From the NCBI GenBank assembly GCA_963666215.2, contig CAXWPL010000004.1:96001-160000 (forward strand): a stretch of 64,000 nucleotides of DNA. The letters run 5' to 3'. The position numbers were made by a program, and so were the translations under genes. The notes beneath the pieces were generated by a model. It was not told where the DNA came from. It searched no databases and was given only the letters and a program-made list of their open reading frames with translations. Of this stretch, positions 1-64,000 are shown one piece after another (positions within the stretch are counted from its first letter, which is position 1; the number at the start of each line of letters is the position of its first letter). Origin of the DNA: Acidobacteriota bacterium (lineage in GTDB: Bacteria > Acidobacteriota > UBA890 > WLXD01).

Positions 1-248
1 TGATCTGCCTGAACGTCATGCTGCTGGCCGGCTACACCTTCTCGTGCCACTCGTGCCGCCACGTCTGCGGCGGTCACGTGAACCAATTCTCGAAGGCCCC
101 GGTGCGCTACGAGATCTGGAGGTTCGTCACCAGGATCAACATGCGCCACCCAACGTACGCCTGGTGCAGCCTGTTGTCGGTTGTCCTGACCGATCTGTAC
201 ATACGGTTCGTGGCAATGGGCGTCATCACAGACATTCGGATCATTTAG
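1..248 (+). CDS. Succinate dehydrogenase membrane anchor, Rv0249c-type (3' part; truncated by window start)
   Basis: YTFSCHSCRH..GG...FSKAPVRY..W......HPTYAW..L..V.LTDLYI pattern resembles actinobacterial Sdh1 anchors; lies directly upstream of sdhA/sdhB. Confidence 0.8.
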   Translation, partial: ICLNVMLLAGYTFSCHSCRHVCGGHVNQFSKAPVRYEIWRFVTRINMRHPTYAWCSLLSVVLTDLYIRFVAMGVITDIRII

Positions 249-1750
249 CTGAATCTCGAATCAGCGTTAACCGGTATCGAGCGCCACGACTACGACGTGA
301 TTGTCGTCGGCGCCGGTGGAGCTGGACTGCGGGCCGCCATCGAGGCCTCGGCGCGGGGGGCCAGGACCGCGGTGATCTGCAAGTCGCTGCTCGGCAAGGC
401 CCCAACGGTGATGGCCGAGAGCGGGCTGGCGGCGGCTCTGGGAACCGTTGACAGCGACGACGACTGGAAGCTGCACTTTCGCGACACGATGGAGGCGGGA
501 AAGGGAGTCAACGACCCGAAAATGGTCGCATTGCTCGCCCAGGAAACCCCCGATCGGCTGCGCGAGCTGGAGGGCTGGGGAGCGCTTTTCGACCGCAGCG
601 CCGACGGCGCGATTGCTCAGGTCGCGGCCGACGGTCACTGCCGCGCTCGACTGGTGCGCGCTGACGACCGCACCGGCCTGGTGCTGCTACGCGCGCTGCA
701 ACAGCGTGCCGTGCACGAGGCGATCGACGTCCACATGGAGTGCACGGTCACGCGTCTGTTGAAGGACCCTGGCTCGGGCAGCCTGGCGGGCGCGGTCGGA
801 TACCGGCGGGCATCGGGCGACCTCGTCGTCTTCGGTGCCAGAGCGACGGTGCTGGCGACCGGCGGCATCGGCCGCGTTTACGACCGCAGATCGCCCGCCG
901 ACAGCACCGGCGACGGCCTAGCGCTCGCCTACCTGGCCGGCGCCGAGCTCATCGACATGGGGTTCGTGCAGTTTGGCCCGTCTGGGCAGCCTGCTCGGTC
1001 TCGCCGGTCGGGATCCTTGCATAGAACTCTGACGGGAGGCATTCGAGTCGACGCCGACACCGCGCAATCGCCGATCCCGGCCTGTTCGCCGCGGGCGAGG
1101 TGGCGGCAGGGCTGCACGGCGCCGCACCGCTGGAGGGTAACTCGCTGTCCGATCTGCTGGTGTTCGGCCGTCGCGCCGGACTCGGAGCTGCGGTGTACGC
1201 TGCCAAGCTCGACGCGGCGCCGAGTGTCGACGACACCCAGGTCGCGGCCGCCGCCGAGGAGATGCTCGCGCCCTTCGATGCCTCTTCCGAGTGTCCTCGC
1301 GAAGAGCGGGAGCGTCCGTACGAGATCGAGGACGAGCTGCAGTCGACGATGCAGCGCGGCGTCGGCGCCAGCAACGGCGGCGACGATCTGGCCGAGTCGT
1401 TAGAGAAGATCCAAGCTCTTCAACGCCGAGCTGTTCTCGAGAAATTCCACCTCGACGGCGATCGCCGGTACAACCCCGGTTGGCACCTCGCGATGGAGCT
1501 GCGCAACCTATTGATCGTCGCGGAGGCCATCGTGCGCTCCGCGCATCAGCGTACAGAGAGCCGCGGCGTGCACTCGCGGGTCGACTATCCGGAGGAGGAC
1601 CCACAGCTCGGCGGCGTCAACAGCGTCGTTCGGTACATCAACGGCGCTATGTCGGTCACCCAGGAGCCCGCGCACGCTCGGCTGCACGAACGCGCCGATC
1701 TCGCCGAGCTGCTCGATGAATCGGACGCGGCGGAGTACGCCGATGCCTGA
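249..1750 (+). pseudogene. sdhA: Degenerate SdhA/FrdA-family flavoprotein (Rv0248c-like), frameshifted near 1080, capping domain missing
   Basis: GAGGAG FAD motif and GKAxTVMAE in ORF 297-1403; LFAAGEV, GNSLSDLLVFG and RTESRG continue in ORF 1100-1750; ccgatcccggcctg lacks one G relative to PIPGL. Confidence 0.8.
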
Positions 1751-2534
1751 TTTGACGTTGAGCGTTTTTCGGGGAACCGACAAGGGCGGTGAGTTCGTCG
1801 AGTTCACGGTCGAGCACGGTATCAACGGTGTCAAGCACCAAGACGACACGGTCGTCCTCGACCTGCTGCACCTGCTGCAGGCCACCCAGGCTGGCGACCT
1901 GGCCGTACGCTGGAACTGCAAATCCGGCAGATGTGGCTCTTGCTCGGTCGAGATCAACGGTCACCCGCGGCTCGCCTGCGCGACTCGTGTCGCCGACCTG
2001 CCGCCCGGCCCGATCACGATCGCGCCGATGAAGGCGTTCCCCGTCGTCAAGGACCTCGTCTGCGACGTCGCCTACAACTACGAGGTCTCCAAAAAGACCC
2101 CTGCGGTGCAGCTGCGTGAGCCTGACAACGACGACGACTGGCGGACGATTCATCAAATCGACATCGAGCGCTCACGCGAGCTCGGCCGCTGCATCGAGTG
2201 CTTCCTGTGCCAGGACGTCTGCCACGTCATCCGCGATCATGGCCCCGAACCGGCGAGCTACGCCGGCCCGCGCTACTTCGCCCGCCTCGCCGAGATCGCC
2301 TGGCATCCCCTTTTGAACAATTCCAGGGAACCGGCAACCCCCGCTGTTTCAAAGAATCCCGGCGGCCTCGGGCTGTGCAATGTCACTCGATGCTGCACCG
2401 ACGTTTGCCCGGAGGGCATCCGGATTACCGACGACGCCATCATTCCGTTGAAGGAACGCGTGGTCTCGGAGCACTACGACCCTGTTCTGTGGGTCCTCCG
2501 CCAGCTGCGTAGGCCTCGGGCTCGAGACGGGTAA
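1743..2534 (+). CDS. sdhB: Succinate dehydrogenase/fumarate reductase iron-sulfur subunit (Rv0247c-like)
   Basis: CKSGRCGSC..C, CIECFLCQDVC and CNVTRCCTDVCP Fe-S motifs; ATG overlaps the end of sdhA. Confidence 0.9.
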   Translation: MPDLTLSVFRGTDKGGEFVEFTVEHGINGVKHQDDTVVLDLLHLLQATQAGDLAVRWNCKSGRCGSCSVEINGHPRLACATRVADLPPGPITIAPMKAFPVVKDLVCDVAYNYEVSKKTPAVQLREPDNDDDWRTIHQIDIERSRELGRCIECFLCQDVCHVIRDHGPEPASYAGPRYFARLAEIAWHPLLNNSREPATPAVSKNPGGLGLCNVTRCCTDVCPEGIRITDDAIIPLKERVVSEHYDPVLWVLRQLRRPRARDG

Positions 2535-2802
2535 AGGCGTCGACGTCACGGGGCGCTCGCCAGAGCTGCGGCGACGCGGCCCGGCCCTCGCGCCGAGTCG
2601 TGCCGGCGACCGCGCGGCCGGGCCAGATTGCAGGTTGCGCCGCGGTTTCCTGCCCGGCGAGCGAGCTCGCTACGTGGTAACGTCGCCGGCCGTGGCACGG
2701 CCCGTCGGATTCGAGAATCTGGACCGGGCGACAAGCTTCGAACGGGCCTTCAGACGGACCTTCAGACAGACCTCGAGACGGCGACCCAGATAGCGACGAA
2801 AC

Positions 2803-4641
2803 GTGAGCCTGAAGCACGACATTGTGATCGTCGGCGGCGGCGGCGCTGGCCTGCGAGCCGCCATTGCCATTGCCGAGACCAACCCCTCGCTGAGCATCGC
2901 GCTGGTCAGCAAGGTCTACCCGATGCGCAGCCACACCGTGGCCGCCGAGGGGGGCGCCGCCGCGGTCATCCGCGACGACGACAGCTTCGATAACCACTTC
3001 CGCGACACCGTCGGCGGCAGCGACTGGCTCGCCGATCAGGACGCCGTCGAGCTGTTCGTCAATGCGGCGCCGCGAGAGATGACGCAGCTCGAGCACTGGG
3101 GCTGCCCGTGGAGCCGCAACCCCGACGGCACCGTGGCGACGCGACCGTTCGGCGGCATGAAGATCGAGCGCACCTGGTTTGCGGCCGACAAGACCGGCTT
3201 TCACATGCTGCATGCGCTCTACCAGACGTCGCTGCAGTACAAGCCCGTCACGGCGTACAACGAGTGGTTCGCGACTCGGCTGCTGGTCGAGAACGGTCGC
3301 TGCCAGGGTGTGACCGCGCTGGAGCTGCGCACCGGCAAGGTCGAGACCGTGCTCGCGGGCGCGGTGATCATGTGCACCGGCGGCGCCGGCAAGCTGTTCC
3401 CGTTCACTACCAACGGCTCGATCAAGACCGGCGACGGCATGGCGATGTCGTACCGCGCGGGCGTCGCCCTCAAGGACATGGAGTTCATCCAGTACCACCC
3501 GACCGGGCTGCCCGGCACTGGCATCCTTATTACGGAAGCCGCGCGCGGCGAAGGTGGCGTTCTGGTCAACAACAAGGGCTACCGCTACCTGCAGGACTAC
3601 GAGCTCGGTACGCCGCTCGAGGTCAGCGACCCGAACCACCCGGTCAAGAAAGCGATGGAGCTCGGGCCGCGCGATCGACTCAGCCAGGCGTTCATCAAAG
3701 AGAGAGATCGCGGCGGCACCATACCGGGCCCGCACGGCCATGTCGTCCACCTCGACGTCCGCCACCTCGGCGAGAAGAAGATCGACAAGAAGATCCCCTT
3801 CGTGCGCGAGCTCGCCAAGAACTACGCCGGTATCGATCCGGTGCACGCGCCCATACCCGTCCGCCCCGTCGTGCACTATTGCATGGGCGGAATCGACACT
3901 CTCAACGACGGCTCGACCTCGCTCCCCGGCCTCTACGCCGCCGGCGAGGTGGCATGCGTGTCGATCAACGGCGCCAACCGGCTGGGCTCGAACTCGCTCA
4001 CCGAGCTGTTGGTCTTCGGTGCCCTGGCCGGCGAGGCCGCGGCCGAGTTCGCGACGGCTCACGGAGAGCTCGACGTGTCGGCGCTCGAGAGGCAGGGGGC
4101 CGACGAGCAGGCGCGCATCGCCCGCGACTTCATCAACAAGCACGGCGGCACCGAGCGTATTGCCGCGCTCCGCCGCGAGATGAACGAGACCATGGAGAAC
4201 GGCGCCGGGATCTACCGCACCCACGCCAAGCTCCAGGCCACGCGCGACAAGCTCGGCGAGCTGCGCGAGCGCTTCGCGAATATCGTGATCGAAGACCGCA
4301 GCTTGACGTTCAACACCGAGCTGACCTCGGCCCTCGAGCTCGACTTCATGCTCGATCTGGCGCTCGCCCTGGCGCATAGCGCGCTGGCCCGCACCGAGAG
4401 CCGCGGCTCGCACCAGCGCACCGACTATCCGGAGCGCGACGACGAGCGCTTCCTCAGCCACAGCCTGGCGTACCGCGGTCACGACGACACCGCCGTTCGC
4501 ATCGATTACAAAGACGTGGTGATCACGAAGTGGCCGCCCGAGAAGCGCGTCTACGGCCAGCAAAGTTCCGCAGAGAAAAGCCCAGAACAGACGCCCCCGG
4601 GTTCGCCAGCAGGCAATCCACCGGTCGACCCGCAGAGTTAG
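2803..4641 (+). CDS. frdA: Fumarate reductase flavoprotein subunit
   Basis: [16 protein letters not shown] (covalent FAD His), [21 protein letters not shown] and [10 protein letters not shown] all intact; strongly resembles E. coli-type FrdA. Confidence 0.95.
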
Positions 4642-4651
4642 GACCCTCGCC

Positions 4652-5404
4652 GTGGCCCAAACCATGCAGCTCGAGATCTTCCGCTACCGGCCGGAGCAGG
4701 AGAACGAGCCCACATTCCAGACCTACGAGGTGCCGTTCGATGAGGAGTGGGTGGTGCTCGACGCCATCAACTACATCAAGGACGAGATCGACGGCACCTT
4801 GTCGTACCGCTGGTCGTGCCGCATGGGCGTGTGCGGCTCCTGCGGCATGATGGTCAACGGCGTCCCCAAGCTCAGCTGCTCCGCCTTCCTCAGGGACTAC
4901 TACCCCGGCACCATTCGTGTGGAGCCCCTCGACGGCTTCCCGGTGGAGCGCGATCTCGTCTTCGAGATGGAGGGCTTCGTCAACAAGCTCACCAGCGTCA
5001 GCCCCTGGATCGTGCGTAAAGAGGGCGAGAAGAAGCCCCTCGAGGAGGGGCCCTACAAGCAGAGCCCCGGCGAGCTGTCCGACTACAAGCACTACTCGAT
5101 GTGCATCAACTGCATGCTCTGCTACGCCGCCTGCCCGGTGTTCGCCCTCGATAACGACTTCCTCGGCCCCGCCGCCATCGCCCTCGGCCAGCGATACAAC
5201 ATGGACTCGCGCGACCAAGGACGCGACCAGCGCCAGGAGGTCATCGCCGCCCACAAGGGCATCTGGAAGTGCACCTTCGTCGGCGAGTGCAGCGCCGTCT
5301 GCCCCAAGGACGTCGACCCCGCCGGCGCCATCCAGCGCGCCAAGGTCTCGAGCACCGCCGACTACTTCCTGGAGCTGCTGATGCCGTGGAACAAGAGCCG
5401 GTGA
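4652..5404 (+). CDS. frdB: Fumarate reductase iron-sulfur subunit
   Basis: [38 protein letters not shown]. Confidence 0.95.
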
Positions 5405-5781
5405 GCTACCGCCGCCCCATCCCCGCCACCTGGTGGCTCAAACGCCGCCCCTACACCATGTTCATGGTCCGCGAGCTCAGCAGCCTCGCGGTCGGCGGCT
5501 ACTCGTTCTTCCTCTTATATCTGGCCTGGAAGCTCGGCCAGGGCCCCGAGCCCTACGCTGCCGCCATCGGCGTGCTCACCTCCCCCGTGAGCATCGTCCT
5601 GCATCTCGTCGGCCTGGCGTTGGCGCTCTACCACACGACTAGCTGGTTCAACGTGACCCCCAAGATCATCATCGTCCGCCTCGGCGACGAGCCTCTGCCC
5701 GAGCCTGTCATCGCCGGCGCCCATTACGCCGCCTGGATCGCCGCCTCCGCGGTGGTCGCCTGGATCATCCTCGGGATTTGA
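5401..5781 (+). CDS. frdC: Fumarate reductase membrane anchor subunit C
   Basis: GTGA overlap with frdB; [17 protein letters not shown] and LYHTTSWF motifs; three hydrophobic segments. Confidence 0.88.
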
Positions 5782-5815
5782 CCCCCTAAAGCCCAATAGC
5801 TGAGTAGCGAGGCCA

Positions 5816-6169
5816 ATGGCGAAGTCCAACGAGCCCATCTTCTGGTCGCTGTTCTCGGCAGGCGGCATGATGGCAGCACTGTTCCTGCCGATCCTGATGG
5901 CGATCACCGGCATCCTCATCCCCTTCGGAATCGTGCCGTCAGATGTGCTGGGATACGACCGCGTCCACGCCGCGGTTTCGGGCAATCTGATCGTCAAGGC
6001 GATTCTCCTGGCCCTGATCTCCCTTCCGCTGTTCCACTGGGCCCACCGCTTCAAGTTCGTGCTCGCCGACATTGGGCTTCACAGCATCGAGCGTCTGCTC
6101 GGCGTGCTCTGCTACGGCAGCGCGATCGTCGGTACGGCTCTCGCCGGGTTCGTCCTCTGGGGCGTCTGA
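5816..6169 (+). CDS. frdD: Fumarate reductase membrane anchor subunit D
   Basis: SNEPIFWSLFSAGGM N-terminus, LFHWAHRF, CYG. Confidence 0.9.
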   Translation: MAKSNEPIFWSLFSAGGMMAALFLPILMAITGILIPFGIVPSDVLGYDRVHAAVSGNLIVKAILLALISLPLFHWAHRFKFVLADIGLHSIERLLGVLCYGSAIVGTALAGFVLWGV

Positions 6170-6344
6170 TCTCAAGGTCGCAATCATCCCGCTGAAGGAG
6201 CGGGTGGTGTGTCTGGACTCGAGAAGGAAAACGACGGCTTACGAGGTCGGTTACCCCCGATCCCCCTTGACCGACCTCATCAGCTGCAACTCAGAGATAT
6301 GCTGCGAACTGCGCGACAGCAGGTACGCATGGATCCCGGCGAGT

Positions 6345-6548
6345 CGTTACGAGGAAGCCCTCGAGTTGGTCGACGAGATCGTTGCCGACCGTGAGCTCGG
6401 CGTCGAGGCGCTCAGCAAGTCAGTCCGCTGCGGCCATCCGTCGTACGACCTCGTCTACGCGGTGCTGGCGCGAAGAACGGCGTCGGCTGTTCTCACCCGC
6501 GACCGCCGACTCGCAACCTTGCTCGAGGCGATGGCGATCCCCCTGGCC
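6345..6548 (+). pseudogene. C-terminal fragment of a PIN-domain (VapC-like) protein
   Basis: EAL....RCGHPSYDLVYAVLARRTASAVLTRDRRL resembles PIN YD..Y..LA / T.D..L motifs; no N-terminal acidic motif or start seen. Confidence 0.55.
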
Positions 6549-6677
6549 GGTACTGTCAAGTTAAGTAGGATCCGAGGAGGACCGCGTGATCGAGGAGCCG
6601 CAAACCGCTGATTCTCGGCCGTTCTCAGTCAGTGCCGCCGTCCGAAAGGGCGAGAATCGAGTTAACTTGACAGTACC
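6549..6677. mobile_element. 129-bp non-autonomous element (MITE) with IS6-like ends
   Basis: Perfect 16-bp terminal inverted repeats GGTACTGTCAAGTTAA (6549-6564) and TTAACTTGACAGTACC (6662-6677); no transposase. Confidence 0.7.
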
Positions 6678-6716
6678 TCACGTGCGCATCAGCGCCGCTA
6701 CGTTGGCAGTGCCCTG

Positions 6717-7859
6717 CTATAGAAGCGCGGCAAGGCCCGCGAGCCCGACGACCTCCAATTCCACACCGCCGAGCGAGCGGGCGAACGATCGATCGACGTC
6801 GGCGGCCACGAGCAGATTGCGTCCTTCTGGGTAGTGACTCCGAAAAACACGCAGGTTGCGCGACTCGAAGTGATCGGCCGACCACTTGCACTCGATAGCG
6901 ATCGGTGGGTGTCCCCGCCGCAGGAGGACGAAGTCGATCTCGTTGCCATGCTTGGAGCGCCAGTAGCGGACTTTCGCGCCGGGCGGAAGGTGCGCCTGAA
7001 TCTCGTTCAGCACGAGATGCTCCCAAAGCAGGCCCTTGTCCTCGGGCCGGAGCGCGGTCCATCCGCGGAAGTAGGCGACGAACCCGGTATCGAAGCCGTA
7101 AACCTTTGGGGCCGAAACGATCTCGGCGCGCGGACGGCGGGAGAACGGCCGCACTACGTGGGCAACGAGCGTGGCCTCGAGCACCTGTAGATAGTTCGCA
7201 ATAGTCGGGCGGCTCACCTCGCACGGTCGGGCATAGCGCGTGGCTTCGAACATGCCACCGCTGTGAACCATCACCAGCTCGAGGAAGCGCATGAACGACG
7301 ATCGCTCGCGAAGCCGGAACAGCTCGAGGATATCCTTGGCCCAATAGGCGTCGACCCACTCCTGGAATTCACGCTCGGGAAGCTCGCCGGGCGCACTGAG
7401 AAAGAAGGGCGGCAGGCCGCCGTGGAGCATGCGGGTGTCGACGCTCGATGACTCGAACGCCGCCAGATCGGCGGCGATCATCGGCGTCAGCCAGATCTCT
7501 TCTTTGCGACCGGTCAGCGTGTCGGCGAACTTTGCGCTCGCCGACAGACTCGACGACCCGGTCGCCAGTAGACGAGTCTCGGGAAAATGATCGGCCGCGA
7601 TCTTGAGCAGCTCCGCCGGCGCGGTAAGGCGATGGATCTCGTCGAGCACTGCGGTCCCGTTGCCCAGGGAGCGGAGGAACGCCTCCGGATCCTCCATCTG
7701 GCGGCGAACCCGCGGCAGCTCGCAGTCGAAGTACTCGCTATCGGCGATGCTCTGCGCCAACACCGTCTTTCCGGCTCGGCGGACGCCTTTGAGCCACACG
7801 ACGGTTCGGCGGTTCCATGCGTCGAGGATTCGATCGATCCAGAATTGACGCGGATACAT
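6717..7859 (-). CDS. AAA_14-type ATPase with DUF4143 C-terminal domain
   Basis: Walker A GVRRAGKT, Walker B LDEIH, ATGSS, GGLP, PKVYGFDTG, EIDF...IECK. Confidence 0.85.
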   Translation of the reverse strand: MYPRQFWIDRILDAWNRRTVVWLKGVRRAGKTVLAQSIADSEYFDCELPRVRRQMEDPEAFLRSLGNGTAVLDEIHRLTAPAELLKIAADHFPETRLLATGSSSLSASAKFADTLTGRKEEIWLTPMIAADLAAFESSSVDTRMLHGGLPPFFLSAPGELPEREFQEWVDAYWAKDILELFRLRERSSFMRFLELVMVHSGGMFEATRYARPCEVSRPTIANYLQVLEATLVAHVVRPFSRRPRAEIVSAPKVYGFDTGFVAYFRGWTALRPEDKGLLWEHLVLNEIQAHLPPGAKVRYWRSKHGNEIDFVLLRRGHPPIAIECKWSADHFESRNLRVFRSHYPEGRNLLVAADVDRSFARSLGGVELEVVGLAGLAALL

Positions 7860-7980
7860 GCAGATATTATTCCATATAGTTCAACTATTTGAAACCATGG
7901 ATCGCGCCACGCACCACGCAGGCTAACAAAACGGACCGTCAGCTCGCGCGTGTGGTACGCCGTCGGCGCCGACAGATTCG

Positions 7981-8421
7981 TCACGTCGACGAAGGCGCGT
8001 TGTTTCGGTGGATTTGCCCTTGAGACCGTGCCGTGAAATCTCGACTCTGAGAGGCCAGCTCCTCGACCGCGATGTCGCGACGGTTCCCGGCCCTGAGATG
8101 ATCCAGGCAGACGTTGGTGACGATGCGGTACAGCCAGGTCGAGAAGCGCGCTGTTCCCTTGAAGCTGTCGCGGTACCGCAGCACCCGCAGGAACGACTCC
8201 TGCAGCAGATCGTCGGCATGGTGACGGTCGCCGACCATCTGAAAGCACCGCCCCAGGACCTTGCCCGAGTAGCGCCCAAACAGCGTGCCCAGGAGGTCGA
8301 GGTGCCCCTCCTGAATGGCTCGCATGGTCGCTTCGTCGGATGGATAGTCCAAGCTCTCCGCCGGGGCCGACTCGTTGTGGCGCTGTGGTAAACCTCGCTC
8401 GCCCGTTTTAGACCGCGCCAC
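7981..8421 (-). pseudogene. ECF sigma-70 factor truncated after region 2 (no region 4)
   Basis: ADDLLQESFLRV and FSTWLYRIVTNVCLDHLR region-2 motifs; no region-4 HTH in the downstream frames inspected. Confidence 0.7.
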
Positions 8422-8465
8422 ATAACGGGTTGTTACACGGAGGCCAACATCGTCGGGCGTTGCGG

Positions 8466-11108
8466 TCAGCTCGTTCTCAGCGAGGTCAGCGGATCCATCC
8501 GACTTGCACGTAGGCCTGGCACCAGAACCGCCAAGACGCTCACGCCGCCAAGTGCGGCGACGACAATCAGGAAGGTCATGGTGTCGAGCGGACTCACCTC
8601 GTAGAGGAGGGTCTCGGCGTAGCGCGTCACTGCGATCGCGGCGGGAACGCCAATCGCGATGCCGGCGACGACAAAGAGCGCTCCCTGCCGTAGGACCATC
8701 CGCAGCACATCACCGGTCTGGGCGCCGAGCGCCATGCGCACGCCAATTTCCGTACGTCGCTGGGTCACGCTGAACGAAATCACGCCGTAGATGCCGAGGG
8801 CCGCGAGCACCAACGACGTGGCACCGAGACTGCCGAACAGGAGCATGCTCACGCGCCGGCCGGCCACCGAGTCGTCGACAATCGCGCCCATGCTGCGGAT
8901 CCACGATACGGGAACGTCAGCGTCGACGGCGCGAACAGCGCCCCGAAGTGTGGGCGCGAGCGCGGTGAGATCGAGCTCCGAGCGGACCACCAGGTCACGC
9001 GGCATGAAGAAACTGATGCCTTCCCATTGGAGATAGGACACGGTGAGCTCGGGCTCCGGGGAGGCCTCGAGCTGGAACTGGCGGACGTTGCCGGCGACGC
9101 CGACAACTCGCCAGGTCGGGCCCGACCAGAAGGCTAGCTCCTTGCCCAACGCGTCTTCGCCAGGCCAGAAGGCGTCGACCATTGCTTCGTTCACCACGGC
9201 GACTCGTTCGCCCTCGGCACCGTCGACGGATGTGAACGCTCGGCCGCGAACGGGAATCCCGGTCGTCTCGTAGTAGCCCGGGCCGACCACGCGGAGCACC
9301 GGGTACACGGTCTCTTCGGGCGGCGGCACGGGACGATCCGTGGCCTGCGCGCGGGTCGATCCACCTCGGAAGGTCATGGGCGTGAAGGTCACGAAACCAG
9401 CGTCGTCGACTCCGGGAATGGCCCTCACACTCTGAAGAACCTCCTCATAGAAGGTGGCACGCGCGCCCGGGGCGTCGTACTTGGCGTCGGTCAGGGCCAG
9501 TCGAGCCGCCACCACGCCCTCGGTGGCAAGCCCTGGGTCTTTTGAAATAACACTGGCGAAGCTGCGCATGGTGAGGCCGGAAACCACCAAGAGCACTATG
9601 GCCAGCGCGATCTCCGCCACCGAGATCACGCCACGCAAACGATGCACACCTCGACCGCCCGTGCCGCGACTCGCTCCGGCATTGATGAGCGCGCCCAAGT
9701 CGGTTCGCGCGGCGCTTAGTGCCGGAGCGAGCCCGAAGAGAGCAACTGTTGCGAGCGACACCAGCATCGAGAACGCGGCGAGTCGGGCGTCGACGCCAAT
9801 GCGATGGGCCACCGGCACCCCATCGGGCACCAAAACGCTGAGTAGCGTCATTCCCCAGGTAGCAAGCAACAGGCCGGCCACTCCGCCCATAACGGCGAGG
9901 GTCACGGCCTCGGTGAGGAGCTGTCGAACGATTCGACCCTTCGAGGCGCCGAGCGCCGTACGTAGCGCGATCTCGGCGGTCCGTGAGCTGGCGCGGGTGA
10001 GCAGTAGGTTGGCCACGTTGCCGCAGGCAATCAGGAGAACCAGGCCGGCTGCCGCGAGCACGAGCAACAAAGCATAACGGATCTCGCCCACCATCCGCGT
10101 GTGCAGCGGCGTCACCCGAGCGCCATGGGTCTGGCGAACCTGCCCGGCACCGGTGTCAGCGGCTTGCAATGCGCTCAGCGCGTCGAGCTCAGCCTGCGCG
10201 CTGGCGGCCGACACGCCGTCGGCCAGCCGACCGACCACTCCGAGATAGTGATTGTTGTCGCTGGCCGCGCCGGGGCCGAAGCCGGCCGGCATCCAGAGCT
10301 GGCTGGTGGTGTCGGGAAAGGCGAAGCCGGCGGGCATCACTCCGAGCACGACGACGGCGACGCCGTCGAGCAAGAGTGTGCGGCCAACCACCCCAGGATC
10401 AGCGCCGAACCGACCCTGCCAAAGGCCGTGGCTCAACACAACGTAGTCGCTGTTGCCTGGCGTATGTTCGTTCGCCGAGAAGGTCCGCCCAGCGAGCGGC
10501 GCCACGCCGAACAACGGAAAGAACGAGTGCGTCACCCGCTGGCCATGCAAGCGGAGAGGCTCTTCGACGCCGGTGAGATTCACATCCACGCTGATGTACG
10601 CGGCGATCTCTGAGAGACCTTGGGTGCCTTCCTCCCAGGCGGTGTAGTGCGCCGGCGACGGTGTGTCGGCATCTTCGTCCTCCACTGCAACCAACAGCTC
10701 GGGAGCAGCGAAGGGCAATGGCTGCAGCAACGTAGCGTCGATGATGCCGAAGATCGAGCTGGTGGCGCCAATGCCGAGTGCCAGCACCAGCACGGCGGTG
10801 AGCGTGAACGTGGGCGTGCCGGCGAGCGAGCGAAAGGCGTACCTGACGTCCTGTCCGAGAGTATCCAATTTCTGGCTCCAGTCTGAATCTGCGGGGATGC
10901 GTTTCGCGGTGCCGGCGGTGTTCCAGATCAACACCGCGGCCAGTTCTTTCCAGTATTCGGCCTGCGCGCGTAGTGACCCTCTCGAGTCGCGGGTGCGCGA
11001 GAAGAGCTGATCGAGATCGACCCGTGTTTGCTCGCGACGAGCCTCCGGTAGCAGGCGATCGAGCAGCCGGTCGCCAACGCCTCGCCGGCGACTCAACCGC
11101 GCGCCCAC
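8466..11108 (-). CDS. ADOP-family duplicated MacB/FtsX-type permease
   Basis: QDVRYAFRSL, LLIACGNVANLLL, EIALRTALGA and EIGVRMALGA duplicated permease motifs. Confidence 0.9.
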   Translation of the reverse strand: MGARLSRRRGVGDRLLDRLLPEARREQTRVDLDQLFSRTRDSRGSLRAQAEYWKELAAVLIWNTAGTAKRIPADSDWSQKLDTLGQDVRYAFRSLAGTPTFTLTAVLVLALGIGATSSIFGIIDATLLQPLPFAAPELLVAVEDEDADTPSPAHYTAWEEGTQGLSEIAAYISVDVNLTGVEEPLRLHGQRVTHSFFPLFGVAPLAGRTFSANEHTPGNSDYVVLSHGLWQGRFGADPGVVGRTLLLDGVAVVVLGVMPAGFAFPDTTSQLWMPAGFGPGAASDNNHYLGVVGRLADGVSAASAQAELDALSALQAADTGAGQVRQTHGARVTPLHTRMVGEIRYALLLVLAAAGLVLLIACGNVANLLLTRASSRTAEIALRTALGASKGRIVRQLLTEAVTLAVMGGVAGLLLATWGMTLLSVLVPDGVPVAHRIGVDARLAAFSMLVSLATVALFGLAPALSAARTDLGALINAGASRGTGGRGVHRLRGVISVAEIALAIVLLVVSGLTMRSFASVISKDPGLATEGVVAARLALTDAKYDAPGARATFYEEVLQSVRAIPGVDDAGFVTFTPMTFRGGSTRAQATDRPVPPPEETVYPVLRVVGPGYYETTGIPVRGRAFTSVDGAEGERVAVVNEAMVDAFWPGEDALGKELAFWSGPTWRVVGVAGNVRQFQLEASPEPELTVSYLQWEGISFFMPRDLVVRSELDLTALAPTLRGAVRAVDADVPVSWIRSMGAIVDDSVAGRRVSMLLFGSLGATSLVLAALGIYGVISFSVTQRRTEIGVRMALGAQTGDVLRMVLRQGALFVVAGIAIGVPAAIAVTRYAETLLYEVSPLDTMTFLIVVAALGGVSVLAVLVPGLRASRMDPLTSLRTS

Positions 11109-11398
11109 AGTCGCTGCCGTACGTCTTGCGCCTCCTCGAGCGCGCGCGTTCCGGCACCAGTGAGCTCGTAGCAGCGGCGCGGCCGACCACCGCCGGCAGG
11201 AGCCGCGCCGACCCGGGAGGTCACAAGGCCCTTGCGCTCGAGGCGATCGAAGACGTTGTAGAGCGACCCCAGCGACGCGTTGCGTCCGGCTATCTCGAGC
11301 AACGAGTCCTTCACATCGAGAGCGCTGCCGCCGGCGCCGACCGATCGAAGGCCTAGGAGAACGATCTCTTCGAACTCACCGAGTCGCTCGCCCTTCAT
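11093..11398 (-). CDS. PadR-family transcriptional regulator (ADOP-associated)
   Basis: LGEFEEIVLL, GSLYNVFDRLERKGLV, GGRPRRCYELTGAG. Confidence 0.88.
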   Translation of the reverse strand: MKGERLGEFEEIVLLGLRSVGAGGSALDVKDSLLEIAGRNASLGSLYNVFDRLERKGLVTSRVGAAPAGGGRPRRCYELTGAGTRALEEAQDVRQRLWARG

Positions 11399-11702
11399 CC
11401 CTCGTCTCCCTCCTCTGCCCCACCCGTCGGCCAGGCTCGGCAGGATCACTTTCTGTGTCTGGTCACGATCAATTACGACATTCTAGAATAAAAAGTTCCA
11501 ACGAGCTGCCGATTCCCGTCACCAGTACCAAGAAGGTCGTCGACGTGGCTACCCACTGCAGCGAGGACCGGCTGCGTCCGCGCTACCGACGGACGGGCTC
11601 GAGGAGCTGAAGGCGCGCGGGCCGACCGAACGCTGACGGGTCGTGGACGGAGCATCCCGGCCGACCGAGCGCCAGATCGCCAATCGGGTCGATCACCGCC
11701 GC

Positions 11703-11734
11703 TCGGATCTAGAGAATCGGATCTAGAGAATCGG
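11703..11734. repeat. 14-bp tandem duplication spanning the mutase stop codon
   Basis: TCGGATCTAGAGAA twice, then TCGG. Confidence 0.8.
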
Positions 11735-13396
11735 GACCTCGTCGTAGGTTCCCCAGACGTTGCGCAACGCGCCGCAGATGTCACCGACCGTGCAATCGGC
11801 CTCGACGGCGTTGATGATCGGGTAGACCGTGTTGTCGCCTCCTCGTGCCGCCGCCTCGACGTGAGAAAGCGCCTCGGACACACGCGCGGCGTCGCGGCGC
11901 GCCTTGAGATCTTTGATTCGGGCCACGATGCGCTCCTGGCCCGCCGGATCGACCTCGAACACCGGGATCTCGACCTTCTCGGACGACACGAACCGGTTGA
12001 CGCCGACGACCACGCGCTCCTCGCTCTCCACTTGCATCTGGTAGCGATAGGCCTGGTCGGTCAGCGCGCGCTGAAACCAGCCGCTCTCGATGCATCCGAG
12101 CGCTCCGCCACGCGTTTCGATCTCGTCGATGCACTGCCAGACGCGGCGCTCGATCTCGTCGGTGAGATGCTCGACCGTCCATGAGCCACCGAGCCCGTCG
12201 ATCACATCGGTAACGCCGGTCTCGTGTGCGATGATCTGCTGCGTGCGCAATGCGAGGGTCGCCGCGTCCTCGGTGGGAGTGGCGAAGGCCTCGTCGAAGG
12301 CCGTGGTGTGCAGCGTGTTGACGCCACCCAGCGCCGCCGCGAGCCCCATCAGCGCCACCCTCACGATGTTGTTCAGCGGCTGTTGCGCCACCAGGCGACC
12401 ACCGAGGGTGAACCCGAAGATCTTCAGGGCCATCGCCTGCGGATCTTCGGCGCCGTAGCGCTCCCGCATGAGCTTGGCCCACACGCGGCGCGCGGCGCGG
12501 AACTTCGCCACCTCCTCGAGAATCTGGATGTCGCTGGCGAGGAACGACCAGATGTTGGGCGCGAAGGTGTTGATGTCCACCCCACGCCGCACGGCCTCGT
12601 CGAAGTAGGCGATGGCGTTGGCGAAAGCGAAGGCGAGCTCCTGAACGGCCGTCGAGCCACTGTCGCGGATATGGTACCCGCTGATGGCCAGCGGCGTCCA
12701 GCTCGCCAGGCCTTCGCGGGCGCAGTACTCGATGACGTCGACGCTGTGTCGCAAGGATGGGGCCGGCGGGTAAATCTGCGTACCGCGGGCGATGTACTCC
12801 TTGAGCACGTCGTTCTGGATGAACAGCTTGATGTCGCGCGGATCCACTTCCTGCTTCTTGGCCATCGCTACGACCATGGCGGCGAACACGGGACCCATCG
12901 CGTTGGCTGTGGTTCGGATCTGCCGCACCTTGTCGAAGGGAATACCGGCGAAGAGGCTCACCATGTCTTCGAGCGACGCCAGGCTGACGCCCACCTTGCC
13001 CACCTCACCCTGGCTGATGGACGCATCGGGGTCGTAGCCGTTCTGCGTCGGCAGGTCGAGAGCCACCGAGAACCCCGTCTGCCCCTGGGCGAGGAGATGC
13101 CGGAAGCGCGCGTTGGTGTCGTCCGCCGACCCAAATCCGGAATACTGGCCGAAGATCCAGAGGTCCTGGCGGTACATGGCGGGATAGACGCCGCGCGTGA
13201 AGGGGTAGGCGCCGGGGAAACCCACCTTCTCGTCGCGATCCACCGCTTCGTCGAGCGCGTCGTGGAGCCGCTCCAGCGGTATGTCGCTGGCAGTGGCGAA
13301 GGCCTCCTTGCGTTCTCCTCGGCCCTCGAGGGCCGGGGCAAGAACCTCCTGCTCCCAGTCGGCTCTCGCCTCCTTCTGGCGTTTCCGATCGCTCAT
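11723..13396 (-). CDS. B12-dependent acyl-CoA mutase, large substrate-binding subunit (methylmalonyl-CoA mutase family)
   Basis: [55 protein letters not shown]; no DxHxxG domain. Confidence 0.88.
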
Positions 13397-13453
13397 CGGG
13401 CTACGACCTCCCCTCGACACTCGACGACGTTAACGCCGCGACCAGCATGCCAC

Positions 13454-15013
13454 TCAAACCTGCCGCTCGCGATCCCGCCAGTGAGGCTCGCGCAACTTCT
13501 TCTTGAGAATCTTGCCCGCCGGGCTCTTGGGAAGCTCGTCCACGAGCTCAACCGCCCTCGGCAGCTTGTAGCTCGCGAGGAGTCCGCGGCAGTGCTCGGT
13601 GAGCTCCTTCGGGCTCGCCGCCCGGTCGGGCTTGAACGCCACGACTGCCGTGACCCTCTCCCCCCATTCGCGGTCGGGCACTCCGATGACGGCGCACTCC
13701 GCCACTGCCGGGTGTCGGTACAACACCTCCTCGACCTCCCGTGGATAAACGTTGTAGCCGCCCGAGATGATCATGTCCTTCTTGCGGTCGACAATGAAGA
13801 GGTAACCCCCGGCATCGATCGTCGCCAGGTCGCCGGTCGAGAACCAGCCGTCTCGTAGCACCTCCGCGGTGGCTTCCGGCTGGTTCCAGTAACTGGCCAT
13901 CACGTGATCGCCGCGGATGAGCACCTCGCCGATCTCGCCGGCAGCAACCTCGTCGCCGGTCTCGTTGACCACCCTGACGTCGACGCCGATACAGGGACGG
14001 CCAGCGCTGGCCAACCGCCCCATTTGTTCGGGCGTCCCGTCCACCACATGGTCTTCTTTGGCCAGCGCCGTCGCCGGCTGCGGGGCCTCGCTGAGGCCGT
14101 ACACCTGGACGAAGACCGGCCCGAACGTCTCGATCGCTTCGCGCAGCCGCTCCGCCGGCATGGGCGCGCCCGCATAAACGATCGTGCGGAGGCTCGAAAG
14201 GTCGTACTGGGATCGATCGGGAAAGTCCAGGAGCCTGCCAATCAGCGTCGGCACCAGCCAGGTGGTGGTCACCCGGTGACGCTCGATGGCCTCGCAGTAG
14301 CTAGCCATGCTGAACTCGGGCAAAAAGACGTTGGTAGCGCCCTTGACGTAGTGGGTGAACACCTTGGTGCCGCTGCCGTGGGCCAGCGACGCAACGTGGA
14401 GCATGACGTCGGTCGAGTGGACGAAGTCCTCGTTGGCATACACCGTGAACGTCGAGACCCATCGCGACCGCACCGTCGTCATCGCGCCCTTGGGCCGGCC
14501 GGTGGTGCCCGAGGTGTACAGAATCATGTAGGGGTCTTCCATCTCGGTGGCGACGTGGGAGGGCTCGGGATCACCTGCCGCGACGATCTCGTTCCAGCCG
14601 AGGAACCCGGCGGGCGCGTCGTCGACGGCAACGAGATGGCGGACCGGCGTGGCCTGCGAGCGAATGCGCTCGATTACCTCGGCGAACTCGCCACCGTAAA
14701 TCAGCGCCGCCATTCCCGAGTCCTCGACGATGTAGGCGATCTCGGGGGGCGCCAGCCGCGGGTTGATCGGCACGCGCACCAGCCCGGCCTTGATCAGCGC
14801 CCAATCGGCGATGGTGAACTCGGGTCGATTCGGCAGGATGATGCCAACACGGTCGCCCTTGGCCAGCCCGAGGTCACCCGACAACACTTGTGCCAGGCGA
14901 TTCGACTCCGCCTCGATCTCGGCGAACGTCGCCTCGCGTCTACCCCAGATGATCGCCGTTTTCGCCGCGTGGTTGCGGCCGGCTCGCGACAGCAGGTCGG
15001 CGAGACGGTTCAT
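13454..15013 (-). CDS. AMP-forming acyl-CoA ligase
   Basis: YTSGTTGRPKG, YGLSE, TGD, DRKKDMIISGG, SPAGKI. Confidence 0.9.
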   Translation of the reverse strand: MNRLADLLSRAGRNHAAKTAIIWGRREATFAEIEAESNRLAQVLSGDLGLAKGDRVGIILPNRPEFTIADWALIKAGLVRVPINPRLAPPEIAYIVEDSGMAALIYGGEFAEVIERIRSQATPVRHLVAVDDAPAGFLGWNEIVAAGDPEPSHVATEMEDPYMILYTSGTTGRPKGAMTTVRSRWVSTFTVYANEDFVHSTDVMLHVASLAHGSGTKVFTHYVKGATNVFLPEFSMASYCEAIERHRVTTTWLVPTLIGRLLDFPDRSQYDLSSLRTIVYAGAPMPAERLREAIETFGPVFVQVYGLSEAPQPATALAKEDHVVDGTPEQMGRLASAGRPCIGVDVRVVNETGDEVAAGEIGEVLIRGDHVMASYWNQPEATAEVLRDGWFSTGDLATIDAGGYLFIVDRKKDMIISGGYNVYPREVEEVLYRHPAVAECAVIGVPDREWGERVTAVVAFKPDRAASPKELTEHCRGLLASYKLPRAVELVDELPKSPAGKILKKKLREPHWRDRERQV

Positions 15014-15035
15014 GAGATCGGCTCTCCGCGCTCGG

Positions 15036-15854
15036 CTAGCACATGAAGCGGCCACCGTTGGCGTCGATGACCGTTCCGGTGATGTAGCGGGACCCTGGTC
15101 CCGCGAGAAAGACGACCACCTCGGCCTGCTCCTCGGCGCTCGACAGCCGCCCGAGAGGGATCGTGCTCAAGGTCTCCTGCTGCTGCGCCGGCGTCAGCTC
15201 GTTCCATAGATCGGTCATTCTCTCGCCGCTGAGAACCGTCCCGGGCGCGGTCGCATTGACGTTGATGTTCCACTCACCGGTCTCCTTTGCCAGGCGGCGA
15301 GTCAGGCCAATCAGCCCGGCCTTGGCGGCGGCGTAGGGCACGCCCGTGACGATGCTGGCCGTGCGGCCACCGATCGACGAGATGTTGATGATCCGCCCAC
15401 CGCCGAGCTCGCGCATGACGGGCACTACCGCCTGACAGAAGAGGAACGCCCCCTTCAGGTTGACGTCGAGGACGAGATCCCAGTGGCTCTCCTCGATCTC
15501 GTCGAGGTTCTTAGGGGTGTACAGACTGCCCCCGGCGTTGTTCACCAGGATGTCGACGCGCCCCAGCCGCTCGCGCACCTGCGACACCGTTTCACGTACT
15601 TGCGGGGGCTCGCGCACGTCGCAGGAGATGCCCACAAAACGCCTTTGCGGCACCGCCGCCGCGAGCTCCACCGCAGCCGCATCGAGGCCTTCCCGATCGA
15701 CATCGACGATCGCCACGTCGGCACCGGCCTGAGCCATCGCCCTCGCGAATGCGCGCCCCAGGCCGCCGGCACCGCCCGTCACGATGGCCACCTTGCCGCC
15801 CAGGGTCGCTGCCGTTCCGCCCTTGTTGGAATCCGAAACAACCGGTTCGTTCAT
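15036..15854 (-). CDS. Short-chain dehydrogenase/reductase
   Basis: TGGAGGLG, NNAG, YAAAK. Confidence 0.9.
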   Translation of the reverse strand: MNEPVVSDSNKGGTAATLGGKVAIVTGGAGGLGRAFARAMAQAGADVAIVDVDREGLDAAAVELAAAVPQRRFVGISCDVREPPQVRETVSQVRERLGRVDILVNNAGGSLYTPKNLDEIEESHWDLVLDVNLKGAFLFCQAVVPVMRELGGGRIINISSIGGRTASIVTGVPYAAAKAGLIGLTRRLAKETGEWNINVNATAPGTVLSGERMTDLWNELTPAQQQETLSTIPLGRLSSAEEQAEVVVFLAGPGSRYITGTVIDANGGRFMC

Positions 15855-17959
15855 GGCGAAGCCCTTCCCGTCAACAGAGCGTCTACGACCCGCGCCCCTT
15901 CGCCCGCCCCGAGCACCACGACTGGGTTGAGGTCGAGCTCCCACTCGCCCGCAGCGGAAGCCGCGAGCTCAGACACGCTCACGATCAGTGAAACCAGGGC
16001 ATCGAGATCCGCGGGGCCGCGGCCCCGCACGCCGCGCAGCAGCGCCATTGATCGCAGCTCAGACACCATGGCCTCGGCCTCCTGCCGATCGACCGGCACC
16101 AAGCGCATCGCGGTATCTCGAAGCACCTCGACGAGAACGCCGCCGGCACCCACGGTGATCATCGGCCCAAACTCCGAGGGGACAACTCCAATGAGCATCT
16201 CGACGCCGCCCGACACCTGCTCTTGCACCAGCACCCCGCTGATGCGAGCGCCGGGCACGAGCGCGCGGACCGACGCCACCACATCGCCATAAGCCGTGGC
16301 CACGTCGTCGGGGCCATGCAGGTCGAGAGTAACGCCGCCCACCTCGGTCTTGTGCAGGATGTCCGGAGACTCGATCTTGAGCGCCACCGGGTAGCCGATG
16401 TCGGCGGCCAGCGCCACGGCGGCTTCGGCCGACTCAGCCAGTCCTTCTCTCGTCACCGGTAGGCCGTGTTGCCCCAGAATCTCCTTTGCGACTCGCTCGC
16501 TGAGCGACTCCCCCGGCGCCGGGAATCCGGCCGGCGGCTCGCCGGCAGCCGCAGTGTGCTCGCCGGTTCCTGAACCGTCGCGCACCCGCTGGAAGTGAAC
16601 GAGTGCAGCGATCGCCCGTACCGCCTGCACCGAGGTCTCGAAAACCGGGATGCCGGCCGCGAGCAGGCTCGGCCGTGCCTCGGGAGCTAGCGAGTCGGCG
16701 CCGGTCTTGGAGAACAGCACCGGCTTGTCGGTTTCGGCGGCGGTCTGCAGCACATCCTCCACAACACGCAGCGCCGAGTCTCCCGTGAGCACACAAACGG
16801 AGCACAGCAACAGGTCGACTCCCGGGTCAGCCGCCATCAAACCGATGCAGCGGCGAAACAGCTCGCGGTCGGCGATGACCTGGGCGGTCACATCCACCGG
16901 GTTGAGGACGGAGCCGAACCAGGGAACGATCTCCTGCAGTTGCGCCCGCGTGTCGTCACCGAGTACGGCGACCTCGAGTCCGAAGTCGGCGCACGCGTCG
17001 GCTGCCATGACACCGGCGCCTCCCGAGGTCGTCAGGATGCCGACCCGGTTGCCCTTCGGCCGGCGTGGCTGCCGCAGCGTCGCCGCAACATCGAGCAGAT
17101 GGTCGACGTCGTCGACACGGACGATGCCCAGCTGTCGACAGACCGCGGAGAGAACCTCGTCGTCGCCGGCAAGGGCCGCGGTATGCGATGCCGCCGCGCG
17201 ACTTCCCACCTCGGAGCGACCAACCTTGAGCATGACGATAGGCTTGTCGCGCTGCAGCGCCAGTCGCGCCAGCGCGGGCCACTCGTCTGCCTTCTGCAAG
17301 CCCTCGCTGTACACCAGCACAACACGGGTGACGTCGTCGAGCAGCAGGTCACGAACCGCTTCGAGCGAGCTGAACGCCGCCTCGTTGCCGGTGTTGAGGA
17401 CGCGGCTGAATCGCAGGCCGCGATCCAGTGCCAGGCTGACGATCCCGTACCCGAGGGCGCCAGACTGCGACACCAGACCGATCTCGCCGGGCCGCCATTC
17501 GGCCTTCGCGAACAGCGGGCTGAAGCCGGCGACAAGGTTGAAGTGCGGGTTGACGAGACCAATGCAGTTGGGCCCGATGAGCCGTAGCCCCCCGGCCTCG
17601 GCCAGGCCGATCAGCTCGCGCTGACGGCGCTCGCCCTCGGCGCCCGACTCGGCGAATCCGGAGGCGAGCACCACAGCAAACCCGACGTTCTTCGCGGCGC
17701 ACTCTTCGATGACCCCTGGCACGTGGTCGGCACCGACCATGACCAGAGCCAGATCGACCGGTCCGGGACAATCGGCCACCGACGGATAGCAGCGATAGCC
17801 CAGCACCTCCTCGGCCCGCGGATTGACGGGGAGAATGTCGCCGCCATAGCCGTTGTCACGCAGGTAGCGCACCGGCGCCTGACCCATCGAGCCGGCGCGG
17901 CCCGACGCGCCGATCACCGCCACACCGCGAGGCTCCCAGAGACGTCGCAGACCGCTCAC
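15851..17959 (-). CDS. ADP-forming acyl-CoA synthetase (acetate-CoA ligase family, fused alpha/beta)
   Basis: IGAS, GPNCIG, SQSGA, AASHTAALAG phospho-His, HKTEVGGV ATP-grasp, LDLNP. Confidence 0.9.
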   Translation of the reverse strand: MSGLRRLWEPRGVAVIGASGRAGSMGQAPVRYLRDNGYGGDILPVNPRAEEVLGYRCYPSVADCPGPVDLALVMVGADHVPGVIEECAAKNVGFAVVLASGFAESGAEGERRQRELIGLAEAGGLRLIGPNCIGLVNPHFNLVAGFSPLFAKAEWRPGEIGLVSQSGALGYGIVSLALDRGLRFSRVLNTGNEAAFSSLEAVRDLLLDDVTRVVLVYSEGLQKADEWPALARLALQRDKPIVMLKVGRSEVGSRAAASHTAALAGDDEVLSAVCRQLGIVRVDDVDHLLDVAATLRQPRRPKGNRVGILTTSGGAGVMAADACADFGLEVAVLGDDTRAQLQEIVPWFGSVLNPVDVTAQVIADRELFRRCIGLMAADPGVDLLLCSVCVLTGDSALRVVEDVLQTAAETDKPVLFSKTGADSLAPEARPSLLAAGIPVFETSVQAVRAIAALVHFQRVRDGSGTGEHTAAAGEPPAGFPAPGESLSERVAKEILGQHGLPVTREGLAESAEAAVALAADIGYPVALKIESPDILHKTEVGGVTLDLHGPDDVATAYGDVVASVRALVPGARISGVLVQEQVSGGVEMLIGVVPSEFGPMITVGAGGVLVEVLRDTAMRLVPVDRQEAEAMVSELRSMALLRGVRGRGPADLDALVSLIVSVSELAASAAGEWELDLNPVVVLGAGEGARVVDALLTGRASP

Positions 17960-18495
17960 CCGGAGATTTCCGGCGCTTGGGGCGCTTCAGGCCCCGTGCG
18001 AGCCGCGTCGTCGTTGCCGTCAGCCGCCGCCCGCGCCTCGGGCCCCGCCCCAGGAGCAGCGTCGTCGTTCGTGTGCGCCGCGGCCGGCGCCTGAGGACTG
18101 AACTTGAACCCATAACGCACGACACCTTCTTCGTCGTACAGACGACGCACCTGCGCTCTGACTGGCGTGCCTATGGTCGGCTCTCCGATGCCGTCCGTCA
18201 GCTGAGCCGTGATCTTGGGTCCCTCCGCCAGCTCGACAATCGCAACGTGGTAGCCGCCCTGACGGCGGGCCTGCTCGGCGAATTCCGGAGGCGCCCCGGC
18301 GGGAGTGATGCGCGTCACTGCCAGGATCTCCCCACGCCCGGAAAGCACCATGGCCTGCAGCACGCCGCCGCAATCCCGGCAGCCGCCAACAGGGGGAAAG
18401 AAGACCCTCTCGCAGCCTGTGCAACGCCGGCCCTCGAGGCAGAGGCGCTGCGACAGGCTGCGTCGATACATGGGAACGGAGACATGGGCGCCCAC
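17956..18495 (-). CDS. DUF35 Zn-ribbon/OB-fold protein
   Basis: CTGC..FFPP..CRDC, IVELAEG, RRL...G.VRYGFKF. Confidence 0.88.
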   Translation of the reverse strand: MGAHVSVPMYRRSLSQRLCLEGRRCTGCERVFFPPVGGCRDCGGVLQAMVLSGRGEILAVTRITPAGAPPEFAEQARRQGGYHVAIVELAEGPKITAQLTDGIGEPTIGTPVRAQVRRLYDEEGVVRYGFKFSPQAPAAAHTNDDAAPGAGPEARAAADGNDDAARTGPEAPQAPEISG

Positions 18496-18497
18496 GA

Positions 18498-19502
18498 TCA
18501 GATCTCTCCGCGGAGCTTCAAGTAGGTCAGGTAGTCAACATCGGTGGCCGCGGCGAGGGAGCGCGCCAGCACCCCCTGACCCGACTCCGGGCCGGCGACC
18601 AGGCTAATCGCGTCGGCCGCCGAACCACTGCCGTGGCCGAGCAGGAGGATCCGATCCCCGGGATGGGCGGCATCGAGAGCCGCAACCAACTCCAGGAGCG
18701 GCTGCGCGGCGCCGACGTTGGCGGTTTCGGGGAAGGCACGCGCCGGCCGCCACTGGTCGTCCCGCAGCTCGAGGGCGCGAGCCGCTGCACTCGCGAGTCG
18801 GGGATGCGGAGCGTTCATCGCCACGAAGCGGTACTCGGCAAGCTCGCGGCCCAACACCCGCAGCAGCCCGGCGGTCGCCCCACCCATAGCGGCCGTATAG
18901 GCATCCGCGGCGTAGTCCGGCACCTGCACATCGCGCCGGCGCTCGTCGTCTGCCCGGGTGAAATCGAGCCCGGGATCCTCGGCCACGAAACTGGAGACCG
19001 CCTCGACGGAGGCGACGGCACCGTTCTCTTGAAGCACGAATGCCGCGGCGCCCGCTCCCATGAGCGCGTCGCTGCCGGCACGCGCCGATCCGCTAGCGAC
19101 CTCCGAGGCCACGACCAGGGCCACGCCGCCCGCGGCGTGTTGGGGCGCCGGCGAGCCCGCCACCGCGAGCGCCGAGATGAAGGCCTCGGTGCCCGCGCGG
19201 TCGGAAGTCGTGCACTCGACGGTGAACGGGCTGCTGCCAAGGCGGAGCGCGTGCGCCAGCAGCCCCGCCTGGACCTTGTGACGATAGGGAAGGCTGGTGG
19301 AAGCCAGTGCCAGGACGTGCACTGGCGGAGCGGCAATGTCTGCCGCCGACGCCACTGCGAGGGTGAGCGCATCCTCGTCGAGCCCAGCCACGCGCTTGCC
19401 CTTCAATCCGGGAATCGCGGGCCCCCAGGCGCGAGACAGCTCCTCGGCAGAAAGTCGGTGAACCGGGAAGCGACAACCGTAGGCCGCGATGCCGAGAACC
19501 AT
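18498..19502 (-). CDS. HMG-CoA synthase/FabH-fold protein lacking catalytic residues (PhlA-like)
   Basis: GIAAYG..P..RL, DEDALTLAV, GAGAAA, GHGSG..AD; catalytic Cys position reads TSDRAGT. Confidence 0.75.
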   Translation of the reverse strand: MVLGIAAYGCRFPVHRLSAEELSRAWGPAIPGLKGKRVAGLDEDALTLAVASAADIAAPPVHVLALASTSLPYRHKVQAGLLAHALRLGSSPFTVECTTSDRAGTEAFISALAVAGSPAPQHAAGGVALVVASEVASGSARAGSDALMGAGAAAFVLQENGAVASVEAVSSFVAEDPGLDFTRADDERRRDVQVPDYAADAYTAAMGGATAGLLRVLGRELAEYRFVAMNAPHPRLASAAARALELRDDQWRPARAFPETANVGAAQPLLELVAALDAAHPGDRILLLGHGSGSAADAISLVAGPESGQGVLARSLAAATDVDYLTYLKLRGEI

Positions 19503-20726
19503 CTATGCGCCTCCGAGCCGCGAGGAAGACTGAAACACGTGCACCGTCGCCGACGCCCCGCTGCCTCCCATGTTGTAGGCGAGGCCGGTCCGGGCGCCTT
19601 CTACCTGACGGTCCGCCAGACTTGCCGTCCCCCGCAACTGATCGAACATCTCCACCGCCTGTCCGATGCCGGTCGCGCCGATGGGGTGCCCCTTGGCCTT
19701 GAGGCCGCCCGAGGTGTTGACCGGCAGCCGTCCACCCAGATCGAACTCACCGGCGGCCAGCCGTCGACCGGCCTCCCGGATATCGCACAACCCGAGCTCG
19801 TGGTAGGCAACGAGCTCGGCCACGGTGAAGCAGTCGTGCACTTCGATGAGGTCCAGGTCGCCGGGGCTCAGCTCGGCCATCGCCAGCGCTTGTTTTGCCG
19901 CCCGGCCCGCGGCCTCGAGCCGCGTTATGTCGTCGCGGCCGTGAAGCGCCAGGGTGTCGCTGGCCGCCCCCCATCCGGTAATCCACACCGGATGGTCGGA
20001 GAAGCGCGACGCCAGCTCGGCGCTGACGACGAGCACACACGCCGCGCCGTCGGTCGTCGGGCAACAATCGAAACCGGTTAATGGAGCTGCCACCATCGGG
20101 GCGCCGAGAACCTGCTCCAGGGTCAGCGGCCGGCGCAGCATGGCATGGGGATTCAGCGATGCGTGGCGGTGGTTCTTCACGGCCACTCGCGCCATGTCCT
20201 CGCGGGTGATCGCTCCGATGTGAATCAGCCGCGCCGCCATCAACCCGAAGATCCCGGCAAAGGTGAGCCCCGCCAGACGCTCGTACTCGGTGTCACCCGA
20301 GATGCCCAGCCAGTAGCGGCCCTTCTCGCCGGAGACATCGCGCATCTTCTCGACCCCGGCCGCCAGCACGCAGGAGTACTGCCCCGAAGCCACCGCCTGC
20401 ACGGCCTGCAGCAGGGCGTAGCCACCGGACGCGCAGGCGCTCTCGACATGCAACGCCGGAACCGGCGGTAGCCCGGCGTAGTCCAGCAGCGCCGGCGCGA
20501 AGTTACCGAGCTGCATGCCCTGGCCGCACGCCAGGCTGCCGATGAACGCAGCTTCGATACGGTCGCGCTCCAACCCGCGGTCCACCGTGCCAACCATGTC
20601 GTCGAGGGCGGCTTGAAACAGCTCCTTGACGCCGAGATCGGGGTGCTTACCGAAGGCCGTTTGCCCTGCCCCGACGAGCGCAACGCGCAATGCCCCAGCC
20701 CCTTCCGACGATCCGGTGGATTTCAA
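19503..20726 (-). CDS. Thiolase, archaeal/SCP-x type
   Basis: ESACASGG, KNH..ASLNP.A, EVHDCF, GGLKAKGHPIGATG, NMGG. Confidence 0.88.
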   Translation of the reverse strand: MKSTGSSEGAGALRVALVGAGQTAFGKHPDLGVKELFQAALDDMVGTVDRGLERDRIEAAFIGSLACGQGMQLGNFAPALLDYAGLPPVPALHVESACASGGYALLQAVQAVASGQYSCVLAAGVEKMRDVSGEKGRYWLGISGDTEYERLAGLTFAGIFGLMAARLIHIGAITREDMARVAVKNHRHASLNPHAMLRRPLTLEQVLGAPMVAAPLTGFDCCPTTDGAACVLVVSAELASRFSDHPVWITGWGAASDTLALHGRDDITRLEAAGRAAKQALAMAELSPGDLDLIEVHDCFTVAELVAYHELGLCDIREAGRRLAAGEFDLGGRLPVNTSGGLKAKGHPIGATGIGQAVEMFDQLRGTASLADRQVEGARTGLAYNMGGSGASATVHVFQSSSRLGGA

Positions 20727-20730
20727 CGAG

Positions 20731-20748
20731 TTCTACTAACCAGTCAAC
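20731..20748. promoter_or_regulatory. Putative operator 1 (thiolase-mutase operon)
   Basis: TTCTACTAACCAGTCAAC; matches the shared palindrome. Confidence 0.7.
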
Positions 20749-20898
20749 TTATGAAGGCGACGACGGTCGCGAACTCTGCGGTTCGAGACGCTCTACAACA
20801 AGCAGGCCGGGATAGTAAGTGGCTTGATCGTAATGACTTGGGGGAGTCTTTCCAAGCTTCGCAACTGCTTTCTGGACCTCCGCGCCCAGAAGTTGGAT

Positions 20899-20916
20899 AC
20901 TTACCCGCGAGTTGAT
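20899..20916. promoter_or_regulatory. Putative operator 2 (symporter operon)
   Basis: ACTTACCCGCGAGTTGAT; overlaps a GATACT -10-like hexamer. Confidence 0.55.
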
Positions 20917-20947
20917 CCATTGGCAACATCCAGTTTCCGCCCCTCAC

Positions 20948-20981
20948 CCCTGCCGACTCGAACCGCTTCGAGTCGGCAGGG
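20948..20981. other. Perfect 15-bp stem-loop in the symporter operon leader
   Basis: CCCTGCCGACTCGAA-ccgc-TTCGAGTCGGCAGGG. Confidence 0.8.
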
Positions 20982-21002
20982 ACAGCCGGACAGGCCAACA
21001 AC

Positions 21003-21122
21003 ATGACCCCCTTGCCCCACTGGATTTTCCTGTTCGGGACCATGATCGTTTACTTCATCATTGGGTTCGTCGTCTACGCCTTCTACGGTCGTGCAGGCCG
21101 CGGCTCTGGAGGCGACCGATGA
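21003..21122 (+). CDS. 39-aa single-pass membrane protein, probable symporter small subunit
   Basis: MTPLPHWIFLFGTMIVYFIIGFVVYAFYGRAGRGSGGDR; ATGA overlap with the symporter; absent from the ORF track. Confidence 0.7.
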   Translation: MTPLPHWIFLFGTMIVYFIIGFVVYAFYGRAGRGSGGDR

Positions 21123-22612
21123 ACCCCATGCTAGTCGCCTTCGGCCTGTACCTGGCGGCGATCGTTGCAATCGCCGTCTGGCACATGCGGAGCATCCAGT
21201 CGTCCTCCGACTTCTTCCTCGGTGGGCGGGGAATCGGCCCCATCGGCACGGCCATCAGCGCCGCGGCATCTGCCCGCAGTTCCTCTGCCATGGTGGGCCA
21301 GGCCGGTCTGGCGTTCATGGTGGGCTTCCAGGCCGTGTGGATCGTTTTCGCGGCGACGATTCTCGAGTATCTGGCGATGCTCTACCTGCTCGGGCCAAAG
21401 CTGCGACGGTTCTCGAGTCGGCGTGGAGCCATCACCATCCCCGAGTATCTCGAAGAACGGTTCCGCGACAGCAACAACCTGTTGCGCTTGCTGTCGGCGT
21501 TGGCGCTGATCGTATTCATGATGGCGTACATCGCGGCCCAGTACGTGGGCATGAGCTTCGTGGTGTCACAGGTGTTCGACTGGCCGCTGGTGCCCGCCAT
21601 CATTGTCGCCGCGATCATCACCGCCGCCTACACCATGTTCGGAGGCTACAAGGCCGTCGTCTACACCGATGTGATGCAGGGCTGCATGATGGTCCTGGCG
21701 CTCGCCGTTGTGCCTTTCTTGGCCTGGCGCGCCGCCGGCGGCCTCGAGAACGTCGTGTCCGAGCTCAACGTGATTGGTGGCCCCGGTCTCTCGGGCATCA
21801 TCGGAAGCAACGGCTGGCCCTTCGCCATCGGGATGCTCTTCGCCGGTCTCGGTGCTTTCGGCAACCCCCATATCGTCGTGCGCTACATGAGCATCAGGTC
21901 GGTGCGCGACTTCCGACTCGCAGCACTGGTGAATCTGATCTTCAACATCATCATCGGCTGGGGTGGCATCATCCTGGGGCTCGCCGGCAGGGTGCTGTAT
22001 CGCGACGTCACGAGCCTACCTTTCGAGAATCAGGAGATGGTCTTCTTCAGTATCAGTCGCGACATGATCCCGTCGGCTTTCCTGCTGGGGGTGATCTGGG
22101 CCGGCGTCTTCGCCGCCATGATGTCCTCGGCAGACTCCATGATCATGGTCGTCACGTCCTCAGTGAGCCGCGACATCTATAAGAAGATCCTGAAGGCCGG
22201 CGTGGAGATCAAAGAGAGCACCGAGTTGACTATCGATCGCGTCACCGTGGCGCTGGTCGTGCTCGTCTGCCTGTTCCTCACCTTCTTCCTCGAGAAATCC
22301 GCCCTGGCCATCGCGTTGTTCGCCTGGGGCGGCCTGGGAGGCGCCCTGGGCCCGGTGATCCTGCTCTCGCTCTGGTGGCCACGGATGACCAAGTGGGGTG
22401 CGGTGGCCGGCCTGGTGGGTGGCATCGGCATGGCGGTGTTCTGGCGATTCACGCCGGCGCTCACCGCCATCGTCAGCTACGAGGCTCTGCCGGCGTTCCT
22501 GTTCGCCACCGCCGCCGCTTGGCTCACCAGCCTGGCCACCGAGCCGCCAGACGATCCAACGCTCGAAGAAGACCTGGCGTTCCCCGATTGGGACGACATG
22601 GAGCTGCGCTAG
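21119..22612 (+). CDS. Sodium:solute symporter (PutP-like)
   Basis: DFFLGGR, TIPEYLEERF, YTMFGGYKAVVYTD, GNPHIVVRYM, AAMMSSADS. Confidence 0.9.
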   Translation: MNPMLVAFGLYLAAIVAIAVWHMRSIQSSSDFFLGGRGIGPIGTAISAAASARSSSAMVGQAGLAFMVGFQAVWIVFAATILEYLAMLYLLGPKLRRFSSRRGAITIPEYLEERFRDSNNLLRLLSALALIVFMMAYIAAQYVGMSFVVSQVFDWPLVPAIIVAAIITAAYTMFGGYKAVVYTDVMQGCMMVLALAVVPFLAWRAAGGLENVVSELNVIGGPGLSGIIGSNGWPFAIGMLFAGLGAFGNPHIVVRYMSIRSVRDFRLAALVNLIFNIIIGWGGIILGLAGRVLYRDVTSLPFENQEMVFFSISRDMIPSAFLLGVIWAGVFAAMMSSADSMIMVVTSSVSRDIYKKILKAGVEIKESTELTIDRVTVALVVLVCLFLTFFLEKSALAIALFAWGGLGGALGPVILLSLWWPRMTKWGAVAGLVGGIGMAVFWRFTPALTAIVSYEALPAFLFATAAAWLTSLATEPPDDPTLEEDLAFPDWDDMELR

Positions 22613-22649
22613 TGTTCACGGCAGCAGCCGGGCACGCCGCGGCAAACAG

Positions 22650-23657
22650 ATGACGTACGGCGAGATCTGGGAGCGCGGCATGGCTCGCCTCGAGGAGATG
22701 GGGCGGGCTAACGACCTCGACCTGGCGTGCGAGACCAGGTCGTCCACCTCTCTCAATCGCAAGTACCTCGACTCGATAGCGATCGAGATGCGGTTGCTGA
22801 AGGCCGTCGTCGCCGACACCACGACGCAGCTCTTTGGCACACAGCTGCAGTCGCCGGTAATCGGCGCCCCGTTGGGCTTCGGCCGCGTTTTAGGACAGCT
22901 CGCCGAGCACGGTCCCCAGTACGGCACGGGCTACCTCGAGCCCATCGCCGCCGGGCTGGCCGACGCCGGCTCCATGATGGGCGTCGGCGTGGCGCCTGCC
23001 GAGCAGTTGCAAAGCGTGCTCGACGTCGGAGCCCCAACCTACGTCATCGTCAAGCCGTACCGGGAGCGCGAGCGGATCCTCAGCAAGATCCGCGACGCCG
23101 AGGCGCGCGGTGTGGTCGCCGTGGGCATCGATATCGACGCTGGCTACGGCGTTCGCACTCGTTACGAACCGGTGGGAGAGACGTACAACGCCCCGCTCAG
23201 CCCCGCGGAGCTGGCCGAGGTTCGCGCCAGCACCAAGCTCCCCTTCATCCTCAAGGGAATCCTGTCGGTCAGCGACGCCAGGGCCGCCGTCGACGCCGGG
23301 GTCGACACCATCGTCGTCTGCAACCACGGCGGCGAGATCATCGACTACGCCGTGCCTCCTCTCAAGGTGCTGCCCGACATCGTCGAGGCGCTGGCGGACT
23401 CGAAGATCACGATCCTGGTGGGCTCGGGACTGCAGACGGGCACCGACGTCCTCAAGGCTCTGGCACTCGGCGCCGACGCCGTCATGCTGGGGACTCCGCT
23501 CATCGTCGGCCTGGCGGCCGCTGGCGCCGACGGGGTTGCGGCGCTGGTGCGGGGCCTGAGCGACGAGCTTCGGCGCAATCTGTCGATCGTGGGCGCGGCG
23601 ACTCCGAGCGACGTCGACCGCTCCATCCTCCATTTCCCCTTCCTCGGCGGCTCGTGA
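22650..23657 (+). CDS. FMN-dependent alpha-hydroxy-acid oxidase-family protein (divergent)
   Basis: LPFILKGILS..DA, NHGG, DVLKALALGADAV. Confidence 0.8.
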   Translation: MTYGEIWERGMARLEEMGRANDLDLACETRSSTSLNRKYLDSIAIEMRLLKAVVADTTTQLFGTQLQSPVIGAPLGFGRVLGQLAEHGPQYGTGYLEPIAAGLADAGSMMGVGVAPAEQLQSVLDVGAPTYVIVKPYRERERILSKIRDAEARGVVAVGIDIDAGYGVRTRYEPVGETYNAPLSPAELAEVRASTKLPFILKGILSVSDARAAVDAGVDTIVVCNHGGEIIDYAVPPLKVLPDIVEALADSKITILVGSGLQTGTDVLKALALGADAVMLGTPLIVGLAAAGADGVAALVRGLSDELRRNLSIVGAATPSDVDRSILHFPFLGGS

Positions 23658-23691
23658 TGCGGCGGCCCGGGCAACACGCCGCGGGTTCGTC

Positions 23692-25056
23692 GTGCTGACA
23701 CCTCGCGTGCTGCAGGCGCTGGCAGACTCGTGGCCAAATTCCCGCGAGGGCTACGACCGTGCGTCGCGAGTCATCCCGTCGGGCACGGTGAGCCGCGCCC
23801 GCATTCTGGACCCGTTCCCGTTCCTCACCGCGCGGGCCGCTGGTGCACGTGTTGTCGACGTGGACGGCAACGAGTACATCGACTGCGCGATGGGGTTCGG
23901 CTGCCACCTGCTCGGCCACGCGCATCCCGTGGTGGTCGAGGCAATCCGCGAATCGGTGCTCGAGGGCACCGGCTACGGCACCCCCCATCCGCGCGAGGCC
24001 CGTCTCGCGGAGCTCCTGGTAGACAGCATTGCGTGCGCCGACAAGGTGACCTTCGCTAACTCGGGATCTGAGGCCACGCTCAATGCCATCCGAATCGCCA
24101 GAGGTTTCACCGGCAAGTCGGGCATTGCCAAGTTCGAGGGTGGGTACCACGGTTGGTACGACGCGGTGCTCGGCAGCGTGTACCACGACCCGGCGGCCAG
24201 CGGCGCCATCGACGAGCCGGCGTTCTTCTCGCACTCCATCGGCGTCCCCGCCGAAAACCTGGCTCACACGTACGCCCTTCCGTTCAACCATGAGGCTGCC
24301 TTCGAGCGCATCCGTAGCCTCTCGGACAAGCTCGCGGTGGTTCTGGTGGAGGCCGTTCAGGGAGCTGGCGGAGCCATCCCAGCGGATCGCGCATGGCTGC
24401 ACGGGTTGCGCAGAGTTTGTAGCGAGTGCGGCGTCCTGCTGCTCATCGACGAGGTCATTACCGGCTATCGCCTGGCGCGTGGCGGCGCCCAGGAAACCTA
24501 TGGCGTCGAGGCAGACTTGGCGACCTACAGCAAGGTGGTGGGCGCCGGGTTGCCGATTGGCATCATCGCCGGCACCGAATCGGTCATGGGAATGCTCGGG
24601 ACCACCGGAGACCCGGCTCGCGATCTACGCGACAAGGTCTACTACGGCGGCACCTTCAACGGCTCCGTGCCCGTCATGGCGGTGGGAATCGCGGTCCTCG
24701 AGTACCTGGAGGAGCACCCGGAGGTGTATGGGCGACTCAACGATCTCGGGGCAACCCTACGCCAGGGCCTCACCGAGATGATCGCGGCTGGCGGCTATCC
24801 AGCCACCGTTCTCGGAACCGGCTCGATGTTCATGCTCCGGTTCATAGAACATCCGGTGCATAGCTGCAGGGACCTGAGCGGCGAGAACGGCGGCGCCTAT
24901 CGCGAGCTTTTCCCGCGGCTGCTGCAGCAGGGTGTGTTCATGGCGCGGACACATTTCGGGCTGCTCTCCACCGCCCACACGGACGACGACGTGAGCCGCA
25001 TCGTCGAGGCACATGCCGCCGCGCTAGCTGGCATGCGGAAGGACGGAGTGCTCTAA
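23692..25056 (+). CDS. Class III PLP aminotransferase (glutamate-1-semialdehyde aminomutase-like)
   Basis: DVDGNEYID, NSGSEA, KFEGGYHG, DEVITGYR, YSKVVGAGLP, GTFNG. Confidence 0.88.
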   Translation: MLTPRVLQALADSWPNSREGYDRASRVIPSGTVSRARILDPFPFLTARAAGARVVDVDGNEYIDCAMGFGCHLLGHAHPVVVEAIRESVLEGTGYGTPHPREARLAELLVDSIACADKVTFANSGSEATLNAIRIARGFTGKSGIAKFEGGYHGWYDAVLGSVYHDPAASGAIDEPAFFSHSIGVPAENLAHTYALPFNHEAAFERIRSLSDKLAVVLVEAVQGAGGAIPADRAWLHGLRRVCSECGVLLLIDEVITGYRLARGGAQETYGVEADLATYSKVVGAGLPIGIIAGTESVMGMLGTTGDPARDLRDKVYYGGTFNGSVPVMAVGIAVLEYLEEHPEVYGRLNDLGATLRQGLTEMIAAGGYPATVLGTGSMFMLRFIEHPVHSCRDLSGENGGAYRELFPRLLQQGVFMARTHFGLLSTAHTDDDVSRIVEAHAAALAGMRKDGVL

Positions 25057-25119
25057 GGGAGTGCTCTAACAGTCCACGTCGACGAGCCGGCGGGGCGGCG
25101 GGCAGCGGGGCGGCGGGCA
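25045..25119. repeat. Two short tandem duplications
   Basis: GGAGTGCTCTAA at 25045-25056 and 25058-25069; GCGGGGCGGCGGGCA at 25090-25104 and 25105-25119. Confidence 0.75.
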
Positions 25120-25168
25120 CGGAGACATCGTACCGAGCACATGATCAGACTGTCGAGGAGGGAATGGA

Positions 25169-26614
25169 ATGGCGAGGTGCTGGCAGTTTTATACGCTCAC
25201 GCTGGTTGCAGCGATGGCAATCAGCGGGTCGCCTCCCCTGGCCGCGGGCGCCCAAACCTCGGCGACCGCGCTCCTCTATCGCGACGGCCACAAGGAAGCG
25301 GCGAGCGCCCGACGTGCCGCGATGATGACGGCCATGGAGGGCGGGCTGGCGGTCATCACCAGCGCCGATCGCAGCCAGCCGAACCTCTACGAGTACTACC
25401 CCGACGATACGGAGAGCCACGACTTCATCTTCTTGACTGGCATGTACGATCCGGCGCCCCCGGGATCGATCCTCGTGCTCAACCCCGACGGAAGCACCTA
25501 TCGCGAGGTCCTGTACACCGCCGATGATCTCGAAGAGGCGAGGCGCGTCACCGGAATCGAGCACATCTTCCAACACGAGAAGTTCCTCGAGCACTTCTCC
25601 AGCGCCCTCACCGACTATCGTAACCTGCGCATCACGCAGCTGCGCTTCAAGCCGGTCGCCTCGGACCTGGCCCGCGGCTGGGGCAACTCCGACAAGATCC
25701 TCTACGTCAACTACCCCCGCTTCAACAACCTGAGCGAGCCCGCGAATCCCCGGCTCGAGTTCGTCGACCGCCTGAGGGAGGCCACGCCGGAGCTCGACCT
25801 GCGTGACGCTGGCGACATCCTGGACCGGATGCGGATGGTGCTCGACGATTTCGGCCAGATTCAGGTGCGGCGCGCCATCGAGATCACCGGTAGGGGGCTG
25901 ATGGAGGGCATGAAGCTGGCTCGCCCGAGCCTCAGCACGAAACAGGTGATGGAGGCGGTCAACCACGTCTACCGCCTCAACGGGGCCCGCCTCGGGTTCA
26001 ATACCGGTGTTTCGCCGGCCAGCAATCTGAACGTCGAGCTGCGATGGGAGAACACCCGCGACGAGGAGGCGGCGCGAAAGGGCGACGCCCCGATCTTGCC
26101 GGGCAGCCTGGTGCATTTCGACACCGGAGCCGCGTTCAATCACTACTCGGCCGACATTCAGCGGACGGTCCCAGCCGACGGCACCTTCACGGACGAGCAG
26201 CGTCACGTGTATCAGACGGTTCTCGACGTGCAGAAGACTGTGATCTCGAACGTACGTCCCGGAGTCACCTGGCAGGAGCTCCACGACATGGCGGTGACGA
26301 TGCTGCGCGACGCCGGGGGCTGGGACGAGAGCTACACGTACGGGATCGGCCACTTCATCGGCATGGAGGTGCACGAGCACGGCGACTACACGATTCCACT
26401 GGAGCCGGGCATGGTCCTCGCAATCGAGCAGGGCGTCATCGTCGACGGCACGCGTGTGGCCTTCGAGGACGACGTGCTGGTAACCGGGGATGGCCACGAG
26501 TGGCTGAGCCGCTTCATCCCAATCGAGATCGACGAGGTCGAGGCGTTGCGACGGGAGGCACCGGCTAGCGACCCGAGCCAGCTCCTCCTCCCGCTGCCGA
26601 AGCGGCAGCGGTGA
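25169..26614 (+). CDS. Secreted M24-family metallopeptidase (Xaa-Pro aminopeptidase-like)
   Basis: Signal peptide; D..YSADIQRT, GHFIGMEVH, IEQG and FEDD metal ligands. Confidence 0.85.
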   Translation: MARCWQFYTLTLVAAMAISGSPPLAAGAQTSATALLYRDGHKEAASARRAAMMTAMEGGLAVITSADRSQPNLYEYYPDDTESHDFIFLTGMYDPAPPGSILVLNPDGSTYREVLYTADDLEEARRVTGIEHIFQHEKFLEHFSSALTDYRNLRITQLRFKPVASDLARGWGNSDKILYVNYPRFNNLSEPANPRLEFVDRLREATPELDLRDAGDILDRMRMVLDDFGQIQVRRAIEITGRGLMEGMKLARPSLSTKQVMEAVNHVYRLNGARLGFNTGVSPASNLNVELRWENTRDEEAARKGDAPILPGSLVHFDTGAAFNHYSADIQRTVPADGTFTDEQRHVYQTVLDVQKTVISNVRPGVTWQELHDMAVTMLRDAGGWDESYTYGIGHFIGMEVHEHGDYTIPLEPGMVLAIEQGVIVDGTRVAFEDDVLVTGDGHEWLSRFIPIEIDEVEALRREAPASDPSQLLLPLPKRQR

Positions 26615-26624
26615 TTGGCGGCAA

Positions 26625-27446
26625 ATGAGCGTCGACCCGGAAACACCGTCCGGCGGATCGTCGGCGGCGGGTGTGGGTCAACGCCTCGAGATCGTGGCAG
26701 TCCCCGGTATTCCGGAGGTGCGGCCCGGTGACGATCTCGTGGAGCAGATACTCGCCGCTCTCGAGGGGGCCCGGCTCGAGCTCCGTGACCACGACATCGT
26801 CGTTGTGGCTCAGAAGATCGTCTCGAAGGCTGAGCAGCGAGTGGTGGATCTCGCCTCCGTGCGTCCGGGGCGGATGGCTCGCGAGTGGGCAGAACGGCAC
26901 GGCAAAGACGCCCGCCAGGTACAGGTGGTGCTCGACGAGTCGGTGCGCATCGTCCGCATGGATCGCGGCGTCATGATCTGTGAGACCCGCCACGGGTTCA
27001 TCTGTGCGAATGCCGGGGTCGACGCCTCCAACGCCCCGCCGGGGTGTGTCCTGCTATTGCCAAGCGATCCCGATGCGTCGGCGCGCCAGTTGCGCGTCGG
27101 CCTCCAAGGTGCCACGGGGGCCCGCATCGGCGTCATCGTCACCGACACCTGGGGACGTCCATGGCGGCTCGGAATCACCAACGTCGCCATCGGCGCCAGC
27201 GGCGTGCCGGTGCTGCGCGACCATCGGGGCGAGCAGGATCCCGCAGGACGACCGATCCGCGTGACCGTGGTGGCGGTGGCAGACGAGTTGGCAGCCGCGG
27301 CCGAGCTGGTCATGGGCAAGGTCTCGCGGATTCCGGCGGTGATCGTCCGAGGTCTCGAGAGCGGACGGCTCGACGAGGGGCCCAACGCGAGCGGCTGCGG
27401 CGCCGGCAGTTTGGTTCGCCCCACCGAAGACGATCTCTTTCGCTAG
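26625..27446 (+). CDS. cofE: Coenzyme F420-0:L-glutamate ligase
   Basis: PEVRPGDDL, QKIVSKAE, ANAGVDASN, DTWGRPWR, ADELAAAAELVMGK, DDLFR. Confidence 0.92.
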   Translation: MSVDPETPSGGSSAAGVGQRLEIVAVPGIPEVRPGDDLVEQILAALEGARLELRDHDIVVVAQKIVSKAEQRVVDLASVRPGRMAREWAERHGKDARQVQVVLDESVRIVRMDRGVMICETRHGFICANAGVDASNAPPGCVLLLPSDPDASARQLRVGLQGATGARIGVIVTDTWGRPWRLGITNVAIGASGVPVLRDHRGEQDPAGRPIRVTVVAVADELAAAAELVMGKVSRIPAVIVRGLESGRLDEGPNASGCGAGSLVRPTEDDLFR

Positions 27447-27477
27447 CGGGAGCAGCCGCGGACTCGAGTACCGCCGT

Positions 27478-28011
27478 TCAGCTCGCCGGCCGCCGCCCCA
27501 CGAGCATCCGTGCATCCCAGACCAGCACGATCTCGTCGTGCTGGTTGATGACCTCTCCATGGTAGTGGAGGATGCCGCGGGCATCGTCTTTGGCGATGAG
27601 ATCGACAACTCGATTCGCCGAGTGCAGCGTGTCGCCGATCCGCACTGGAAGCAGGAAACGGATTCTGTCGATCCCCGAAAAGGCGATGAACGTGCGTGGT
27701 AAGTACTGGTGAGGACCGTGCCGCAGGATTAGCGTGGAGCCGATCGCCAGGGTCAGCAGGCCATGGGCGATCCGCTCCCCGAACTGACCCGCCTCTGCGG
27801 CGGGGGCATCGGTATGCAAGGGATGCCAGTCGCCGGTGAGGCTGGCATAGGTCACGACGTCGGTCTCGGTGACCGTCCTGGCAGGGCTGACCAGCACCTC
27901 GCCAACCTCGTAGTCCTCGAGATACACACGCTCGACGTGCGTCCGCCGATCCGAGGTGGCATCGCCGCCGACTGTCGAGGTCGCTTCTGCCTGGGGCATA
28001 TCAGTGGTCAC
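27478..28011 (-). CDS. MaoC-family hot-dog dehydratase
   Basis: RTVTETDV..YASLTGDWHPLH, RIAHG, RF..PVRIGDT. Confidence 0.88.
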   Translation of the reverse strand: MTTDMPQAEATSTVGGDATSDRRTHVERVYLEDYEVGEVLVSPARTVTETDVVTYASLTGDWHPLHTDAPAAEAGQFGERIAHGLLTLAIGSTLILRHGPHQYLPRTFIAFSGIDRIRFLLPVRIGDTLHSANRVVDLIAKDDARGILHYHGEVINQHDEIVLVWDARMLVGRRPAS

Positions 28012-28042
28012 CTATAGTTGCGAAGATGAAAACCTACGCATT

Positions 28043-28090
28043 ATTTACTCCCTGGTAGAATTCAAGTCAACCGTTAACCGGACAGTCGGT
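28043..28090. promoter_or_regulatory. Putative operators 3 and 4 (maoC / CRTAC1 divergent promoters)
   Basis: ATTTACTCCCTGGTAGAA (28043-28060) and GTTAACCGGACAGTCGGT (28073-28090); minus-strand TTGACT at 28065-28070. Confidence 0.65.
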
Positions 28091-28168
28091 AGAAAACATG
28101 CCGGTTCGGCACCGAACGAAGCCCTCGATCTCCAGCGCCCGAGGCAACCCGATGGCACAGCCAACTCC

Positions 28169-29884
28169 GTGAGAACACTGGCTCCGAAGTGGATCCTGGC
28201 GATCGTCGTAACGCCGTCGCTGGCGCTCGCCGCGCAGCAGCCGACGCCGCGATTCGTCGCGGTCGAGTCGCAGGCTGGACTGTCATTCGTTCACGATCAC
28301 GGCGGCACCGGCCGGTTCTTCGTCTGGGAGAGTGTTGGGCCCGGCGTGACCGTTCTGGACTACGACACCGACGGTCGGCCCGACGTGTACGCGCCCCAGG
28401 GCGCCCCCCTAGAGCAGGGCGGCCCCAAGCCCCGGCCGCCCGTCAACATGCTATTCCGTAACCTCGGCGGTCGTTTCACAGCGCCGATCGAGCTGGCGGG
28501 ATATCGCGATCGCGCGGCGGCGGTGGCTGGCGATTCCGGCTACGGGATGGGCGCGGCCGCAGGCGACTTCGACGGCGACGGCCACACAGACCTGTACCTG
28601 ACGAACTGGGGAGCCAACGTGCTGCTCCGAAACAACGGCGACGGGACCTTCGACGACGTCACCGCGCGGACTGGCGTGGGCGACGAAAGCTGGTCGACGG
28701 CGGCTGTCTGGATCGACATCGACGCAGACGCCGACCTCGACCTCTACGTCACCAACTACCTCGACGCCACGCTCGACAACCATCTGACCTGCCGCTATGG
28801 CACCGAGGCCGTGGAGTCGTACTGCGGGCCAGCGGTCTTCGACGGTGTCGCCGACCGTTTGTATCGCAACGAGGCCGACGGAACCTTCGCCGATATCAGC
28901 CTGGCCGCCGGCATTGCCAATGCTGAGGACGGCAAGGGAATGGCAGCCGCGGCCATCGACGAGGACGGCGACGGCTACATCGACCTGTACGTTGCCAACG
29001 ACACCCGCGCCAATTTCTTGTATCGCAACAATCGCAACGGTGGCTTCGAGGATGTGGGCATGTTCTCGGGCACGAGCATGAGCGGCGACGGTCGCCCGCA
29101 AGCGGGAATGGGGATCGTGTGGGACGACCTCGACGGCGACGGCGACCCCGACCTGACGGTCACCAACTTCCAGGACGACTACAACGTCCTGTACCGCAAC
29201 GAGGGGGGCTTCTACTTCGACGATTCCGCCGCCGCCGGCCTCCGTGGCCCGAGCCTCGCGTATGTCGGCTTCGGGCTCGTCGGCTTCGATCCCGACCTCG
29301 ACGGCGACCGCGATCTGTTCGTGGCCAACGGCCACATCTACGACGTTCGCGAGCACTACGACTCCCGCCTCAGCTACGCGCAGCAGAACCAGCTGTTCTT
29401 GAATGGGGGCGCCGGCGTGTTCGTCGACGCGTCGGAGGCTGCCGGCCTCGGGCACACGGCTCCCGGTGTGTCGCGCGGCGCCGTGGCGGCCGACCTCGAC
29501 GGCGACGGCGATGAAGATCTGCTGATAGCCAACAACGCCGGCGAGCTGCAGCTGCTGGCCAACGGCGCGTGGGCGGCAGACTCCGTGGCGGAGCGGCGCT
29601 CGATTCACATCCGTCTGGTCGGGCGCAACGTGGTGCGGGAGGGCTACGGCGCTACCGTCACGTGCCGAGTGGCAGGTCGTTCGTCAACCCACCGGATCAT
29701 CTCGGGAGGATCGTTCATGTCACAGGGCGATCCGACCGTGCTCTGCGGTCTCGGCGACGCGCTCGAGGCGAGCGTCCAAGTGCGTTGGCCCCGTGGAGGG
29801 CAGGATCTGGTGGCCGGAATCGAAGCAGGCGAGACCGTGGTCATCACGGAGGGGCGCGGCGTTACCGCCCGCCGATCGCGATGA
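28169..29884 (+). CDS. CRTAC1-family FG-GAP/ASPIC-UnbV protein
   Basis: Repeated DxDGDGxxDLYVxN motifs, AGMG, SRGAVAADLDGDGDEDL, C-terminal GGSFMSQ..GLG..VRWP. Confidence 0.88.
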   Translation: MRTLAPKWILAIVVTPSLALAAQQPTPRFVAVESQAGLSFVHDHGGTGRFFVWESVGPGVTVLDYDTDGRPDVYAPQGAPLEQGGPKPRPPVNMLFRNLGGRFTAPIELAGYRDRAAAVAGDSGYGMGAAAGDFDGDGHTDLYLTNWGANVLLRNNGDGTFDDVTARTGVGDESWSTAAVWIDIDADADLDLYVTNYLDATLDNHLTCRYGTEAVESYCGPAVFDGVADRLYRNEADGTFADISLAAGIANAEDGKGMAAAAIDEDGDGYIDLYVANDTRANFLYRNNRNGGFEDVGMFSGTSMSGDGRPQAGMGIVWDDLDGDGDPDLTVTNFQDDYNVLYRNEGGFYFDDSAAAGLRGPSLAYVGFGLVGFDPDLDGDRDLFVANGHIYDVREHYDSRLSYAQQNQLFLNGGAGVFVDASEAAGLGHTAPGVSRGAVAADLDGDGDEDLLIANNAGELQLLANGAWAADSVAERRSIHIRLVGRNVVREGYGATVTCRVAGRSSTHRIISGGSFMSQGDPTVLCGLGDALEASVQVRWPRGGQDLVAGIEAGETVVITEGRGVTARRSR

Positions 29885-31767
29885 AGATGCGCGGCGCCCG
29901 GGGGCCCGTGCCAATGGCGCGGGGGGCCATTCTGGTGGCTGGCATCGAGCTATTCCTGCCGGTGCTGCTGCCTGCCACCGCGGTTGGCATCACTGCGGCG
30001 CCTGCCCGGTCGGTCGAGCCGCCGCGAGCCGCGGCCCCAATCGGCGGCACCAGGGTTCCTCACCGGACAGCCGAACGCGCCTCGAATCCGGCAGGCCAGG
30101 ACGACCGCCTGCCGACGGCTGTCAACGCGCTCATGGGTGGCAATCCAGCCGCCGCCCTGGCGCAGCTCGACCGGATCCTTGCCGATTCACCGGAACTGGC
30201 GGCCGCCCACTTCTATCGTGGGATGGCGTTGCTCGAGCTGGGTCGCGCGGCGCAGGCTGCCGTTGCACTCTCGCTTGCCACCACGCTCGCCCCGGATGCC
30301 GATGAAGCGTGGGCCTACCTGGGAAGCGCTCGTAGGCTCGCGGGGGACCCCGAAGCGGCGCTTTCCGACCTGAGGATCGCCGCCGATCGGCTCGACGACA
30401 ACCCCGGGCTCTTGGCATCCGTCTATCACGAGCGTGGGCTAGCGCTGATCGCCCTCGACGACATGGACGAAGCGCTGGCGGCCCTTCGGCGCGCAGTCGA
30501 GCTGGCACCCGAGCGCCTGAGCATCCAGTTCGATCTGGCGGTGGCGAGCCTGCGCACCGGCAATGTCTCCGACGCCCGATCGCGATTGTGGCGCATCACC
30601 ACCATGGCTCCCGATTTCGTCGACGCGCCACTGACGCTCGCCCGGCTCGACTACGAACAGGGGCGCTCCGAGGAGGTCGTGCGTCTACTGGGTCCGTTGG
30701 CCCTTCGAGCCCCCGCCCGCGGCGACCTCCAGTACGTCCTCGGCATCGCCTATCGTCAGCTCGAACAGCTGGCCTTGGCGCAGGCGGCGCTGGAGCGCGC
30801 TCTCGAGTTGGGCCACGACGTGCCCGCGGTGCGCTACCACCTGTCGGCGGTTCTGCACGCGGTCGGCGAGCTCGAAGACGCCAAGCATCACCTTCGGCAA
30901 GCGGTGACCCAGGACCCGTCTTTCTTCGAGGCCTACCTGGCACTCGGGCGAGTCGAGGTCGATCTCGGACACCTGAACGAGGCGCTGATGGCTCTGACAG
31001 CGGCGAGCCAGCTGTCTCCGGCGAGCGCCGAAGCACGGGCTGCGCTCGGCGATGCACAGCTTCAAACAGGGCGCATCGATGACGCGATCGTCAGCCTCCA
31101 ACGGGCTCTGGAGATCGATCCCGGTGACCGCCGGGCTCTGTACGCGCTGGCCCAGGCGTTGCGACGGCGCCGGACCGAAGGCGACGCAGCCGAGGCCCGA
31201 CGTCTGCTCGAGCGCCACCGCGAGTTGGAACTGGCGGAAGTGCATCGGATCGAGGCCGTGGCGCGCGGCCAAACCGATCTGATACTGGGGCACGATACTC
31301 TCGACAGAGGACAGCTCACGGAGGCCCGAGAGGCCTTTCAGCGGGCCTTGGCGGCCGACCCCGGGCTCGTGCGCGTTCGCTACTTGCTGGCCTTTCTGGG
31401 CTCACAGCTGGGCGAACCGGGGCCGGCGGTCACGGAGTTGCGGGCTCTGGTCGAAGGCGACCCCGCGTCGGCGGATGCCCGCTTCTATCTCGGCCGAGCG
31501 CTCGAGGCCGTTCCCGACGATGCAGCGGCCGAAATCGCCTACCGGGGCGCCCTCGAGCTCGAATATAGCCGGCCCGACGTCCGGCTCGAGCTCGGCCGCC
31601 TGCTGTTGCGCTCGGAGCGACCTCGCGAGGCCCTCGAGGTGCTGGAGCCTGCGCTAGCGGTCGCGCCCAACTTGCAGCCGCTGCGCGACGCCGTCGAGCA
31701 GGCCCGCGATGCGCTCGAGCGCGTCCAGGGTCAGCGGGGCTCGGGAATCGGCTCGCGCGTCCAGTAA
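29881..31767 (+). CDS. Tetratricopeptide-repeat protein
   Basis: Many A..LG....G..A...L..AL..P repeats; ATGA-coupled to the CRTAC1 gene. Confidence 0.85.
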   Translation: MKMRGARGPVPMARGAILVAGIELFLPVLLPATAVGITAAPARSVEPPRAAAPIGGTRVPHRTAERASNPAGQDDRLPTAVNALMGGNPAAALAQLDRILADSPELAAAHFYRGMALLELGRAAQAAVALSLATTLAPDADEAWAYLGSARRLAGDPEAALSDLRIAADRLDDNPGLLASVYHERGLALIALDDMDEALAALRRAVELAPERLSIQFDLAVASLRTGNVSDARSRLWRITTMAPDFVDAPLTLARLDYEQGRSEEVVRLLGPLALRAPARGDLQYVLGIAYRQLEQLALAQAALERALELGHDVPAVRYHLSAVLHAVGELEDAKHHLRQAVTQDPSFFEAYLALGRVEVDLGHLNEALMALTAASQLSPASAEARAALGDAQLQTGRIDDAIVSLQRALEIDPGDRRALYALAQALRRRRTEGDAAEARRLLERHRELELAEVHRIEAVARGQTDLILGHDTLDRGQLTEAREAFQRALAADPGLVRVRYLLAFLGSQLGEPGPAVTELRALVEGDPASADARFYLGRALEAVPDDAAAEIAYRGALELEYSRPDVRLELGRLLLRSERPREALEVLEPALAVAPNLQPLRDAVEQARDALERVQGQRGSGIGSRVQ

Positions 31768-33500
31768 CCCTCGACCTCGTCGCTCAGCCCGGTCAGCTCC
31801 CAACGGATCAACGAAGTGGGAATCCGACCGGCGGCAAGGTATTCGTCGTGAAACTCACCGAGGTTGAACTCGGCGTCGCCGAGCTGCCTGTATCTGTCCG
31901 CGACAAGCTTGCTGATCTCGAGACCGCCGATCAGGTAGCTGAGTCCGTAGCCCGGCGGACGACGCAGGTAGATCTCGGCGTCGACCCGAGCGACATTGGC
32001 GTCGAGGAACGGGACGCGATCGACCATGTAGGTGGTTGCCTCGGCGACAGTAAACTGGTTGAGGTGCATGTTGACCTCGGCCGCAACGCGAACGGTCCTC
32101 TTGATTCCGAAGATGTAGTAGAGCTCGCGGGTACGCGGACGCTCGTCGAGCAGTCCGTTCTGCAGGAATGTCTCCTCCAGGTAGTAGGCCCAGCCCTCCA
32201 CACGGCCACCCTCGGCGTAGGTGCTGCGAATCGGATGATCCTGCTGGGCCGCAACCAGGCCGTCGAAACGGTGCCCGGGAATGACCGCGTGTACATGGTC
32301 AGGGCGCGGGTCTCGAAACTGGATCTCTTCCCAGAAGTTGCGACCACCCGGCCGTTCGATCCACGGCACGTTGGTGTCGAGCTCGCCGACAAACTCGGGG
32401 ATCGTCAGCATGTTCTTGTCGCGGATGAAGGCGCGCACATGCTCGTCGGCGTCTCGGATGCGCTGCTGGTAGTCCTCGGCCGAGCCGGCGGGCTCGATCT
32501 CCGGGAGGTCGGCGTTGCGGTTGCGCTCGAACGCGAGAAACGCGGTAAGACGCTCGTACTCGCGCTTTGCCAGGCGCGCGACGTCGACGTTGTCGTAGGG
32601 CATGAACTTGACGTGCCTCAGGTACCAGTCGAAGTTCGCGCGCCCGACGCCGGCCGCCGCGGTCCAGCTGTCGCGGTTGTCGGACAGCCAGCGATGAAAC
32701 GCCTCCACAGAGCGCTGCGCCGCTTCCACGTCAGCAACCACTTCCGGCTGCTGCCGGAGCGCCCTGCCGAGCAGGTCGTCGTACCAACCGAGCACTCCCG
32801 CGGGCGGCGTCGCGCGGTACGGGTGCCCGTGGCCAACACCGTCCGCGGTCTCCAGGTTGCGGATCGCCAGGGCCGCGTAGTCGGCAGCTGGGCCGGTGAG
32901 GTGCTCACGAGCGCGTTCCAGGAGCCCCGGCACGGCCGCCAGTCGCGTCCGAAGGCGCTCCAGCGCCTCTCCCTCGACGGGCAGCTCGGCGAAGGTGATC
33001 TGCATCAGGCGGTCGACGTAGAAGCCCGGATCGCGGGCCCAGGGCCGGGATACGCGGTGCAGGAACTCCTCGCGATCGAGCATGCTGCGAACCACCAGGT
33101 AGTCGACGTGGCGAGGAACCGGCCAGTCGGCCGGGCCGATCTCGCCCAGCCGCCGTTGCAGCCCTGAAATCCCCTCGAGCCGTCGCCGCATCGCCTCGGG
33201 CGACCAGTCGGCACCACCGCTCGGAGCCGTTTGGAGCTCCTGAAACTGCGCGAATAGCGCCAGCAAGTCGTCGTAGTTGCCGCCGGCAGCCACCGAGGAG
33301 GCGGCGGCGACGCGGGGTGCAGCGACCAGGTCTTCGTCGCCCACCGACGGGCCACACGCGGCGGCTAGCGCGAACGCGGCGGCAAGAATGTACGGCGGGC
33401 GCAACCTGCGAGGCCTCACCCGAGCTCGGCCGCAACGCGGAGCCACGGCGCCGCCCTTGGTCGTCGGACATCTCGATTCTTTCTCCTCGGCGATGCTCAT
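31731..33500 (-). CDS. DUF885-family lipoprotein
   Basis: LAAAC lipobox, H..IPGH, EGWAYYLE, SYLIG, FHDEYL..G.IP; start uncertain. Confidence 0.8.
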   Translation of the reverse strand: MSIAEEKESRCPTTKGGAVAPRCGRARVRPRRLRPPYILAAAFALAAACGPSVGDEDLVAAPRVAAASSVAAGGNYDDLLALFAQFQELQTAPSGGADWSPEAMRRRLEGISGLQRRLGEIGPADWPVPRHVDYLVVRSMLDREEFLHRVSRPWARDPGFYVDRLMQITFAELPVEGEALERLRTRLAAVPGLLERAREHLTGPAADYAALAIRNLETADGVGHGHPYRATPPAGVLGWYDDLLGRALRQQPEVVADVEAAQRSVEAFHRWLSDNRDSWTAAAGVGRANFDWYLRHVKFMPYDNVDVARLAKREYERLTAFLAFERNRNADLPEIEPAGSAEDYQQRIRDADEHVRAFIRDKNMLTIPEFVGELDTNVPWIERPGGRNFWEEIQFRDPRPDHVHAVIPGHRFDGLVAAQQDHPIRSTYAEGGRVEGWAYYLEETFLQNGLLDERPRTRELYYIFGIKRTVRVAAEVNMHLNQFTVAEATTYMVDRVPFLDANVARVDAEIYLRRPPGYGLSYLIGGLEISKLVADRYRQLGDAEFNLGEFHDEYLAAGRIPTSLIRWELTGLSDEVEGYWTREPIPEPR

Positions 33501-34381
33501 CGAGAGCGCAGGCCGCAGATCTCGGCGACGCGCTCCATCTTGGCGCGCAAGATCGACAGGTCGCGATCGACCTCCTTGATCGGCGTATCGACGATCAGGT
33601 GGTGCACACCGAGCTCCACATGGCGGGCGTGCGTCTCGGGCGTGACGTCGTAGGTGTCCCCTGGCCTCGCGACAATGGTCAGGGACTCGAACTCCCGGCC
33701 TGTCTGCTCGCAGTGTCCCCGCAGGCTGTCGAGACCCGCCTCGAGCGCCGTCAGCGAGATCTGTGTCGGATGCCAGCCGTCGCCAACTCGGGCAACGCGA
33801 CGCAGCGCGTGCTCGCTGTGGCCACCCCAGACGATCGGGATACGCTCCTGCGCCGGCCGCGGGTGCATGCGGCTCGGTGGCACACGATAGGACTTTCCCT
33901 CGAAAGCCACGGTTCGCCCCGTCCAAAAGCGGCGCATTAGATCGATCATCTCCTCGGTGCGCCTCCCACGACCCGTATAGGACTGGCCGATGGCCTCGAA
34001 CTCCTCTTCCATCCAGCCCACGCCGATCCCCAGCACCAGACGGCCGCCCGTCAGAAAGTCGAGCGTCGAGAGCTGCTTGGCGAGCAGCACCGGATGGCGC
34101 AAGGGCGCAACAAGAATCGAAGTGCCGATCTTGAGCCCGGGGCAAGCGGCGGCGGCCCAGCACAGCGACAGCAGGGGATCGAGCCACTTGGTGTCGGCCG
34201 GGTAATCCCAGCGGCCGTGCGAGCGGTACGGATAGTGCGCGTCGACGCGCTCTGGCAGCACCACGTGGTCGGTGAGCCAGATCGAGTGATAGCCCAGCTC
34301 GTCGGCCAGCCGCGCAACCGCGACGATGTTCTCAGGACTGGCCTTCGGGCCGGCATTCGGAACGATCACTCCGACTTCCAT
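33497..34381 (-). CDS. LLM-class, probably F420-dependent, oxidoreductase
   Basis: SIWLTDHVV, LRHPVLLAKQLSTLD.L.GGRL.LGIGVGW.EEEF, GDGW. Confidence 0.88.
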   Translation of the reverse strand: MEVGVIVPNAGPKASPENIVAVARLADELGYHSIWLTDHVVLPERVDAHYPYRSHGRWDYPADTKWLDPLLSLCWAAAACPGLKIGTSILVAPLRHPVLLAKQLSTLDFLTGGRLVLGIGVGWMEEEFEAIGQSYTGRGRRTEEMIDLMRRFWTGRTVAFEGKSYRVPPSRMHPRPAQERIPIVWGGHSEHALRRVARVGDGWHPTQISLTALEAGLDSLRGHCEQTGREFESLTIVARPGDTYDVTPETHARHVELGVHHLIVDTPIKEVDRDLSILRAKMERVAEICGLRSR

Positions 34382-34432
34382 CGGTCTCTCCTGCCGGCGC
34401 GCTTTGCGGCTGACGGGCTCCGTCAACTCAGC

Positions 34433-35770
34433 TCACAGCGCCGCGCTTGTCACGCCGGGCAACGGCCTTTCGGCGTCGACACCCAGCCACAACAGGCCCG
34501 CGATCAGCGCCACGACGCCGCACGAATCCAGTGCCGTGACCCAGCCGAACCGGGCCACGAGAATCGGCATGAGGGCGGTGGACACTACACCCCCGAGGTT
34601 GTTGGCGGTATTGATGATGCCGGTGACAAAGCCCGTCCGCGGGCCGCCTATGTCCATGGCGGTCGACCAGATCGTCCCCTCCGCGAACTCGGCCAAGCCG
34701 AAGCTCAGCGCCAACGCCGCCACCGCCAGGTAAGGCCTACCGGTACGGGCGCCCAGAATTAACAGTGCGGCGCCGAGCACGGGGCCGGCCATCGCCGGCA
34801 GCCGGCGACCCCAACGACGACCGAGACGAACCGTGCCCCGATCGCTCGCCAATCCGCCCAGCGGTGACAGCGCAGCGGCCGCGATGAACGGCAGGGCGGC
34901 AACGAAGCCACCCTCGACGATGCCAAACTCTCGCACCTCCACCAGATAGATGTAAAACCAGAACACGAAGACATACAGCACGTATCCGGTCAGAAAGTAG
35001 CTGATCGAAAGGAGCACCAGCGACCGGCTGGACAGAACATGCCGCCAGCTCAAGCGTGTCGGGCTGCCACGCGCCTGGAGATCCCGGTCCTCGGTGGCCG
35101 CCGGGAGCGTCCCGCGGATCAGCGCCAGCTCCGCCGCGTCGACCCCTGGGTGATCTTCCGGTACCGACGCGCCGCGCAGGGTCCAGAGGACGGCGATCGC
35201 AACGCTGAGCAAGGAGGCAACGTAGAACGACTGCCGCCAGCCGATCGTGGCCATCAGCCAGGCAATGATCGGGGGGGTGACGGCGGAGCCCACGAAGACC
35301 CCCGTGACCACGAACGAGTACGAGAAGGCGCGCTTCGCCACCGGCTGCCACGCCGCGACGGTGCGCGCCGCCATCGGGTAAACAGCGGCGATGCTGCAGC
35401 CCAGAAGGAAGCGGATCACCAAGAGCGTGGCGAACGACGCGCCGGCGGCCATCCCGAATCTACCGGGCAGGTAGCCGGTCAGGAACGTGAGGGCGGCCCA
35501 CGACCAGCCGATCGCCGCCAGCACGACGTACGATCCGACCTTGTCGCCGAACATCCCCATGGGAATCTGCAGCAGCGCGTATCCGAGCAGGAAGGCGCTG
35601 AACACCTGGCCCATCTGGATCTGGGTCAGCGCCAGCTGCGGCATCATGAGCTCGGCCGCGACCGAGATGTTCATGCGCTCGACGTAGCTGACCACGCTGA
35701 AGCCGACGAGCAGGGCGACGATCTCCCAGCGCACGCGGCCCGGCAGCCAGCGCCGCCTCAACGCCTCCAT
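34433..35770 (-). CDS. MFS transporter (anion:cation symporter-like)
   Basis: SYVERMNISVA, SAFLLGYALLQIP, GIINTANNLGG; about 12 hydrophobic segments. Confidence 0.88.
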   Translation of the reverse strand: MEALRRRWLPGRVRWEIVALLVGFSVVSYVERMNISVAAELMMPQLALTQIQMGQVFSAFLLGYALLQIPMGMFGDKVGSYVVLAAIGWSWAALTFLTGYLPGRFGMAAGASFATLLVIRFLLGCSIAAVYPMAARTVAAWQPVAKRAFSYSFVVTGVFVGSAVTPPIIAWLMATIGWRQSFYVASLLSVAIAVLWTLRGASVPEDHPGVDAAELALIRGTLPAATEDRDLQARGSPTRLSWRHVLSSRSLVLLSISYFLTGYVLYVFVFWFYIYLVEVREFGIVEGGFVAALPFIAAAALSPLGGLASDRGTVRLGRRWGRRLPAMAGPVLGAALLILGARTGRPYLAVAALALSFGLAEFAEGTIWSTAMDIGGPRTGFVTGIINTANNLGGVVSTALMPILVARFGWVTALDSCGVVALIAGLLWLGVDAERPLPGVTSAAL

Positions 35771-37602
35771 TCGGGTCGGAACTCCGTCTCCAGCTCGCCC
35801 ATCATCTCGTCGCGAACCAGTTCGACCGGCAAGAAGCCGATGCGGTAGACGCGATCGTGGAAGTCCTTCAGCGTCCCCTTCTGGTCGAGCTCACGCATCT
35901 TGTTGAAGTAGTCCTGGCGCAGCAGCATCCACTGGAAGTAGCCAACCGTGGGGGCCGCAGTGCCGGTGCCACCGCCGGCGATCCCATCGATGTTGATCTC
36001 CGCACCACGGCGAACGAAGCCGGTGCGGTTCGACTCCACATCGACGGCCTCCTCCCAGGTCATGCGGCCAGTGTGCAGCCCCGAGTCGATGATCACGCGC
36101 CCCATGCGCCACAGCTTGAGCCGCAGGATCTCGAGCTCGTAGCGGTCCTGCAGCTCGGGCGGGAAGAAACCGTACTCCGGCCTCGGGGTCAGCTCCCACT
36201 CGATGTAGTAACACCAGGCCTGGTTGGAGTAGCTCGACTCGTATCGCCGTAGCGGTCGCTCGTTGCGGTTCTGGTACAGCCGCATCAAGTGGTGCCCAGG
36301 ATAGGCCTCGTGCGGTCCGATCGCGTAGAAGAAGCTCCAGTCCTTCTCCGTCAGGTTCTCCTCGGCAACGTCCGGGGCCCACTCCGGCTGGATGGGGATG
36401 ATGGGCCAAGCCATTTTCTTCGACATGTTCCCGGCGGGCAGGTAGCCGGGGCCGAAGCCCCACCACTGCGACGACGACATGCTGGGATCCGACGCCACCA
36501 TGAGCTGGTCGTCGTCGTCCCACGGAATCGAGACCAGATCGTTGGCAATCGTCCACTCGCGTGTCCTGCGCGAGAGCACGATTCCCTCGTAGACCAGCTG
36601 CTCGTTGAACGGGTGCAGGCTCTTGGTCTCGCGGATGATCTCGAGCCAGGTCTTGGTCGGATCCATCGACGCCGCCTTGGCCTCGAGGTGATGCTCGGCG
36701 ATCTCGTACTGTTTCCAGCCCCAGTCGTGGTAGTCGGGGACGCGCGTGAAGCCCCTCTCACCAGCGCTGATCTGCTCGAGCTCCCGATCGGCAGCGGGAA
36801 ACTGGTGGCGGTTCTCGTGGAGATAGTTGTAGAGGTCGGCGCCGATCTTGAAATCGCCCTCGGGACGCTCGGTCCACTCGTCGTTCACGAAGACGCGGAA
36901 GTCCCGCAGCGCCTCGATCGTCGACTCCGCCTCGGCCAGTAGCTCCTGCCCGATCGCCGGATCGAGCCGCGCCGCGAAGTCCGGCACATGCTCCTGCATG
37001 ACGATAATCGTGCCGTCGATACGGGCGTTGGAGTAGAGAAGCCAGTTGGGGATGTACTCGGTCAGGTTCTCACGGCCCTGCTCGAGTCCTGCACGCAACC
37101 CCTGCAGGTCCCGGATCAGTCCGCGGCCGCGGTCGTCTGGGTGGCGCGGATCGGCCTGTATCTTGAAGATCATGCCGTTGGTGAACAGGTACCGGCGGGG
37201 GTCCTGGCGCCAGCGCTGGACCTCCTGCCCCTCGCGGATATTGGCCTTGAGGATGCCCTCCAGGAAGCGGAAGTCGGTTTCCTGTTCGAGCGTGAGCGAC
37301 GCCCTGTCGATCTGCTCGAGATCGCCGAGCAGACGCTGCTGGGTTTCGATGCGACGCTGAAAGCTCTCGGCGCTCATGCCGCCGGGGACGCTGCAGCCCA
37401 CACCCCGTACCTCGCAGAGGTAGCGATCGACGAGGGCCTCGAAATCGGCCGCCAAGACCACCGGCCTCGACGCCACGGGTCCACGTTCCGCCACCGCCGG
37501 TCCGCCGTCGGCCACGGATACGACCATCAAGACACAAAGTGGCACGAGAGCCACGGCGAGCCTGTTGCCGAGACGCTGGAATCGACTGCTTCCTGTTCGC
37601 AT
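35758..37602 (-). CDS. DUF885-family secreted protein
   Basis: Signal peptide, HEAYPGHH, LWRMGRVIIDSGLH, FHDRV. Confidence 0.8.
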   Translation of the reverse strand: MRTGSSRFQRLGNRLAVALVPLCVLMVVSVADGGPAVAERGPVASRPVVLAADFEALVDRYLCEVRGVGCSVPGGMSAESFQRRIETQQRLLGDLEQIDRASLTLEQETDFRFLEGILKANIREGQEVQRWRQDPRRYLFTNGMIFKIQADPRHPDDRGRGLIRDLQGLRAGLEQGRENLTEYIPNWLLYSNARIDGTIIVMQEHVPDFAARLDPAIGQELLAEAESTIEALRDFRVFVNDEWTERPEGDFKIGADLYNYLHENRHQFPAADRELEQISAGERGFTRVPDYHDWGWKQYEIAEHHLEAKAASMDPTKTWLEIIRETKSLHPFNEQLVYEGIVLSRRTREWTIANDLVSIPWDDDDQLMVASDPSMSSSQWWGFGPGYLPAGNMSKKMAWPIIPIQPEWAPDVAEENLTEKDWSFFYAIGPHEAYPGHHLMRLYQNRNERPLRRYESSYSNQAWCYYIEWELTPRPEYGFFPPELQDRYELEILRLKLWRMGRVIIDSGLHTGRMTWEEAVDVESNRTGFVRRGAEINIDGIAGGGTGTAAPTVGYFQWMLLRQDYFNKMRELDQKGTLKDFHDRVYRIGFLPVELVRDEMMGELETEFRPEWRR

Positions 37603-37714
37603 GGATCCTGCTCCTTTCGGGTCGCCCGCCCATGTCGTTGTCGGGCTGGCGCCATCGCGTGGGCATGGACGTCGCCGCGTGCTATTCCGCGAGCGGAGCA
37701 CACGGCAGTGTCGT

Positions 37715-37743
37715 TTTCTACTTACCGGTCAGATGAAAGTCAA
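37715..37743 (-). promoter_or_regulatory. Sigma70-like promoter TTGACT-17-TAGAAA containing operator 5
   Basis: Operator TTCTACTTACCGGTCAGA at 37716-37733. Confidence 0.7.
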
Positions 37744-37919
37744 CCTGGCGCCGGCCAGGGCCTCGCCGCCCGTGAACCTCGACGGGCTCTGAATCGCGAC
37801 TCCAACAATCACCGAGAACGACGCTGAAACCGCCTCTCGCCCGTCCAGCAACCCAGGAGAGACCATCCTGACGCCCGCCGTAGGCAGGCGCGGCCGACTT
37901 CACGGAAGAAACTGACACT

Positions 37920-37937
37920 ACTAACTGGCAGGTAAAG
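37920..37937. promoter_or_regulatory. Putative operator 6
   Basis: ACTAACTGGCAGGTAAAG, downstream of a CTGACA -35-like hexamer. Confidence 0.6.
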
Positions 37938-38015
37938 ATAGTAGTTTCTTGCACCGGATCTTGAAACCTGCGGAGACTTCTCGGTGGCGGCGCTCCCCAA
38001 ACTGAAGCAGGAGCC

Positions 38016-38567
38016 GTGATGAGGACTTGTAACGAGCCACTTCGTCGGGTCGCAGCGATGCGCTCGGTGTTGCTGCTGGCGTTGCTGATGCCGGTTGCGT
38101 GCGCGACCGGGGATCCACCCGACGATGTAGGGGCCGTTGAGGAACCCGGCGCTGACGAGCCTGTCGCCGGAGGCTCACCCGATCAAGCCGGGGAGACCCT
38201 CGCCTTTCGCACTCAGCACATGACGGCGCTGACCGACCGCCGCGACATCGAGCGCATCATGAGCCACTTCACCGACGACGCGGCCTACGTGCCTCCGGGG
38301 GGCGAGGCCGTGGTCGGACGCGATGCGATCCGCGCCTATCTCAGCGACTTCTTCTCTGGCGGCCTATTCGGCGTCCGCTTCGACAACCACATGGCGCGCG
38401 CAGACGGCGACCTGGCGGTGCTGCGCGATACCTACGACATGGTGATCGTTCCTCACTCGGGCGGCGTTCAGACGCAGCACTCGGGCGAGGACGTCTGGGT
38501 GCTACGCCGGGTCGACAACGAATGGAAGATCGCTCTCGTCATCTGGACGGAACACACACCCGACTGA
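38016..38567 (+). CDS. NTF2/SnoaL-like (DUF4440) lipoprotein
   Basis: Hydrophobic leader ending in VAC; FTDDA...P.G..VVGRDAIR, GDLA, VLRR....WKI. Confidence 0.78.
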   Translation: MMRTCNEPLRRVAAMRSVLLLALLMPVACATGDPPDDVGAVEEPGADEPVAGGSPDQAGETLAFRTQHMTALTDRRDIERIMSHFTDDAAYVPPGGEAVVGRDAIRAYLSDFFSGGLFGVRFDNHMARADGDLAVLRDTYDMVIVPHSGGVQTQHSGEDVWVLRRVDNEWKIALVIWTEHTPD

Positions 38568-38583
38568 GAACGCTGGCTCGCGG

Positions 38584-41500
38584 TCACCCGGGAGGTCGCA
38601 CCAGCCCCGTGGAGGCGCCCACAGCGCGCCCCGGGGTCCAAACCACACCAGCGTCGTCGAGCGCCCGCCGCAGCAACGGCATCTCTTCCTGAGCGAGACG
38701 GTCGAGGTTGGAGACCAGATCGACGAGGCTGTCATAGGCCCAGCGAGTAAGTCGCGCCTGGTCGGCCGTCGGCGGCCCGGTCCAGGCCTCGGTGGTCGAG
38801 TAGAGGCGCTCGACGAGAGCGGCCAGCGGCACCCGGGTCTCCTGCTGGGCGATTCCCGACTGCGGCGCCCCACGTAGCTCCACGAGGATCTGCCGCGCGC
38901 CGTCGGCCAGCACCCGGGCTTGTTCCACGACACTGGCTGGGGCGTCCGCACGACGCTCGAGCGCGCGCTGAGCTTCGCTTACCTGGTCGACGATCTCACG
39001 AGCCGTCACCTCGGCAGCTCGCGCCACGCCGACCATCGACGACTGCGAGACCAGGGTGTCGTGCCAAAGACGCCGATCGGCCTCGCCGTGATCGATCGAC
39101 ATGTCGGGTTCGACGACCAGCGTACGCTCGTGCACCTGCTGGCCCACGGTCAGCCTCACGGTCCACTCGCCAGGCATGACGAAGAAGCCATGCAGCCCGC
39201 GCCTGTCCGCCGCTCGCGAGCGTGGATCTGGAGGCGGCTCGTGGCGAAGGTCCCAGACCAGCCGCTGCACACCGGCTCCTACTCGGCCGGCCGGCAGACG
39301 TCGAACAACGTTGCCGTCGGCGTCGAGAATGTCGACGACCGCGGCGCTCTGGCTCGCCTCCTCACTGAGCCAGTAGCTGATGAGCGCCCCGCGAGGTGGG
39401 TTCGGAGCCGTGAAGAACGAGCTGCCAAGGCTGCGACGGCCCCGGGTGAAGTCGTGCAGCTGCATGCTTGCGCGAGGCTGCGCCAGAACCGAGGACCCCG
39501 AATTACCCGCCGTTAGCTCCTCCAGGATGCCGATGTCGTCGAGGATCCAGAAGCCGCGTCCGTGGGTGCCGATGACGAGGTCGTTCTCGCGCGGGTGCAC
39601 AACGATGCCGTGAACCGCAACGGTCGGCAGGTTGTTCTGCAGGCTGATCCAATCGTCGCCGCCGCTGAACGAGGCGAAGATGCCGAGCTCGGTGCCGACG
39701 AACAGCAACTCGGGGTTGCGCGGGTGCTCGACGACGACCCGCGACGAGCCGAACTCGGGCAGGTTGGCGGTGATGTTCGTCCACGTCTCGCCCCAGTCGT
39801 CGCTCTTGACGAGGAAGGGTCCGAAGAGATTGTCCTTGTGCCCGTCGAAGGCCGCGTAGAGGGTTCCCCCGCGGCTGGCCGACCAGGTCACCCAGCTGAC
39901 CTTCATCATGTCGGGAACGCCGGGGAAGGTGTCCGATTGCCGCCACGTCCCGCCGTCGTCGCGGCTCACCTGAATGAGGCCGTCGTCGGTGCCTACGGCC
40001 ACGGTGCCGACCGCGGCCGGAGAGACCGCGAGACTCGAGATGTTGCCGTACATCGCCGTGCTTGCATGAAGGTCGATCGCGTCGGGCGGCTGCACCTCAC
40101 CCTGCAGGGGCAGCGTGGCACGGTCGATCCCACGCGTCAGGTCGGGGCTGATGACCTCCCAGGAGTCGCCCCGGTCGGTGCTCTTGAAAACCACGTTGGC
40201 TGCAAAGTAGAGCGTCTGGTGATCGTGTGGCGAGATCTGCAGAGGCGCGCTCCAGTTCCACCGGTAGCCTGGGGCGCCTTCCTGCGGCTGCCACGGTTGG
40301 ATGCGCCTACGCTCGCCGGTCCGCAGGTCGACACGAGACATCACCCCGTACTGCGACTCGCTGTAGACGATCTCGGGATCGGTCGGATCGATCTGCGAGT
40401 AGAAGCCGTCACCACCCGAGGTCACGATCCAGTCCTCGTTGGCGATCCCCGACGCATATCGCGTGGCGCTGGGGCCGCCCCACGAGCTGTTGTCCTGCGT
40501 TCCGCCGTGTACCCAGTAGAACGGCTCCCGCATATCAACGGCCACGGTGTAGAACTGCGCCACCGAGACATTGCCCTGGAACTGCCAGGTCAGGCCACGG
40601 TCGTACGAGATGTAGATGCCGCCGTCGTTGCCCAACACGAGGTGGCGAGAGTCGTCCGGGTCGACCCAGATGGTGTGGTGATCGCCGTGCACGCCGCCTC
40701 GAGCAAGATCGGTGTGGAACGTCTCTCCCCCGTCCTCCGAGACGTAGAGCGGCGTCATTGGGACATACAGGCGATCAGGATCTTGCGGATCACAGGCCAG
40801 ATGACCGTAATACCAGTGGCTCTGCACGTCGGCGTTGCGAAGCTCCCAGCTGGCACCGCCGTCGAGCGAGCGGAAGGTGCCGCCGTCGGGCGCCACGACG
40901 GTCGCGTACATGGTGTCGGGTTGGCTCGCACAGACCGCAAGCCCGATGCGCCCGACGTCGCCCTGCGGCAGGCCAACGCTCAGCTGCTCCCAGCTCTCGC
41001 CGCCGTTCGTGCTCTTGTAGATGCCGCCTTCCGGGCCCCCACCCACCATGCTCCACATGCGCCGCTCGCGCTGGAACGTGGCCGCAAACAGGACTTCCGG
41101 ATCACGAGGATCCATCAGAACATCAACGACTCCGGTGTGGTCGCTGATCGGCAGGACGTTCGCCCAGGACTCCCCACCGTCCGTCGTCTTGAACAGGCCG
41201 CGCTCCGGGTTCGGACCCCAGAGCGAACCGAGTCCGCCGACGTACACAACGTCGGGATCGGTCGGGTGAATCGCGAATCGACCGATGTGACGCGTGCCCT
41301 CGAGGCCCATGTGGCGCCAGGTCTTGCCCGCATCCAGCGACTTGTAGACGCCATCGCCGTAGGAGGAGCTGCGAACGCTGTTGGCCTCGCCCGTGCCCAC
41401 CCACACGATGTTGGGATTCGACGGAACGACCGCGATGGCACCAACAGACACGCTACCCTCGCGCTCGAAGACCGGCTTCCACGTTGTGCCGTTGTTGTCG

Positions 41501-41760
41501 GTTTTCCAGGCCCCTCCCGAAGCCGTGGCCGCGTACATGACCTGTTTGTCGTCGGGGTTCACCGCGAAAGCAACGGTCCGCCCGCTCATGATCGCCGGTC
41601 CGATGTGCCGCCATTGCAGGCCAGCCAGATCGGCGGTGCCCGGCGTTGCCTGAGGCGCGGCAGCGCCCGCAACGGTGGCCGAAAGCACTGTGAGAATGGC
41701 ACAAGGCACACCAATAGCTACGGCGAGCCGCTTGGTGTGGCGTAGGATGAGGTCACGCAT
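38584..41760 (-). CDS. VPS10/BNR-repeat secreted protein (glycosyl hydrolase-like)
   Basis: WRHIGPAIMSGR, repeated SxDxGxTW Asp-boxes, GGTQDNSSW, GTHGRGFWILDD. Confidence 0.88.
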   Translation of the reverse strand: MRDLILRHTKRLAVAIGVPCAILTVLSATVAGAAAPQATPGTADLAGLQWRHIGPAIMSGRTVAFAVNPDDKQVMYAATASGGAWKTDNNGTTWKPVFEREGSVSVGAIAVVPSNPNIVWVGTGEANSVRSSSYGDGVYKSLDAGKTWRHMGLEGTRHIGRFAIHPTDPDVVYVGGLGSLWGPNPERGLFKTTDGGESWANVLPISDHTGVVDVLMDPRDPEVLFAATFQRERRMWSMVGGGPEGGIYKSTNGGESWEQLSVGLPQGDVGRIGLAVCASQPDTMYATVVAPDGGTFRSLDGGASWELRNADVQSHWYYGHLACDPQDPDRLYVPMTPLYVSEDGGETFHTDLARGGVHGDHHTIWVDPDDSRHLVLGNDGGIYISYDRGLTWQFQGNVSVAQFYTVAVDMREPFYWVHGGTQDNSSWGGPSATRYASGIANEDWIVTSGGDGFYSQIDPTDPEIVYSESQYGVMSRVDLRTGERRRIQPWQPQEGAPGYRWNWSAPLQISPHDHQTLYFAANVVFKSTDRGDSWEVISPDLTRGIDRATLPLQGEVQPPDAIDLHASTAMYGNISSLAVSPAAVGTVAVGTDDGLIQVSRDDGGTWRQSDTFPGVPDMMKVSWVTWSASRGGTLYAAFDGHKDNLFGPFLVKSDDWGETWTNITANLPEFGSSRVVVEHPRNPELLFVGTELGIFASFSGGDDWISLQNNLPTVAVHGIVVHPRENDLVIGTHGRGFWILDDIGILEELTAGNSGSSVLAQPRASMQLHDFTRGRRSLGSSFFTAPNPPRGALISYWLSEEASQSAAVVDILDADGNVVRRLPAGRVGAGVQRLVWDLRHEPPPDPRSRAADRRGLHGFFVMPGEWTVRLTVGQQVHERTLVVEPDMSIDHGEADRRLWHDTLVSQSSMVGVARAAEVTAREIVDQVSEAQRALERRADAPASVVEQARVLADGARQILVELRGAPQSGIAQQETRVPLAALVERLYSTTEAWTGPPTADQARLTRWAYDSLVDLVSNLDRLAQEEMPLLRRALDDAGVVWTPGRAVGASTGLVRPPG

Positions 41761-41885
41761 GATCTCGCCTCCGAGGCTCTGACAAGAAACGACTGCTGGC
41801 ACTCCTGTGATCGGGCGAAACAGTCCATCGGCCTCGTCGCTGGGCGCGCGCTGGATGACAGTCAGCGGGTCGAGGCGCACTCGAG

Positions 41886-41914
41886 TTTCTACCCATCAGT
41901 CGAATTAATGTCAA
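41886..41914 (-). promoter_or_regulatory. Sigma70-like promoter TTGACA-17-TAGAAA containing operator 7
   Basis: Operator TTCTACCCATCAGTCGAA at 41887-41904. Confidence 0.75.
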
Positions 41915-41980
41915 GCTGGCGAGTGCTCTCGATGCGCCGCGAACCGCCACAAATGAAGGTCGCGCCCGAGCGCGCAGCTA

Positions 41981-42009
41981 TTGCCAGAAATTCTACTCAA
42001 CGGTAGGAT
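41981..42009 (+). promoter_or_regulatory. Sigma70-like promoter TTGCCA-17-TAGGAT containing operator 8 (drives the TetR-containing operon)
   Basis: Operator TTCTACTCAACGGTAGGA at 41991-42008. Confidence 0.75.
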
Positions 42010-42048
42010 AGTGAACGCTCTTGGCTTGTGGACTGAAAGTGGGTAGGC

Positions 42049-42300
42049 GTGTCGGGCGGTGAATTCAAGATCAAGGCCCGCTTGTCGGGCGTCTTCTATC
42101 GCTCGGCCGCTCCCGAGGCTCCTCCGTTCGTGGGAGTAGGATCCGAAGTGCCGCGACGCGGGACTGTTGCCCTACTGGAGTCGATGAAGCTGTTCACGAA
42201 GGTCAAGTCGCCGGAGGCCGGCACCGTGGTGGAAATTGTTGCGGCCGACGGTGAAGCCGTGGCGGTGGGAGACGTGCTGCTGCGGTTGCGAAGGACGTAA
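42049..42300 (+). CDS. accB: Biotin carboxyl carrier protein (minimal domain)
   Basis: GVFYRS..P..PPFV.VG, LESMKL biotinylation motif. Confidence 0.85.
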   Translation: MSGGEFKIKARLSGVFYRSAAPEAPPFVGVGSEVPRRGTVALLESMKLFTKVKSPEAGTVVEIVAADGEAVAVGDVLLRLRRT

Positions 42301-42361
42301 TACCTGCACCGGGTCGTGAACTCCGCGACCGGCGCGTCGGGCGCGACGTCGAGTAGGAGAA

Positions 42362-43135
42362 TTGTTGGCGAACAAAGCGTGGCACGATCTTTCCGGTAGA
42401 GTGGTGATGATCTACGGCGCAAGCCGGGGCCTCGGCCGCGAAGTGGCAGTCCACCTGGCGGGTGCCGGAGCGAGCGTGGCCTGCTGCGCGCGGAACCTCG
42501 AGGGGCTCGAGGAGACTGCATCGCGTGTCGCCGATGTGGGCGGAGAGGCCACGATCTTCCCCGTCGACGTCACGACGGAGGCGGCAGTGGAGGATCACAC
42601 CAACGCCGTCGCCGATCGTTTCGGACGCATCGACGTGGTCGTTTACTGCGCCGGAGTCATGCATGCCGCGCCCGCGCTCAGAACCTCCGACAGCGACTGG
42701 TCACGCGTCCTGAGCGTCAACCTGACGGGAGCGTTCGTTGCCGCACGCGCCGCCGCGAGGCACATGAAGGCGCATGGCGGCAGGATGATCCTCTTCGGCA
42801 CCGCCTTCGTCGGACGCGTGCTTCCTCTGACCGTCGCCTACAACGTCTCCAAGGCAGGACTCCACCAACTCGTGCGCAGCCTGGCCGTGGAGTGGGCCCG
42901 CTATTCCATCACCGTCAACGGCATCGCGCCGGGGTATTTCGACACCGAGATGCCCCAAGCTGTGCTGGGCGACCCTCAACTGCGCGACGCCGTGCTCGCG
43001 AGGATCCCGCTTCGTCGCGTCGGCGAACCAGGAGAAATCGGACCGCTGGTACATTACCTCGCTTCCGATGCTTCCTCATTCATGACGGGTGCCGTGCTGC
43101 GCATCGACGGCGGGCAGTCATTGAACGTCTCGTAA
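42362..43135 (+). CDS. Short-chain dehydrogenase/reductase
   Basis: GASRGLG, YNVSK, VNGIAPG. Confidence 0.88.
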   Translation: MLANKAWHDLSGRVVMIYGASRGLGREVAVHLAGAGASVACCARNLEGLEETASRVADVGGEATIFPVDVTTEAAVEDHTNAVADRFGRIDVVVYCAGVMHAAPALRTSDSDWSRVLSVNLTGAFVAARAAARHMKAHGGRMILFGTAFVGRVLPLTVAYNVSKAGLHQLVRSLAVEWARYSITVNGIAPGYFDTEMPQAVLGDPQLRDAVLARIPLRRVGEPGEIGPLVHYLASDASSFMTGAVLRIDGGQSLNVS

Positions 43136-43179
43136 GGCTGACTCGACCGGCAGCCTAGTTATTCGAACCGGAGCGCCCT

Positions 43180-43804
43180 ATGGCAACTTCAACCGGAGAC
43201 GCTAAACAGAAGAAGCGTGACCGCTTCAACCGCAGACGCGATCTCATCATCGAAAAGGCGACTCAGGTATTCGGCCGCAAGGCGTTCCACGCCACCACTC
43301 TGGACGAGATCGCGGAGGAGCTCGGCGTCACGAAGGCTAGCCTCTACTACTACTTTTCTACCAAGGAGGGAGTTGCTGTACGCGGTTCTGCTGACATCGA
43401 TCGGAGAGCACCTGGAACTCGCCGACCGAGTGCTCGAGGAGAACCCCGACGCAGCCCCGGCCAAGAAGCTGGAACTGCTGATTGCCGAACACATGCGGTT
43501 GCTGGCGACCAAGTACGAACACGCATTTCTGCTCCAGCAGGAATACGAGCTTGCCGAGCCCCATCGCACGAAGATCGTCGATCTGCGCAAGGAGTACCAG
43601 GCACGGTTTTCCAGGGTCCTGCACGAAGGAGTCGAGAAACACAGTTTCCGGGTCAGAGACCAGAGCATCGCCGTCCTGATGATCCTCGGCTCGATCAACT
43701 GGTTCCTGCGCTGGTACCGGTCAGACGGGCGGTTCACGGTCGACGAAATCGCCCGGACCTTCGTCGACATGATCCTGCACGGCCTGCTGGCGAAAAACGC
43801 GTGA
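43180..43804 (+). CDS. TetR-family regulator (KstR2-like C-terminus) with a 1-nt frameshift at ~43369
   Basis: TTLDEIAEELGVTKASLYYYFSTKE in one frame; ELLY...LGSINWFLRWYRSDG in another; extra G in aaggagggag. Confidence 0.85.
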
Positions 43805-43847
43805 TGGCCAGGCATCTCGCACCGCCCGGCACGGGACGTTAGTCGGC

Positions 43848-45053
43848 ATGCGTGACGTGGTCTTCGCGAGTGCCGTGCGCCTACCCATCGGGCGCTACCT
43901 GGGCTCCCTGCAGTCCGTCAATACGGCGTTCATGGGCGAGGCGGTCGCGCGGGCCGCGCTGCAGCGGGCCGCTATCGACGGAGCCGCGGTCGACGCCGTG
44001 CTGATGTCGGAGACCTACCGCGGCGACCTGCCCGGCTGTTCTGCCCGACCGGTGGCGCTGCGCGCCGGGTTGCCGATCGAGGTTCCCGGTTTCAACCTCA
44101 ACATGCATTGCGGCACCGGGCTGCAGGCAATCGTCGTCGGTTCGCAGATGATCCGCTGTGGTGATGCCGAGGTGGTGCTGGTTGTCGCCATGGAGTCAAT
44201 GAGCCGCGCGGTGCACTTCCTGCGCGGCGCGCGGCAGGGGTTCCGGCTCGGCCACTCGACGCTGGTCGACCAGCTGGTGCAGAAGGGTGATCCGGCAAGG
44301 AACCCCGAGATCGATCCCACAGCAAGGCTGTCGATGGGAGAGACTGCCGAGAATCTGGCGGACAAATACGGGATCTCCCGGGAGCGACAGGACGAGCTGG
44401 CGCTGCGATCGCAGCGCCATGCCGCGCGCGCCCTGGAGGAGGGCCGTTTCACCGACCAGATCGTGCCGATCGACGTGCCACACGGCCGGCGCGAAACGCG
44501 GACCTTCGACACCGACGAGTATCCGCGCGCCGACAGCAGCCTCGAGAAGCTCGCCAGGCTTTCTCCTGTCTTCAGGTCGGAAGGAACCGTCACGGCCGGC
44601 AATTCCAGCGGTATGAACGACGGCGCCGCGGCCCTTGTGTTGATGTCGGCCGATCGTGCCAAGAGCTCGGGTTGCGAGCCGCTCGGCCGGTTCGTGGGCC
44701 ACGCGGCCGCCGGGGTTGCACCGGAGCAGATGGGCCTGGGCCCGGTGCCGGCGACGCGCCGGCTTCTCGAGCGCACCGGGTTGACGCTCGACCGCTTCCG
44801 CAGCATCGAGCTGAACGAAGCCTTTGCCGCCCAGGTTCTGGCCTGCTTCGAGGAGTACCCGGAGCTCGCGGAACGGCTCGAGATCATCAACGTCAACGGC
44901 TCGGGCATCTCGCTCGGGCATCCGATCGGCGCCACCGGCACCATCCTTGCGGTCAAGATGCTGCACGAGCTTCAGCGCATCGGTGGCGGCACGGGCCTCT
45001 GCACGATGTGCGTCGGCGGCGGGCAGGGCATCGCCGTGGCTCTCGAAGGATGA
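43848..45053 (+). CDS. Acetyl-CoA C-acyltransferase (thiolase)
   Basis: NMHCGTG, TAGNSSGMNDGAA, NEAFA, GHPIGATG, CVGGGQG. Confidence 0.92.
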   Translation: MRDVVFASAVRLPIGRYLGSLQSVNTAFMGEAVARAALQRAAIDGAAVDAVLMSETYRGDLPGCSARPVALRAGLPIEVPGFNLNMHCGTGLQAIVVGSQMIRCGDAEVVLVVAMESMSRAVHFLRGARQGFRLGHSTLVDQLVQKGDPARNPEIDPTARLSMGETAENLADKYGISRERQDELALRSQRHAARALEEGRFTDQIVPIDVPHGRRETRTFDTDEYPRADSSLEKLARLSPVFRSEGTVTAGNSSGMNDGAAALVLMSADRAKSSGCEPLGRFVGHAAAGVAPEQMGLGPVPATRRLLERTGLTLDRFRSIELNEAFAAQVLACFEEYPELAERLEIINVNGSGISLGHPIGATGTILAVKMLHELQRIGGGTGLCTMCVGGGQGIAVALEG

Positions 45054-45748
45054 CCCACCGGAAGATGGAAGGACAGCCTCGAATCGGCCTGATTGGCGGC
45101 ACCGGCAACGAAGGGCAGGGCCTGGCGTTGCGCTTCGCCGCCGCCGGATTCCCGGTGATGATCGGATCGCGCGACGCTGCGCGGGCGCGCGATGTTGTCG
45201 CGGCATTGACGGAACGCGGCGGAAGCCCCGACATGGTGGGCAACGAAAACTCCGAGGTCATCGCCGCCTGCGACATCAACGTCCTCAGCGTGCCGTTCGC
45301 TCATGCGGCGGGTCTCCTCGACGAGCATGGCCACGCGTTCCGCTCGGGATCGCTCCTGATCGACGTGACCGTGCCGGTGAGCTTCGCGGCTGGTGCCGTG
45401 CGCTTCGTGGAGGTGCCGGAGGGGTCGGCGGCCGAGCAGATTCGCCAGCATCTTCCGAACGATGTCGGCCTGGCGGGAGCGCTGAAGACGCTTCCTGCCT
45501 TCCTCCTCGGCAAGACAGAGCGGACACTCGATTGCGATGCCTTCGTGTGTGGTGATTCACCCGAATCGAGACGCCGGGCGATCGAGATTCTCGACCAGTT
45601 GCCGGGCCTCAGGGCCGTCGATGCCGGTGACCTCGAGTCGGCCAGGACCCTCGAGCGGATGACTGTCCTGCTGATCAACATCAACCGTCGCTACAAGATC
45701 CACGATGGCCGGTTGCGGGTTCTCGGCCTGCAGCCAAGGCTCGGCTGA
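45050..45748 (+). CDS. npdG: NADPH-dependent F420 reductase (Fno/NpdG)
   Basis: IGGTGNEGQGLALR, IGSR, GSAAEQ, T.LLININRRYK. Confidence 0.88.
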   Translation: MTHRKMEGQPRIGLIGGTGNEGQGLALRFAAAGFPVMIGSRDAARARDVVAALTERGGSPDMVGNENSEVIAACDINVLSVPFAHAAGLLDEHGHAFRSGSLLIDVTVPVSFAAGAVRFVEVPEGSAAEQIRQHLPNDVGLAGALKTLPAFLLGKTERTLDCDAFVCGDSPESRRRAIEILDQLPGLRAVDAGDLESARTLERMTVLLININRRYKIHDGRLRVLGLQPRLG

Positions 45749-45812
45749 CGTCGATCACCACACCAGCGCGCCGGGCTCGGACGAAAGCCCTGCGCCCGCC
45801 GCGGAGGACATC

Positions 45813-46604
45813 GTGAACGCCAACCCATACCGCAGCGTGCGCCTCGAACGCCACGGGCCGGTGCTCCACGTCGTGCTTGCGCGACCCGACGTGCACGACG
45901 CCTTCAACAACGACACGGTGCTCGAGCTCACCGACGTCTTTGGCGACGCCGCCGTGCAAGACGCCGTCCGCGTCGTGCTGATGCGCTCGACCGGCAAACA
46001 CTTCTCTGCCGGCGCGGACGTCAACTGGTTGAAGCGGGTTGGCGAGTCCAGCAGGGCCGAGAACATCGCCGACGCCGAACGTCTCCACGACATGCTGAAC
46101 GCCATCGCATGCTGTCCGAAGCCGGTCGTGGCGCGGGTGCAGGGCGCCGCCCTCGGGGGAGGCTGTGGCCTCGCCGCCGCGGCCGATATCGCGATCGCCT
46201 CGGAGCGCGCCTTCTTTGGCTTCACGGAAGTCAGGCTGGGCATCGCTCCGGCGGCAATCTCGCCGTTCGTGCTGCGCAAGATCCACACTGGCCGCGCGTT
46301 GCCGCTGTTCCTGACGGGGGTGAGATTCGACGCGAACCAGGCACTAGACTACGGGCTGGTGCACAGGGTGGTTGTCGAAGACGATCTCGACAACGCGGTC
46401 GCCGCGGTCATCGAGGACTTGCTGGCCGGCAGCCCGGCGGCGCTGGCCGCCGTCAAGCGGTTGGTCGAGGACATACGCGGCGCCTCGATCGACGAGGCGC
46501 GCCCGTTCACCACGCGCGCAATCGCCGACCTACGCGCCGGCGACGAGGGGCGCGAGGGTCTGTCGGCATTCCTCGAGAAGAGGAAGCCCGACTGGGCTCA
46601 GTGA
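45813..46604 (+). CDS. Enoyl-CoA hydratase/isomerase (methylglutaconyl-CoA hydratase-like)
   Basis: GKHFSAGAD, GAALGGG.GL, TEVRLGIAPAAISPFV, AFLEKRKP.W. Confidence 0.88.
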   Translation: MNANPYRSVRLERHGPVLHVVLARPDVHDAFNNDTVLELTDVFGDAAVQDAVRVVLMRSTGKHFSAGADVNWLKRVGESSRAENIADAERLHDMLNAIACCPKPVVARVQGAALGGGCGLAAAADIAIASERAFFGFTEVRLGIAPAAISPFVLRKIHTGRALPLFLTGVRFDANQALDYGLVHRVVVEDDLDNAVAAVIEDLLAGSPAALAAVKRLVEDIRGASIDEARPFTTRAIADLRAGDEGREGLSAFLEKRKPDWAQ

Positions 46605-48547
46605 ACGCTCGGCAGGCAACCGCCAATCGCGCGCCCCACCCGTGAGCCCTCGGCGATTGCCTCGAGCGCGCTGCGCGGAGCGATCGCGTCGCCGATGACC
46701 TCGACACGCGACGCTACCGCCCGAATGCCCTCCAGGAGACGGGTGTCGGCCTTGGCTCCGGCGGCGACAACCACGGTGTCGACGCCACGGAAGGTCACGG
46801 GTGTGCCGTCGCGTTCGGCCTCGACGGAGCCGTTGTGGATGGCGAGGACCTTGGTCGACAGAACGACCTCCACCGGCAGGTTGGCGAACTCCCTCTCGAT
46901 GTGCCATTTCGCGTCGGGCGGCATTCCGTGCCCCCAACCCGGCAGCATCTCGAGCATCGTGACCGTGTGCTCCTGCTCTGCCAGCATGTGCGCCACCTCG
47001 GCGCCAACAGCCCCGCCGCCGAGCACGACGACACTCTTCCCGATCTGCGCGCGGCCTTGCAAGAAAGTGTCGGCCAGCACCACGTGCGGCCCATCCAGCC
47101 CCGGTATCGGTGGCTTCAGGGGCTCGGCACCGGCGGCAAACACGACCACGTCGGGTGCCAGCTCCACGACCAGCTCTGGCGCCACCGCGGTATTCAGCCG
47201 CATGTCGACACCGTGCTTGCGGCATTGGTCGACGAAGTAGTCGATGCCGACCGCGTACTCCTGCTTGTCGGGAGCCAGCGTGCCCAGATAAAGGCGCCCG
47301 CCCCAGTATGGCTCGCGCTCGCAGACAATGACGTCGTGGCCTCGCTGTGCCGCAACGCGGGCCGCCTCCAGCCCTCCGGGGCCGCCACCAACGACCAGCA
47401 CCCGTTGCAATCTCGCCGGAGGGTCCATCCGCAGCTCCAGCTCGAAGCCGGCCTCGGCGTTGAGCAGGCAAGCGGTCGCCCGGGTGTCGCGCGAAGGGTC
47501 GTGGCAGCCCTTGTTGCAACCGATGCAGATGCAGATGTCGTCCTGCTCGCCGCGCATGGCTTTGAGCGGAAAATCAGGATCGGAGATCAGCGGACGGCCC
47601 AGCGAGATCACGTCGGCGTCGCCCCGGACGAGGATCTCCTCGGCGAGCTCGGGCGTGCTGATGCGGCCGACGGTGCTGATCGGGATGTTGCACGCCGCTT
47701 TGACCGCCCGCGCCATTCCCGTGAAGCAACCGCGCGGCAGCGACATGTTGGGAACCGTGTAGTAGTAGGGAGCGACCCCAGCGGAGACGGCCACGAGATC
47801 GGCGCCCGCTCCTTCGAGCATGGCGGCGATGAGCGGTGTCTCGGCCGTCGTCAGCCCGTTGTCGGTGAACTCGTCGCCCGAGATCTTGACGGTGAGCGGA
47901 ATGTCGGCACCGACGACCTCACGTACGCGTCGTACGACGCGTACGATGAAACGGCCCCGGTTCTCCAGGCTCCCTCCGTACTCGTCGTCCCGGTCGTTGG
48001 CCCTGGGCGAGAGGAACTGCGCCGGCAGGTAGCCGTGTGCGCCGTGCACTTCGATGCCGTCGAAGCCGGCCTCCATCGCCCGCCGCGCTCCGTCCGCGTA
48101 CCACTCCACCGCGATCGCGATGTCCTCGTGAGTCATCGGCCGCGGCACCTGCAGCTTGATCGGGCACGGAACCGACGACGGCCCAATCAGCGGATGGCCG
48201 GTCACGCTCGTGTTGGTCTGCCGGCCGGCGTGGTGGAGCTGGATGGAGGCCACGGCGCCATGCTTGCGGATGGCGCTGGCGAGCCGGCTCAGGCCCGGGA
48301 TCAGCTGGTCGTCGTGGATGCCCAGTTGATTGCCGAAGGTACCCGACGGGTGTACGAACGCCGCGCCGACCACGATGTAGCCAACGCCGCCTGCCGCGCG
48401 CCGTTCATAGAAGGCGAGCTCGCGGTCGGTCACCGAGCCGTCGGCCGGCGCCATATGGCCCGACATGGCGGTCATCAGCATGCGGTTCTTGACCTCGCGG
48501 GGTCCGACCTGGATGGGGCTCACGAGCGTCGGGAACGGGGACGTCAC
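46598..48547 (-). CDS. NADH:flavin oxidoreductase (Old Yellow Enzyme / 2,4-dienoyl-CoA reductase-like, Fe-S and FAD)
   Basis: QLHHAGR, HGAHGYL..QFLSP..N.R.DEYGGS, CIGCNKGC...C, GGGPGG. Confidence 0.9.
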   Translation of the reverse strand: MTSPFPTLVSPIQVGPREVKNRMLMTAMSGHMAPADGSVTDRELAFYERRAAGGVGYIVVGAAFVHPSGTFGNQLGIHDDQLIPGLSRLASAIRKHGAVASIQLHHAGRQTNTSVTGHPLIGPSSVPCPIKLQVPRPMTHEDIAIAVEWYADGARRAMEAGFDGIEVHGAHGYLPAQFLSPRANDRDDEYGGSLENRGRFIVRVVRRVREVVGADIPLTVKISGDEFTDNGLTTAETPLIAAMLEGAGADLVAVSAGVAPYYYTVPNMSLPRGCFTGMARAVKAACNIPISTVGRISTPELAEEILVRGDADVISLGRPLISDPDFPLKAMRGEQDDICICIGCNKGCHDPSRDTRATACLLNAEAGFELELRMDPPARLQRVLVVGGGPGGLEAARVAAQRGHDVIVCEREPYWGGRLYLGTLAPDKQEYAVGIDYFVDQCRKHGVDMRLNTAVAPELVVELAPDVVVFAAGAEPLKPPIPGLDGPHVVLADTFLQGRAQIGKSVVVLGGGAVGAEVAHMLAEQEHTVTMLEMLPGWGHGMPPDAKWHIEREFANLPVEVVLSTKVLAIHNGSVEAERDGTPVTFRGVDTVVVAAGAKADTRLLEGIRAVASRVEVIGDAIAPRSALEAIAEGSRVGRAIGGCLPSVH

Positions 48548-49401
48548 GATTCCTCCTGGCCGGTTGTCGGCCGTGGCGACTCTGCATCGCCGCCGAGGGT
48601 CTCGCGGACCATTTTCCGGCAGCCATGGAGGTAGATGCCGGCGTCCACCGACAGGCACATGTAGCGAACGCCGGTCCCGATCCAGTGCCGGGCACCTTCC
48701 GGGAAGTCCGCGTAGGTCCCGGCCGTCAGGCCGGCAGCGGTGATCGTGGTGACTGCTTGCGCCATGCGGTCCCGCACCCGGGGATCCCAGACCTGCGCCG
48801 GGATGCCAATCGCCTGCGAAAGGTCGTACGGACCGAGGAACACGATGTCGATGCCATCAACCCGGACGATCTCTTCGAGCTTCTGCACGCCCTCGAGGCC
48901 CTCCACCTGGATGGCCACCAGCGTCTCCCGATTGAGACGCTCGGTTACCGCGCCGCCGGCCGAGAAATAGCGGCCGGCGCGAGTATACGGCGACAGTCCC
49001 CGGCTTCCGAGAGGCGCGTAGCGGGCCGCTTCGACGACCGCCTCGGCCTGCTGCGGCGTCGATACGTGCGGCACCTGCACTCCGGCGGGCCCCAGATCGA
49101 GCGCTCGGAGGATGTCGACTGGATCACGAGCCGCTACCCGCACGACAGGGGCAATCCCGACACTGTCGGCAGTCCGGCACAGGTTCTCGATGACCGCCGG
49201 ATCCAGCGGCGCGTGCTCCATGTCGAGCACCAGGAAGTCGAACCCCGCCAAAGCGGCGATCTCGATCAGTGCCGGCGACGCCAGGTTGACGAACGGCCCG
49301 AGGACCGTAGCTCCACCCGCGAGCCGTTGCCGGAACGACAGGGAGTCCGCGACAGACGCGCCGGCCGGGCCTTCTGTTGGTGCGACCGAGCTGCGCGTCA
49401 T
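48544..49401 (-). CDS. HpcH/HpaI aldolase-family protein
   Basis: LDMEH, RALDLG..G..VPH, QVE, FLGPYDLS. Confidence 0.88.
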   Translation of the reverse strand: MTRSSVAPTEGPAGASVADSLSFRQRLAGGATVLGPFVNLASPALIEIAALAGFDFLVLDMEHAPLDPAVIENLCRTADSVGIAPVVRVAARDPVDILRALDLGPAGVQVPHVSTPQQAEAVVEAARYAPLGSRGLSPYTRAGRYFSAGGAVTERLNRETLVAIQVEGLEGVQKLEEIVRVDGIDIVFLGPYDLSQAIGIPAQVWDPRVRDRMAQAVTTITAAGLTAGTYADFPEGARHWIGTGVRYMCLSVDAGIYLHGCRKMVRETLGGDAESPRPTTGQEES

Positions 49402-49403
49402 CG

Positions 49404-49421
49404 ATCTACCCGAGAGTAAAA
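49404..49421. promoter_or_regulatory. Putative operator 9
   Basis: ATCTACCCGAGAGTAAAA, 2 nt upstream of the aldolase ATG. Confidence 0.65.
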
Positions 49422-49533
49422 TACGGAAGCCTCAGCCGGTGGGGCAGGCTTCACGGGCTCCCAAAGCCCCACGCTTGTTCCTCGCCGCTGCAAGACCACC
49501 GACCCGGCACGAACGCGTAGAGTGTACTCCAAC

Positions 49534-49552
49534 TTTGACTCTCCAGTACAAT
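49534..49552 (+). promoter_or_regulatory. Putative operator 10 overlapping a TACAAT -10 box
   Basis: TTTGACTCTCCAGTACAA(T). Confidence 0.65.
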
Positions 49553-49586
49553 TCCAGAGACTCCAAACAAGCGAGGCTCCGCTTCG

Positions 49587-50942
49587 ATGTTCACCCGCGT
49601 CATGGTGGCAAACCGCGGCGAGATCGCCGTTCGGATCATGCGTTCGCTGCGCGAGATGGGAATCGAGTCGGTGGCGGTTCACTCCGACACCGACGCCGAC
49701 TCGCTCCACGTGCACCTGGCCGACCAGGCGGTCGCGATCGGCCCTGGCCCGGCGGTCCAGAGCTATCTCAGTGTAGACGCTCTCCTGGATGCGGCGCGTA
49801 GGAGCGGCGCAACCGCAGTACATCCGGGCTACGGCTTCCTGGCCGAGAACGCCGGGTTCGCCGCCGCCTGCGAGGCACAAGGGCTGGCGTTCATCGGACC
49901 CACACCGGAGAACATCGCGCTCGCCGGAAACAAGCTCGTCGCCCGAAAGACCATGGCGGCGGCAGGGCTGCCGGTGGTTCCCGGCTCCGACGCGAAGATC
50001 GATGACCTCGATGACGCGAGGGCGGCCTGCAAGGAGGCCGGCTTCCCCGTGATGCTCAAGGCGGCCGCGGGAGGCGGTGGTCGAGGCATGCGCGTGCTGA
50101 CCGGCGAATCGGAGCTGGTCGAGGATTTCGCCATTGCCCGCGGTGAAGCCAACGCCGCTTTCGGCGATCCCACACTCTACCTCGAGAAGCTCGTCCCGGA
50201 AGCGCGCCACGTGGAAGTGCAGGTACTGGGCGACGGAACCGGCGCCGGCGTCCATCTCGGCGAACGCAACTGCTCGGTCCAGCGGCGCCACCAGAAGCTT
50301 GTCGAGGAGAGTCCGTCGCCCAGGCTCGGCGAGGACCTGCGCAGCGCTCTACACCGCGCTGCGCTCGACGCGGTGGCTGCCCTCAACTATCGGAACGCCG
50401 GCACCGTTGAGTTTCTGGTCGACCCCGACGACCGTTTCTACTTTCTCGAGCTCAACTCCCGCATCCAGGTCGAGCATCCGGTGAGCGAGTTGATCACCGG
50501 CGTCGATCTGGTCAAGGCCCAGCTGCGAATTGCCGCGGAGGAACGATTGCCGTTTCACCAGGGCGACATCACGTTCCGCGGCCACGCCATCGAGTGCCGC
50601 ATCAATGCCGAGGACCCCGACGACGATTTCCTGCCGCAGCCCGGGACCATCGTCAACTTCCGACCACCCGGAGGGTTCGGTGTAAGACTCGACACGCATG
50701 TGTACGCGGGCTACACGATGCCGATCTACTACGACTCGCTGCTGGGCAAGCTGCTGGCTCTCGGGGCGGACCGCGACGAGGCCATCGCCGTGATGTCGAG
50801 GGCGCTCGACGAGCTCGAGATCGGCCCGCTGCGCACCACAACGGCCTTCCTGCGCCGCGTGATGGACGAGCCCACATTCAGAGACGGGACCTACACCACG
50901 ACGCTCTGCCGCCGGATGCTGCCGGACCTCGAAGACGACTAG
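49587..50942 (+). CDS. accC: Biotin carboxylase
   Basis: ANRGEIA, HPGYGFLAEN, GGGGRGM, QRRHQK, RIQVEH, ECRINAED. Confidence 0.92.
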   Translation: MFTRVMVANRGEIAVRIMRSLREMGIESVAVHSDTDADSLHVHLADQAVAIGPGPAVQSYLSVDALLDAARRSGATAVHPGYGFLAENAGFAAACEAQGLAFIGPTPENIALAGNKLVARKTMAAAGLPVVPGSDAKIDDLDDARAACKEAGFPVMLKAAAGGGGRGMRVLTGESELVEDFAIARGEANAAFGDPTLYLEKLVPEARHVEVQVLGDGTGAGVHLGERNCSVQRRHQKLVEESPSPRLGEDLRSALHRAALDAVAALNYRNAGTVEFLVDPDDRFYFLELNSRIQVEHPVSELITGVDLVKAQLRIAAEERLPFHQGDITFRGHAIECRINAEDPDDDFLPQPGTIVNFRPPGGFGVRLDTHVYAGYTMPIYYDSLLGKLLALGADRDEAIAVMSRALDELEIGPLRTTTAFLRRVMDEPTFRDGTYTTTLCRRMLPDLEDD

Positions 50943-51068
50943 CTGTGTCTTCTCAGGAGGTTGTTCGTGTTGGCGGCGGCGTTTCATACGCGCGGAGGCG
51001 AGGGGCAGCGGGCACCCTTCCCCCTGGCGGGAACGCAGGCGACCGTCCCCTGCCGCCCGCGCGGTCGG

Positions 51069-52064
51069 TCAGATCGATCCCGTCTCCGGCGTGCTTTCGG
51101 GGCCGGTCAGATCGCGATAGGCCTTGGCGGTGAAGCAGAGCCCCAGTGCCGCTCGTGTGGTCATGAACGTGGCATGGGCGGCGAGACTGAATGCCAGTAG
51201 GCGAGGCTCGTCGGCGTAGTCGCCGAAGAAGAAGATCCACGCCACCTGTGTGGTGCCCAGGTGGGCAACGGTAATCGGTAGGGCCGCCAGCATGAAGATC
51301 ACCGGCAGGAAGGTCAACAGCGCCAGGAACGGGATGTGAATGCCGAAGGCGCCGGCCGCCACGTAATGGAAACAGAGCGACGCGAAGAACATCGGCGCGC
51401 GCAGCAGGACGATCTGCAGATAGCGAGCCACCGGGGCAATCTTGAAGGTCCGGAACAGCGACCATTCGCGAGGGCCACCGGCAATCGAGGAGCTGCCGAG
51501 CCCGATGATCCGCCGAACGACCGTCCAGGGACTGAGCCCGGCCCGGGCGTACAGGAGGAAGAACAACCAGAAAACCGCCACCGCGGGTGGCACCCAGAAG
51601 AGCTTTTCGGGGATCCGCTCGTATCCCAGGACCATGCCCGCCGTGGCCCAGCCCAGCAAGTGTGTGTATTCGGTCAGCACCAGGAAGATCACCGTGCTCC
51701 CCAGCTGCAGGAACGGCGCCCTGACGCGACGCGACAGATAGGCCGCCAGGGCCCCGCGCGCCAGGTTGGTGTTGAACATCGCGACGACATAGGACGCAGC
51801 GCGGGCCGGCAGCATGTCGCGATAGCGGATCGGGCCGTGAAACCACCGGATGACGCAGGTCAGCACCAGCGTGTCCCAGCAGAAGTAGATCACCGAGTTG
51901 GGAATCATCAGCGCCAGGAAAACGCCGACGTCGGCCTCGCCCAGGGCCGACATGAGCCGCTCGAGAGGGATCCGCCTGAAGATGAACAGGAAGATCGCCG
52001 CGGTCACCAGGTACGGAACCAGGCGCTGCAGGAGGCGGATTCCGCGCTTCCGCGGCTGCTTCAC
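51069..52064 (-). CDS. Lysylphosphatidylglycerol-synthase TM-domain (flippase-like) membrane protein
   Basis: Multi-TM protein with LPITVAHLG..Q motif; GTGA-coupled to the upstream LLM gene. Confidence 0.65.
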   Translation of the reverse strand: MKQPRKRGIRLLQRLVPYLVTAAIFLFIFRRIPLERLMSALGEADVGVFLALMIPNSVIYFCWDTLVLTCVIRWFHGPIRYRDMLPARAASYVVAMFNTNLARGALAAYLSRRVRAPFLQLGSTVIFLVLTEYTHLLGWATAGMVLGYERIPEKLFWVPPAVAVFWLFFLLYARAGLSPWTVVRRIIGLGSSSIAGGPREWSLFRTFKIAPVARYLQIVLLRAPMFFASLCFHYVAAGAFGIHIPFLALLTFLPVIFMLAALPITVAHLGTTQVAWIFFFGDYADEPRLLAFSLAAHATFMTTRAALGLCFTAKAYRDLTGPESTPETGSI

Positions 52065-53056
52065 CGGAACCGCGGCATCACCTCACGGGCGAAGAGCTCG
52101 AGCGAGCGCGAGGCCTTGTCGACCGGGAAGCCCGGCGGGAACGCCCAGTGAACGAACTCCTCGAAGGGGATCTGCTCGCGCAGCCGGCGGATGGCAGCCT
52201 CGCAGTCGTTCGGCGTCCCGCAGATGAAGTTGCCGCGATCCAGCTGCTCGGCGTCCTCGAGGTCAGGGTCGACGGCATCGCCGGCCTCGCGGTACCAGCG
52301 GCGATAGTCGTTGGCCTGATACAGGTAGTGGTCGCGGATCTCGCGCCACCCGTGCTCCGCGTCCTCACAGCAGTACAGGGCGCGGAAACACTTCATCGAA
52401 TGGTCCGCCGGATCGCGACCCGCGGAGCGCAGTGCGTCGTGATAGGCCTTCTGGACATCGAACGGCGTCGTCGAGGAGGGCAGCAGCCCACAACCGAAGC
52501 GCGCCGCCCGTCTTATTGCCGGCTTCGACTGGCCGCCGATCCACAACGGCATCGGGCTCTGGAGCGGCTTCGGCGTCACTTCCAGGTCGTCGAAGTTCCA
52601 GTATTCGCCGTGGAAGGAGAACGGGCCCGGCTGCCATGCCCGCGTCAAGATTTCCATGGCCTCGTCCATGACTCGGCCGCGGCGTTCGTGTGACACCTCG
52701 AATCCTTCGAACTCCTTGACCCGGTAGCCGACGGCCACCCCCAGGTCGAGGCGTCCACCCGAGAGGATATCGACCACCGCCGCGTCCTCCGCCACCCGCA
52801 GCGGGTGGTGTAGGGGTAACAACAAGATCAAGGTCCCCAGACGCATGCGTTGCGTTCGAGCGGCGACCGCCGCCAGCATCGTCAGCGACGACGGCAAGTA
52901 GCCGTCGTCGATGAAGTGGTGTTCGGAAGTCCACATGGAGTCGTACCCGAGCTCCTCTGCGAGGGTGATCTGATCGAGGATCGCGGGGTAGAGCTCTCCC
53001 CAGGGACGGCTCCACGCACTCGGGTTGCGGAAGTGATACCAGACACCGAATCTCAT
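52061..53056 (-). CDS. LLM-class flavin-dependent oxidoreductase
   Basis: WTSEHHF, HPLRVAEDAAVVD.LSGGRLDLG. Confidence 0.88.
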   Translation of the reverse strand: MRFGVWYHFRNPSAWSRPWGELYPAILDQITLAEELGYDSMWTSEHHFIDDGYLPSSLTMLAAVAARTQRMRLGTLILLLPLHHPLRVAEDAAVVDILSGGRLDLGVAVGYRVKEFEGFEVSHERRGRVMDEAMEILTRAWQPGPFSFHGEYWNFDDLEVTPKPLQSPMPLWIGGQSKPAIRRAARFGCGLLPSSTTPFDVQKAYHDALRSAGRDPADHSMKCFRALYCCEDAEHGWREIRDHYLYQANDYRRWYREAGDAVDPDLEDAEQLDRGNFICGTPNDCEAAIRRLREQIPFEEFVHWAFPPGFPVDKASRSLELFAREVMPRFR

Positions 53057-53150
53057 GTTCTCGAGCTCCCGATCGACGCCGGGCGAGGCGCTGTGATGAC
53101 GCGCGCATCGGATCGTTGCTCCATCGTGCGACTCCTCCGCGGACCTCGGC

Positions 53151-54377
53151 TCACCTCGACAATGAGCCCGGATCCTGTTCCAGGTACTCGCGCAGCTGGC
53201 CCACGAACGCCAGCGCCTGCGCGCCATCAACGACACGGTGATCGAAGGTGAGCGACACCGGGAGCACGGGGCGCGCCACCACTGATCCGTTCTCCACGAC
53301 CGCACGATCGACGATGCGTCCGAGACCGAGAATCGCGACCTCCGGGGGCCGGATCAGCGAGGTGCCATAGTGGCCACCGGCAGGACCCACATTACTGATC
53401 GTGAAGGTCCCGCCGCGCATATCCTCCGGCGTCAGCTCGTGCTGCTCGGCAGCGTCGCAGAGACGCTGAATCTCCACACCAATCTCGAAGAGATCGCGAC
53501 CGTCTGCCCGTTTCACGACCGGCACGACCAGGCCCTCCGACGACGACACGGCGATGCCGATGTCGCGGGCTTTCTTCAGCACGATCATCTCGCGCGACTC
53601 GTCGAGTGAAGCGTTCAGCCAGGGGTGCTGCCGCAGCGCCAGGGCGACGGCCTTCACCACGAAAGAGAGGTACGTCAGCTTGACGCCACGCGACTCCGCC
53701 TCGGGCTTCAGACGCTCGCGCTCGGCAACCAGCCGGCCGACTACGAACTCGTGGAACCCGGCAACGTGCGGGATTTCTCTGTACGACTTGGCGAGGGTCT
53801 CCGCGACACGGCGCCGGATGCCTCGCAGGGGCACCTCTTCGTCTGCGGTGACCGCCGCAACTGCCGTGTCGCCCGCCGCAGCGGCGGCAGCGCTCCCCGA
53901 GAGCGAGTCGAAATGGCGCTGGACGTCCTCCGGGAGGATCCTTCCCCGCGGGCCGGATCCCGGCACTGCCGTCAGATCCACCCCTAGCTCCCTGGCAAGC
54001 CGGCGCGCCGAGGGCGCGGCAGGCACGTTGCCGGCCGGGGCCCCGGCAGCGGTCTCGAGGGGCGGCGCGGCGACGTTTGCGGCGGCGGTTCCAGCGGCCG
54101 GCGCGCCGGCGTCGGCAGTATCGGCGGTGCCCGGATCGGCGACGTCCATCACCAGTAACAGGTCACCCACCGGCACCCGCTCGCCCACCGCGGCAGCCAG
54201 GTGGACGATCCGTCCGGTGGCGGGTGCCGGCATCGACACGATCGACTTGTCGGTTTCGATGTCGGCGATCTCCTGGTTCTCTTCGACCCAGTCGCCGACG
54301 GCGATCTTCCATTCCGAGACCTCGACCTCAGCCAGACCTTCACCGACGTCGGGCATGTGGAATTCGAACTTCGCCAT
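53151..54377 (-). CDS. 2-oxoacid dehydrogenase E2 (dihydrolipoamide acyltransferase)
   Basis: Lipoyl ETDK, A.PSARRLARE binding domain, DHRVVDG. Confidence 0.92.
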   Translation of the reverse strand: MAKFEFHMPDVGEGLAEVEVSEWKIAVGDWVEENQEIADIETDKSIVSMPAPATGRIVHLAAAVGERVPVGDLLLVMDVADPGTADTADAGAPAAGTAAANVAAPPLETAAGAPAGNVPAAPSARRLARELGVDLTAVPGSGPRGRILPEDVQRHFDSLSGSAAAAAAGDTAVAAVTADEEVPLRGIRRRVAETLAKSYREIPHVAGFHEFVVGRLVAERERLKPEAESRGVKLTYLSFVVKAVALALRQHPWLNASLDESREMIVLKKARDIGIAVSSSEGLVVPVVKRADGRDLFEIGVEIQRLCDAAEQHELTPEDMRGGTFTISNVGPAGGHYGTSLIRPPEVAILGLGRIVDRAVVENGSVVARPVLPVSLTFDHRVVDGAQALAFVGQLREYLEQDPGSLSR

Positions 54378-54380
54378 GGC

Positions 54381-55364
54381 TCAGACCTGCGTCGCTTTCT
54401 CGATCCCCGCGAGCACGCGGGCCTCGTCGATCAAGTACTGGGGCTCCAGCATCTGCACGGGATAGGGCGTGTCGGGTCCGCAAACGCGGACGAGCGGTCG
54501 ATGCAGCGCGAAGAAAGCGTCCTCGTTCTCGAGAATCGTGGCAATCACCTCGCCGGCGAATCCAGCGGTCTTGGAGGCCTCGTGGACGATCACTCCGCGG
54601 CCCGTTTTGGCCACGGACGCCCAGAGAGTCTCCGCATCGAGCGGCACCAGGGTCCGCAGATCGATCACCTCAACCGAGATGCCGCGCTGCGCGGCGGTTT
54701 CCGCGGCCGCCGTCACGACCTCCACCGCGGCGCTCCAGGCGATCACGGTGCAATCGGTGCCCTCGCGCACAACGCGCGCTTTGCCCAGCGGCACGAGGTG
54801 CTCTCCGTCGGGAACCTCTCCTCGGATCAGCCGGTATCCACGCAACGGCTCGATGTAGATCACCGGGTCGGGGTCGCGCACGGCGCTCGCCAGCAGTCCC
54901 TTGGCGTCGGCGGGGTTGGACGGAGCCACCATCTTCAGCCCGGGTGCGTGGGCGAGGTGGGCCTCGAAGGAATCGGAGTGCATCTCCGGCGCTCGAACGC
55001 CGCCGCCGCACGGCATGCGCAGGGTCACCGGGGCCGAGAGGCTGCCCCACGACCGGTAGCGCACGCGGGCGAGCTGCTCGACGATCTGATTGAAGGCGTT
55101 GTGGGTGAATCCCATGAACTGGATCTCCGCCACTGGCACCATGCCGGCGATCGCCAACCCCACCGCGGCGCCGACGATGGCGCCCTCCGCCAGCGGCGTG
55201 TCGACAACCCGAGCCGATCCGAACCGCTCCTGGAGCCGGTCTGTGGCGCGGAACACGCCGCCCGACTGACCGACGTCCTCACCCAGGATCATCACCCGCT
55301 CGTCGCGCTCCATCTCGGCTTCCAGAGTCGACCGGATCGCCTCCACCATGGTCATGTCGGACAT
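54381..55364 (-). CDS. 2-oxoacid dehydrogenase E1 beta subunit
   Basis: GEDVG..GGVFR.T, DTPLAE, EIQF.GF, HS.S.EA, DLRTL.PLD. Confidence 0.92.
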   Translation of the reverse strand: MSDMTMVEAIRSTLEAEMERDERVMILGEDVGQSGGVFRATDRLQERFGSARVVDTPLAEGAIVGAAVGLAIAGMVPVAEIQFMGFTHNAFNQIVEQLARVRYRSWGSLSAPVTLRMPCGGGVRAPEMHSDSFEAHLAHAPGLKMVAPSNPADAKGLLASAVRDPDPVIYIEPLRGYRLIRGEVPDGEHLVPLGKARVVREGTDCTVIAWSAAVEVVTAAAETAAQRGISVEVIDLRTLVPLDAETLWASVAKTGRGVIVHEASKTAGFAGEVIATILENEDAFFALHRPLVRVCGPDTPYPVQMLEPQYLIDEARVLAGIEKATQV

Positions 55365-55366
55365 CG

Positions 55367-56440
55367 TCACATCCCCCGCGGCGAGGGAAGAGCAGATACG
55401 TGCCGCAGGCTCTCCTCGAGACTCGGCGGTGCTTCGGCCTGTGCTTCCGCCCACGCCGCCTCGAGCTGCGCGTTGATCTCCTCCTCCATGGCGCGTTCGA
55501 TCTCGTCGTCCCACTTGCCCTTGCGCGCAAGGTAGCGCTGGATGCGGAACAGCGGATCCTTGGGCTCCCAGGTCGCCCGCAGCGCCGGGTCCTCGAACCG
55601 TGTGCCGGCATCGGCGGTGGTGTGGATGCCAAGACGGTAGGTAAAGCCCTCGATGAGAGTCGGGCCGTCACCGCGTCGCGCCCGCGCCACCGCGTCGCGC
55701 ATGACCTCGTAGACGGCAAACAGATCGTTGCCGTCAACCAGCACTCCCGGGAACCCGCAGGCCATGGCCTTGTGGGCCACGGTCGGAGCCGCGGTCTGCA
55801 GCGGTCGCGACGTCGAGATCGCCCAGTGGTTGTTCTGACAGAAGAAAATGACCGGCGCCTTGCTCACGCCGGCGAAGTTCGCAGGCTCGTAGAAGTCCCC
55901 GTGCGAGCTGGCGCCCTCGCCGAAGTGCACCACCACAACATCATCTCGGCCGCGCAACCTCAATCCCCACCCCAGCCCGACTGCGTGTGAGATCTGCCCA
56001 GCAACCGCTGCCTGAAAGGGCAGCATCCGGAGCCCCTCCGGAATGTGGAAGCCGAGAGGGCTGCCCATGTGCCAGAGATATCCACGCACCAGAGCAAAGC
56101 CGTGGAGGAATTGTCCGGCGGCCTCGCGATACTGGGGCACGAACCAGTCCCGCTCGGGCTCCACGGCCATCACGCTCCCAACACTGCAGGCCTCCTGGCC
56201 GATGCCAGGGGCAAAGGTCACCATCAAGCCGCGTCGCTGGAGCTTGATGCAGTGCTCGTCAAAGCGCCGCCCCAGCATCATCGCGCGCAGCCCGGCGAGG
56301 GCTTCGTCGTCGGTGAGGGGTGGTGTATCGACCAGGAGGTTGCCGTCGGTGTCGAGCACCGAGTAAGGCTCCGGCACATCCTCTGGTGTGATCTCGAGAA
56401 CCCGGTATCTCGTCGTCTTCAGCATCGCCTTCTTCCCCAT
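55367..56440 (-). CDS. 2-oxoacid dehydrogenase E1 alpha subunit
   Basis: GQEA, YRE, GEGASS..NN ThDP motif, TYR..HTTAD. Confidence 0.9.
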   Translation of the reverse strand: MGKKAMLKTTRYRVLEITPEDVPEPYSVLDTDGNLLVDTPPLTDDEALAGLRAMMLGRRFDEHCIKLQRRGLMVTFAPGIGQEACSVGSVMAVEPERDWFVPQYREAAGQFLHGFALVRGYLWHMGSPLGFHIPEGLRMLPFQAAVAGQISHAVGLGWGLRLRGRDDVVVVHFGEGASSHGDFYEPANFAGVSKAPVIFFCQNNHWAISTSRPLQTAAPTVAHKAMACGFPGVLVDGNDLFAVYEVMRDAVARARRGDGPTLIEGFTYRLGIHTTADAGTRFEDPALRATWEPKDPLFRIQRYLARKGKWDDEIERAMEEEINAQLEAAWAEAQAEAPPSLEESLRHVSALPSPRGM

Positions 56441-56503
56441 CTCTTGCCTGGCCCAGCCGGCCGCGCGACGACGGCACTTGGCCGTCGGCGCGTATCACTC
56501 TCT

Positions 56504-57430
56504 TCAAGCATCGAGCGTCGCAATGATCTCGCGGCCGAAAGCGTGGACGAGCTCCACGTGCTGCTCCGCGGTCTCGTGCTCGAACTGGCACACGAAGTCG
56601 GTCGCCCCGAGATCCCGGTAGCGCCGCAGGAAGGCCCGTATCTGAGCAAAGGACCCGCGACACCCTATCTCCGACTCGCCTCCCATGTAGTGCCCTTCTA
56701 CACCGTCTCCGTGACGTGCGATTCCAGTCGCCTCGAACAGGTCGACGCTGAAACGAACCGTCGCCGCCAACGCCTTCTCACCACGACCCTTCGCTAGCCG
56801 ATTCATGCGTTCCACGGCGCGGCCGAAATCGTCCGGCATGACCTCGTCGCCATGCCAACCATCGCCGAGCAGGCCCGCACGCCGCACGGCAGCCGCCGAG
56901 TTGCCACCGATCCAGATCGGCGGTCCGCCCGGCTGTGAGGGCTTGGGCTCGAACAGCGCCTCACCGTAGTGGTAGAACTCACCCTGGAAGCGAGGCCGCG
57001 CCTCGGTCCAGAGGTTCCTGAGCACGCCGATGGACTCGTCCAGCAGACGCCCGCGCTGGTGGAAGGGCGCGCCGACGAAATCGTACTCCTCCTCGTTCCA
57101 GCCGACCGCCACGGCGACGATCAAGCGCCCCGGGGCGAGGGCGTCGAGCGTCGCCAGCTGCTTGGCGGCCAGCACCGCATTCCGCATCGGCAGCACCAGC
57201 ACCGACGTCCCGATGCGGATCCTGTCGGTATGCGCGGCTACCCAGGTCAGCGTCACAAGGCTCTCGTAGACGTTCCCGTAGCGCGGGTGCTCGGGACCGA
57301 CCAGAATATGGTCGGTCGTCCAGATCGACGTGTACCCGGCCTGCTCCGCCGCCTGCGCGACACCGAGAATGTGTTCCGCCGACGGATTCGCACCATATTT
57401 GAAGTTGGGAAGCGCAACTCCGAAATCCAC
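56504..57430 (-). CDS. LLM-class, probably F420-dependent, oxidoreductase
   Basis: SIWTTDH, MRNAVLAAKQLATLD, VGWNEEEY, PIWIGG, GDGW. Confidence 0.88.
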   Translation of the reverse strand: MDFGVALPNFKYGANPSAEHILGVAQAAEQAGYTSIWTTDHILVGPEHPRYGNVYESLVTLTWVAAHTDRIRIGTSVLVLPMRNAVLAAKQLATLDALAPGRLIVAVAVGWNEEEYDFVGAPFHQRGRLLDESIGVLRNLWTEARPRFQGEFYHYGEALFEPKPSQPGGPPIWIGGNSAAAVRRAGLLGDGWHGDEVMPDDFGRAVERMNRLAKGRGEKALAATVRFSVDLFEATGIARHGDGVEGHYMGGESEIGCRGSFAQIRAFLRRYRDLGATDFVCQFEHETAEQHVELVHAFGREIIATLDA

Positions 57431-57492
57431 TCTGGTCCCCTGATCCGTGCCGTCCAGACGTGGCGGCGAGTTGGCAGAATACCGCCGCAGCC

Positions 57493-57510
57493 TTCGACTT
57501 TCCAGTTAAT
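57493..57510. promoter_or_regulatory. Putative operator 11
   Basis: TTCGACTTTCCAGTTAAT. Confidence 0.6.
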
Positions 57511-57627
57511 AGAAGATTGGCACGCTACGACGTCGATTCGATCGCTTACGATAGGCTGAACCGGGGCCGGAGGTGCGTGTTTCTCTTAGTCGATCCCGCG
57601 CGACTACAGTAGGTACTTTCGTCGCTG

Positions 57628-57656
57628 TTCGCGCAAGTTCAACCGGAAAGTAGAAT
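57628..57656 (+). promoter_or_regulatory. Promoter TTCGCG-17-TAGAAT containing operator 12
   Basis: Operator TTCAACCGGAAAGTAGAA at 57638-57655. Confidence 0.65.
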
Positions 57657-57718
57657 AATCGGACGTCGTCCGCCGTACGTCCCGATTCGGACCCCTGGCG
57701 TGCACTGAAGGAGCCGCG

Positions 57719-58789
57719 GTGGGACCCAAGCTAGGAGCATCCGTCGCCCTCACGGGGCCAGAGGCCGAGTATGGGGCCCAGCTCCGCGTGGTCATCGAGC
57801 TAGCCCTGGCGGACGCCGGCCTGCCGGGTGTGGAGCTCGAGGTCGTCGACGACGCATCAGATCCGACGCGCGCCGTGCAGGCGGCCGAAGCATTGATTGA
57901 CGATCCTGCTGTTGTTGCCGTGGTAGGCCCGATGAACTCCTGGACCTGTGCCGTTCAGGCGCCGCTGTTCCACCAGGCGGGTCTGCAACACATCACGAAC
58001 TCGGCGTCGGCTCCGGAGCTTTCCAGGGGCGGTTGGCAGACCTTCCGGCGAATGTGCCCTGCCGACGACCTTCAGGGAGACGTGCTCGCGGCGGTAGCTC
58101 ATCGGCTCGTCGAGGCAAAGCGGGTGGCGGCGATTCACGACTGTACGAGCTTCGCCGAGCCGCTCGTGGACCGCTTCTCTGAGCGTGCCGGCGAGCTCGG
58201 GCTCGAGGTCGTACCGGCCGTCGGCATGACGCCCGGCCAGGTGCCCGATGTTCTGCTGGAACCACTCGTCGCACGGCGGCCACAGGCGCTGCTGATCGCC
58301 GGCCTGGAGGAACCGTGCCGGGTCGCCGCGCAAGCCATGCGCAGACTCGGCAGCGATGCCGTCTTGCTCGGCACCGATGCCATCAAGCCCACCCGAGTGC
58401 TCGTCACCGACGGGCCCTACGAGGGCCCGTACCTGACCTGTTCAACCGCCAATGCAGCGAGCGTGGCGCCGCTGCTCGATGCACGCATCCGCGAGCGCCA
58501 CGGACGCCACGACTCGATCTACACCGTGGAGGGATACGACGCGACGCGGATGCTGCTCGAGGCGCTGAGACGAGCTCTCGCCGGAGCACAGCAAGGCGAT
58601 CAGCGCGACGACGATCTCAGGCGCCGCGTCGGGGTGGCGCTCGCCGGGCTCGACGACTTCGCCGGCGCCGGTGGCCCGATTCGCTTCGACGATCGCGGCG
58701 AACGTCTCAACCCGATCGTTTCCATCTACCGCCAAGAGGGATCCGAGCTCCGCTATCTCGGAACCGCCGACGACATCGTGCCGTTGTGA
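57719..58789 (+). CDS. LivJ/LivK-fold ligand-binding protein without signal peptide
   Basis: KLG....LTG, DDASDP, VVGP.NS, FRR....D.QG, YDA, I.FD..G; AAGGAG RBS before GTG. Confidence 0.8.
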   Translation: MGPKLGASVALTGPEAEYGAQLRVVIELALADAGLPGVELEVVDDASDPTRAVQAAEALIDDPAVVAVVGPMNSWTCAVQAPLFHQAGLQHITNSASAPELSRGGWQTFRRMCPADDLQGDVLAAVAHRLVEAKRVAAIHDCTSFAEPLVDRFSERAGELGLEVVPAVGMTPGQVPDVLLEPLVARRPQALLIAGLEEPCRVAAQAMRRLGSDAVLLGTDAIKPTRVLVTDGPYEGPYLTCSTANAASVAPLLDARIRERHGRHDSIYTVEGYDATRMLLEALRRALAGAQQGDQRDDDLRRRVGVALAGLDDFAGAGGPIRFDDRGERLNPIVSIYRQEGSELRYLGTADDIVPL

Positions 58790-59526
58790 GGTCGGGCTTG
58801 GAGGGGCTCCAGGCGCTGGTCACTGGTGGCGGCCGGGGGATCGGACTGGCGATCGTCCGCGAGCTGGCAGCACGCGGTGCACGCGTCGTCGCCGGCGACC
58901 TTCCCGCCGTTCTCGAAACCTGGCCGGGAGTCGACGGCGCCGTGCCGATGGTGCTCGACGTCACCAGCGAGGCGGGGCGCGGCGCGGTTGTCGATGAGCT
59001 CGCCAAGCAACCCGGGCACCTCGACATCCTGGTGAACAACGCCGGCGTTCACCTCGATCGGCCGCTCGAAGCGGTCACCGACATGGACTGGAATCGCGTG
59101 CTGTCGGTTAACCTGCAGGGTGTCTACTTCCTTTGCCAGGCAGCGTTGCCACTGCTGCGGGCCACAGCCTCGCCGGCGATCGTCAACCTCGCCAGCACGT
59201 CGGCCTACGTTGGCTCTCCCGGCCAATCGGTGTACGAAATCTCCAAGGCCGGGGTCGTCATGCTGACCCGGTCGCTGGCGCTGGAGCTCGCACCTTGTGG
59301 GGTACGTGTCAACGCCGTCGCACCGGGGCTCATCGACACCGACATGTCCCAATCGTTGTTCCCAACACCCGAGGCAATGCGAGACCGCGCCCGAGACAAC
59401 GTCCCGATCGGCCGACCAGGGGAACCCGCCGAGGTGGCCCGAGCGGTAGCGTTCCTGGCGTCGCCGGACGCCAGCTACGTGGTCGGCCACACACTGCTGG
59501 TTGATGGTGGCTGGATGCTGCGATGA
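58786..59526 (+). CDS. Short-chain dehydrogenase/reductase
   Basis: TGGGRGIG, NNAG, YEISK, VNAVAPG. Confidence 0.9.
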   Translation: MRSGLEGLQALVTGGGRGIGLAIVRELAARGARVVAGDLPAVLETWPGVDGAVPMVLDVTSEAGRGAVVDELAKQPGHLDILVNNAGVHLDRPLEAVTDMDWNRVLSVNLQGVYFLCQAALPLLRATASPAIVNLASTSAYVGSPGQSVYEISKAGVVMLTRSLALELAPCGVRVNAVAPGLIDTDMSQSLFPTPEAMRDRARDNVPIGRPGEPAEVARAVAFLASPDASYVVGHTLLVDGGWMLR

Positions 59527-60239
59527 GCGTGCGAGGAGGAGGACACGGCACCATCGGCGGGTGCCTGATCGTGACGTTCATCGCGCTTTGGTCCACATCA
59601 GCACTCTCGTCGGCGGGACCGCTGACATCACGTCACCTCAGCGTGCCGCTCGACTCGAGCTCGTCGGGGTTCCTTACGTCAGTGACCGGGCTACAGTGCG
59701 ACAGTTGCCATGGTGTGCCGCCTGCGACCGGGGCCCATGCCGCGCACGCGGACTGGGATTCGTACGACTTCGGTTTCGACTGCAACAGCTGCCACTTTGA
59801 GACCTTCCCGCAGCTGCACGACGACGGCACCGTCGACGTGCGCCTCAGCCCCACGTTACCGACGATCGGCAACATCGGCGTCACGTACGGGAACGGCACC
59901 TGCTCCGACTCCTACTGTCACTCGGACGGCCGGGGCAAGGCCCGCGCCGTGAGCTGGAACGACGGCACGGTACTCGGTTGCGATGGCTGCCACGACTACC
60001 GCACCAGCCTCGAGATCGACATGTCCGGGAACCACCAGTTTCATCTGAACTCGGGGGTCGAATGTGCCGCGTGCCACGCCGAGATCGTCAACGTGGCCGA
60101 TCTCGTCACTGAGTTTCCGCGGCACGTCGACGGCACGGTGGATGTCGCGGTTCTCGCCGGCGACTATGACGCTGGCACGGCGTCGTGCCAGAACGGATGT
60201 CACGAAACGCGCGTGTGGCCATCCGGCGGCCGGCCTTGA
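59523..60239 (+). CDS. Small multiheme cytochrome c with CxxxxCH/CxxCH motifs
   Basis: Signal peptide; CDSCH, CNSCH, CSDSYCH, CDGCH, CAACH, CQNGCH. Confidence 0.82.
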   Translation: MSVRGGGHGTIGGCLIVTFIALWSTSALSSAGPLTSRHLSVPLDSSSSGFLTSVTGLQCDSCHGVPPATGAHAAHADWDSYDFGFDCNSCHFETFPQLHDDGTVDVRLSPTLPTIGNIGVTYGNGTCSDSYCHSDGRGKARAVSWNDGTVLGCDGCHDYRTSLEIDMSGNHQFHLNSGVECAACHAEIVNVADLVTEFPRHVDGTVDVAVLAGDYDAGTASCQNGCHETRVWPSGGRP

Positions 60240-60269
60240 CCTCGCCACCACCCGGGGCGAGCGAGCATC

Positions 60270-62402
60270 TCATTCGGGCAGGGCGAATACGAACAGCGCC
60301 AGACTATCGTGGGGCGGCTTGAGCTCGGGATGAATCGACAGCGCCCGCCGCTCGGGCGAGGCGCTACCACCACCAACCGCTACGGCGATGTACTGGCGGC
60401 CGTCGACAGCATACGAAATCGCGCTGCCGGAGACCGGGCCACTGACGATTGTCTTCCAGAGGATCGCGCCGCTGGTGTCGTCGAAGGCCATGAACCGGCG
60501 GTTGACGTCGCCGACGAAGACGAGCCGACCCGCGGTCGACACCATGCTGCCGATCATCGCGGCGCGCTGCTCGTAGTGCCAGGCCTGCCTGCCGGTGGCG
60601 ATATCGATGGCGTCGACCCGTCCCACCGGATAGGGATCACCGTCCACGGCCGGGTCCTCGACGACGATCCAGTTGAGAGCGTAGCCGTCCTCCGCCGTCG
60701 GGGTGTCGGTGTAGCCGGAATTGAGCACACACATGTTCTGCTGCGGCTGGTACATCACGCCGGTGAGGGGGCTGTAGGTCCCCGCCGCCCAGTTCTTGCC
60801 ACCGCCCAGTGAAGGACATACGAGGATCTCGACGAACGGCCCCACGATGAGCTCCTCGTTGACCGAGACCTTTCCGGTGGCGCCGTCGATGCCGGTGATG
60901 ACGTTCTGGTGCAGCGTCTCGCGCGCCCAGAGAAACTCACCGGTCTCGCGGTCGAGCGTGTAGACAACACCGGTCTTGCCGGGAATGCCGGTGACCACGC
61001 GACGCCTCTCGCCGGGCGTCAAGGCCGGGTTGATCCACGCCACCTCGGACGGATCGGGAGCGACCTCGACGTCCACGAGATAGCGTTCGAAGACGTGGTC
61101 GAGATCCCAGTTGTCGCGCGGCAGGTGCTGGTAGTACCAGACGATCTTGCCGGTATCGGGATCGGTGGCCAGGGTGCTGTTCGAGTAAAGAACGTCGTGC
61201 CCCGCTGTGCCGCGCAGCACCTCGAGAGACGGGGCGGCAACGGAGGTTCCCCAGTAGATGAGATTCAGCTCGGGGTCGTAGCTCGGAACGTTGGCCCAGG
61301 AGCCGACGTGCCAGCGCTTCTCGTCGGCCAGGCCGCCCCAGGTCTCGTCACCGGGCTCCCCCGGCCGCGGAATGGTGCGTGTCCGCCAGAGCTGCTCTCC
61401 CGTATCGGGATCGTGGGCGGCGAGGTAGCAAACCTCCGGGCCACCACGCGCCGAGCAGGAGCGGCCGCTGACCACCTTGCCGCCGGCAATCGTCGGACCG
61501 GCCTGGTGACCGATCCCCTCGTCGGCGCCGAATTCCTGGACCTGCCATAGCAGCGAGCCGTTGCGCGCGTCGAGCGCGATCAGGTGGTTGTCGTCGGTCA
61601 GGTGGAAGATCTTGTCGTCAAGAATCGCCAGGTTGCGCCGGTTCCGCGAGCGCCGGACCGACCCCAGCCGGCGCCGATACTCCCAGATCAGGTCGCCTGT
61701 CGTCGCGTCGAGCGCCTGAATGACATCGTCGGGATTGCCGATGTACATGACGCCGGCGTGAACCAATGGCGTCGCGTACTGCCCTCCCGACTCCATCGCC
61801 CGAGACCAGACCAAGCGCAGCTCGCCGACATTGTCCCGGTCGATCTGGTCGAGCGGGCTGTGGGCCCAGCCATCGTAGGTGCGTCGGTACATCAGCCAGT
61901 CTTCGTCGGGTGGATCGGCGAGCATCTCGAGGGTGACCGGCGCGTAGTTCTCGACCTCGCTCTGAGCGAGGCCCTGCAGGTCTACCGTCCGCGTCGGCTG
62001 CCGGCTCAGGCTGCGGACGTAGGCCACCAGGGCAACGAGATCGTCGCCGCGGATCTCCGGGAACGGCGGCATACGGAAGCCGCCGTACTGGATGGTCCTG
62101 GCGATGACCATGTCGGCGCGCTCCTCCATGTAGACGGAGTCGCCGATATCTGGCGGCCGCGACTCCGGGCCGGCGCCGTCAACCAACCTGCCCGCGCCCA
62201 CCGACGTGTGGCAAGCAAGGCACTGATTGCTGTAGATCTCGGCGCCGCGCTCGAGCATCGCCTCGGTGACGATGATGGTCGGCGGCGCCTGCGCCGAAGC
62301 CAGCGTCGCGGCCAACATCACGATCGCCGCCGACACGACCGCTGACACGACGATCGCGCCGGCGACGCTGATCGACCAGCGATCCGACGTCGACGGCCTC
62401 AC
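60270..62402 (-). CDS. PQQ-dependent dehydrogenase with N-terminal cytochrome c domain
   Basis: CLACH; WLMYRRTY...HSPL.QI, ALDA.TG..IW repeats, DNWDLD, GGKNW, GRQYIAV. Confidence 0.85.
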   Translation of the reverse strand: MRPSTSDRWSISVAGAIVVSAVVSAAIVMLAATLASAQAPPTIIVTEAMLERGAEIYSNQCLACHTSVGAGRLVDGAGPESRPPDIGDSVYMEERADMVIARTIQYGGFRMPPFPEIRGDDLVALVAYVRSLSRQPTRTVDLQGLAQSEVENYAPVTLEMLADPPDEDWLMYRRTYDGWAHSPLDQIDRDNVGELRLVWSRAMESGGQYATPLVHAGVMYIGNPDDVIQALDATTGDLIWEYRRRLGSVRRSRNRRNLAILDDKIFHLTDDNHLIALDARNGSLLWQVQEFGADEGIGHQAGPTIAGGKVVSGRSCSARGGPEVCYLAAHDPDTGEQLWRTRTIPRPGEPGDETWGGLADEKRWHVGSWANVPSYDPELNLIYWGTSVAAPSLEVLRGTAGHDVLYSNSTLATDPDTGKIVWYYQHLPRDNWDLDHVFERYLVDVEVAPDPSEVAWINPALTPGERRRVVTGIPGKTGVVYTLDRETGEFLWARETLHQNVITGIDGATGKVSVNEELIVGPFVEILVCPSLGGGKNWAAGTYSPLTGVMYQPQQNMCVLNSGYTDTPTAEDGYALNWIVVEDPAVDGDPYPVGRVDAIDIATGRQAWHYEQRAAMIGSMVSTAGRLVFVGDVNRRFMAFDDTSGAILWKTIVSGPVSGSAISYAVDGRQYIAVAVGGGSASPERRALSIHPELKPPHDSLALFVFALPE

Positions 62403-63946
62403 TGCCCGTCCACCGCGAAGGCGCGCACCTCGTTGCGCTCACCGGGCCGAGCCCCTCCGAGCGCCGAGTGGTAGCCGGCGCCGACGACGAGGATCCCCTC
62501 ACCGATCGCGGCGCCGCCCTGGATGCTGACGCCACCCTCGAACTGGTAGTCCCAAAGCACCTCGCCCGTGTCCGGGTGGTAGGCGCGCAGCTTGCCGCCG
62601 TTCGAGCCGACGAAGACGACGTGGTCGCCGGCCGGTCCCGAGATGGTCACCGGCGCATGGTTGACGCCCTCGTCGTTGAGCGTCTCCCAGCGGATCTCGC
62701 CGGTCTCAACGTCGATGGCCGAGAGCGTGCCGGTCCCGGCGGCGATGGCCGAGTAGACGTTCACTCCGTCGTAGGCCGAGCCGAACTCGATGCCGCCGAG
62801 GCCGCCGCCCCGGCCAACCTTCGTCTCCCAGAGCTTCTCCCCGGTGTCGGGGTCGAACAGGTACAACCAGCCGCTCTTCTGGCCCACCGCCAGCCACCTC
62901 GTCCCGTCGGGTCCGCCGACGAGCAGCGGCCCCGAACCGAAGTCGAGGTCGGGGCCGGTGTCGTCTCCCTCGAGGCGCTCGTTGGTGTAGAGATCGTCGG
63001 CGCCCGGCTTCGCCTGGTGCGACCAGTGGAGCTCTCCCGTCTCCATGTCGAGGGCCAGAACAGCCTCCGCCAATCCCAGGTGTTCCTTCGGCCCGGTGTA
63101 CGGATTTCCCGTTGCCGCGAACACCCGCCCGCGGCCGGGGTCGAGACTGACGGTCGCCCACACCGACGCGCCCGATGGTCCGTAAACCGGCCGGTCGCCG
63201 TACTTGGTGCCCGTTTGCGCCGCCTGTACGGGAATGGTGTAGAAGCGCCAGATCTCCTCGCCCGTTTCCTGGTCGAGACAGACGACGCTGCCGCGGAAGG
63301 TATAACCGTCGTACAACGGATTCACCCGGATGGCCGATTCCTCCAACGACGACACGCCCACGTAGATCCGACCCTCGTGGATCCTCGGTGTCGAGAAGAC
63401 CCGCGTGTGTGGATGATCCTCGAGGCGATGACGCCAAACCAGCTGACCGTCGGCGGCGTCGACGGCCGTGAGGTAGCCACCCGTGTCGCCGAAGTAGACG
63501 TGCCCATCGCTGACGTTGAGACCGCTCCGGATGCCGATCCCGCGCTCGATCCAGGCGCTCTCTTCCCCCACGAGCTCGCGCGCGTTGAACCGCCAGATCT
63601 CCTCGCCGGTGGCGGCATCGACGGCGTGAACGACACCCGCCCAGGTGCCGACGTAGACAACACCATCGACAATCGAAGGCGTCGAGGGAGGCATCTCCTC
63701 CACCGGGAATACCCACTTGGTCTGCAGTCGTGCCACAGTCGATGCTGTGATCTGCTGCTCGGCGCTGTTGTAGTTGGTGTTGTGGATATCGAAACCGTAC
63801 TCGGCCCACGCCGAGCCCCCTGGCGACACCGTCGCGACCGGATCGCGGGCAGGTACCGCCGCATCATCGCCGGATCGCGGCCCGCAGCCCACGGCAACGA
63901 GCAACACTCCGGCGACGACGAACAAGCGAAAGTCGGTCCGTTTCAT
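62399..63946 (-). CDS. PQQ-binding beta-propeller lipoprotein (polyvinyl-alcohol dehydrogenase-like)
   Basis: VAVGC lipobox; VSSLEE, TFRGSVV.LD, SGASVW, ATGN, GPDLDFG, GQKSG. Confidence 0.8.
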   Translation of the reverse strand: MKRTDFRLFVVAGVLLVAVGCGPRSGDDAAVPARDPVATVSPGGSAWAEYGFDIHNTNYNSAEQQITASTVARLQTKWVFPVEEMPPSTPSIVDGVVYVGTWAGVVHAVDAATGEEIWRFNARELVGEESAWIERGIGIRSGLNVSDGHVYFGDTGGYLTAVDAADGQLVWRHRLEDHPHTRVFSTPRIHEGRIYVGVSSLEESAIRVNPLYDGYTFRGSVVCLDQETGEEIWRFYTIPVQAAQTGTKYGDRPVYGPSGASVWATVSLDPGRGRVFAATGNPYTGPKEHLGLAEAVLALDMETGELHWSHQAKPGADDLYTNERLEGDDTGPDLDFGSGPLLVGGPDGTRWLAVGQKSGWLYLFDPDTGEKLWETKVGRGGGLGGIEFGSAYDGVNVYSAIAAGTGTLSAIDVETGEIRWETLNDEGVNHAPVTISGPAGDHVVFVGSNGGKLRAYHPDTGEVLWDYQFEGGVSIQGGAAIGEGILVVGAGYHSALGGARPGERNEVRAFAVDGQ

Positions 63947-64000
63947 ATCTGGATCTCCAATGCGTCTCGCGAGCTCGAAGTAGGTGGTCGGCGCCGGCGG

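Follow-up and report, generated by a model that had tools for sequence, protein, structure and literature searches.

In the 64,000-nucleotide stretch of acidobacterial DNA analysed here (the window; Table 1), some 40 breakdown genes form a co-regulated block organised around an undescribed and widespread subfamily of B12-dependent acyl-CoA mutases. The block's mutase probably reshuffles a ring-cleavage product, making cleavage to ordinary metabolites possible. In the sequence-only reading, positions 11723..60239 were taken as a pathway island for uptake and breakdown of a branched or cyclic nitrogen compound. The catabolic regulon and the rearrangement followed by thiolysis are supported; a nitrogen-centred core, a compositional island and self-containment are not. 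All enzyme classes listed in that reading were recovered in this interval (codon-scored ORFs; Pfam/NCBIfam profiles), the two CoA ligases being one AMP-forming and one ADP-forming, and the two thiolases one SCP-type and one classic. All three LLMs exceed the TIGR03619 F420 cut-off (240.7, 181.9, and 223.2 vs. 166.9), and CofE and NpdG/Fno also reach theirs. The SSS and MFS transporters were confirmed, together with several proteins having hydrophobic N-termini. The HMG-CoA-synthase-like and DUF35 genes that adjoin the SCP thiolase had been overlooked, as had a frameshift in tetR and the absence of several partner genes.

The motif said to link the block is real. A TAC-N6-GTA-like palindrome occurs at 11 intergenic sites in 2,600 intergenic bases, for 0.24 expected (mean of 2,000 shuffles; maximum 3), the pattern being derived from the very sites counted (leave-one-out scores 11-22 bits). 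In the left flank, with 1,196 intergenic bases, no match was found. The TetR_C_24 protein, whose gene is split by a frameshift near 43355-43374, is likely the motif binder and regulator of the block; in related locus L048, a motif site lies directly upstream of a TetR_C_24 gene. Regulators of PaaX, PrpR-like, and IclR types are found in relatives. Every segment has a GC content of 0.655-0.677, and tetranucleotide usage correlates with that of the left flank at 0.97-0.98, so that composition gives no sign of an island. Pfam/NCBIfam searches of the window found no mutase B12-binding subunit, carboxyltransferase (CT), acyl-CoA dehydrogenase, E3, AtuA, or ring hydrolase.

Table 1. Features of the block in window coordinates, with the basis of each assignment.
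Feature	Position	Strand	Basis
B12-dependent acyl-CoA mutase large subunit, 'QIRTTAN' subfamily	11723..13396	-	PF01642, TIGR00641
AMP-forming acyl-CoA ligase	13454..15013	-	profile search
SDR1	15036..15854	-	profile; orthologues 54-72% near mutase, 12/80 loci
ADP-forming acyl-CoA synthetase	15851..17959	-	profile search
DUF35 (ChsH2 zinc ribbon + OB fold), thiolase partner	17956..18495	-	profile search
HMG-CoA-synthase-like protein, PhlA-like scaffold	18498..19502	-	alignments to 6ESQ, PhlA
SCP2-type thiolase, catalytic Cys + GHP motif	19503..20690	-	profile search
Operator-like palindrome, 5' of mutase operon	20733..20746	.	motif scan
Operator-like palindrome, 5' of SSS operon	20901..20914	.	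motif scan
39-aa hydrophobic ORF overlapping SSS start	21003..21122	+	translation
Sodium:solute symporter	21119..22612	+	best model PutP, 313 bits (cut-off 515, not reached)
FMN-dependent alpha-hydroxyacid oxidase family	22650..23657	+	42-43% to mutase-near genes, L055 + L074
Class III aminotransferase, HemL-like	23692..25056	+	profiles, below cut-offs
M24 (Xaa-Pro aminopeptidase-like) peptidase, probably secreted	25169..26614	+	profile, N-terminus
CofE, F420-0:glutamate ligase	26625..27446	+	TIGR01916, cut-off exceeded
MaoC-type dehydratase	27478..28011	-	profile; homologues near mutase in 17/80 loci
Two operator-like sites, between maoC and FG-GAP gene	28045..28088	.	motif scan
Secreted FG-GAP/ASPIC-UnbV protein	28169..29884	+	profile search
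Secreted TPR protein	29881..31767	+	profile search
DUF885 protein A, start uncertain	31731..33404	-	ORF call, profile
F420-dependent LLM 1	33497..34381	-	profile; 53% to mutase-near gene in L040
MFS transporter, anion:cation symporter-like	34433..35770	-	profile search
DUF885 protein B, secreted, HExxPGH metal-site-like motif	35758..37602	-	profile search
Operator-like palindrome	37718..37731	.	motif scan
Operator-like palindrome	37922..37935	.	motif scan
SnoaL/NTF2-like exported protein	38058..38567	+	profile search
Secreted VPS10/BNR beta-propeller hydrolase-like protein	38584..41760	-	profile search
Operator-like palindrome	41889..41902	.	motif scan
Operator-like palindrome, 5' of bccp-sdr2-tetR-thl-fno-ech operon	41993..42006	.	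motif scan
Biotin carboxyl carrier protein (BCCP)	42049..42300	+	profile search
SDR2	42362..43135	+	profile search
TetR regulator (TetR_C_24, KstR2/AibR-like)	43180..43804	+	profile search
Classic thiolase	43848..45053	+	profile search
Fno/NpdG, NADPH:F420 oxidoreductase	45050..45748	+	TIGR01915, cut-off exceeded
Crotonase, LiuC/AtuE (gamma-carboxy-enoyl-CoA hydratase) type	45816..46604	+	profile search
Long OYE, BaiCD/NCR/FadH architecture	46598..48547	-	43-45% to mutase-abutting Chloroflexota genes
HpaI-like 4-hydroxy-2-oxoacid aldolase (HpcH)	48544..49401	-	profile; homologues near mutase in 12/80 loci
Two operator-like sites (49406, 49536), hpcH / biotin carboxylase gap	49406..49549	.	motif scan
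Biotin carboxylase (BC)	49587..50942	+	profile search
Membrane protein, weak LPG_synthase_TM match	51069..52064	-	profile search
F420-dependent LLM 2	52061..53056	-	profile search
E2 acyltransferase	53151..54377	-	50-56% to orthologues adjoining mutase
E1 beta	54381..55370	-	69-73% to orthologues adjoining mutase
E1 alpha	55367..56440	-	65-69% to orthologues adjoining mutase
F420-dependent LLM 3	56504..57430	-	profile search
Two operator-like sites (57495, 57640), divergent promoter region	57495..57653	.	motif scan
Branched-chain-amino-acid-binding-fold protein, w/o signal peptide	57719..58789	+	profile search
SDR3	58798..59526	+	profile; 42-45% to mutase-near Chloroflexota genes
Exported multihaem c-type cytochrome (CxxxxCH/CxxCH)	59523..60239	+	motif, profile search

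The mutase subfamily is uncharacterised. Residues G87, Y89, R164, and R207 (P. shermanii numbering) are present in 120/120 protein matches and 81/81 aligned rows. The enzyme shares family and barrel with methylmalonyl-CoA mutase (MCM) and 2-hydroxyisobutyryl-CoA mutase (HCM; 1REQ, 4R3U). As in HCM, the large subunit is split, and 4R3U is the best structure match (508 bits). Y89, Q197, R207, Y243, H244, and F287 are retained, whereas HCM has Ile in place of Y89 and Gln in place of R207. Compared with MCM, the differences are R87G, S164R (a one-residue insertion, placed according to the MSA and the alignment to HCM; it is shifted in the pairwise alignment to 1REQ), H328F/L, Q330F/Y/M, and N366S/A/T/C. 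The changes at 87, 164, 330, and 366 argue that this is not a canonical MCM. Moreover, the mutase is partnered with a thiolase and a CoA-transferase, not with an epimerase.

The same genes are found together in other phyla. The seven-gene mutase operon is conserved in order in 5/80 GTDB loci; in five further loci, the same mutase is adjoined by orthologues of E1a/E1b/E2 (50-73% identity). In 68/80 loci, the fetched flanks include a thiolase, nine of the 12 thiolase-free ones being short (4.2-13.3 kb); this context strongly supports the proposed carbon-skeleton rearrangement followed by thiolysis. Only two of the 80 loci have an acyl-CoA dehydrogenase homologue, and the window has none, which argues that beta-oxidation is not used. 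CoA-transferase and FadD never occur together (0/18 FadD-type loci), so that the AMP-forming ligase takes the place of the family III CoA-transferase that other loci carry. Likewise, the SCP thiolase and a classic partner thiolase co-occur in only 1/16 loci. Fisher tests on these locus data disregard relatedness and contig truncation. In Formimonas, the loci run on into succinyl-CoA synthetase, Sdh, fumarase, malic enzyme, and an mmdA-like carboxyltransferase. The genes of the block, the motif, the synteny, the residue signature, and the displacement patterns are direct observations.

Many window genes reach only 33-45% identity to locus genes, which is near family background as gauged by best plasmid matches (OYE 38.5%, FMN oxidase 35%). 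E1 alpha reaches at most 47% to plasmid proteins among the best rows listed. The classic thiolase best matches the extra thiolases of AtuA-bearing L045/L043 (42-43%), and in L035 a distant homologue of DUF885 protein B is encoded close to the mutase. The SSS, M24, MFS, VPS10, FG-GAP, TPR, SnoaL, and cytochrome genes have no half-length-covering homologue in the 80 loci. The 39-aa ORF is likely a transporter accessory peptide.

We infer every substrate and reaction of the following model. In a TetR-controlled catabolic regulon, the conserved core would run from a CoA ligase or CoA-transferase through the B12 mutase to the thiolase. The mutase, proposed to be a 4-oxoacyl-CoA mutase, would act typically on 4-oxopimelyl-CoA, which would not be cleavable by beta-oxidation. 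Shifting the thioester from C2 to C3, like methylmalonyl-CoA mutase, it would yield 2-methyl-3-oxoadipyl-CoA, which the SCP-thiolase/HMGS-like/DUF35 complex would cleave to succinyl-CoA and propionyl-CoA. We give this conversion of a 4-oxoacyl-CoA to a 2-methyl-3-oxoacyl-CoA, with thiolysis to these products, about an even chance. Cleavage of 2-methyl-3-oxoacyl-CoA is the role proposed for the SCP-type thiolase, and 4-hydroxy/4-oxo interconversion that for SDR1; the ADP-forming synthetase is proposed to recover ATP from the product thioesters.

Two upstream modules accompany the core in relatives, and none of the 80 loci has both. The aryl module (aryl-CoA ligase/OYE/BadI-like) occurs in 29 loci, and 25 of these have a crotonase of the BadI-like or PRK07327 kind; a central place for nitrogen in the conserved core is thus not supported. 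The aryl-CoA ligase/OYE genes of these loci are typical of hydroxybenzoate or anthranilate breakdown. By this route, salicylate, gentisate, or anthranilate would be converted to 2,5-dioxocyclohexanecarboxyl-CoA, and a BadI-like hydrolase would open the ring to 4-oxopimelyl-CoA. A monooxygenase is present in only three of the 80 loci; in L004 and L056 it matches the N-half of salicylyl-CoA 5-hydroxylase (E 1e-125, 1e-134), an enzyme that yields gentisyl-CoA according to an excerpt of PMC4600096. A putative cyclohexanedione-carboxyl-CoA was detected in Arthrobacter on anthranilate (excerpt of PMC3534580). Against the model, anaerobic gentisate breakdown as published in PMC3727088 proceeds instead by reductive dehydroxylation, and the short OYEs score higher with BaiCD/mycofactocin models (178-231 bits) than with the PRK08255 reductase half (116-147 bits). 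The eight BadI-like crotonases examined all fall under the BadI cut-off and score equally to MenB, a ring-forming enzyme, and that of L029 exceeds the MenB cut-off. The PRK07327 crotonase as ring hydrolase is a guess.

The AtuA module (carboxylase/AtuA lyase) occurs in 13/80 loci. Here, (4-oxocyclohexylidene)acetyl-CoA would undergo carboxylation, hydration, cleavage by an AtuA-type ring-cleaving lyase, and thiolysis by a second thiolase to 4-oxopimelyl-CoA. Passages of PMC12016498, citing unpublished results, describe conversion of 1-hydroxy-2-carboxycyclohexylacetyl-CoA to 3-oxoazeloyl-CoA by the AtuA-like pair ThnQS, and then to pimeloyl-CoA by the thiolase ThnV. Since the 4-oxo analogue of this route gives 4-oxopimelyl-CoA, both modules converge, on paper. 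The window holds most of the AtuA route (aminotransferase, E1/E2, MaoC, BC/BCCP, LiuC-like hydratase, second thiolase, OYE, HpcH, and F420 enzymes). The entry substrate suggested by this gene set is an amino acid of tyrosine type, ring-reduced and 1,4-oxygenated, which might be a bicyclic proline-like octahydroindole-2-carboxylate released from peptides; this is a tentative assignment and the weakest step of the model. A cyclic, nitrogen-containing substrate is plausible.

No described pathway maps one-to-one onto the block. Hydantoinase and Mo hydroxylase are members of iaa, and neither was found in the window. The anaerobic indoleacetate gene set (IaaGH phenylsuccinyl/benzylmalonyl-CoA mutase, IaaL CoA-transferase) resembles ours, with mutase, family III CoA-transferase, CoA ligase, and thiolase in one aromatic catabolic operon (excerpt of PMC8360864). 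However, iaa requires the acyl-CoA dehydrogenase IaaF, absent from the window and 78/80 loci. Iaa identity was rejected on gene content. With the 2-aminobenzoyl-CoA monooxygenase/reductase and salicylyl-CoA 5-hydroxylase pathways, the related loci share the hydroxylase half, OYE, Rid protein, aryl-CoA ligase, and crotonase; none of these aryl upstream genes is in the window. By contrast, hydroxylase and OYE are separate genes in the loci, and mutase and thiolase take the place of an acyl-CoA dehydrogenase or gentisate dioxygenase. The Atu/Liu module and naphthalene ThnL/ThnQS/ThnV share BC/BCCP, a LiuC/AtuE-like hydratase, and a second thiolase with the window. AtuA, AtuA-ferredoxin, and CT occur in 13 related loci, whereas the window lacks AtuA and CT; there is no acyl-CoA dehydrogenase, input is by aminotransferase plus E1/E2 or IOR/POR, and the mutase comes after.

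Other readings of the core chemistry should be considered. The mutase might take another dicarboxyl- or 4-hydroxyacyl-CoA (e.g., 2-methylglutaryl-type, 4-hydroxypimelyl-CoA), the modules feeding unrelated substrates and their convergence being coincidental. SDR1 orthologues in 12/80 loci might then oxidise a hydroxy product, the TctABC loci (7/80) bring in an acid, and mutase positions 281, 283, and 329 differ between clades. This is rather unlikely, as many core operons (mutase, CoA-transferase, thiolase) lack an SDR and mutases from the two contexts, aryl and AtuA, are intermingled on the tree within a single short-branched, well-supported clade. It is also unlikely, at slightly lower odds, that carboxylation comes first: a 4-oxoacyl-CoA would become a (2-oxoalkyl)malonyl-CoA, rearranged to 2-acylsuccinyl-CoA and cleaved by a BbsAB-like thiolase to succinyl-CoA and an acyl-CoA, 4-oxopimelate giving two succinyl-CoA. 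The invariant Y89 and R207, which bind a substrate carboxylate in MCM, are no less compatible with a malonyl-type substrate than with a ketone. BC (11), Atu-type CT (12), and mmdA-like CT (10) occur near the mutase among the 80 loci, and the SCP thiolase and DUF35 resemble benzoylsuccinyl-CoA thiolase (PDB 7PXP match). Nevertheless, 20/29 aryl-module loci lack a carboxyltransferase in their fetched flanks, as do all five loci with the window's seven-gene operon, and Atu-type CT, where present, accompanies AtuA and hydratase.

A non-canonical biosynthetic cluster, in which the thiolase trio would act like the PhlABC acyltransferase or the archaeal thiolase/HMGCS complex and rings would be formed by MenB-like crotonases, is very improbable. 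The trio does match PhlA/PhlC and the archaeal thiolase/HMGCS/DUF35 complex (PDB 5M3K, 6ESQ) in its three families and adjoining genes, F420 LLMs and HemL-like aminotransferases are known from biosynthetic clusters, and the MenB-like scores noted above fit. DUF35 is fused to an HMGS-like domain in L029 and many further homologue matches, and the HMGS-like subunit lacks the catalytic Glu/Cys/His (alignment to 6ESQ and PhlA), as PhlA does. Yet, with 257 bits, the thiolase is far nearer to degradative/archaeal SCP thiolases than to PhlC (107 bits). The trio sits in a catabolic context, importers (SSS, ABC, TctABC, PcaK-like) and secreted hydrolases flank the core, the regulator types of the relatives also speak against biosynthesis, and an oestrogen-degradation cluster holds a similar thiolase/HMGS-like pair (excerpt of PMC7793797). 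Least probable of all is a rearranged leucine/liu cluster with an ordinary methylmalonyl- or isobutyryl-CoA mutase. E1/E2, BC/BCCP, the LiuC-like hydratase, and thiolase resemble liu, and Brevibacillus L081 has a canonical MCM adjoining a BCKDH operon. This identity is largely refuted: three defining liu genes (acyl-CoA dehydrogenase, carboxyltransferase, HMG-CoA lyase) are missing from the window, E1a shares 65-69% identity with its mutase-adjacent counterparts but 36% with the Brevibacillus BCKDH, and L081 and the window's mutase have different residues at R87, S164, H328, Q330, and N366. If the 4-oxoacyl-CoA mutase model is true, this mutase subfamily would supply a missing step in the bacterial breakdown of salicylate-, gentisate-, and tyrosine-like rings.

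The block at 11723..60239 is a real, conserved and undescribed catabolic system, and the reaction of its B12-dependent mutase is likely new. Codon-scored ORF calling, followed by Pfam and NCBIfam scans of every candidate gene, bore out the enzyme list that the sequence-only reading had drawn up for it. All three LLMs (F420 enzymes) exceed the 166.9 cut-off of the F420-dependent family TIGR03619, of which they are predicted members; F420 genes lie alongside, CofE and NpdG each scoring above its own NCBIfam cut-off. That reading had overlooked an HMG-CoA-synthase-like (HMGS-like) gene and a DUF35 gene adjoining the SCP-type thiolase. Pfam/NCBIfam and marker searches of the window revealed no mutase B12-binding subunit, E3, HMG-CoA lyase, AtuA, carboxyltransferase, acyl-CoA dehydrogenase or ETF, and an Rfam scan gave no match. 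An ADOP permease gene (NCBIfam) lies in the flank of the block and may point to an Acidobacteriota-like host.

Features of the window and of compared loci, with coordinates
Sequence	Coordinates	Strand	Feature	Basis
Window	297-1750	+	Succinate dehydrogenase/fumarate reductase flavoprotein gene, split across two frames	
Window	2803-6169		Intact frdABCD-type operon, directly 3' of the split flavoprotein gene	
Window	7981-8421	-	ECF sigma factor ORF, region 2 only, region 4 unmatched; truncated or frameshifted	
Window	11723-13396	-	Predicted B12-dependent acyl-CoA mutase, large subunit	
Window	43180-43804	+	TetR_C_24 regulator gene, candidate motif binder, frameshifted	Pfam
Window	49536		Twelfth intergenic palindrome site	Matrix
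Window	57719-58789	+	Periplasmic-binding-protein fold without signal peptide	
Window	60270-63946	-	Two PQQ-type beta-propeller dehydrogenases adjoining the regulon, one with a cytochrome c domain	
L003	1486-1815		109-aa conserved protein 5' of the aminotransferase	
L015	4609-4938		109-aa conserved protein 5' of the aminotransferase	
L042 (Peptococcaceae)	17401-21222		Split PEP-synthase-like pair 3' of an aryl-type mutase operon	
L081 (unrelated Brevibacillus)	14044 and 24595		Two 19-20-bit matches to the window operator matrix	

The mutase large subunit scores 596 bits against PF01642 and 578 against TIGR00641 (cut-off 304); by this barrel domain score it is predicted to belong to the B12-dependent acyl-CoA mutase family. 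Its nearest solved relative is 2-hydroxyisobutyryl-CoA mutase. The AlphaFold model (pTM 0.78, mean pLDDT 73, with low stretches at 43-84 and 358-403) has strands alternating with helices, and the changed residues 161, 327 and 329 sit on predicted barrel strands. In P. shermanii numbering, the enzyme carries R87G, S164R, H328F, Q330F and N366T, with S164 placed as in the multiple alignment and in the alignment to HCM (pairwise alignment to 1REQ is one residue off), and it retains Tyr89 and Arg207, the carboxylate-binding pair of MCM. G87, Y89, R164 and R207 occur in 120/120 aligned sequences, the best 120 of 8,000 protein matches, picked without regard to motif; none of R87, S164, H328, Q330 and N366 of MCM is kept in any of 81 aligned rows. 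The MCM equivalog can thus be rejected, since Y89 and R207 are kept but the remainder of this lining is lost. HCM, ICM and PCM do not fit either: the window has Tyr and Arg where HCM (4R3U) has Ile and Gln, and the non-carboxylate mutases ICM and PCM have a non-Tyr residue at 89 and Gln or Asn at 207. The ESM Atlas returned generic mutase clusters only, and no member of this mutase subfamily (QIRTTAN) was among the 25 matches listed from a plasmid collection, the best being a canonical MCM at 51%. In the same collection, the HMGS-like protein was unmatched, E1a reached at most 47% among the best matches listed, and E1a, the FMN oxidase, the aminotransferase and the OYE gave family-level matches only.

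A single GTDB scan, with R164 in one of its search patterns, yielded 181 relatives, of which the best 80 loci were retained for comparison; they come from Acidobacteriota, Chloroflexota, Bacillota, Synergistota, Actinomycetota, Atribacterota, Pseudomonadota and others. Because the gene caller picked shadow frames in about ten GC-rich loci, presence was counted from tblastn markers (at least 35% identity and 40% coverage); annotation covered 73 of the 86 protein clusters shared by at least three loci, plus 138 further proteins. The sequence-only reading had treated the block as one pathway, and its genes do recur together elsewhere. The order scpThl-hmgsL-duf35-acd-sdr1-fadD-mut of the seven-gene mutase operon is identical in five of the 80 loci, L001, L002, L004, L005 and L038 (Bacillota), and the window mutase clusters with those of L001 and L002 in a quick tree (SH-aLRT 99). 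Five other loci (L003, L006, L007, L019, L051) carry E1a/E1b/E2 orthologues immediately 5' of the mutase, at 65-69, 69-73 and 50-56% identity, respectively. Further neighbours recur near the mutase, several of them at only 33-45% identity: MaoC (17/80), HpcH (12/80), biotin carboxylase (BC, 11/80), LLMs (9/80), a long OYE (6/80), cofE/fno (4/80) and the FMN oxidase (2/80). The SSS, MFS, cytochrome and secreted proteins did not recur among the 80 loci. From the synteny of the operon, of E1/E2 and of these neighbours, the window combines a Bacillota-like core with a Chloroflexota-like upstream set. The B12-binding (DxHxxG) subunit lies within the flanks of 31 of the 80 loci and outside them in 49, so that it seems often to be supplied from elsewhere; in L008, L029 and L038, for instance, it adjoins the large subunit or lies close to it.

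Of the 80 loci, 68 have a thiolase and 51 a CoA-transferase of family III. In raw counts that ignore kinship and flank length, the CoA-transferase and a FadD-type ligase never occur together (0/18), and the classic partner thiolase and SCP-type thiolases do so once (1/16). Therefore, the core of the system is activation, rearrangement and thiolysis, of which the window has the FadD/SCP version. Acyl-CoA dehydrogenase homologues were found by CaiA tblastn in two of the 80 loci and not in the window. Upstream of this core, an aryl module, defined by a short OYE and/or a ligase that is DHB-AMP-ligase-like or of the benzoate-CoA-ligase family, occurs in 29/80 loci; in 25 of these it is accompanied by a crotonase of the BadI/MenB-like or PRK07327 type (among the 18 loci counted with the 'ECHbadI' marker, L043, L045 and L076 are not BadI-like per NCBIfam). 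Some of these loci have a PcaK-like transporter, Rid or PaaX. The PEP-synthase-like pair of L042, which resembles phenylphosphate synthase, is a candidate for hydroquinone activation. Three aryl-module loci encode a monooxygenase that aligns with the N-half of salicylyl-CoA 5-hydroxylase, whose product is gentisyl-CoA according to excerpts of PMC4600096. An AtuA module (AtuA and/or AtuA-ferredoxin) occurs in 13 loci, none shared with the aryl module; most of these also encode a carboxyltransferase, BC, MaoC, a hydratase and a second thiolase, with an aminotransferase and E1/E2, IOR or POR often supplying the module. The two contexts interleave on the mutase tree. Smaller groups are a TctABC uptake type (7 loci) and a proline-racemase/OCD/LLM/HpcH type (7 loci). 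In seven soil Dormiibacterota-type loci (L050, L053, L055, L064, L068, L070, L074), several LLMs surround the mutase, with proline-racemase and ornithine-cyclodeaminase homologues; their gene content suggests a distinct cyclic imino-acid entry branch. The loci of Ca. Formimonas warabiya (L041/L044) hold two mutase-subfamily copies about 11.6 kb apart and, further on, succinyl-CoA synthetase, Sdh, fumarase, malic enzyme and an mmdA-like carboxyltransferase; other loci have PrpR-like regulators. The 109-aa protein is found in seven loci and has no Pfam or NCBIfam match. Proteins similar to the signal-less periplasmic-binding-protein fold of the window lie near the mutase in L003, L015 and L040 and are possibly cytoplasmic sensors or enzymes.

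In function, the system resembles MCM-family and Atu/Thn modules, and the AtuA and AtuA-ferredoxin pair of the Atu/Thn lyase module is absent from the window and present in 13/80 loci. The sequence-only reading recognized no described pathway, and a one-to-one mapping onto leucine/isovalerate (liu) degradation is indeed ruled out: BC and a methylglutaconyl-CoA-hydratase-type crotonase (under equivalog cut-offs) are in the window, whereas three defining genes, for isovaleryl-CoA dehydrogenase, MCC carboxyltransferase and HMG-CoA lyase, were missing from it in Pfam/NCBIfam and marker searches. The indoleacetate (iaa) pathway, as described in excerpts of PMC8360864, was also rejected, the IaaF acyl-CoA dehydrogenase being absent from the window; no Aromatoleum record is among the best 80 of 181 loci. 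Unlike archaeal HMG-CoA synthase, the HMGS-like protein has its catalytic Glu, Cys and His replaced (6ESQ alignment); mevalonate synthesis was rejected, and the Cys is missing from its five closest homologues. PhlA likewise lacks these residues, so the HMGS-like protein probably serves as a scaffold; in L029 and in many database matches, it forms a fusion with DUF35. A PhlABC Friedel-Crafts acylase was rejected, as the window thiolase reaches 107 bits with PhlC and 257 with archaeal SCP thiolases. Pathways for steroid C/D rings, nicotinate and ectoine were dropped, their signature genes being missing.

It can be proposed that both modules lead to 4-oxopimelyl-CoA. In the aryl route, 2,5-dioxocyclohexanecarboxyl-CoA would yield it by BadI chemistry (as described in excerpts of PMC13689101). 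According to results cited as unpublished in PMC12016498, AtuA-like ThnQS opens the ring of 1-hydroxy-2-carboxycyclohexylacetyl-CoA to give 3-oxoazeloyl-CoA, and ThnV cleaves the latter to pimeloyl-CoA; a 4-oxo analogue of the ThnQS/ThnV substrate would give 4-oxopimelyl-CoA as well. The ketone of this compound would be one carbon beyond the reach of thiolysis. The mutase would then catalyze an MCM-type 1,2-shift of the thioester to 2-methyl-3-oxoadipyl-CoA, and thiolysis would release succinyl-CoA and propionyl-CoA. SCP-type thiolases prefer substrates with a 2-methyl branch. By analogy with MCM, we give this shift and thiolysis an even chance of being correct. Against it stands the retention of Y89 and R207, which would suit another order of reactions, in which 4-oxoacyl-CoA is carboxylated first and the mutase substrate is malonyl-type; we consider that order unlikely, and 20/29 aryl-module loci have no carboxyltransferase in their flanks.

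Several points weigh on the 4-oxopimelyl-CoA model. AtuA, the carboxyltransferase and the mutase small subunit are missing from the window, which counts against it. Against the aryl route, the short OYEs are closer to BaiCD than to the reductase half of PRK08255; in all eight BadI-like crotonases tested, MenB scores as good and all are under the BadI cut-off; and published anaerobic gentisate breakdown proceeds by reductive dehydroxylation (excerpts of PMC3727088). The window itself has AtuA-module-type genes, ene-reductases, a PutP-like symporter and an Xaa-Pro-type peptidase, which would fit a cyclohexyl-alanine-type substrate. Its entry substrate may, quite doubtfully, be a cyclohexyl-alanine oxygenated at positions 1 and 4, or the bicyclic, proline-like form of such a compound: HpcH would need a 4-hydroxy-2-oxoacid, and MaoC without a dehydrogenase would need a ready-made 3-hydroxyacyl-CoA. 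Such compounds arise by tyrosine oxidation, and Choi occurs in aeruginosins.

The genes also share a putative operator. The palindrome Y-D-A-C-Y-N4-R-G-T-H-R has 15 matches in the window, of which 11 are intergenic; between 20.7 and 57.6 kb, most operon starts have such a site ahead of them. The 11 matches per 2,600 intergenic bases compare with a mean of 0.24 and a maximum of 3 in 2,000 shuffles, the pattern being derived from the very sites counted (leave-one-out scores, 11-22 bits); the left flank has none in 1,196 intergenic bases. A general repeat search of the window returned coding repeats only and did not pick up the motif, and a sigma-70 scan of 20600-21150 found neither promoter nor terminator. 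No motif site was seen for the PQQ dehydrogenase pair, whose upstream region extends beyond the window. The TetR_C_24 gene likely encodes the regulator of these sites; AibR-type (5K7F, presumably AibR) and KstR2-type regulators, which sense CoA thioesters, are among its solved relatives. The gene is frameshifted, by error or real lesion, and an 87%-identical relative is intact (207 aa); if real, the lesion may make the regulon constitutive. The split form, of 143 aa, is recorded for 9 contigs, close relatives being intact. In L048, a motif site lies 5' of a TetR_C_24 gene that neighbours a mutase of the window's subfamily. Only this site is used, as a lead, because other matrix matches in related loci are mostly weak or in AT-rich DNA and 19-20-bit matches occur in Brevibacillus; the window motif may resemble those of other TetR regulators. 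The label 'island' could not be upheld: GC and tetranucleotides are flat, a tRNA scan of the window found none, and no scanned ORF matched an integrase or transposase. The block is therefore a regulon rather than a recent genomic island.

Neither a 4-oxoacyl-CoA, 4-oxopimelyl-CoA or levulinyl-CoA mutase nor this gene set is described in the literature covered, which leaves out most subscription journals; PMC11599936 and bioRxiv 2025.09.24.678253 were uninformative in their available parts. It is possible, at somewhat less than even chances, that a new class of acyl-CoA mutases, acting on 4-oxoacyl-CoA, is represented by the QIRTTAN subfamily and forms the hub of an unrecognized central pathway shared by aerobes and strict anaerobes from many phyla, with gentisate, salicylate, anthranilate and tyrosine derivatives converging on 4-oxopimelyl-CoA and the window as an F420-assisted amino-acid entry branch. 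Tyrosine-derived inputs would be oxidized or ring-reduced, e.g., octahydroindole-2-carboxylates released from peptides, and the funnel to succinyl-CoA and propionyl-CoA would dispense with ring-cleaving dioxygenases and ATP-dependent benzoyl-CoA reductase. Cultured carriers of the subfamily include Neobacillus novalis, Oleispirillum naphthae and Patulibacter defluvii. Known B12 acyl-CoA mutase reactions form a small set, and annotation labels the whole subfamily 'methylmalonyl-CoA mutase', the only database name of its members. If the model holds, a gamma-keto thioester would be converted to an alpha-methyl-beta-keto thioester by a new radical rearrangement, which engineers could use to bring in levulinate and other 4-oxo acids in a single step. 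It would also offer a fate for the cyclohexanedione-carboxyl-CoA of anthranilate breakdown, and suggest that bacteria of rumen, digesters and sediment have an inexpensive way to degrade gentisate-type rings anaerobically.

Follow-up and report, generated by a model that had tools for sequence, protein, structure and literature searches.

The closest described systems are TetR-family repressors. PfmR (TTHB023) of Thermus thermophilus HB8, deposited as PDB 3VPR (PMC10636190), represses phenylacetate and fatty-acid metabolism genes. Its selected 16-mer, YKAMY-GryC-RKTMR, i.e. (a/c)Y(g/t)A(A/C)YGryCR(g/t)T(c/a)R(g/t), describes sites that occupy bidirectional promoters and the region upstream of the PfmR gene, at times two to a promoter (PMC7022988). 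The FadR proteins of Thermus thermophilus and Bacillus are acyl-CoA sensors of the YsiA type, and the operator of the Thermus protein reads TTRNACY-N-RGTNYAA (PMC5597230). DarR of mycobacteria and Rhodococcus (PDB 8SUA, 8SVD) responds to c-di-AMP and cAMP; its DNA complexes have been solved, with the operator ATACT-N4-AGTAT and a TxC motif read by each subunit (PMC10636190). Similar in logic are the LiuQ (TetR) and LiuR (MerR) regulons of Proteobacteria, in which comparative genomics predicted a local regulator with palindromic sites before several branched-chain amino-acid catabolic operons, LiuQ regulons averaging about 5 genes per genome (PMC5343134).

The locus described here lies in an acidobacterial genome (G000) and was analysed in a window of 64,000 nucleotides. 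We estimate at roughly three in four the probability that the PfmR/FadR-like TetR repressor encoded in the cluster has as its operator a palindrome repeated across this locus, TTCTACY-N4-RGTAGAA (half-site TT[CT][TG]AC, about 17 bits). The whole would make a well-supported yet ordinary predicted TetR regulon that is unusually large, with about 60 genes, and whose repressor gene is broken. The regulator gene is as follows.

43180 to 43804, plus strand: TetR-family regulator gene with a one-base frameshift near 43368-43372, the helix-turn-helix in one frame and TetR_C_24 in the next

In a PDB search, this TetR matched 3VPR at 110 bits (E 9.3e-31, residues 19-202 aligned), 3DCF at 106 bits and KstR2 at 64 bits. 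The recognition helices of PfmR and the cluster TetR are similar (SKAALYHHF and TKASLYYYF), and the two palindromes have the same register, with an A-to-T distance of 9 around an N4 centre (PMC7022988). The arrangement AC-Y-N4-R-GT is common to the PfmR and DarR palindromes and that of the cluster, and in overall closeness KstR2 and DarR come after PfmR. On the other hand, the outer half-site bases differ (cTGAC in PfmR, TTCTAC here), as does the regulon, and the modest identity between the two proteins indicates that they are not orthologues. The FadR half-site TTRNACY almost equals TTYKACY of the cluster, but its centre is one base rather than four (PMC5597230). The C-terminal domain of the cluster TetR also matches the YsiA-like TetR_C_4, similarity to the Bacillus FadR entries 1VI0 and 3WHB extends over the full length (about 1e-14), and FadR is the best NCBIfam match, although at 76.4 bits against a cut-off of 200 (NF053878) the protein is not a FadR equivalog. 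DarR (E 1.5e-16) shares the operator core TAC(Y)-N4-(R)GTA with differing flanks, and the cluster half-site TTC-TAC holds two TxC motifs of the type read by DarR subunits; the Lys-Gly pair of the DarR recognition helix (TKGLIYYHF) is absent here, where it is Lys-Ala.

An earlier note on this DNA had named a KstR2-like TetR at 43180, with a site before its own operon, as the most likely regulator. This TetR remains the likely binder and does have its own site (41991), but it is nearer to PfmR than to KstR2 (110 versus 64 bits). KstR2 (PDB 4W1U, 4W97) falls, like the cluster TetR, into a broad clade of TetRs that sense CoA thioesters, and its full length is covered by the alignment; as closest characterised relative it was discarded, being weaker than PfmR or 3DCF, and there was no KstR2 model among the 15 NCBIfam matches of the cluster TetR. 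The KstR2 box, AnCAAGnnCTTGnT, is unlike the cluster motif.

The system is larger than the roughly 49 kb first proposed: it spans about 71 kb (G000:C4:116.7-187.4 kb), continuing about 27 kb past the window end, and four further sites just beyond that end bring the total to about 16. Within the window there are 12 sites, one of them doubtful, for 12 transcription units; the whole system has about 16 operons. The extent of unit 1 was drawn from same-direction genes with short gaps, and its annotation comes from Pfam and NCBIfam. The units in the window are:

11723 to 20690, minus strand: unit 1, thiolase-like, HMG-CoA-synthase-like, DUF35 OB, NDP-forming acyl-CoA synthetase, SDR, AMP-ligase, methylmalonyl-CoA mutase
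21003 to 27446, plus strand: unit 2, small ORF, SSF symporter, FMN dehydrogenase, class III aminotransferase, M24 peptidase, F420 ligase
27478 to 27999, minus strand: unit 3, MaoC dehydratase
28169 to 31767, plus strand: unit 4, FG-GAP/ASPIC-UnbV protein, TPR protein
31731 to 37701, minus strand: unit 5, DUF885, MFS, luciferase-like oxidoreductase, DUF885
38016 to 38567, plus strand: unit 6, SnoaL-like protein
38584 to 41880, minus strand: unit 7, Sortilin-Vps10/BNR repeat protein
42049 to 46604, plus strand: unit 8, BCCP, SDR, TetR, thiolase, F420-type oxidoreductase, enoyl-CoA hydratase
46598 to 49401, minus strand: unit 9, HpcH/HpaI aldolase; OYE/pyridine-nucleotide-disulphide oxidoreductase fusion
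49587 to 50942, plus strand: unit 10, biotin carboxylase
51069 to 57430, minus strand: unit 11, LLM, 2-oxoacid dehydrogenase E1a, E1b, E2, LLM, unknown protein
57719 to 60239, plus strand: unit 12, Peripla_BP_6 binding protein, SDR, multiheme cytochrome

The cluster as a whole contains outer-membrane barrels, S9 and M24 peptidases, exported DUF885 proteins (eight paralogues), transporters, aminotransferases, a 2-oxoacid dehydrogenase, a hydratase, thiolases and F420-type oxidoreductases, together with a split biotin carboxylase (BC, BCCP, and a carboxyltransferase with AtuA). Judging by Pfam names, many of these genes would fit a pathway that imports peptides and branched-chain amino acids and degrades them to acyl-CoA intermediates. 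The earlier suggestion that genes of unrelated appearance are co-regulated keeps its core, one predicted operator being common to their promoters, but the genes are probably less unrelated than they look.

The palindrome is a genuine motif and is local to the cluster. The genes that we called by codon usage leave exactly six divergent (-+) gaps of at least 40 bp in the window, and each of them holds two of the 12 sites, as had been claimed, all 12 strings being exact and unique at their coordinates; none of the 19 other window gaps holds a site. A de novo dyad count in the six gaps (all 4096 half-sites, spacers of 0-10, at most 2 mismatches in 12) was headed by TCTACT-N4-AGTAGA, in five of six regions with six sites, and TTCTAC-N6-GTAGAA, in four regions, so that the operator-like palindrome ttY-DACY-N4-RGTH-Raa was recovered without bias. 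Five regions with six sites were matched by 0 of 300 dinucleotide shuffles and by one of 300 random draws of six real low-GC divergent gaps, which places the palindrome above its low-GC intergenic background; five regions alone were reached in 2 of 300 real-gap sets. Genome-wide, TTCTAC-N6-GTAGAA occurs six times with at least 11 of 12 matches, three times in coding DNA and three times in noncoding DNA, the latter all within the window.

For scoring we used an external matrix of 24 sites, free of any sequence from G000, the genome studied. Its sources were G003 (a sister genus within the family, with proteins 56-93% identical and a rearranged cluster), G234 (a distant family of the same phylum) and two MAG contigs with Acidobacteriota titles, L022 and L023. 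Among 1646 gaps, cluster gaps take ranks 1-7, 9 and 10 by best site and ranks 1-7 by second-best site, although these rankings are not fully independent because the external sites were picked with a G000 matrix. All eight noncoding matches of at least 18 bits in 4.65 Mb fall inside the cluster, and of the 35 gaps between 15 and 100 kb, 10 have a match of at least 8 bits, including all 7 divergent cluster gaps. Outside the cluster, the best score per gap among 1626 gaps reaches at least 17.5 bits in none, at least 14.6 in 1, at least 12.1 in 11 and at least 9.2 in 45; the noncoding matches there look like chance, since they adjoin dnaE, rplQ/rpoA and rpoD. From these scores and outside counts we grade nine of the 12 proposed copies as strong, two as moderate (20899, 37920) and 28073 as borderline. 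The sites, with their scores and their state in G003, are:

20731 to 20748: 17.5 bits, before the thiolase-like/HMGS-like/DUF35/acyl-CoA ligase/MCM operon (minus strand); an orthologue of the adjoining thiolase-like gene (19503-20690) was looked for in G003 and not found
20899 to 20916: moderate, 14.6 bits (1/1626 outside gaps), before the small ORF and SSF symporter operon (plus strand); no counterpart upstream of the G003 SSF operon
28043 to 28060: 19.5 bits, MaoC promoter (minus strand), TTGACT-17-TAAATA, -35 matching 5/6 at 17 bp; kept in G003 at 22.5 bits
28073 to 28090: doubtful, 9.2 bits (45/1626 outside gaps), before the ASPIC/UnbV-TPR operon; G003 counterpart at 7.2 bits aligns poorly, not conserved
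37716 to 37733: 18.8 bits, promoter of the DUF885-MFS-LLM-DUF885 operon (minus strand), TTGACT-17-TAGAAA; a block of about 35 nt conserved in G003
37920 to 37937: moderate to weak, 12.1 bits (11/1626 outside gaps), before the SnoaL gene (plus strand); block CACTACTAAC..GGTAAAG.TAGTAGTTT kept in G003
41887 to 41904: 21.9 bits, promoter of the Vps10/BNR gene (minus strand), TTGACA-17-TAGAAA, -35 matching 6/6, -10 five nt upstream of GTG; 17/18 bases the same in G003
41991 to 42008: 20.0 bits, promoter of the BCCP-SDR-TetR-thiolase-F420 oxidoreductase-ECH operon (plus strand), TTGCCA-17-TAGGAT, putative autoregulatory site; half-sites retained in G003, central six bases changed
49404 to 49421: 22.9 bits, start of the HpcH aldolase-OYE operon (minus strand); G003 counterpart CTCTACCCGAGAGTCAAG has 14/18 bases in common
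49534 to 49551: 19.9 bits, before biotin carboxylase (plus strand), -10 TACAAT; conserved block in G003
57493 to 57510: 18.2 bits, before the LLM-BCKDH E1a/E1b/E2-LLM operon (minus strand); G003 counterpart TTCGACTGTCCAGTCAGT
57638 to 57655: 20.3 bits, before the solute-binding protein-SDR-multiheme cytochrome operon (plus strand), -10 TAGAAT; conserved in G003

Comparison with other genomes associates the motif with the regulator. G003 has 18 matches of at least 12 bits in 160 kb, 17 of them noncoding and most before orthologous operons; the G000 and G003 gaps align at 22-49% overall, and the sites persist in them as islands together with -35 boxes, their central bases being variable. The TetR orthologues of G003, G234, L022 and L023 all lie within motif-bearing loci. 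That of G234 is 58% identical, and there BCCP-BC-SDR-TetR-thiolase stands behind a perfect TTCTACTCGATAGTAGAA, with sites also at a DUF885 pair. The L022 and L023 orthologues (51-52% identity) have OMP, S9, MFS, SDR, aminotransferase, carboxyltransferase and E1 genes as neighbours, and their loci carry 10 matches of at least 19 bits in 25 kb, versus one in 26 loci with TetRs of at most 45% identity (about 232 kb). A search at the loci of TetR homologues with 41-45% identity found the motif absent, which confines the link between TetR and motif to close orthologues. Independent dyad counts put TTTGAC-N6-GTCAAA on top in L022 and L023 and the motif second, behind a GC-rich dyad, in G003; in G234 it was not recovered de novo. 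A site precedes the TetR's own operon in every case, at 41991 in G000, 77329 in G003, 12771 in G234 and 5567/5736 in L022/L023.

The position of the sites within promoters suggests how the operator would work. As proposed for at least four sites, 28043, 37716, 41887 and 41991 fill a spacer of exactly 17 bp next to a -35 that agrees with TTGACA in 5-6 of 6 positions, and their proximal half-site is the -10. Among the 16 cluster sites there are five at which a half-site serves as -10 and is spaced 17-18 bp from a -35 with 5 or 6 of 6 consensus bases; a clear promoter register was not found at 57493, 20899, 49404 and 85909. As far as sequence can tell, this placement is repressor geometry. We infer binding by the TetR, repression and the nature of the effector along the following lines. 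The approximately 16 sites mark the promoters of about 16 operons over about 71 kb, and at most of these the proximal half-site doubles as the -10 (TAGAAw), the other half filling the spacer, so that a bound dimer would block RNA polymerase. Occlusion of the promoter by a TetR repressor is a textbook mechanism. The operator at the head of the TetR's own operon would give autoregulation, and the effector that frees the repressor is probably an acyl-CoA produced by the pathway, given the protein's relatives and the CoA-dependent enzymes of the predicted regulon.

The repressor gene itself is damaged, as the first reading of the sequence had noticed. Frame A of 43180-43842 encodes TetR_N (PF00440, E 1.2e-15) and frame B the TetR_C_24/TetR_C_4 domain, so that in G000 they are not on the same polypeptide; both domains share a single frame in the G003, L022, L023 and G234 orthologues. 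The frameshift, placed by DNA comparison with the intact G003 gene, recurs in identical sequence in contigs of 3 runs from 3 studies, and the switch may thus be lost in this organism. With a one-base frameshift directly after the DNA-reading helix, the regulon is probably derepressed in G000, and the conserved operators cannot now be maintained by the cluster TetR. Their conservation may be owed in part to the -10 that they overlap.

Intact operators beside a broken TetR could mean that another transcription factor, encoded elsewhere, binds a real operator and that the cluster TetR is a mere passenger. A candidate exists in a TetR_C_24 paralogue of 31% identity (G000:C5:1029199-1029840), but it has a different box of its own, ACCGACCGATCGGT, before a leuA-like operon. 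By Pfam, the TetR is the sole DNA-binding protein among the called cluster genes, and in four other genomes or contigs its orthologue sits inside the motif locus with no other regulator there; at loci with more distant TetRs the motif is missing. We consider a separate binder unlikely, if the most credible of the alternatives. Less probable still is that the motif reflects a promoter architecture without repressor, i.e. a -35, a fixed spacer and a TAGAAT-type -10, perhaps for one sigma factor. The coincidence of the proximal half-site with the -10 at many sites and the -35-like look of TTGAC-like half-sites speak for it. However, sigma-70 promoter spacers are normally not conserved, and here the distal half-site in the spacer is conserved as much as the -10 half; the halves are merely 6 bp apart, sites 49404, 57493 and 85909 are without promoter register, no gap of the 1626 outside reaches 17.5 bits despite the many promoters in the genome, and the palindrome co-occurs with TetR orthologues.

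It seems very improbable that by-eye selection in AT-richer gaps produced 12 chance matches, or that the sites go back to the copying of a single promoter cassette. The invariant core (AC...GT) is short, site 28073 is at chance level, and sites 80299 and 85845 did arise from a segmental duplication, but the shuffle, real-gap, ranking and outside-gap controls contradict chance, flanks and central bases vary from site to site, and G003 keeps its sites amid diverged flanks. The preferred reading, of one palindromic operator with repressor geometry and the cluster TetR as its likely binder, is held up by the comparative evidence.

For an uncultured lineage, this amounts to a testable predicted regulon of about 16 operons and 60 genes, with one predicted repressor and a defined 18-bp operator. 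Co-regulation would lend functional context to families that lack a known role, i.e. DUF885, bacterial CRTAC1-like ASPIC/UnbV and Vps10/BNR proteins, and since the pair of operator and regulator recurs in G234 and the two MAG contigs, it could be used for annotating similar loci. A bolder reading, which we put a little below even odds, is that of a regulon without its regulator: an island of about 60 genes and 71 kb for degrading peptides and branched-chain amino acids that recently became permanently on in this lineage. It is supported by the frameshift in the sole repressor orthologue of G000, by the distance of the nearest other TetR (31% identical) and by about 16 intact operators. If true, the common operator would tie the eight DUF885 paralogues and the CRTAC1-like ASPIC/UnbV and Vps10/BNR proteins to protein scavenging. 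The broken repressor also offers a natural comparison between a derepressed and a regulated lineage. The sister genus G003 shows a parallel: of its two TetR copies one, the second, is also frameshifted and lost.

The operator-like palindromes of this cluster most probably form the operator regulon of a TetR-family repressor, a reading to which we give a probability of about 0.75, and the putative binder is encoded in the window (43180..43804, + strand). Genes were called with our own codon-usage model and annotated with Pfam, and motifs were tested by our own dyad enumeration and weight matrices (window at C4:96001-160000, 66% G+C; assembly of 4.65 Mb in 5 contigs). Each of the twelve 18-mers reported in an earlier note was recovered exactly and uniquely at its coordinates, and the claim of two sites per divergent intergenic region holds as well: exactly six gaps in the window are divergent and at least 40 bp long, these six carry two sites apiece, and none of the twelve lies in the 19 other gaps. 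Palindromic dyads were counted in the six gaps over all 4096 half-sites and spacers of 0-10, with at most 2 mismatches in 12. TCTACT-N4-AGTAGA (six sites in 5/6 regions) and TTCTAC-N6-GTAGAA (in four regions) ranked highest; both correspond to the palindrome of the note, and TTCTACY-N4-RGTAGAA is a real motif. The dyad value was equalled by none of 300 dinucleotide shuffles and by one of 300 random sets in which six actual low-GC divergent gaps were drawn from the rest of the genome; five regions were attained by two of 300 such real-gap sets. With at least 11 of the 12 positions matching, TTCTAC-N6-GTAGAA occurs six times in the genome, three times in coding sequence and three times in noncoding sequence, the latter all in the window.

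Weight matrices point to the same place. With an external matrix (24 sites from other genomes, no sequence from this one, 17.1 bits), all eight noncoding matches of at least 18 bits fell within one 72-kb stretch, as did 10 of the 12 of at least 16 bits; a second matrix, made from ten Acidobacteriota-locus sites only, placed 10 of 11 noncoding matches of at least 16 bits there. Among 1646 gaps of 100-600 bp, those of the cluster took ranks 1-7, 9 and 10 when ordered by best site, and ranks 1-7 when ordered by the second-best, although such rankings are not fully independent, since the external sites were found using a matrix from this genome. The dyad test and the site density in other genomes are free of this circularity. 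An Rfam search of the window gave no matches.

A search of 30 relatives gave a single close one, G003, which belongs to the same family but to another genus. There the cluster is orthologous but rearranged and proteins are 56-93% identical. Scanning 160 kb of G003 with the matrix from the genome under study gave 18 matches of at least 12 bits, 17 of them noncoding and most upstream of orthologous operons; the remaining one lies inside the Vps10 gene, at a position equivalent to 40387. Aligned gaps share 22-49% identity overall, with the sites and their -35 boxes as conserved islands. Site 41991 retains its half-sites there and has its central six bases changed, and site 28073 is not conserved. 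For sites 20731 and 20899 there is no orthologous region to compare, as a search of G003 gave no orthologue of the neighbouring thiolase-like gene (19503-20690).

Read in the direction of transcription, the promoter-proximal half-site (G-TAGAAw) serves as the -10 element and the spacer takes in the distal one.

Promoter elements at or beside the palindromes (window positions; -35, spacer length in bp, -10)
41887: TTGACA, 17, TAGAAA
37716: TTGACT, 17, TAGAAA
28043: TTGACT, 17, TAAATA
41991: TTGCCA, 17, TAGGAT
85845 (beyond the window end): TTGACA, 18, TAAAAC
57638: weak -35; good -10, TAGAAT
49534: weak -35; good -10, TACAAT
91378: adjoined by a perfect TATAAT

The first four rows agree with the statement that at least four sites fill a 17-bp spacer. 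At site 41887 (41878-41891) the -10 ends only five bases before the GTG of the Vps10/BNR gene, which suggests a leaderless mRNA from this promoter. At the HpcH gene (49399-49421) the -10 lies 1-2 nt from the called start codon, and in G003 the HpcH site is ~35 nt upstream of the ATG. These two genes have either leaderless mRNAs or miscalled starts.

Such geometry is also what the motif would show if it were bare promoter architecture, a reading that we consider very unlikely. No clear promoter geometry was seen at sites 57493, 20899, 49404 and 85909. That the sites stem from chance or duplication is harder still to credit. Nine of them score 17.5-22.9 bits, a range attained by none of 1626 gaps outside the cluster, and site 20899 scores 14.6 bits (one outside gap as high); site 37920 scores 12.1 bits (11 outside gaps as high) and site 28073 9.2 bits (45 outside gaps as high). 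The few noncoding matches beyond the cluster, which adjoin dnaE, rplQ/rpoA and rpoD, do look like chance.

Binding of the sites by a different factor is the least improbable of the alternatives, and we still hold it unlikely. What could speak for it is the state of the regulator gene, in which TetR_C_24/TetR_C_4 falls in the frame after that of the HTH (TetR_N); compared with the intact 207-aa gene of G003 (L014:18338-18961), it carries one additional base near 43368-43372, right after the recognition helix. The frameshift is probably real, since the stretch 41800-44100 is identical in contigs of three runs, drawn from three studies, with one of these runs possibly being the assembly's own source; a fourth, variant contig (run X11) has 5 different letters and 17 gaps without placement. 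On the other side, the TetR is the sole DNA-binding protein recognised by Pfam among the genes of the window and its extension, and the motif recurs beside its orthologues elsewhere. The next-best TetR of the genome is 31% identical to it. Among the 401 phylum genomes sampled, orthologues at E 1e-35 or better are confined to this genome, G003 and a member of another family (G234, 58% identity), whose BCCP-biotin carboxylase-SDR-TetR-thiolase locus and a divergently oriented MFS gene flank a perfect TTCTACTCGATAGTAGAA, and whose divergent DUF885 pair also has sites. Two Acidobacteriota-titled contigs (L022, L023) encode TetRs of 51-52% identity beside OMP, S9/PD40, MFS, SDR, aminotransferase, carboxyltransferase and E1 genes, and hold 10 matches of at least 19 bits in 25 kb, with every promoter gap occupied; 26 loci with TetR homologues at most 45% identical (~232 kb) hold one. 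Dyad counts run separately on these contigs placed TTTGAC-N6-GTCAAA first in both; in G003 the motif came second, after a GC-rich dyad, and in G234 it was not recovered de novo. A loose IUPAC search of G003, G234 and the genomes of the two contigs was set aside as uninformative, with TTCGAC..GTCGAA-type coding matches dominant and reversed-pattern controls giving equal or higher counts in two genomes; we keep from it only that zero-mismatch matches cluster on TetR contigs.

The earlier description of the regulator as KstR2-like needs correcting: its closest solved relative is PfmR of Thermus (3VPR, E 9e-31), followed by 3DCF and then by KstR2 and DarR, both at ~1e-16. In the cited sources, 3VPR is PfmR and the DarR operator is ATACT-N4-AGTAT (PMC10636190), the selected palindrome of PfmR has a TnnAC-Y half-site and a four-base centre (PMC7022988), and the Thermus FadR operator is TTRNACY-N-RGTNYAA (PMC5597230). 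The TnnAC-Y half-site is common to all three boxes, and the four-base centre found here is shared with PfmR and DarR, FadR not being among them. Branched-chain amino-acid regulons of TetR/MerR type, LiuQ and LiuR, have already been predicted (PMC5343134). No publication on this operator was found in the literature searched, whose coverage was partial, and full-text hits for TTCTAC with TetR and operator were just primers and unrelated papers.

Under the TetR reading, a dimer on each operator would block RNA polymerase at the -10 and spacer, the regulator would control its own gene via site 41991, and an acyl-CoA would release it. The repressor encoded in this genome is probably non-functional, and the regulon may then be derepressed; we hold the acyl-CoA effector and the derepression with less confidence than the regulon itself. 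TetR repressors with palindromic operators over catabolic promoters are textbook; what is notable in this regulon is its size, its recurrence in distant lineages and its broken regulator.

The ~49-kb system proposed earlier proved too short. Further sites beyond the window end (window-equivalent 80299, 85845, 85909 and 91378, and a weak one at 76460) bring the span to ~71 kb (C4:116.7-187.4 kb). The extension adds five more DUF885 proteins, three CarboxypepD_reg outer-membrane proteins, an S9 peptidase, an SDR, a class I/II aminotransferase, a carboxyltransferase, and AtuA with a ferredoxin-like partner. By Pfam and NCBIfam, the window itself holds BCCP, biotin carboxylase, 2-oxoacid dehydrogenase E1a/E1b/E2, enoyl-CoA hydratase and thiolases, together with an M24 peptidase, a class III aminotransferase, SSF and MFS transporters and a Leu/Ile/Val-type binding protein. 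Judged by family names, these genes suggest import and degradation of peptides and branched-chain amino acids, and the regulon gives context to exported proteins of no known role. A metallopeptidase role for DUF885 was dropped, the H[ED]xxH string being present in only one of seven copies examined; its PDB relatives are merely 'putative lipoprotein'. The protein at 51069-52064 has no Pfam, NCBIfam or PDB matches.

Several further observations concern regulators and neighbouring genes. In G003 a further TetR copy lies between BCCP and thiolase (L089:1492-2292; G003:C2:1961340-1962140); it is 62% identical to the first and also frameshift-split, near residue 151. Outside the window, a TetR_C_24 paralogue (31% identical; C5:1029199-1029886, locus L093:4199-4886) is the first gene of an operon that also encodes a LeuA-like synthase and an aconitase-family protein; 29 bp upstream lies ACCGACCGATCGGTAGGT, similar to a PfmR-type box, and the pair has the appearance of another small TetR regulon, distinct from the one above. 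The S9-peptidase/outer-membrane-protein/operator module is segmentally duplicated (C4:172567-181725, window-equivalent 76567-85725; loci L019, L020): a single G003 gene corresponds to both outer-membrane protein copies, one of the S9 copies is only a 145-aa fragment, and the operators differ from each other at 2/18 bases. Immediately upstream of the SSF symporter, a small hydrophobic ORF (21003-21122), kept in G003, probably encodes a small membrane subunit of that transporter. Beside a complete frdABCD set (2803-6169) lie, at 1100-2534, an isolated C-terminal piece of a fumarate-reductase flavoprotein and the gene for a second iron-sulfur subunit; these may be a broken duplicate. Unit 1, the predicted thiolase-like to methylmalonyl-CoA mutase operon (11723..20690, - strand), is headed by a thiolase-like, HMG-CoA-synthase-like and DUF35 OB-fold trio (18498-20690 and 17956-18363) that resembles, in gene composition, the archaeal-type thiolase/HMGCS complex.
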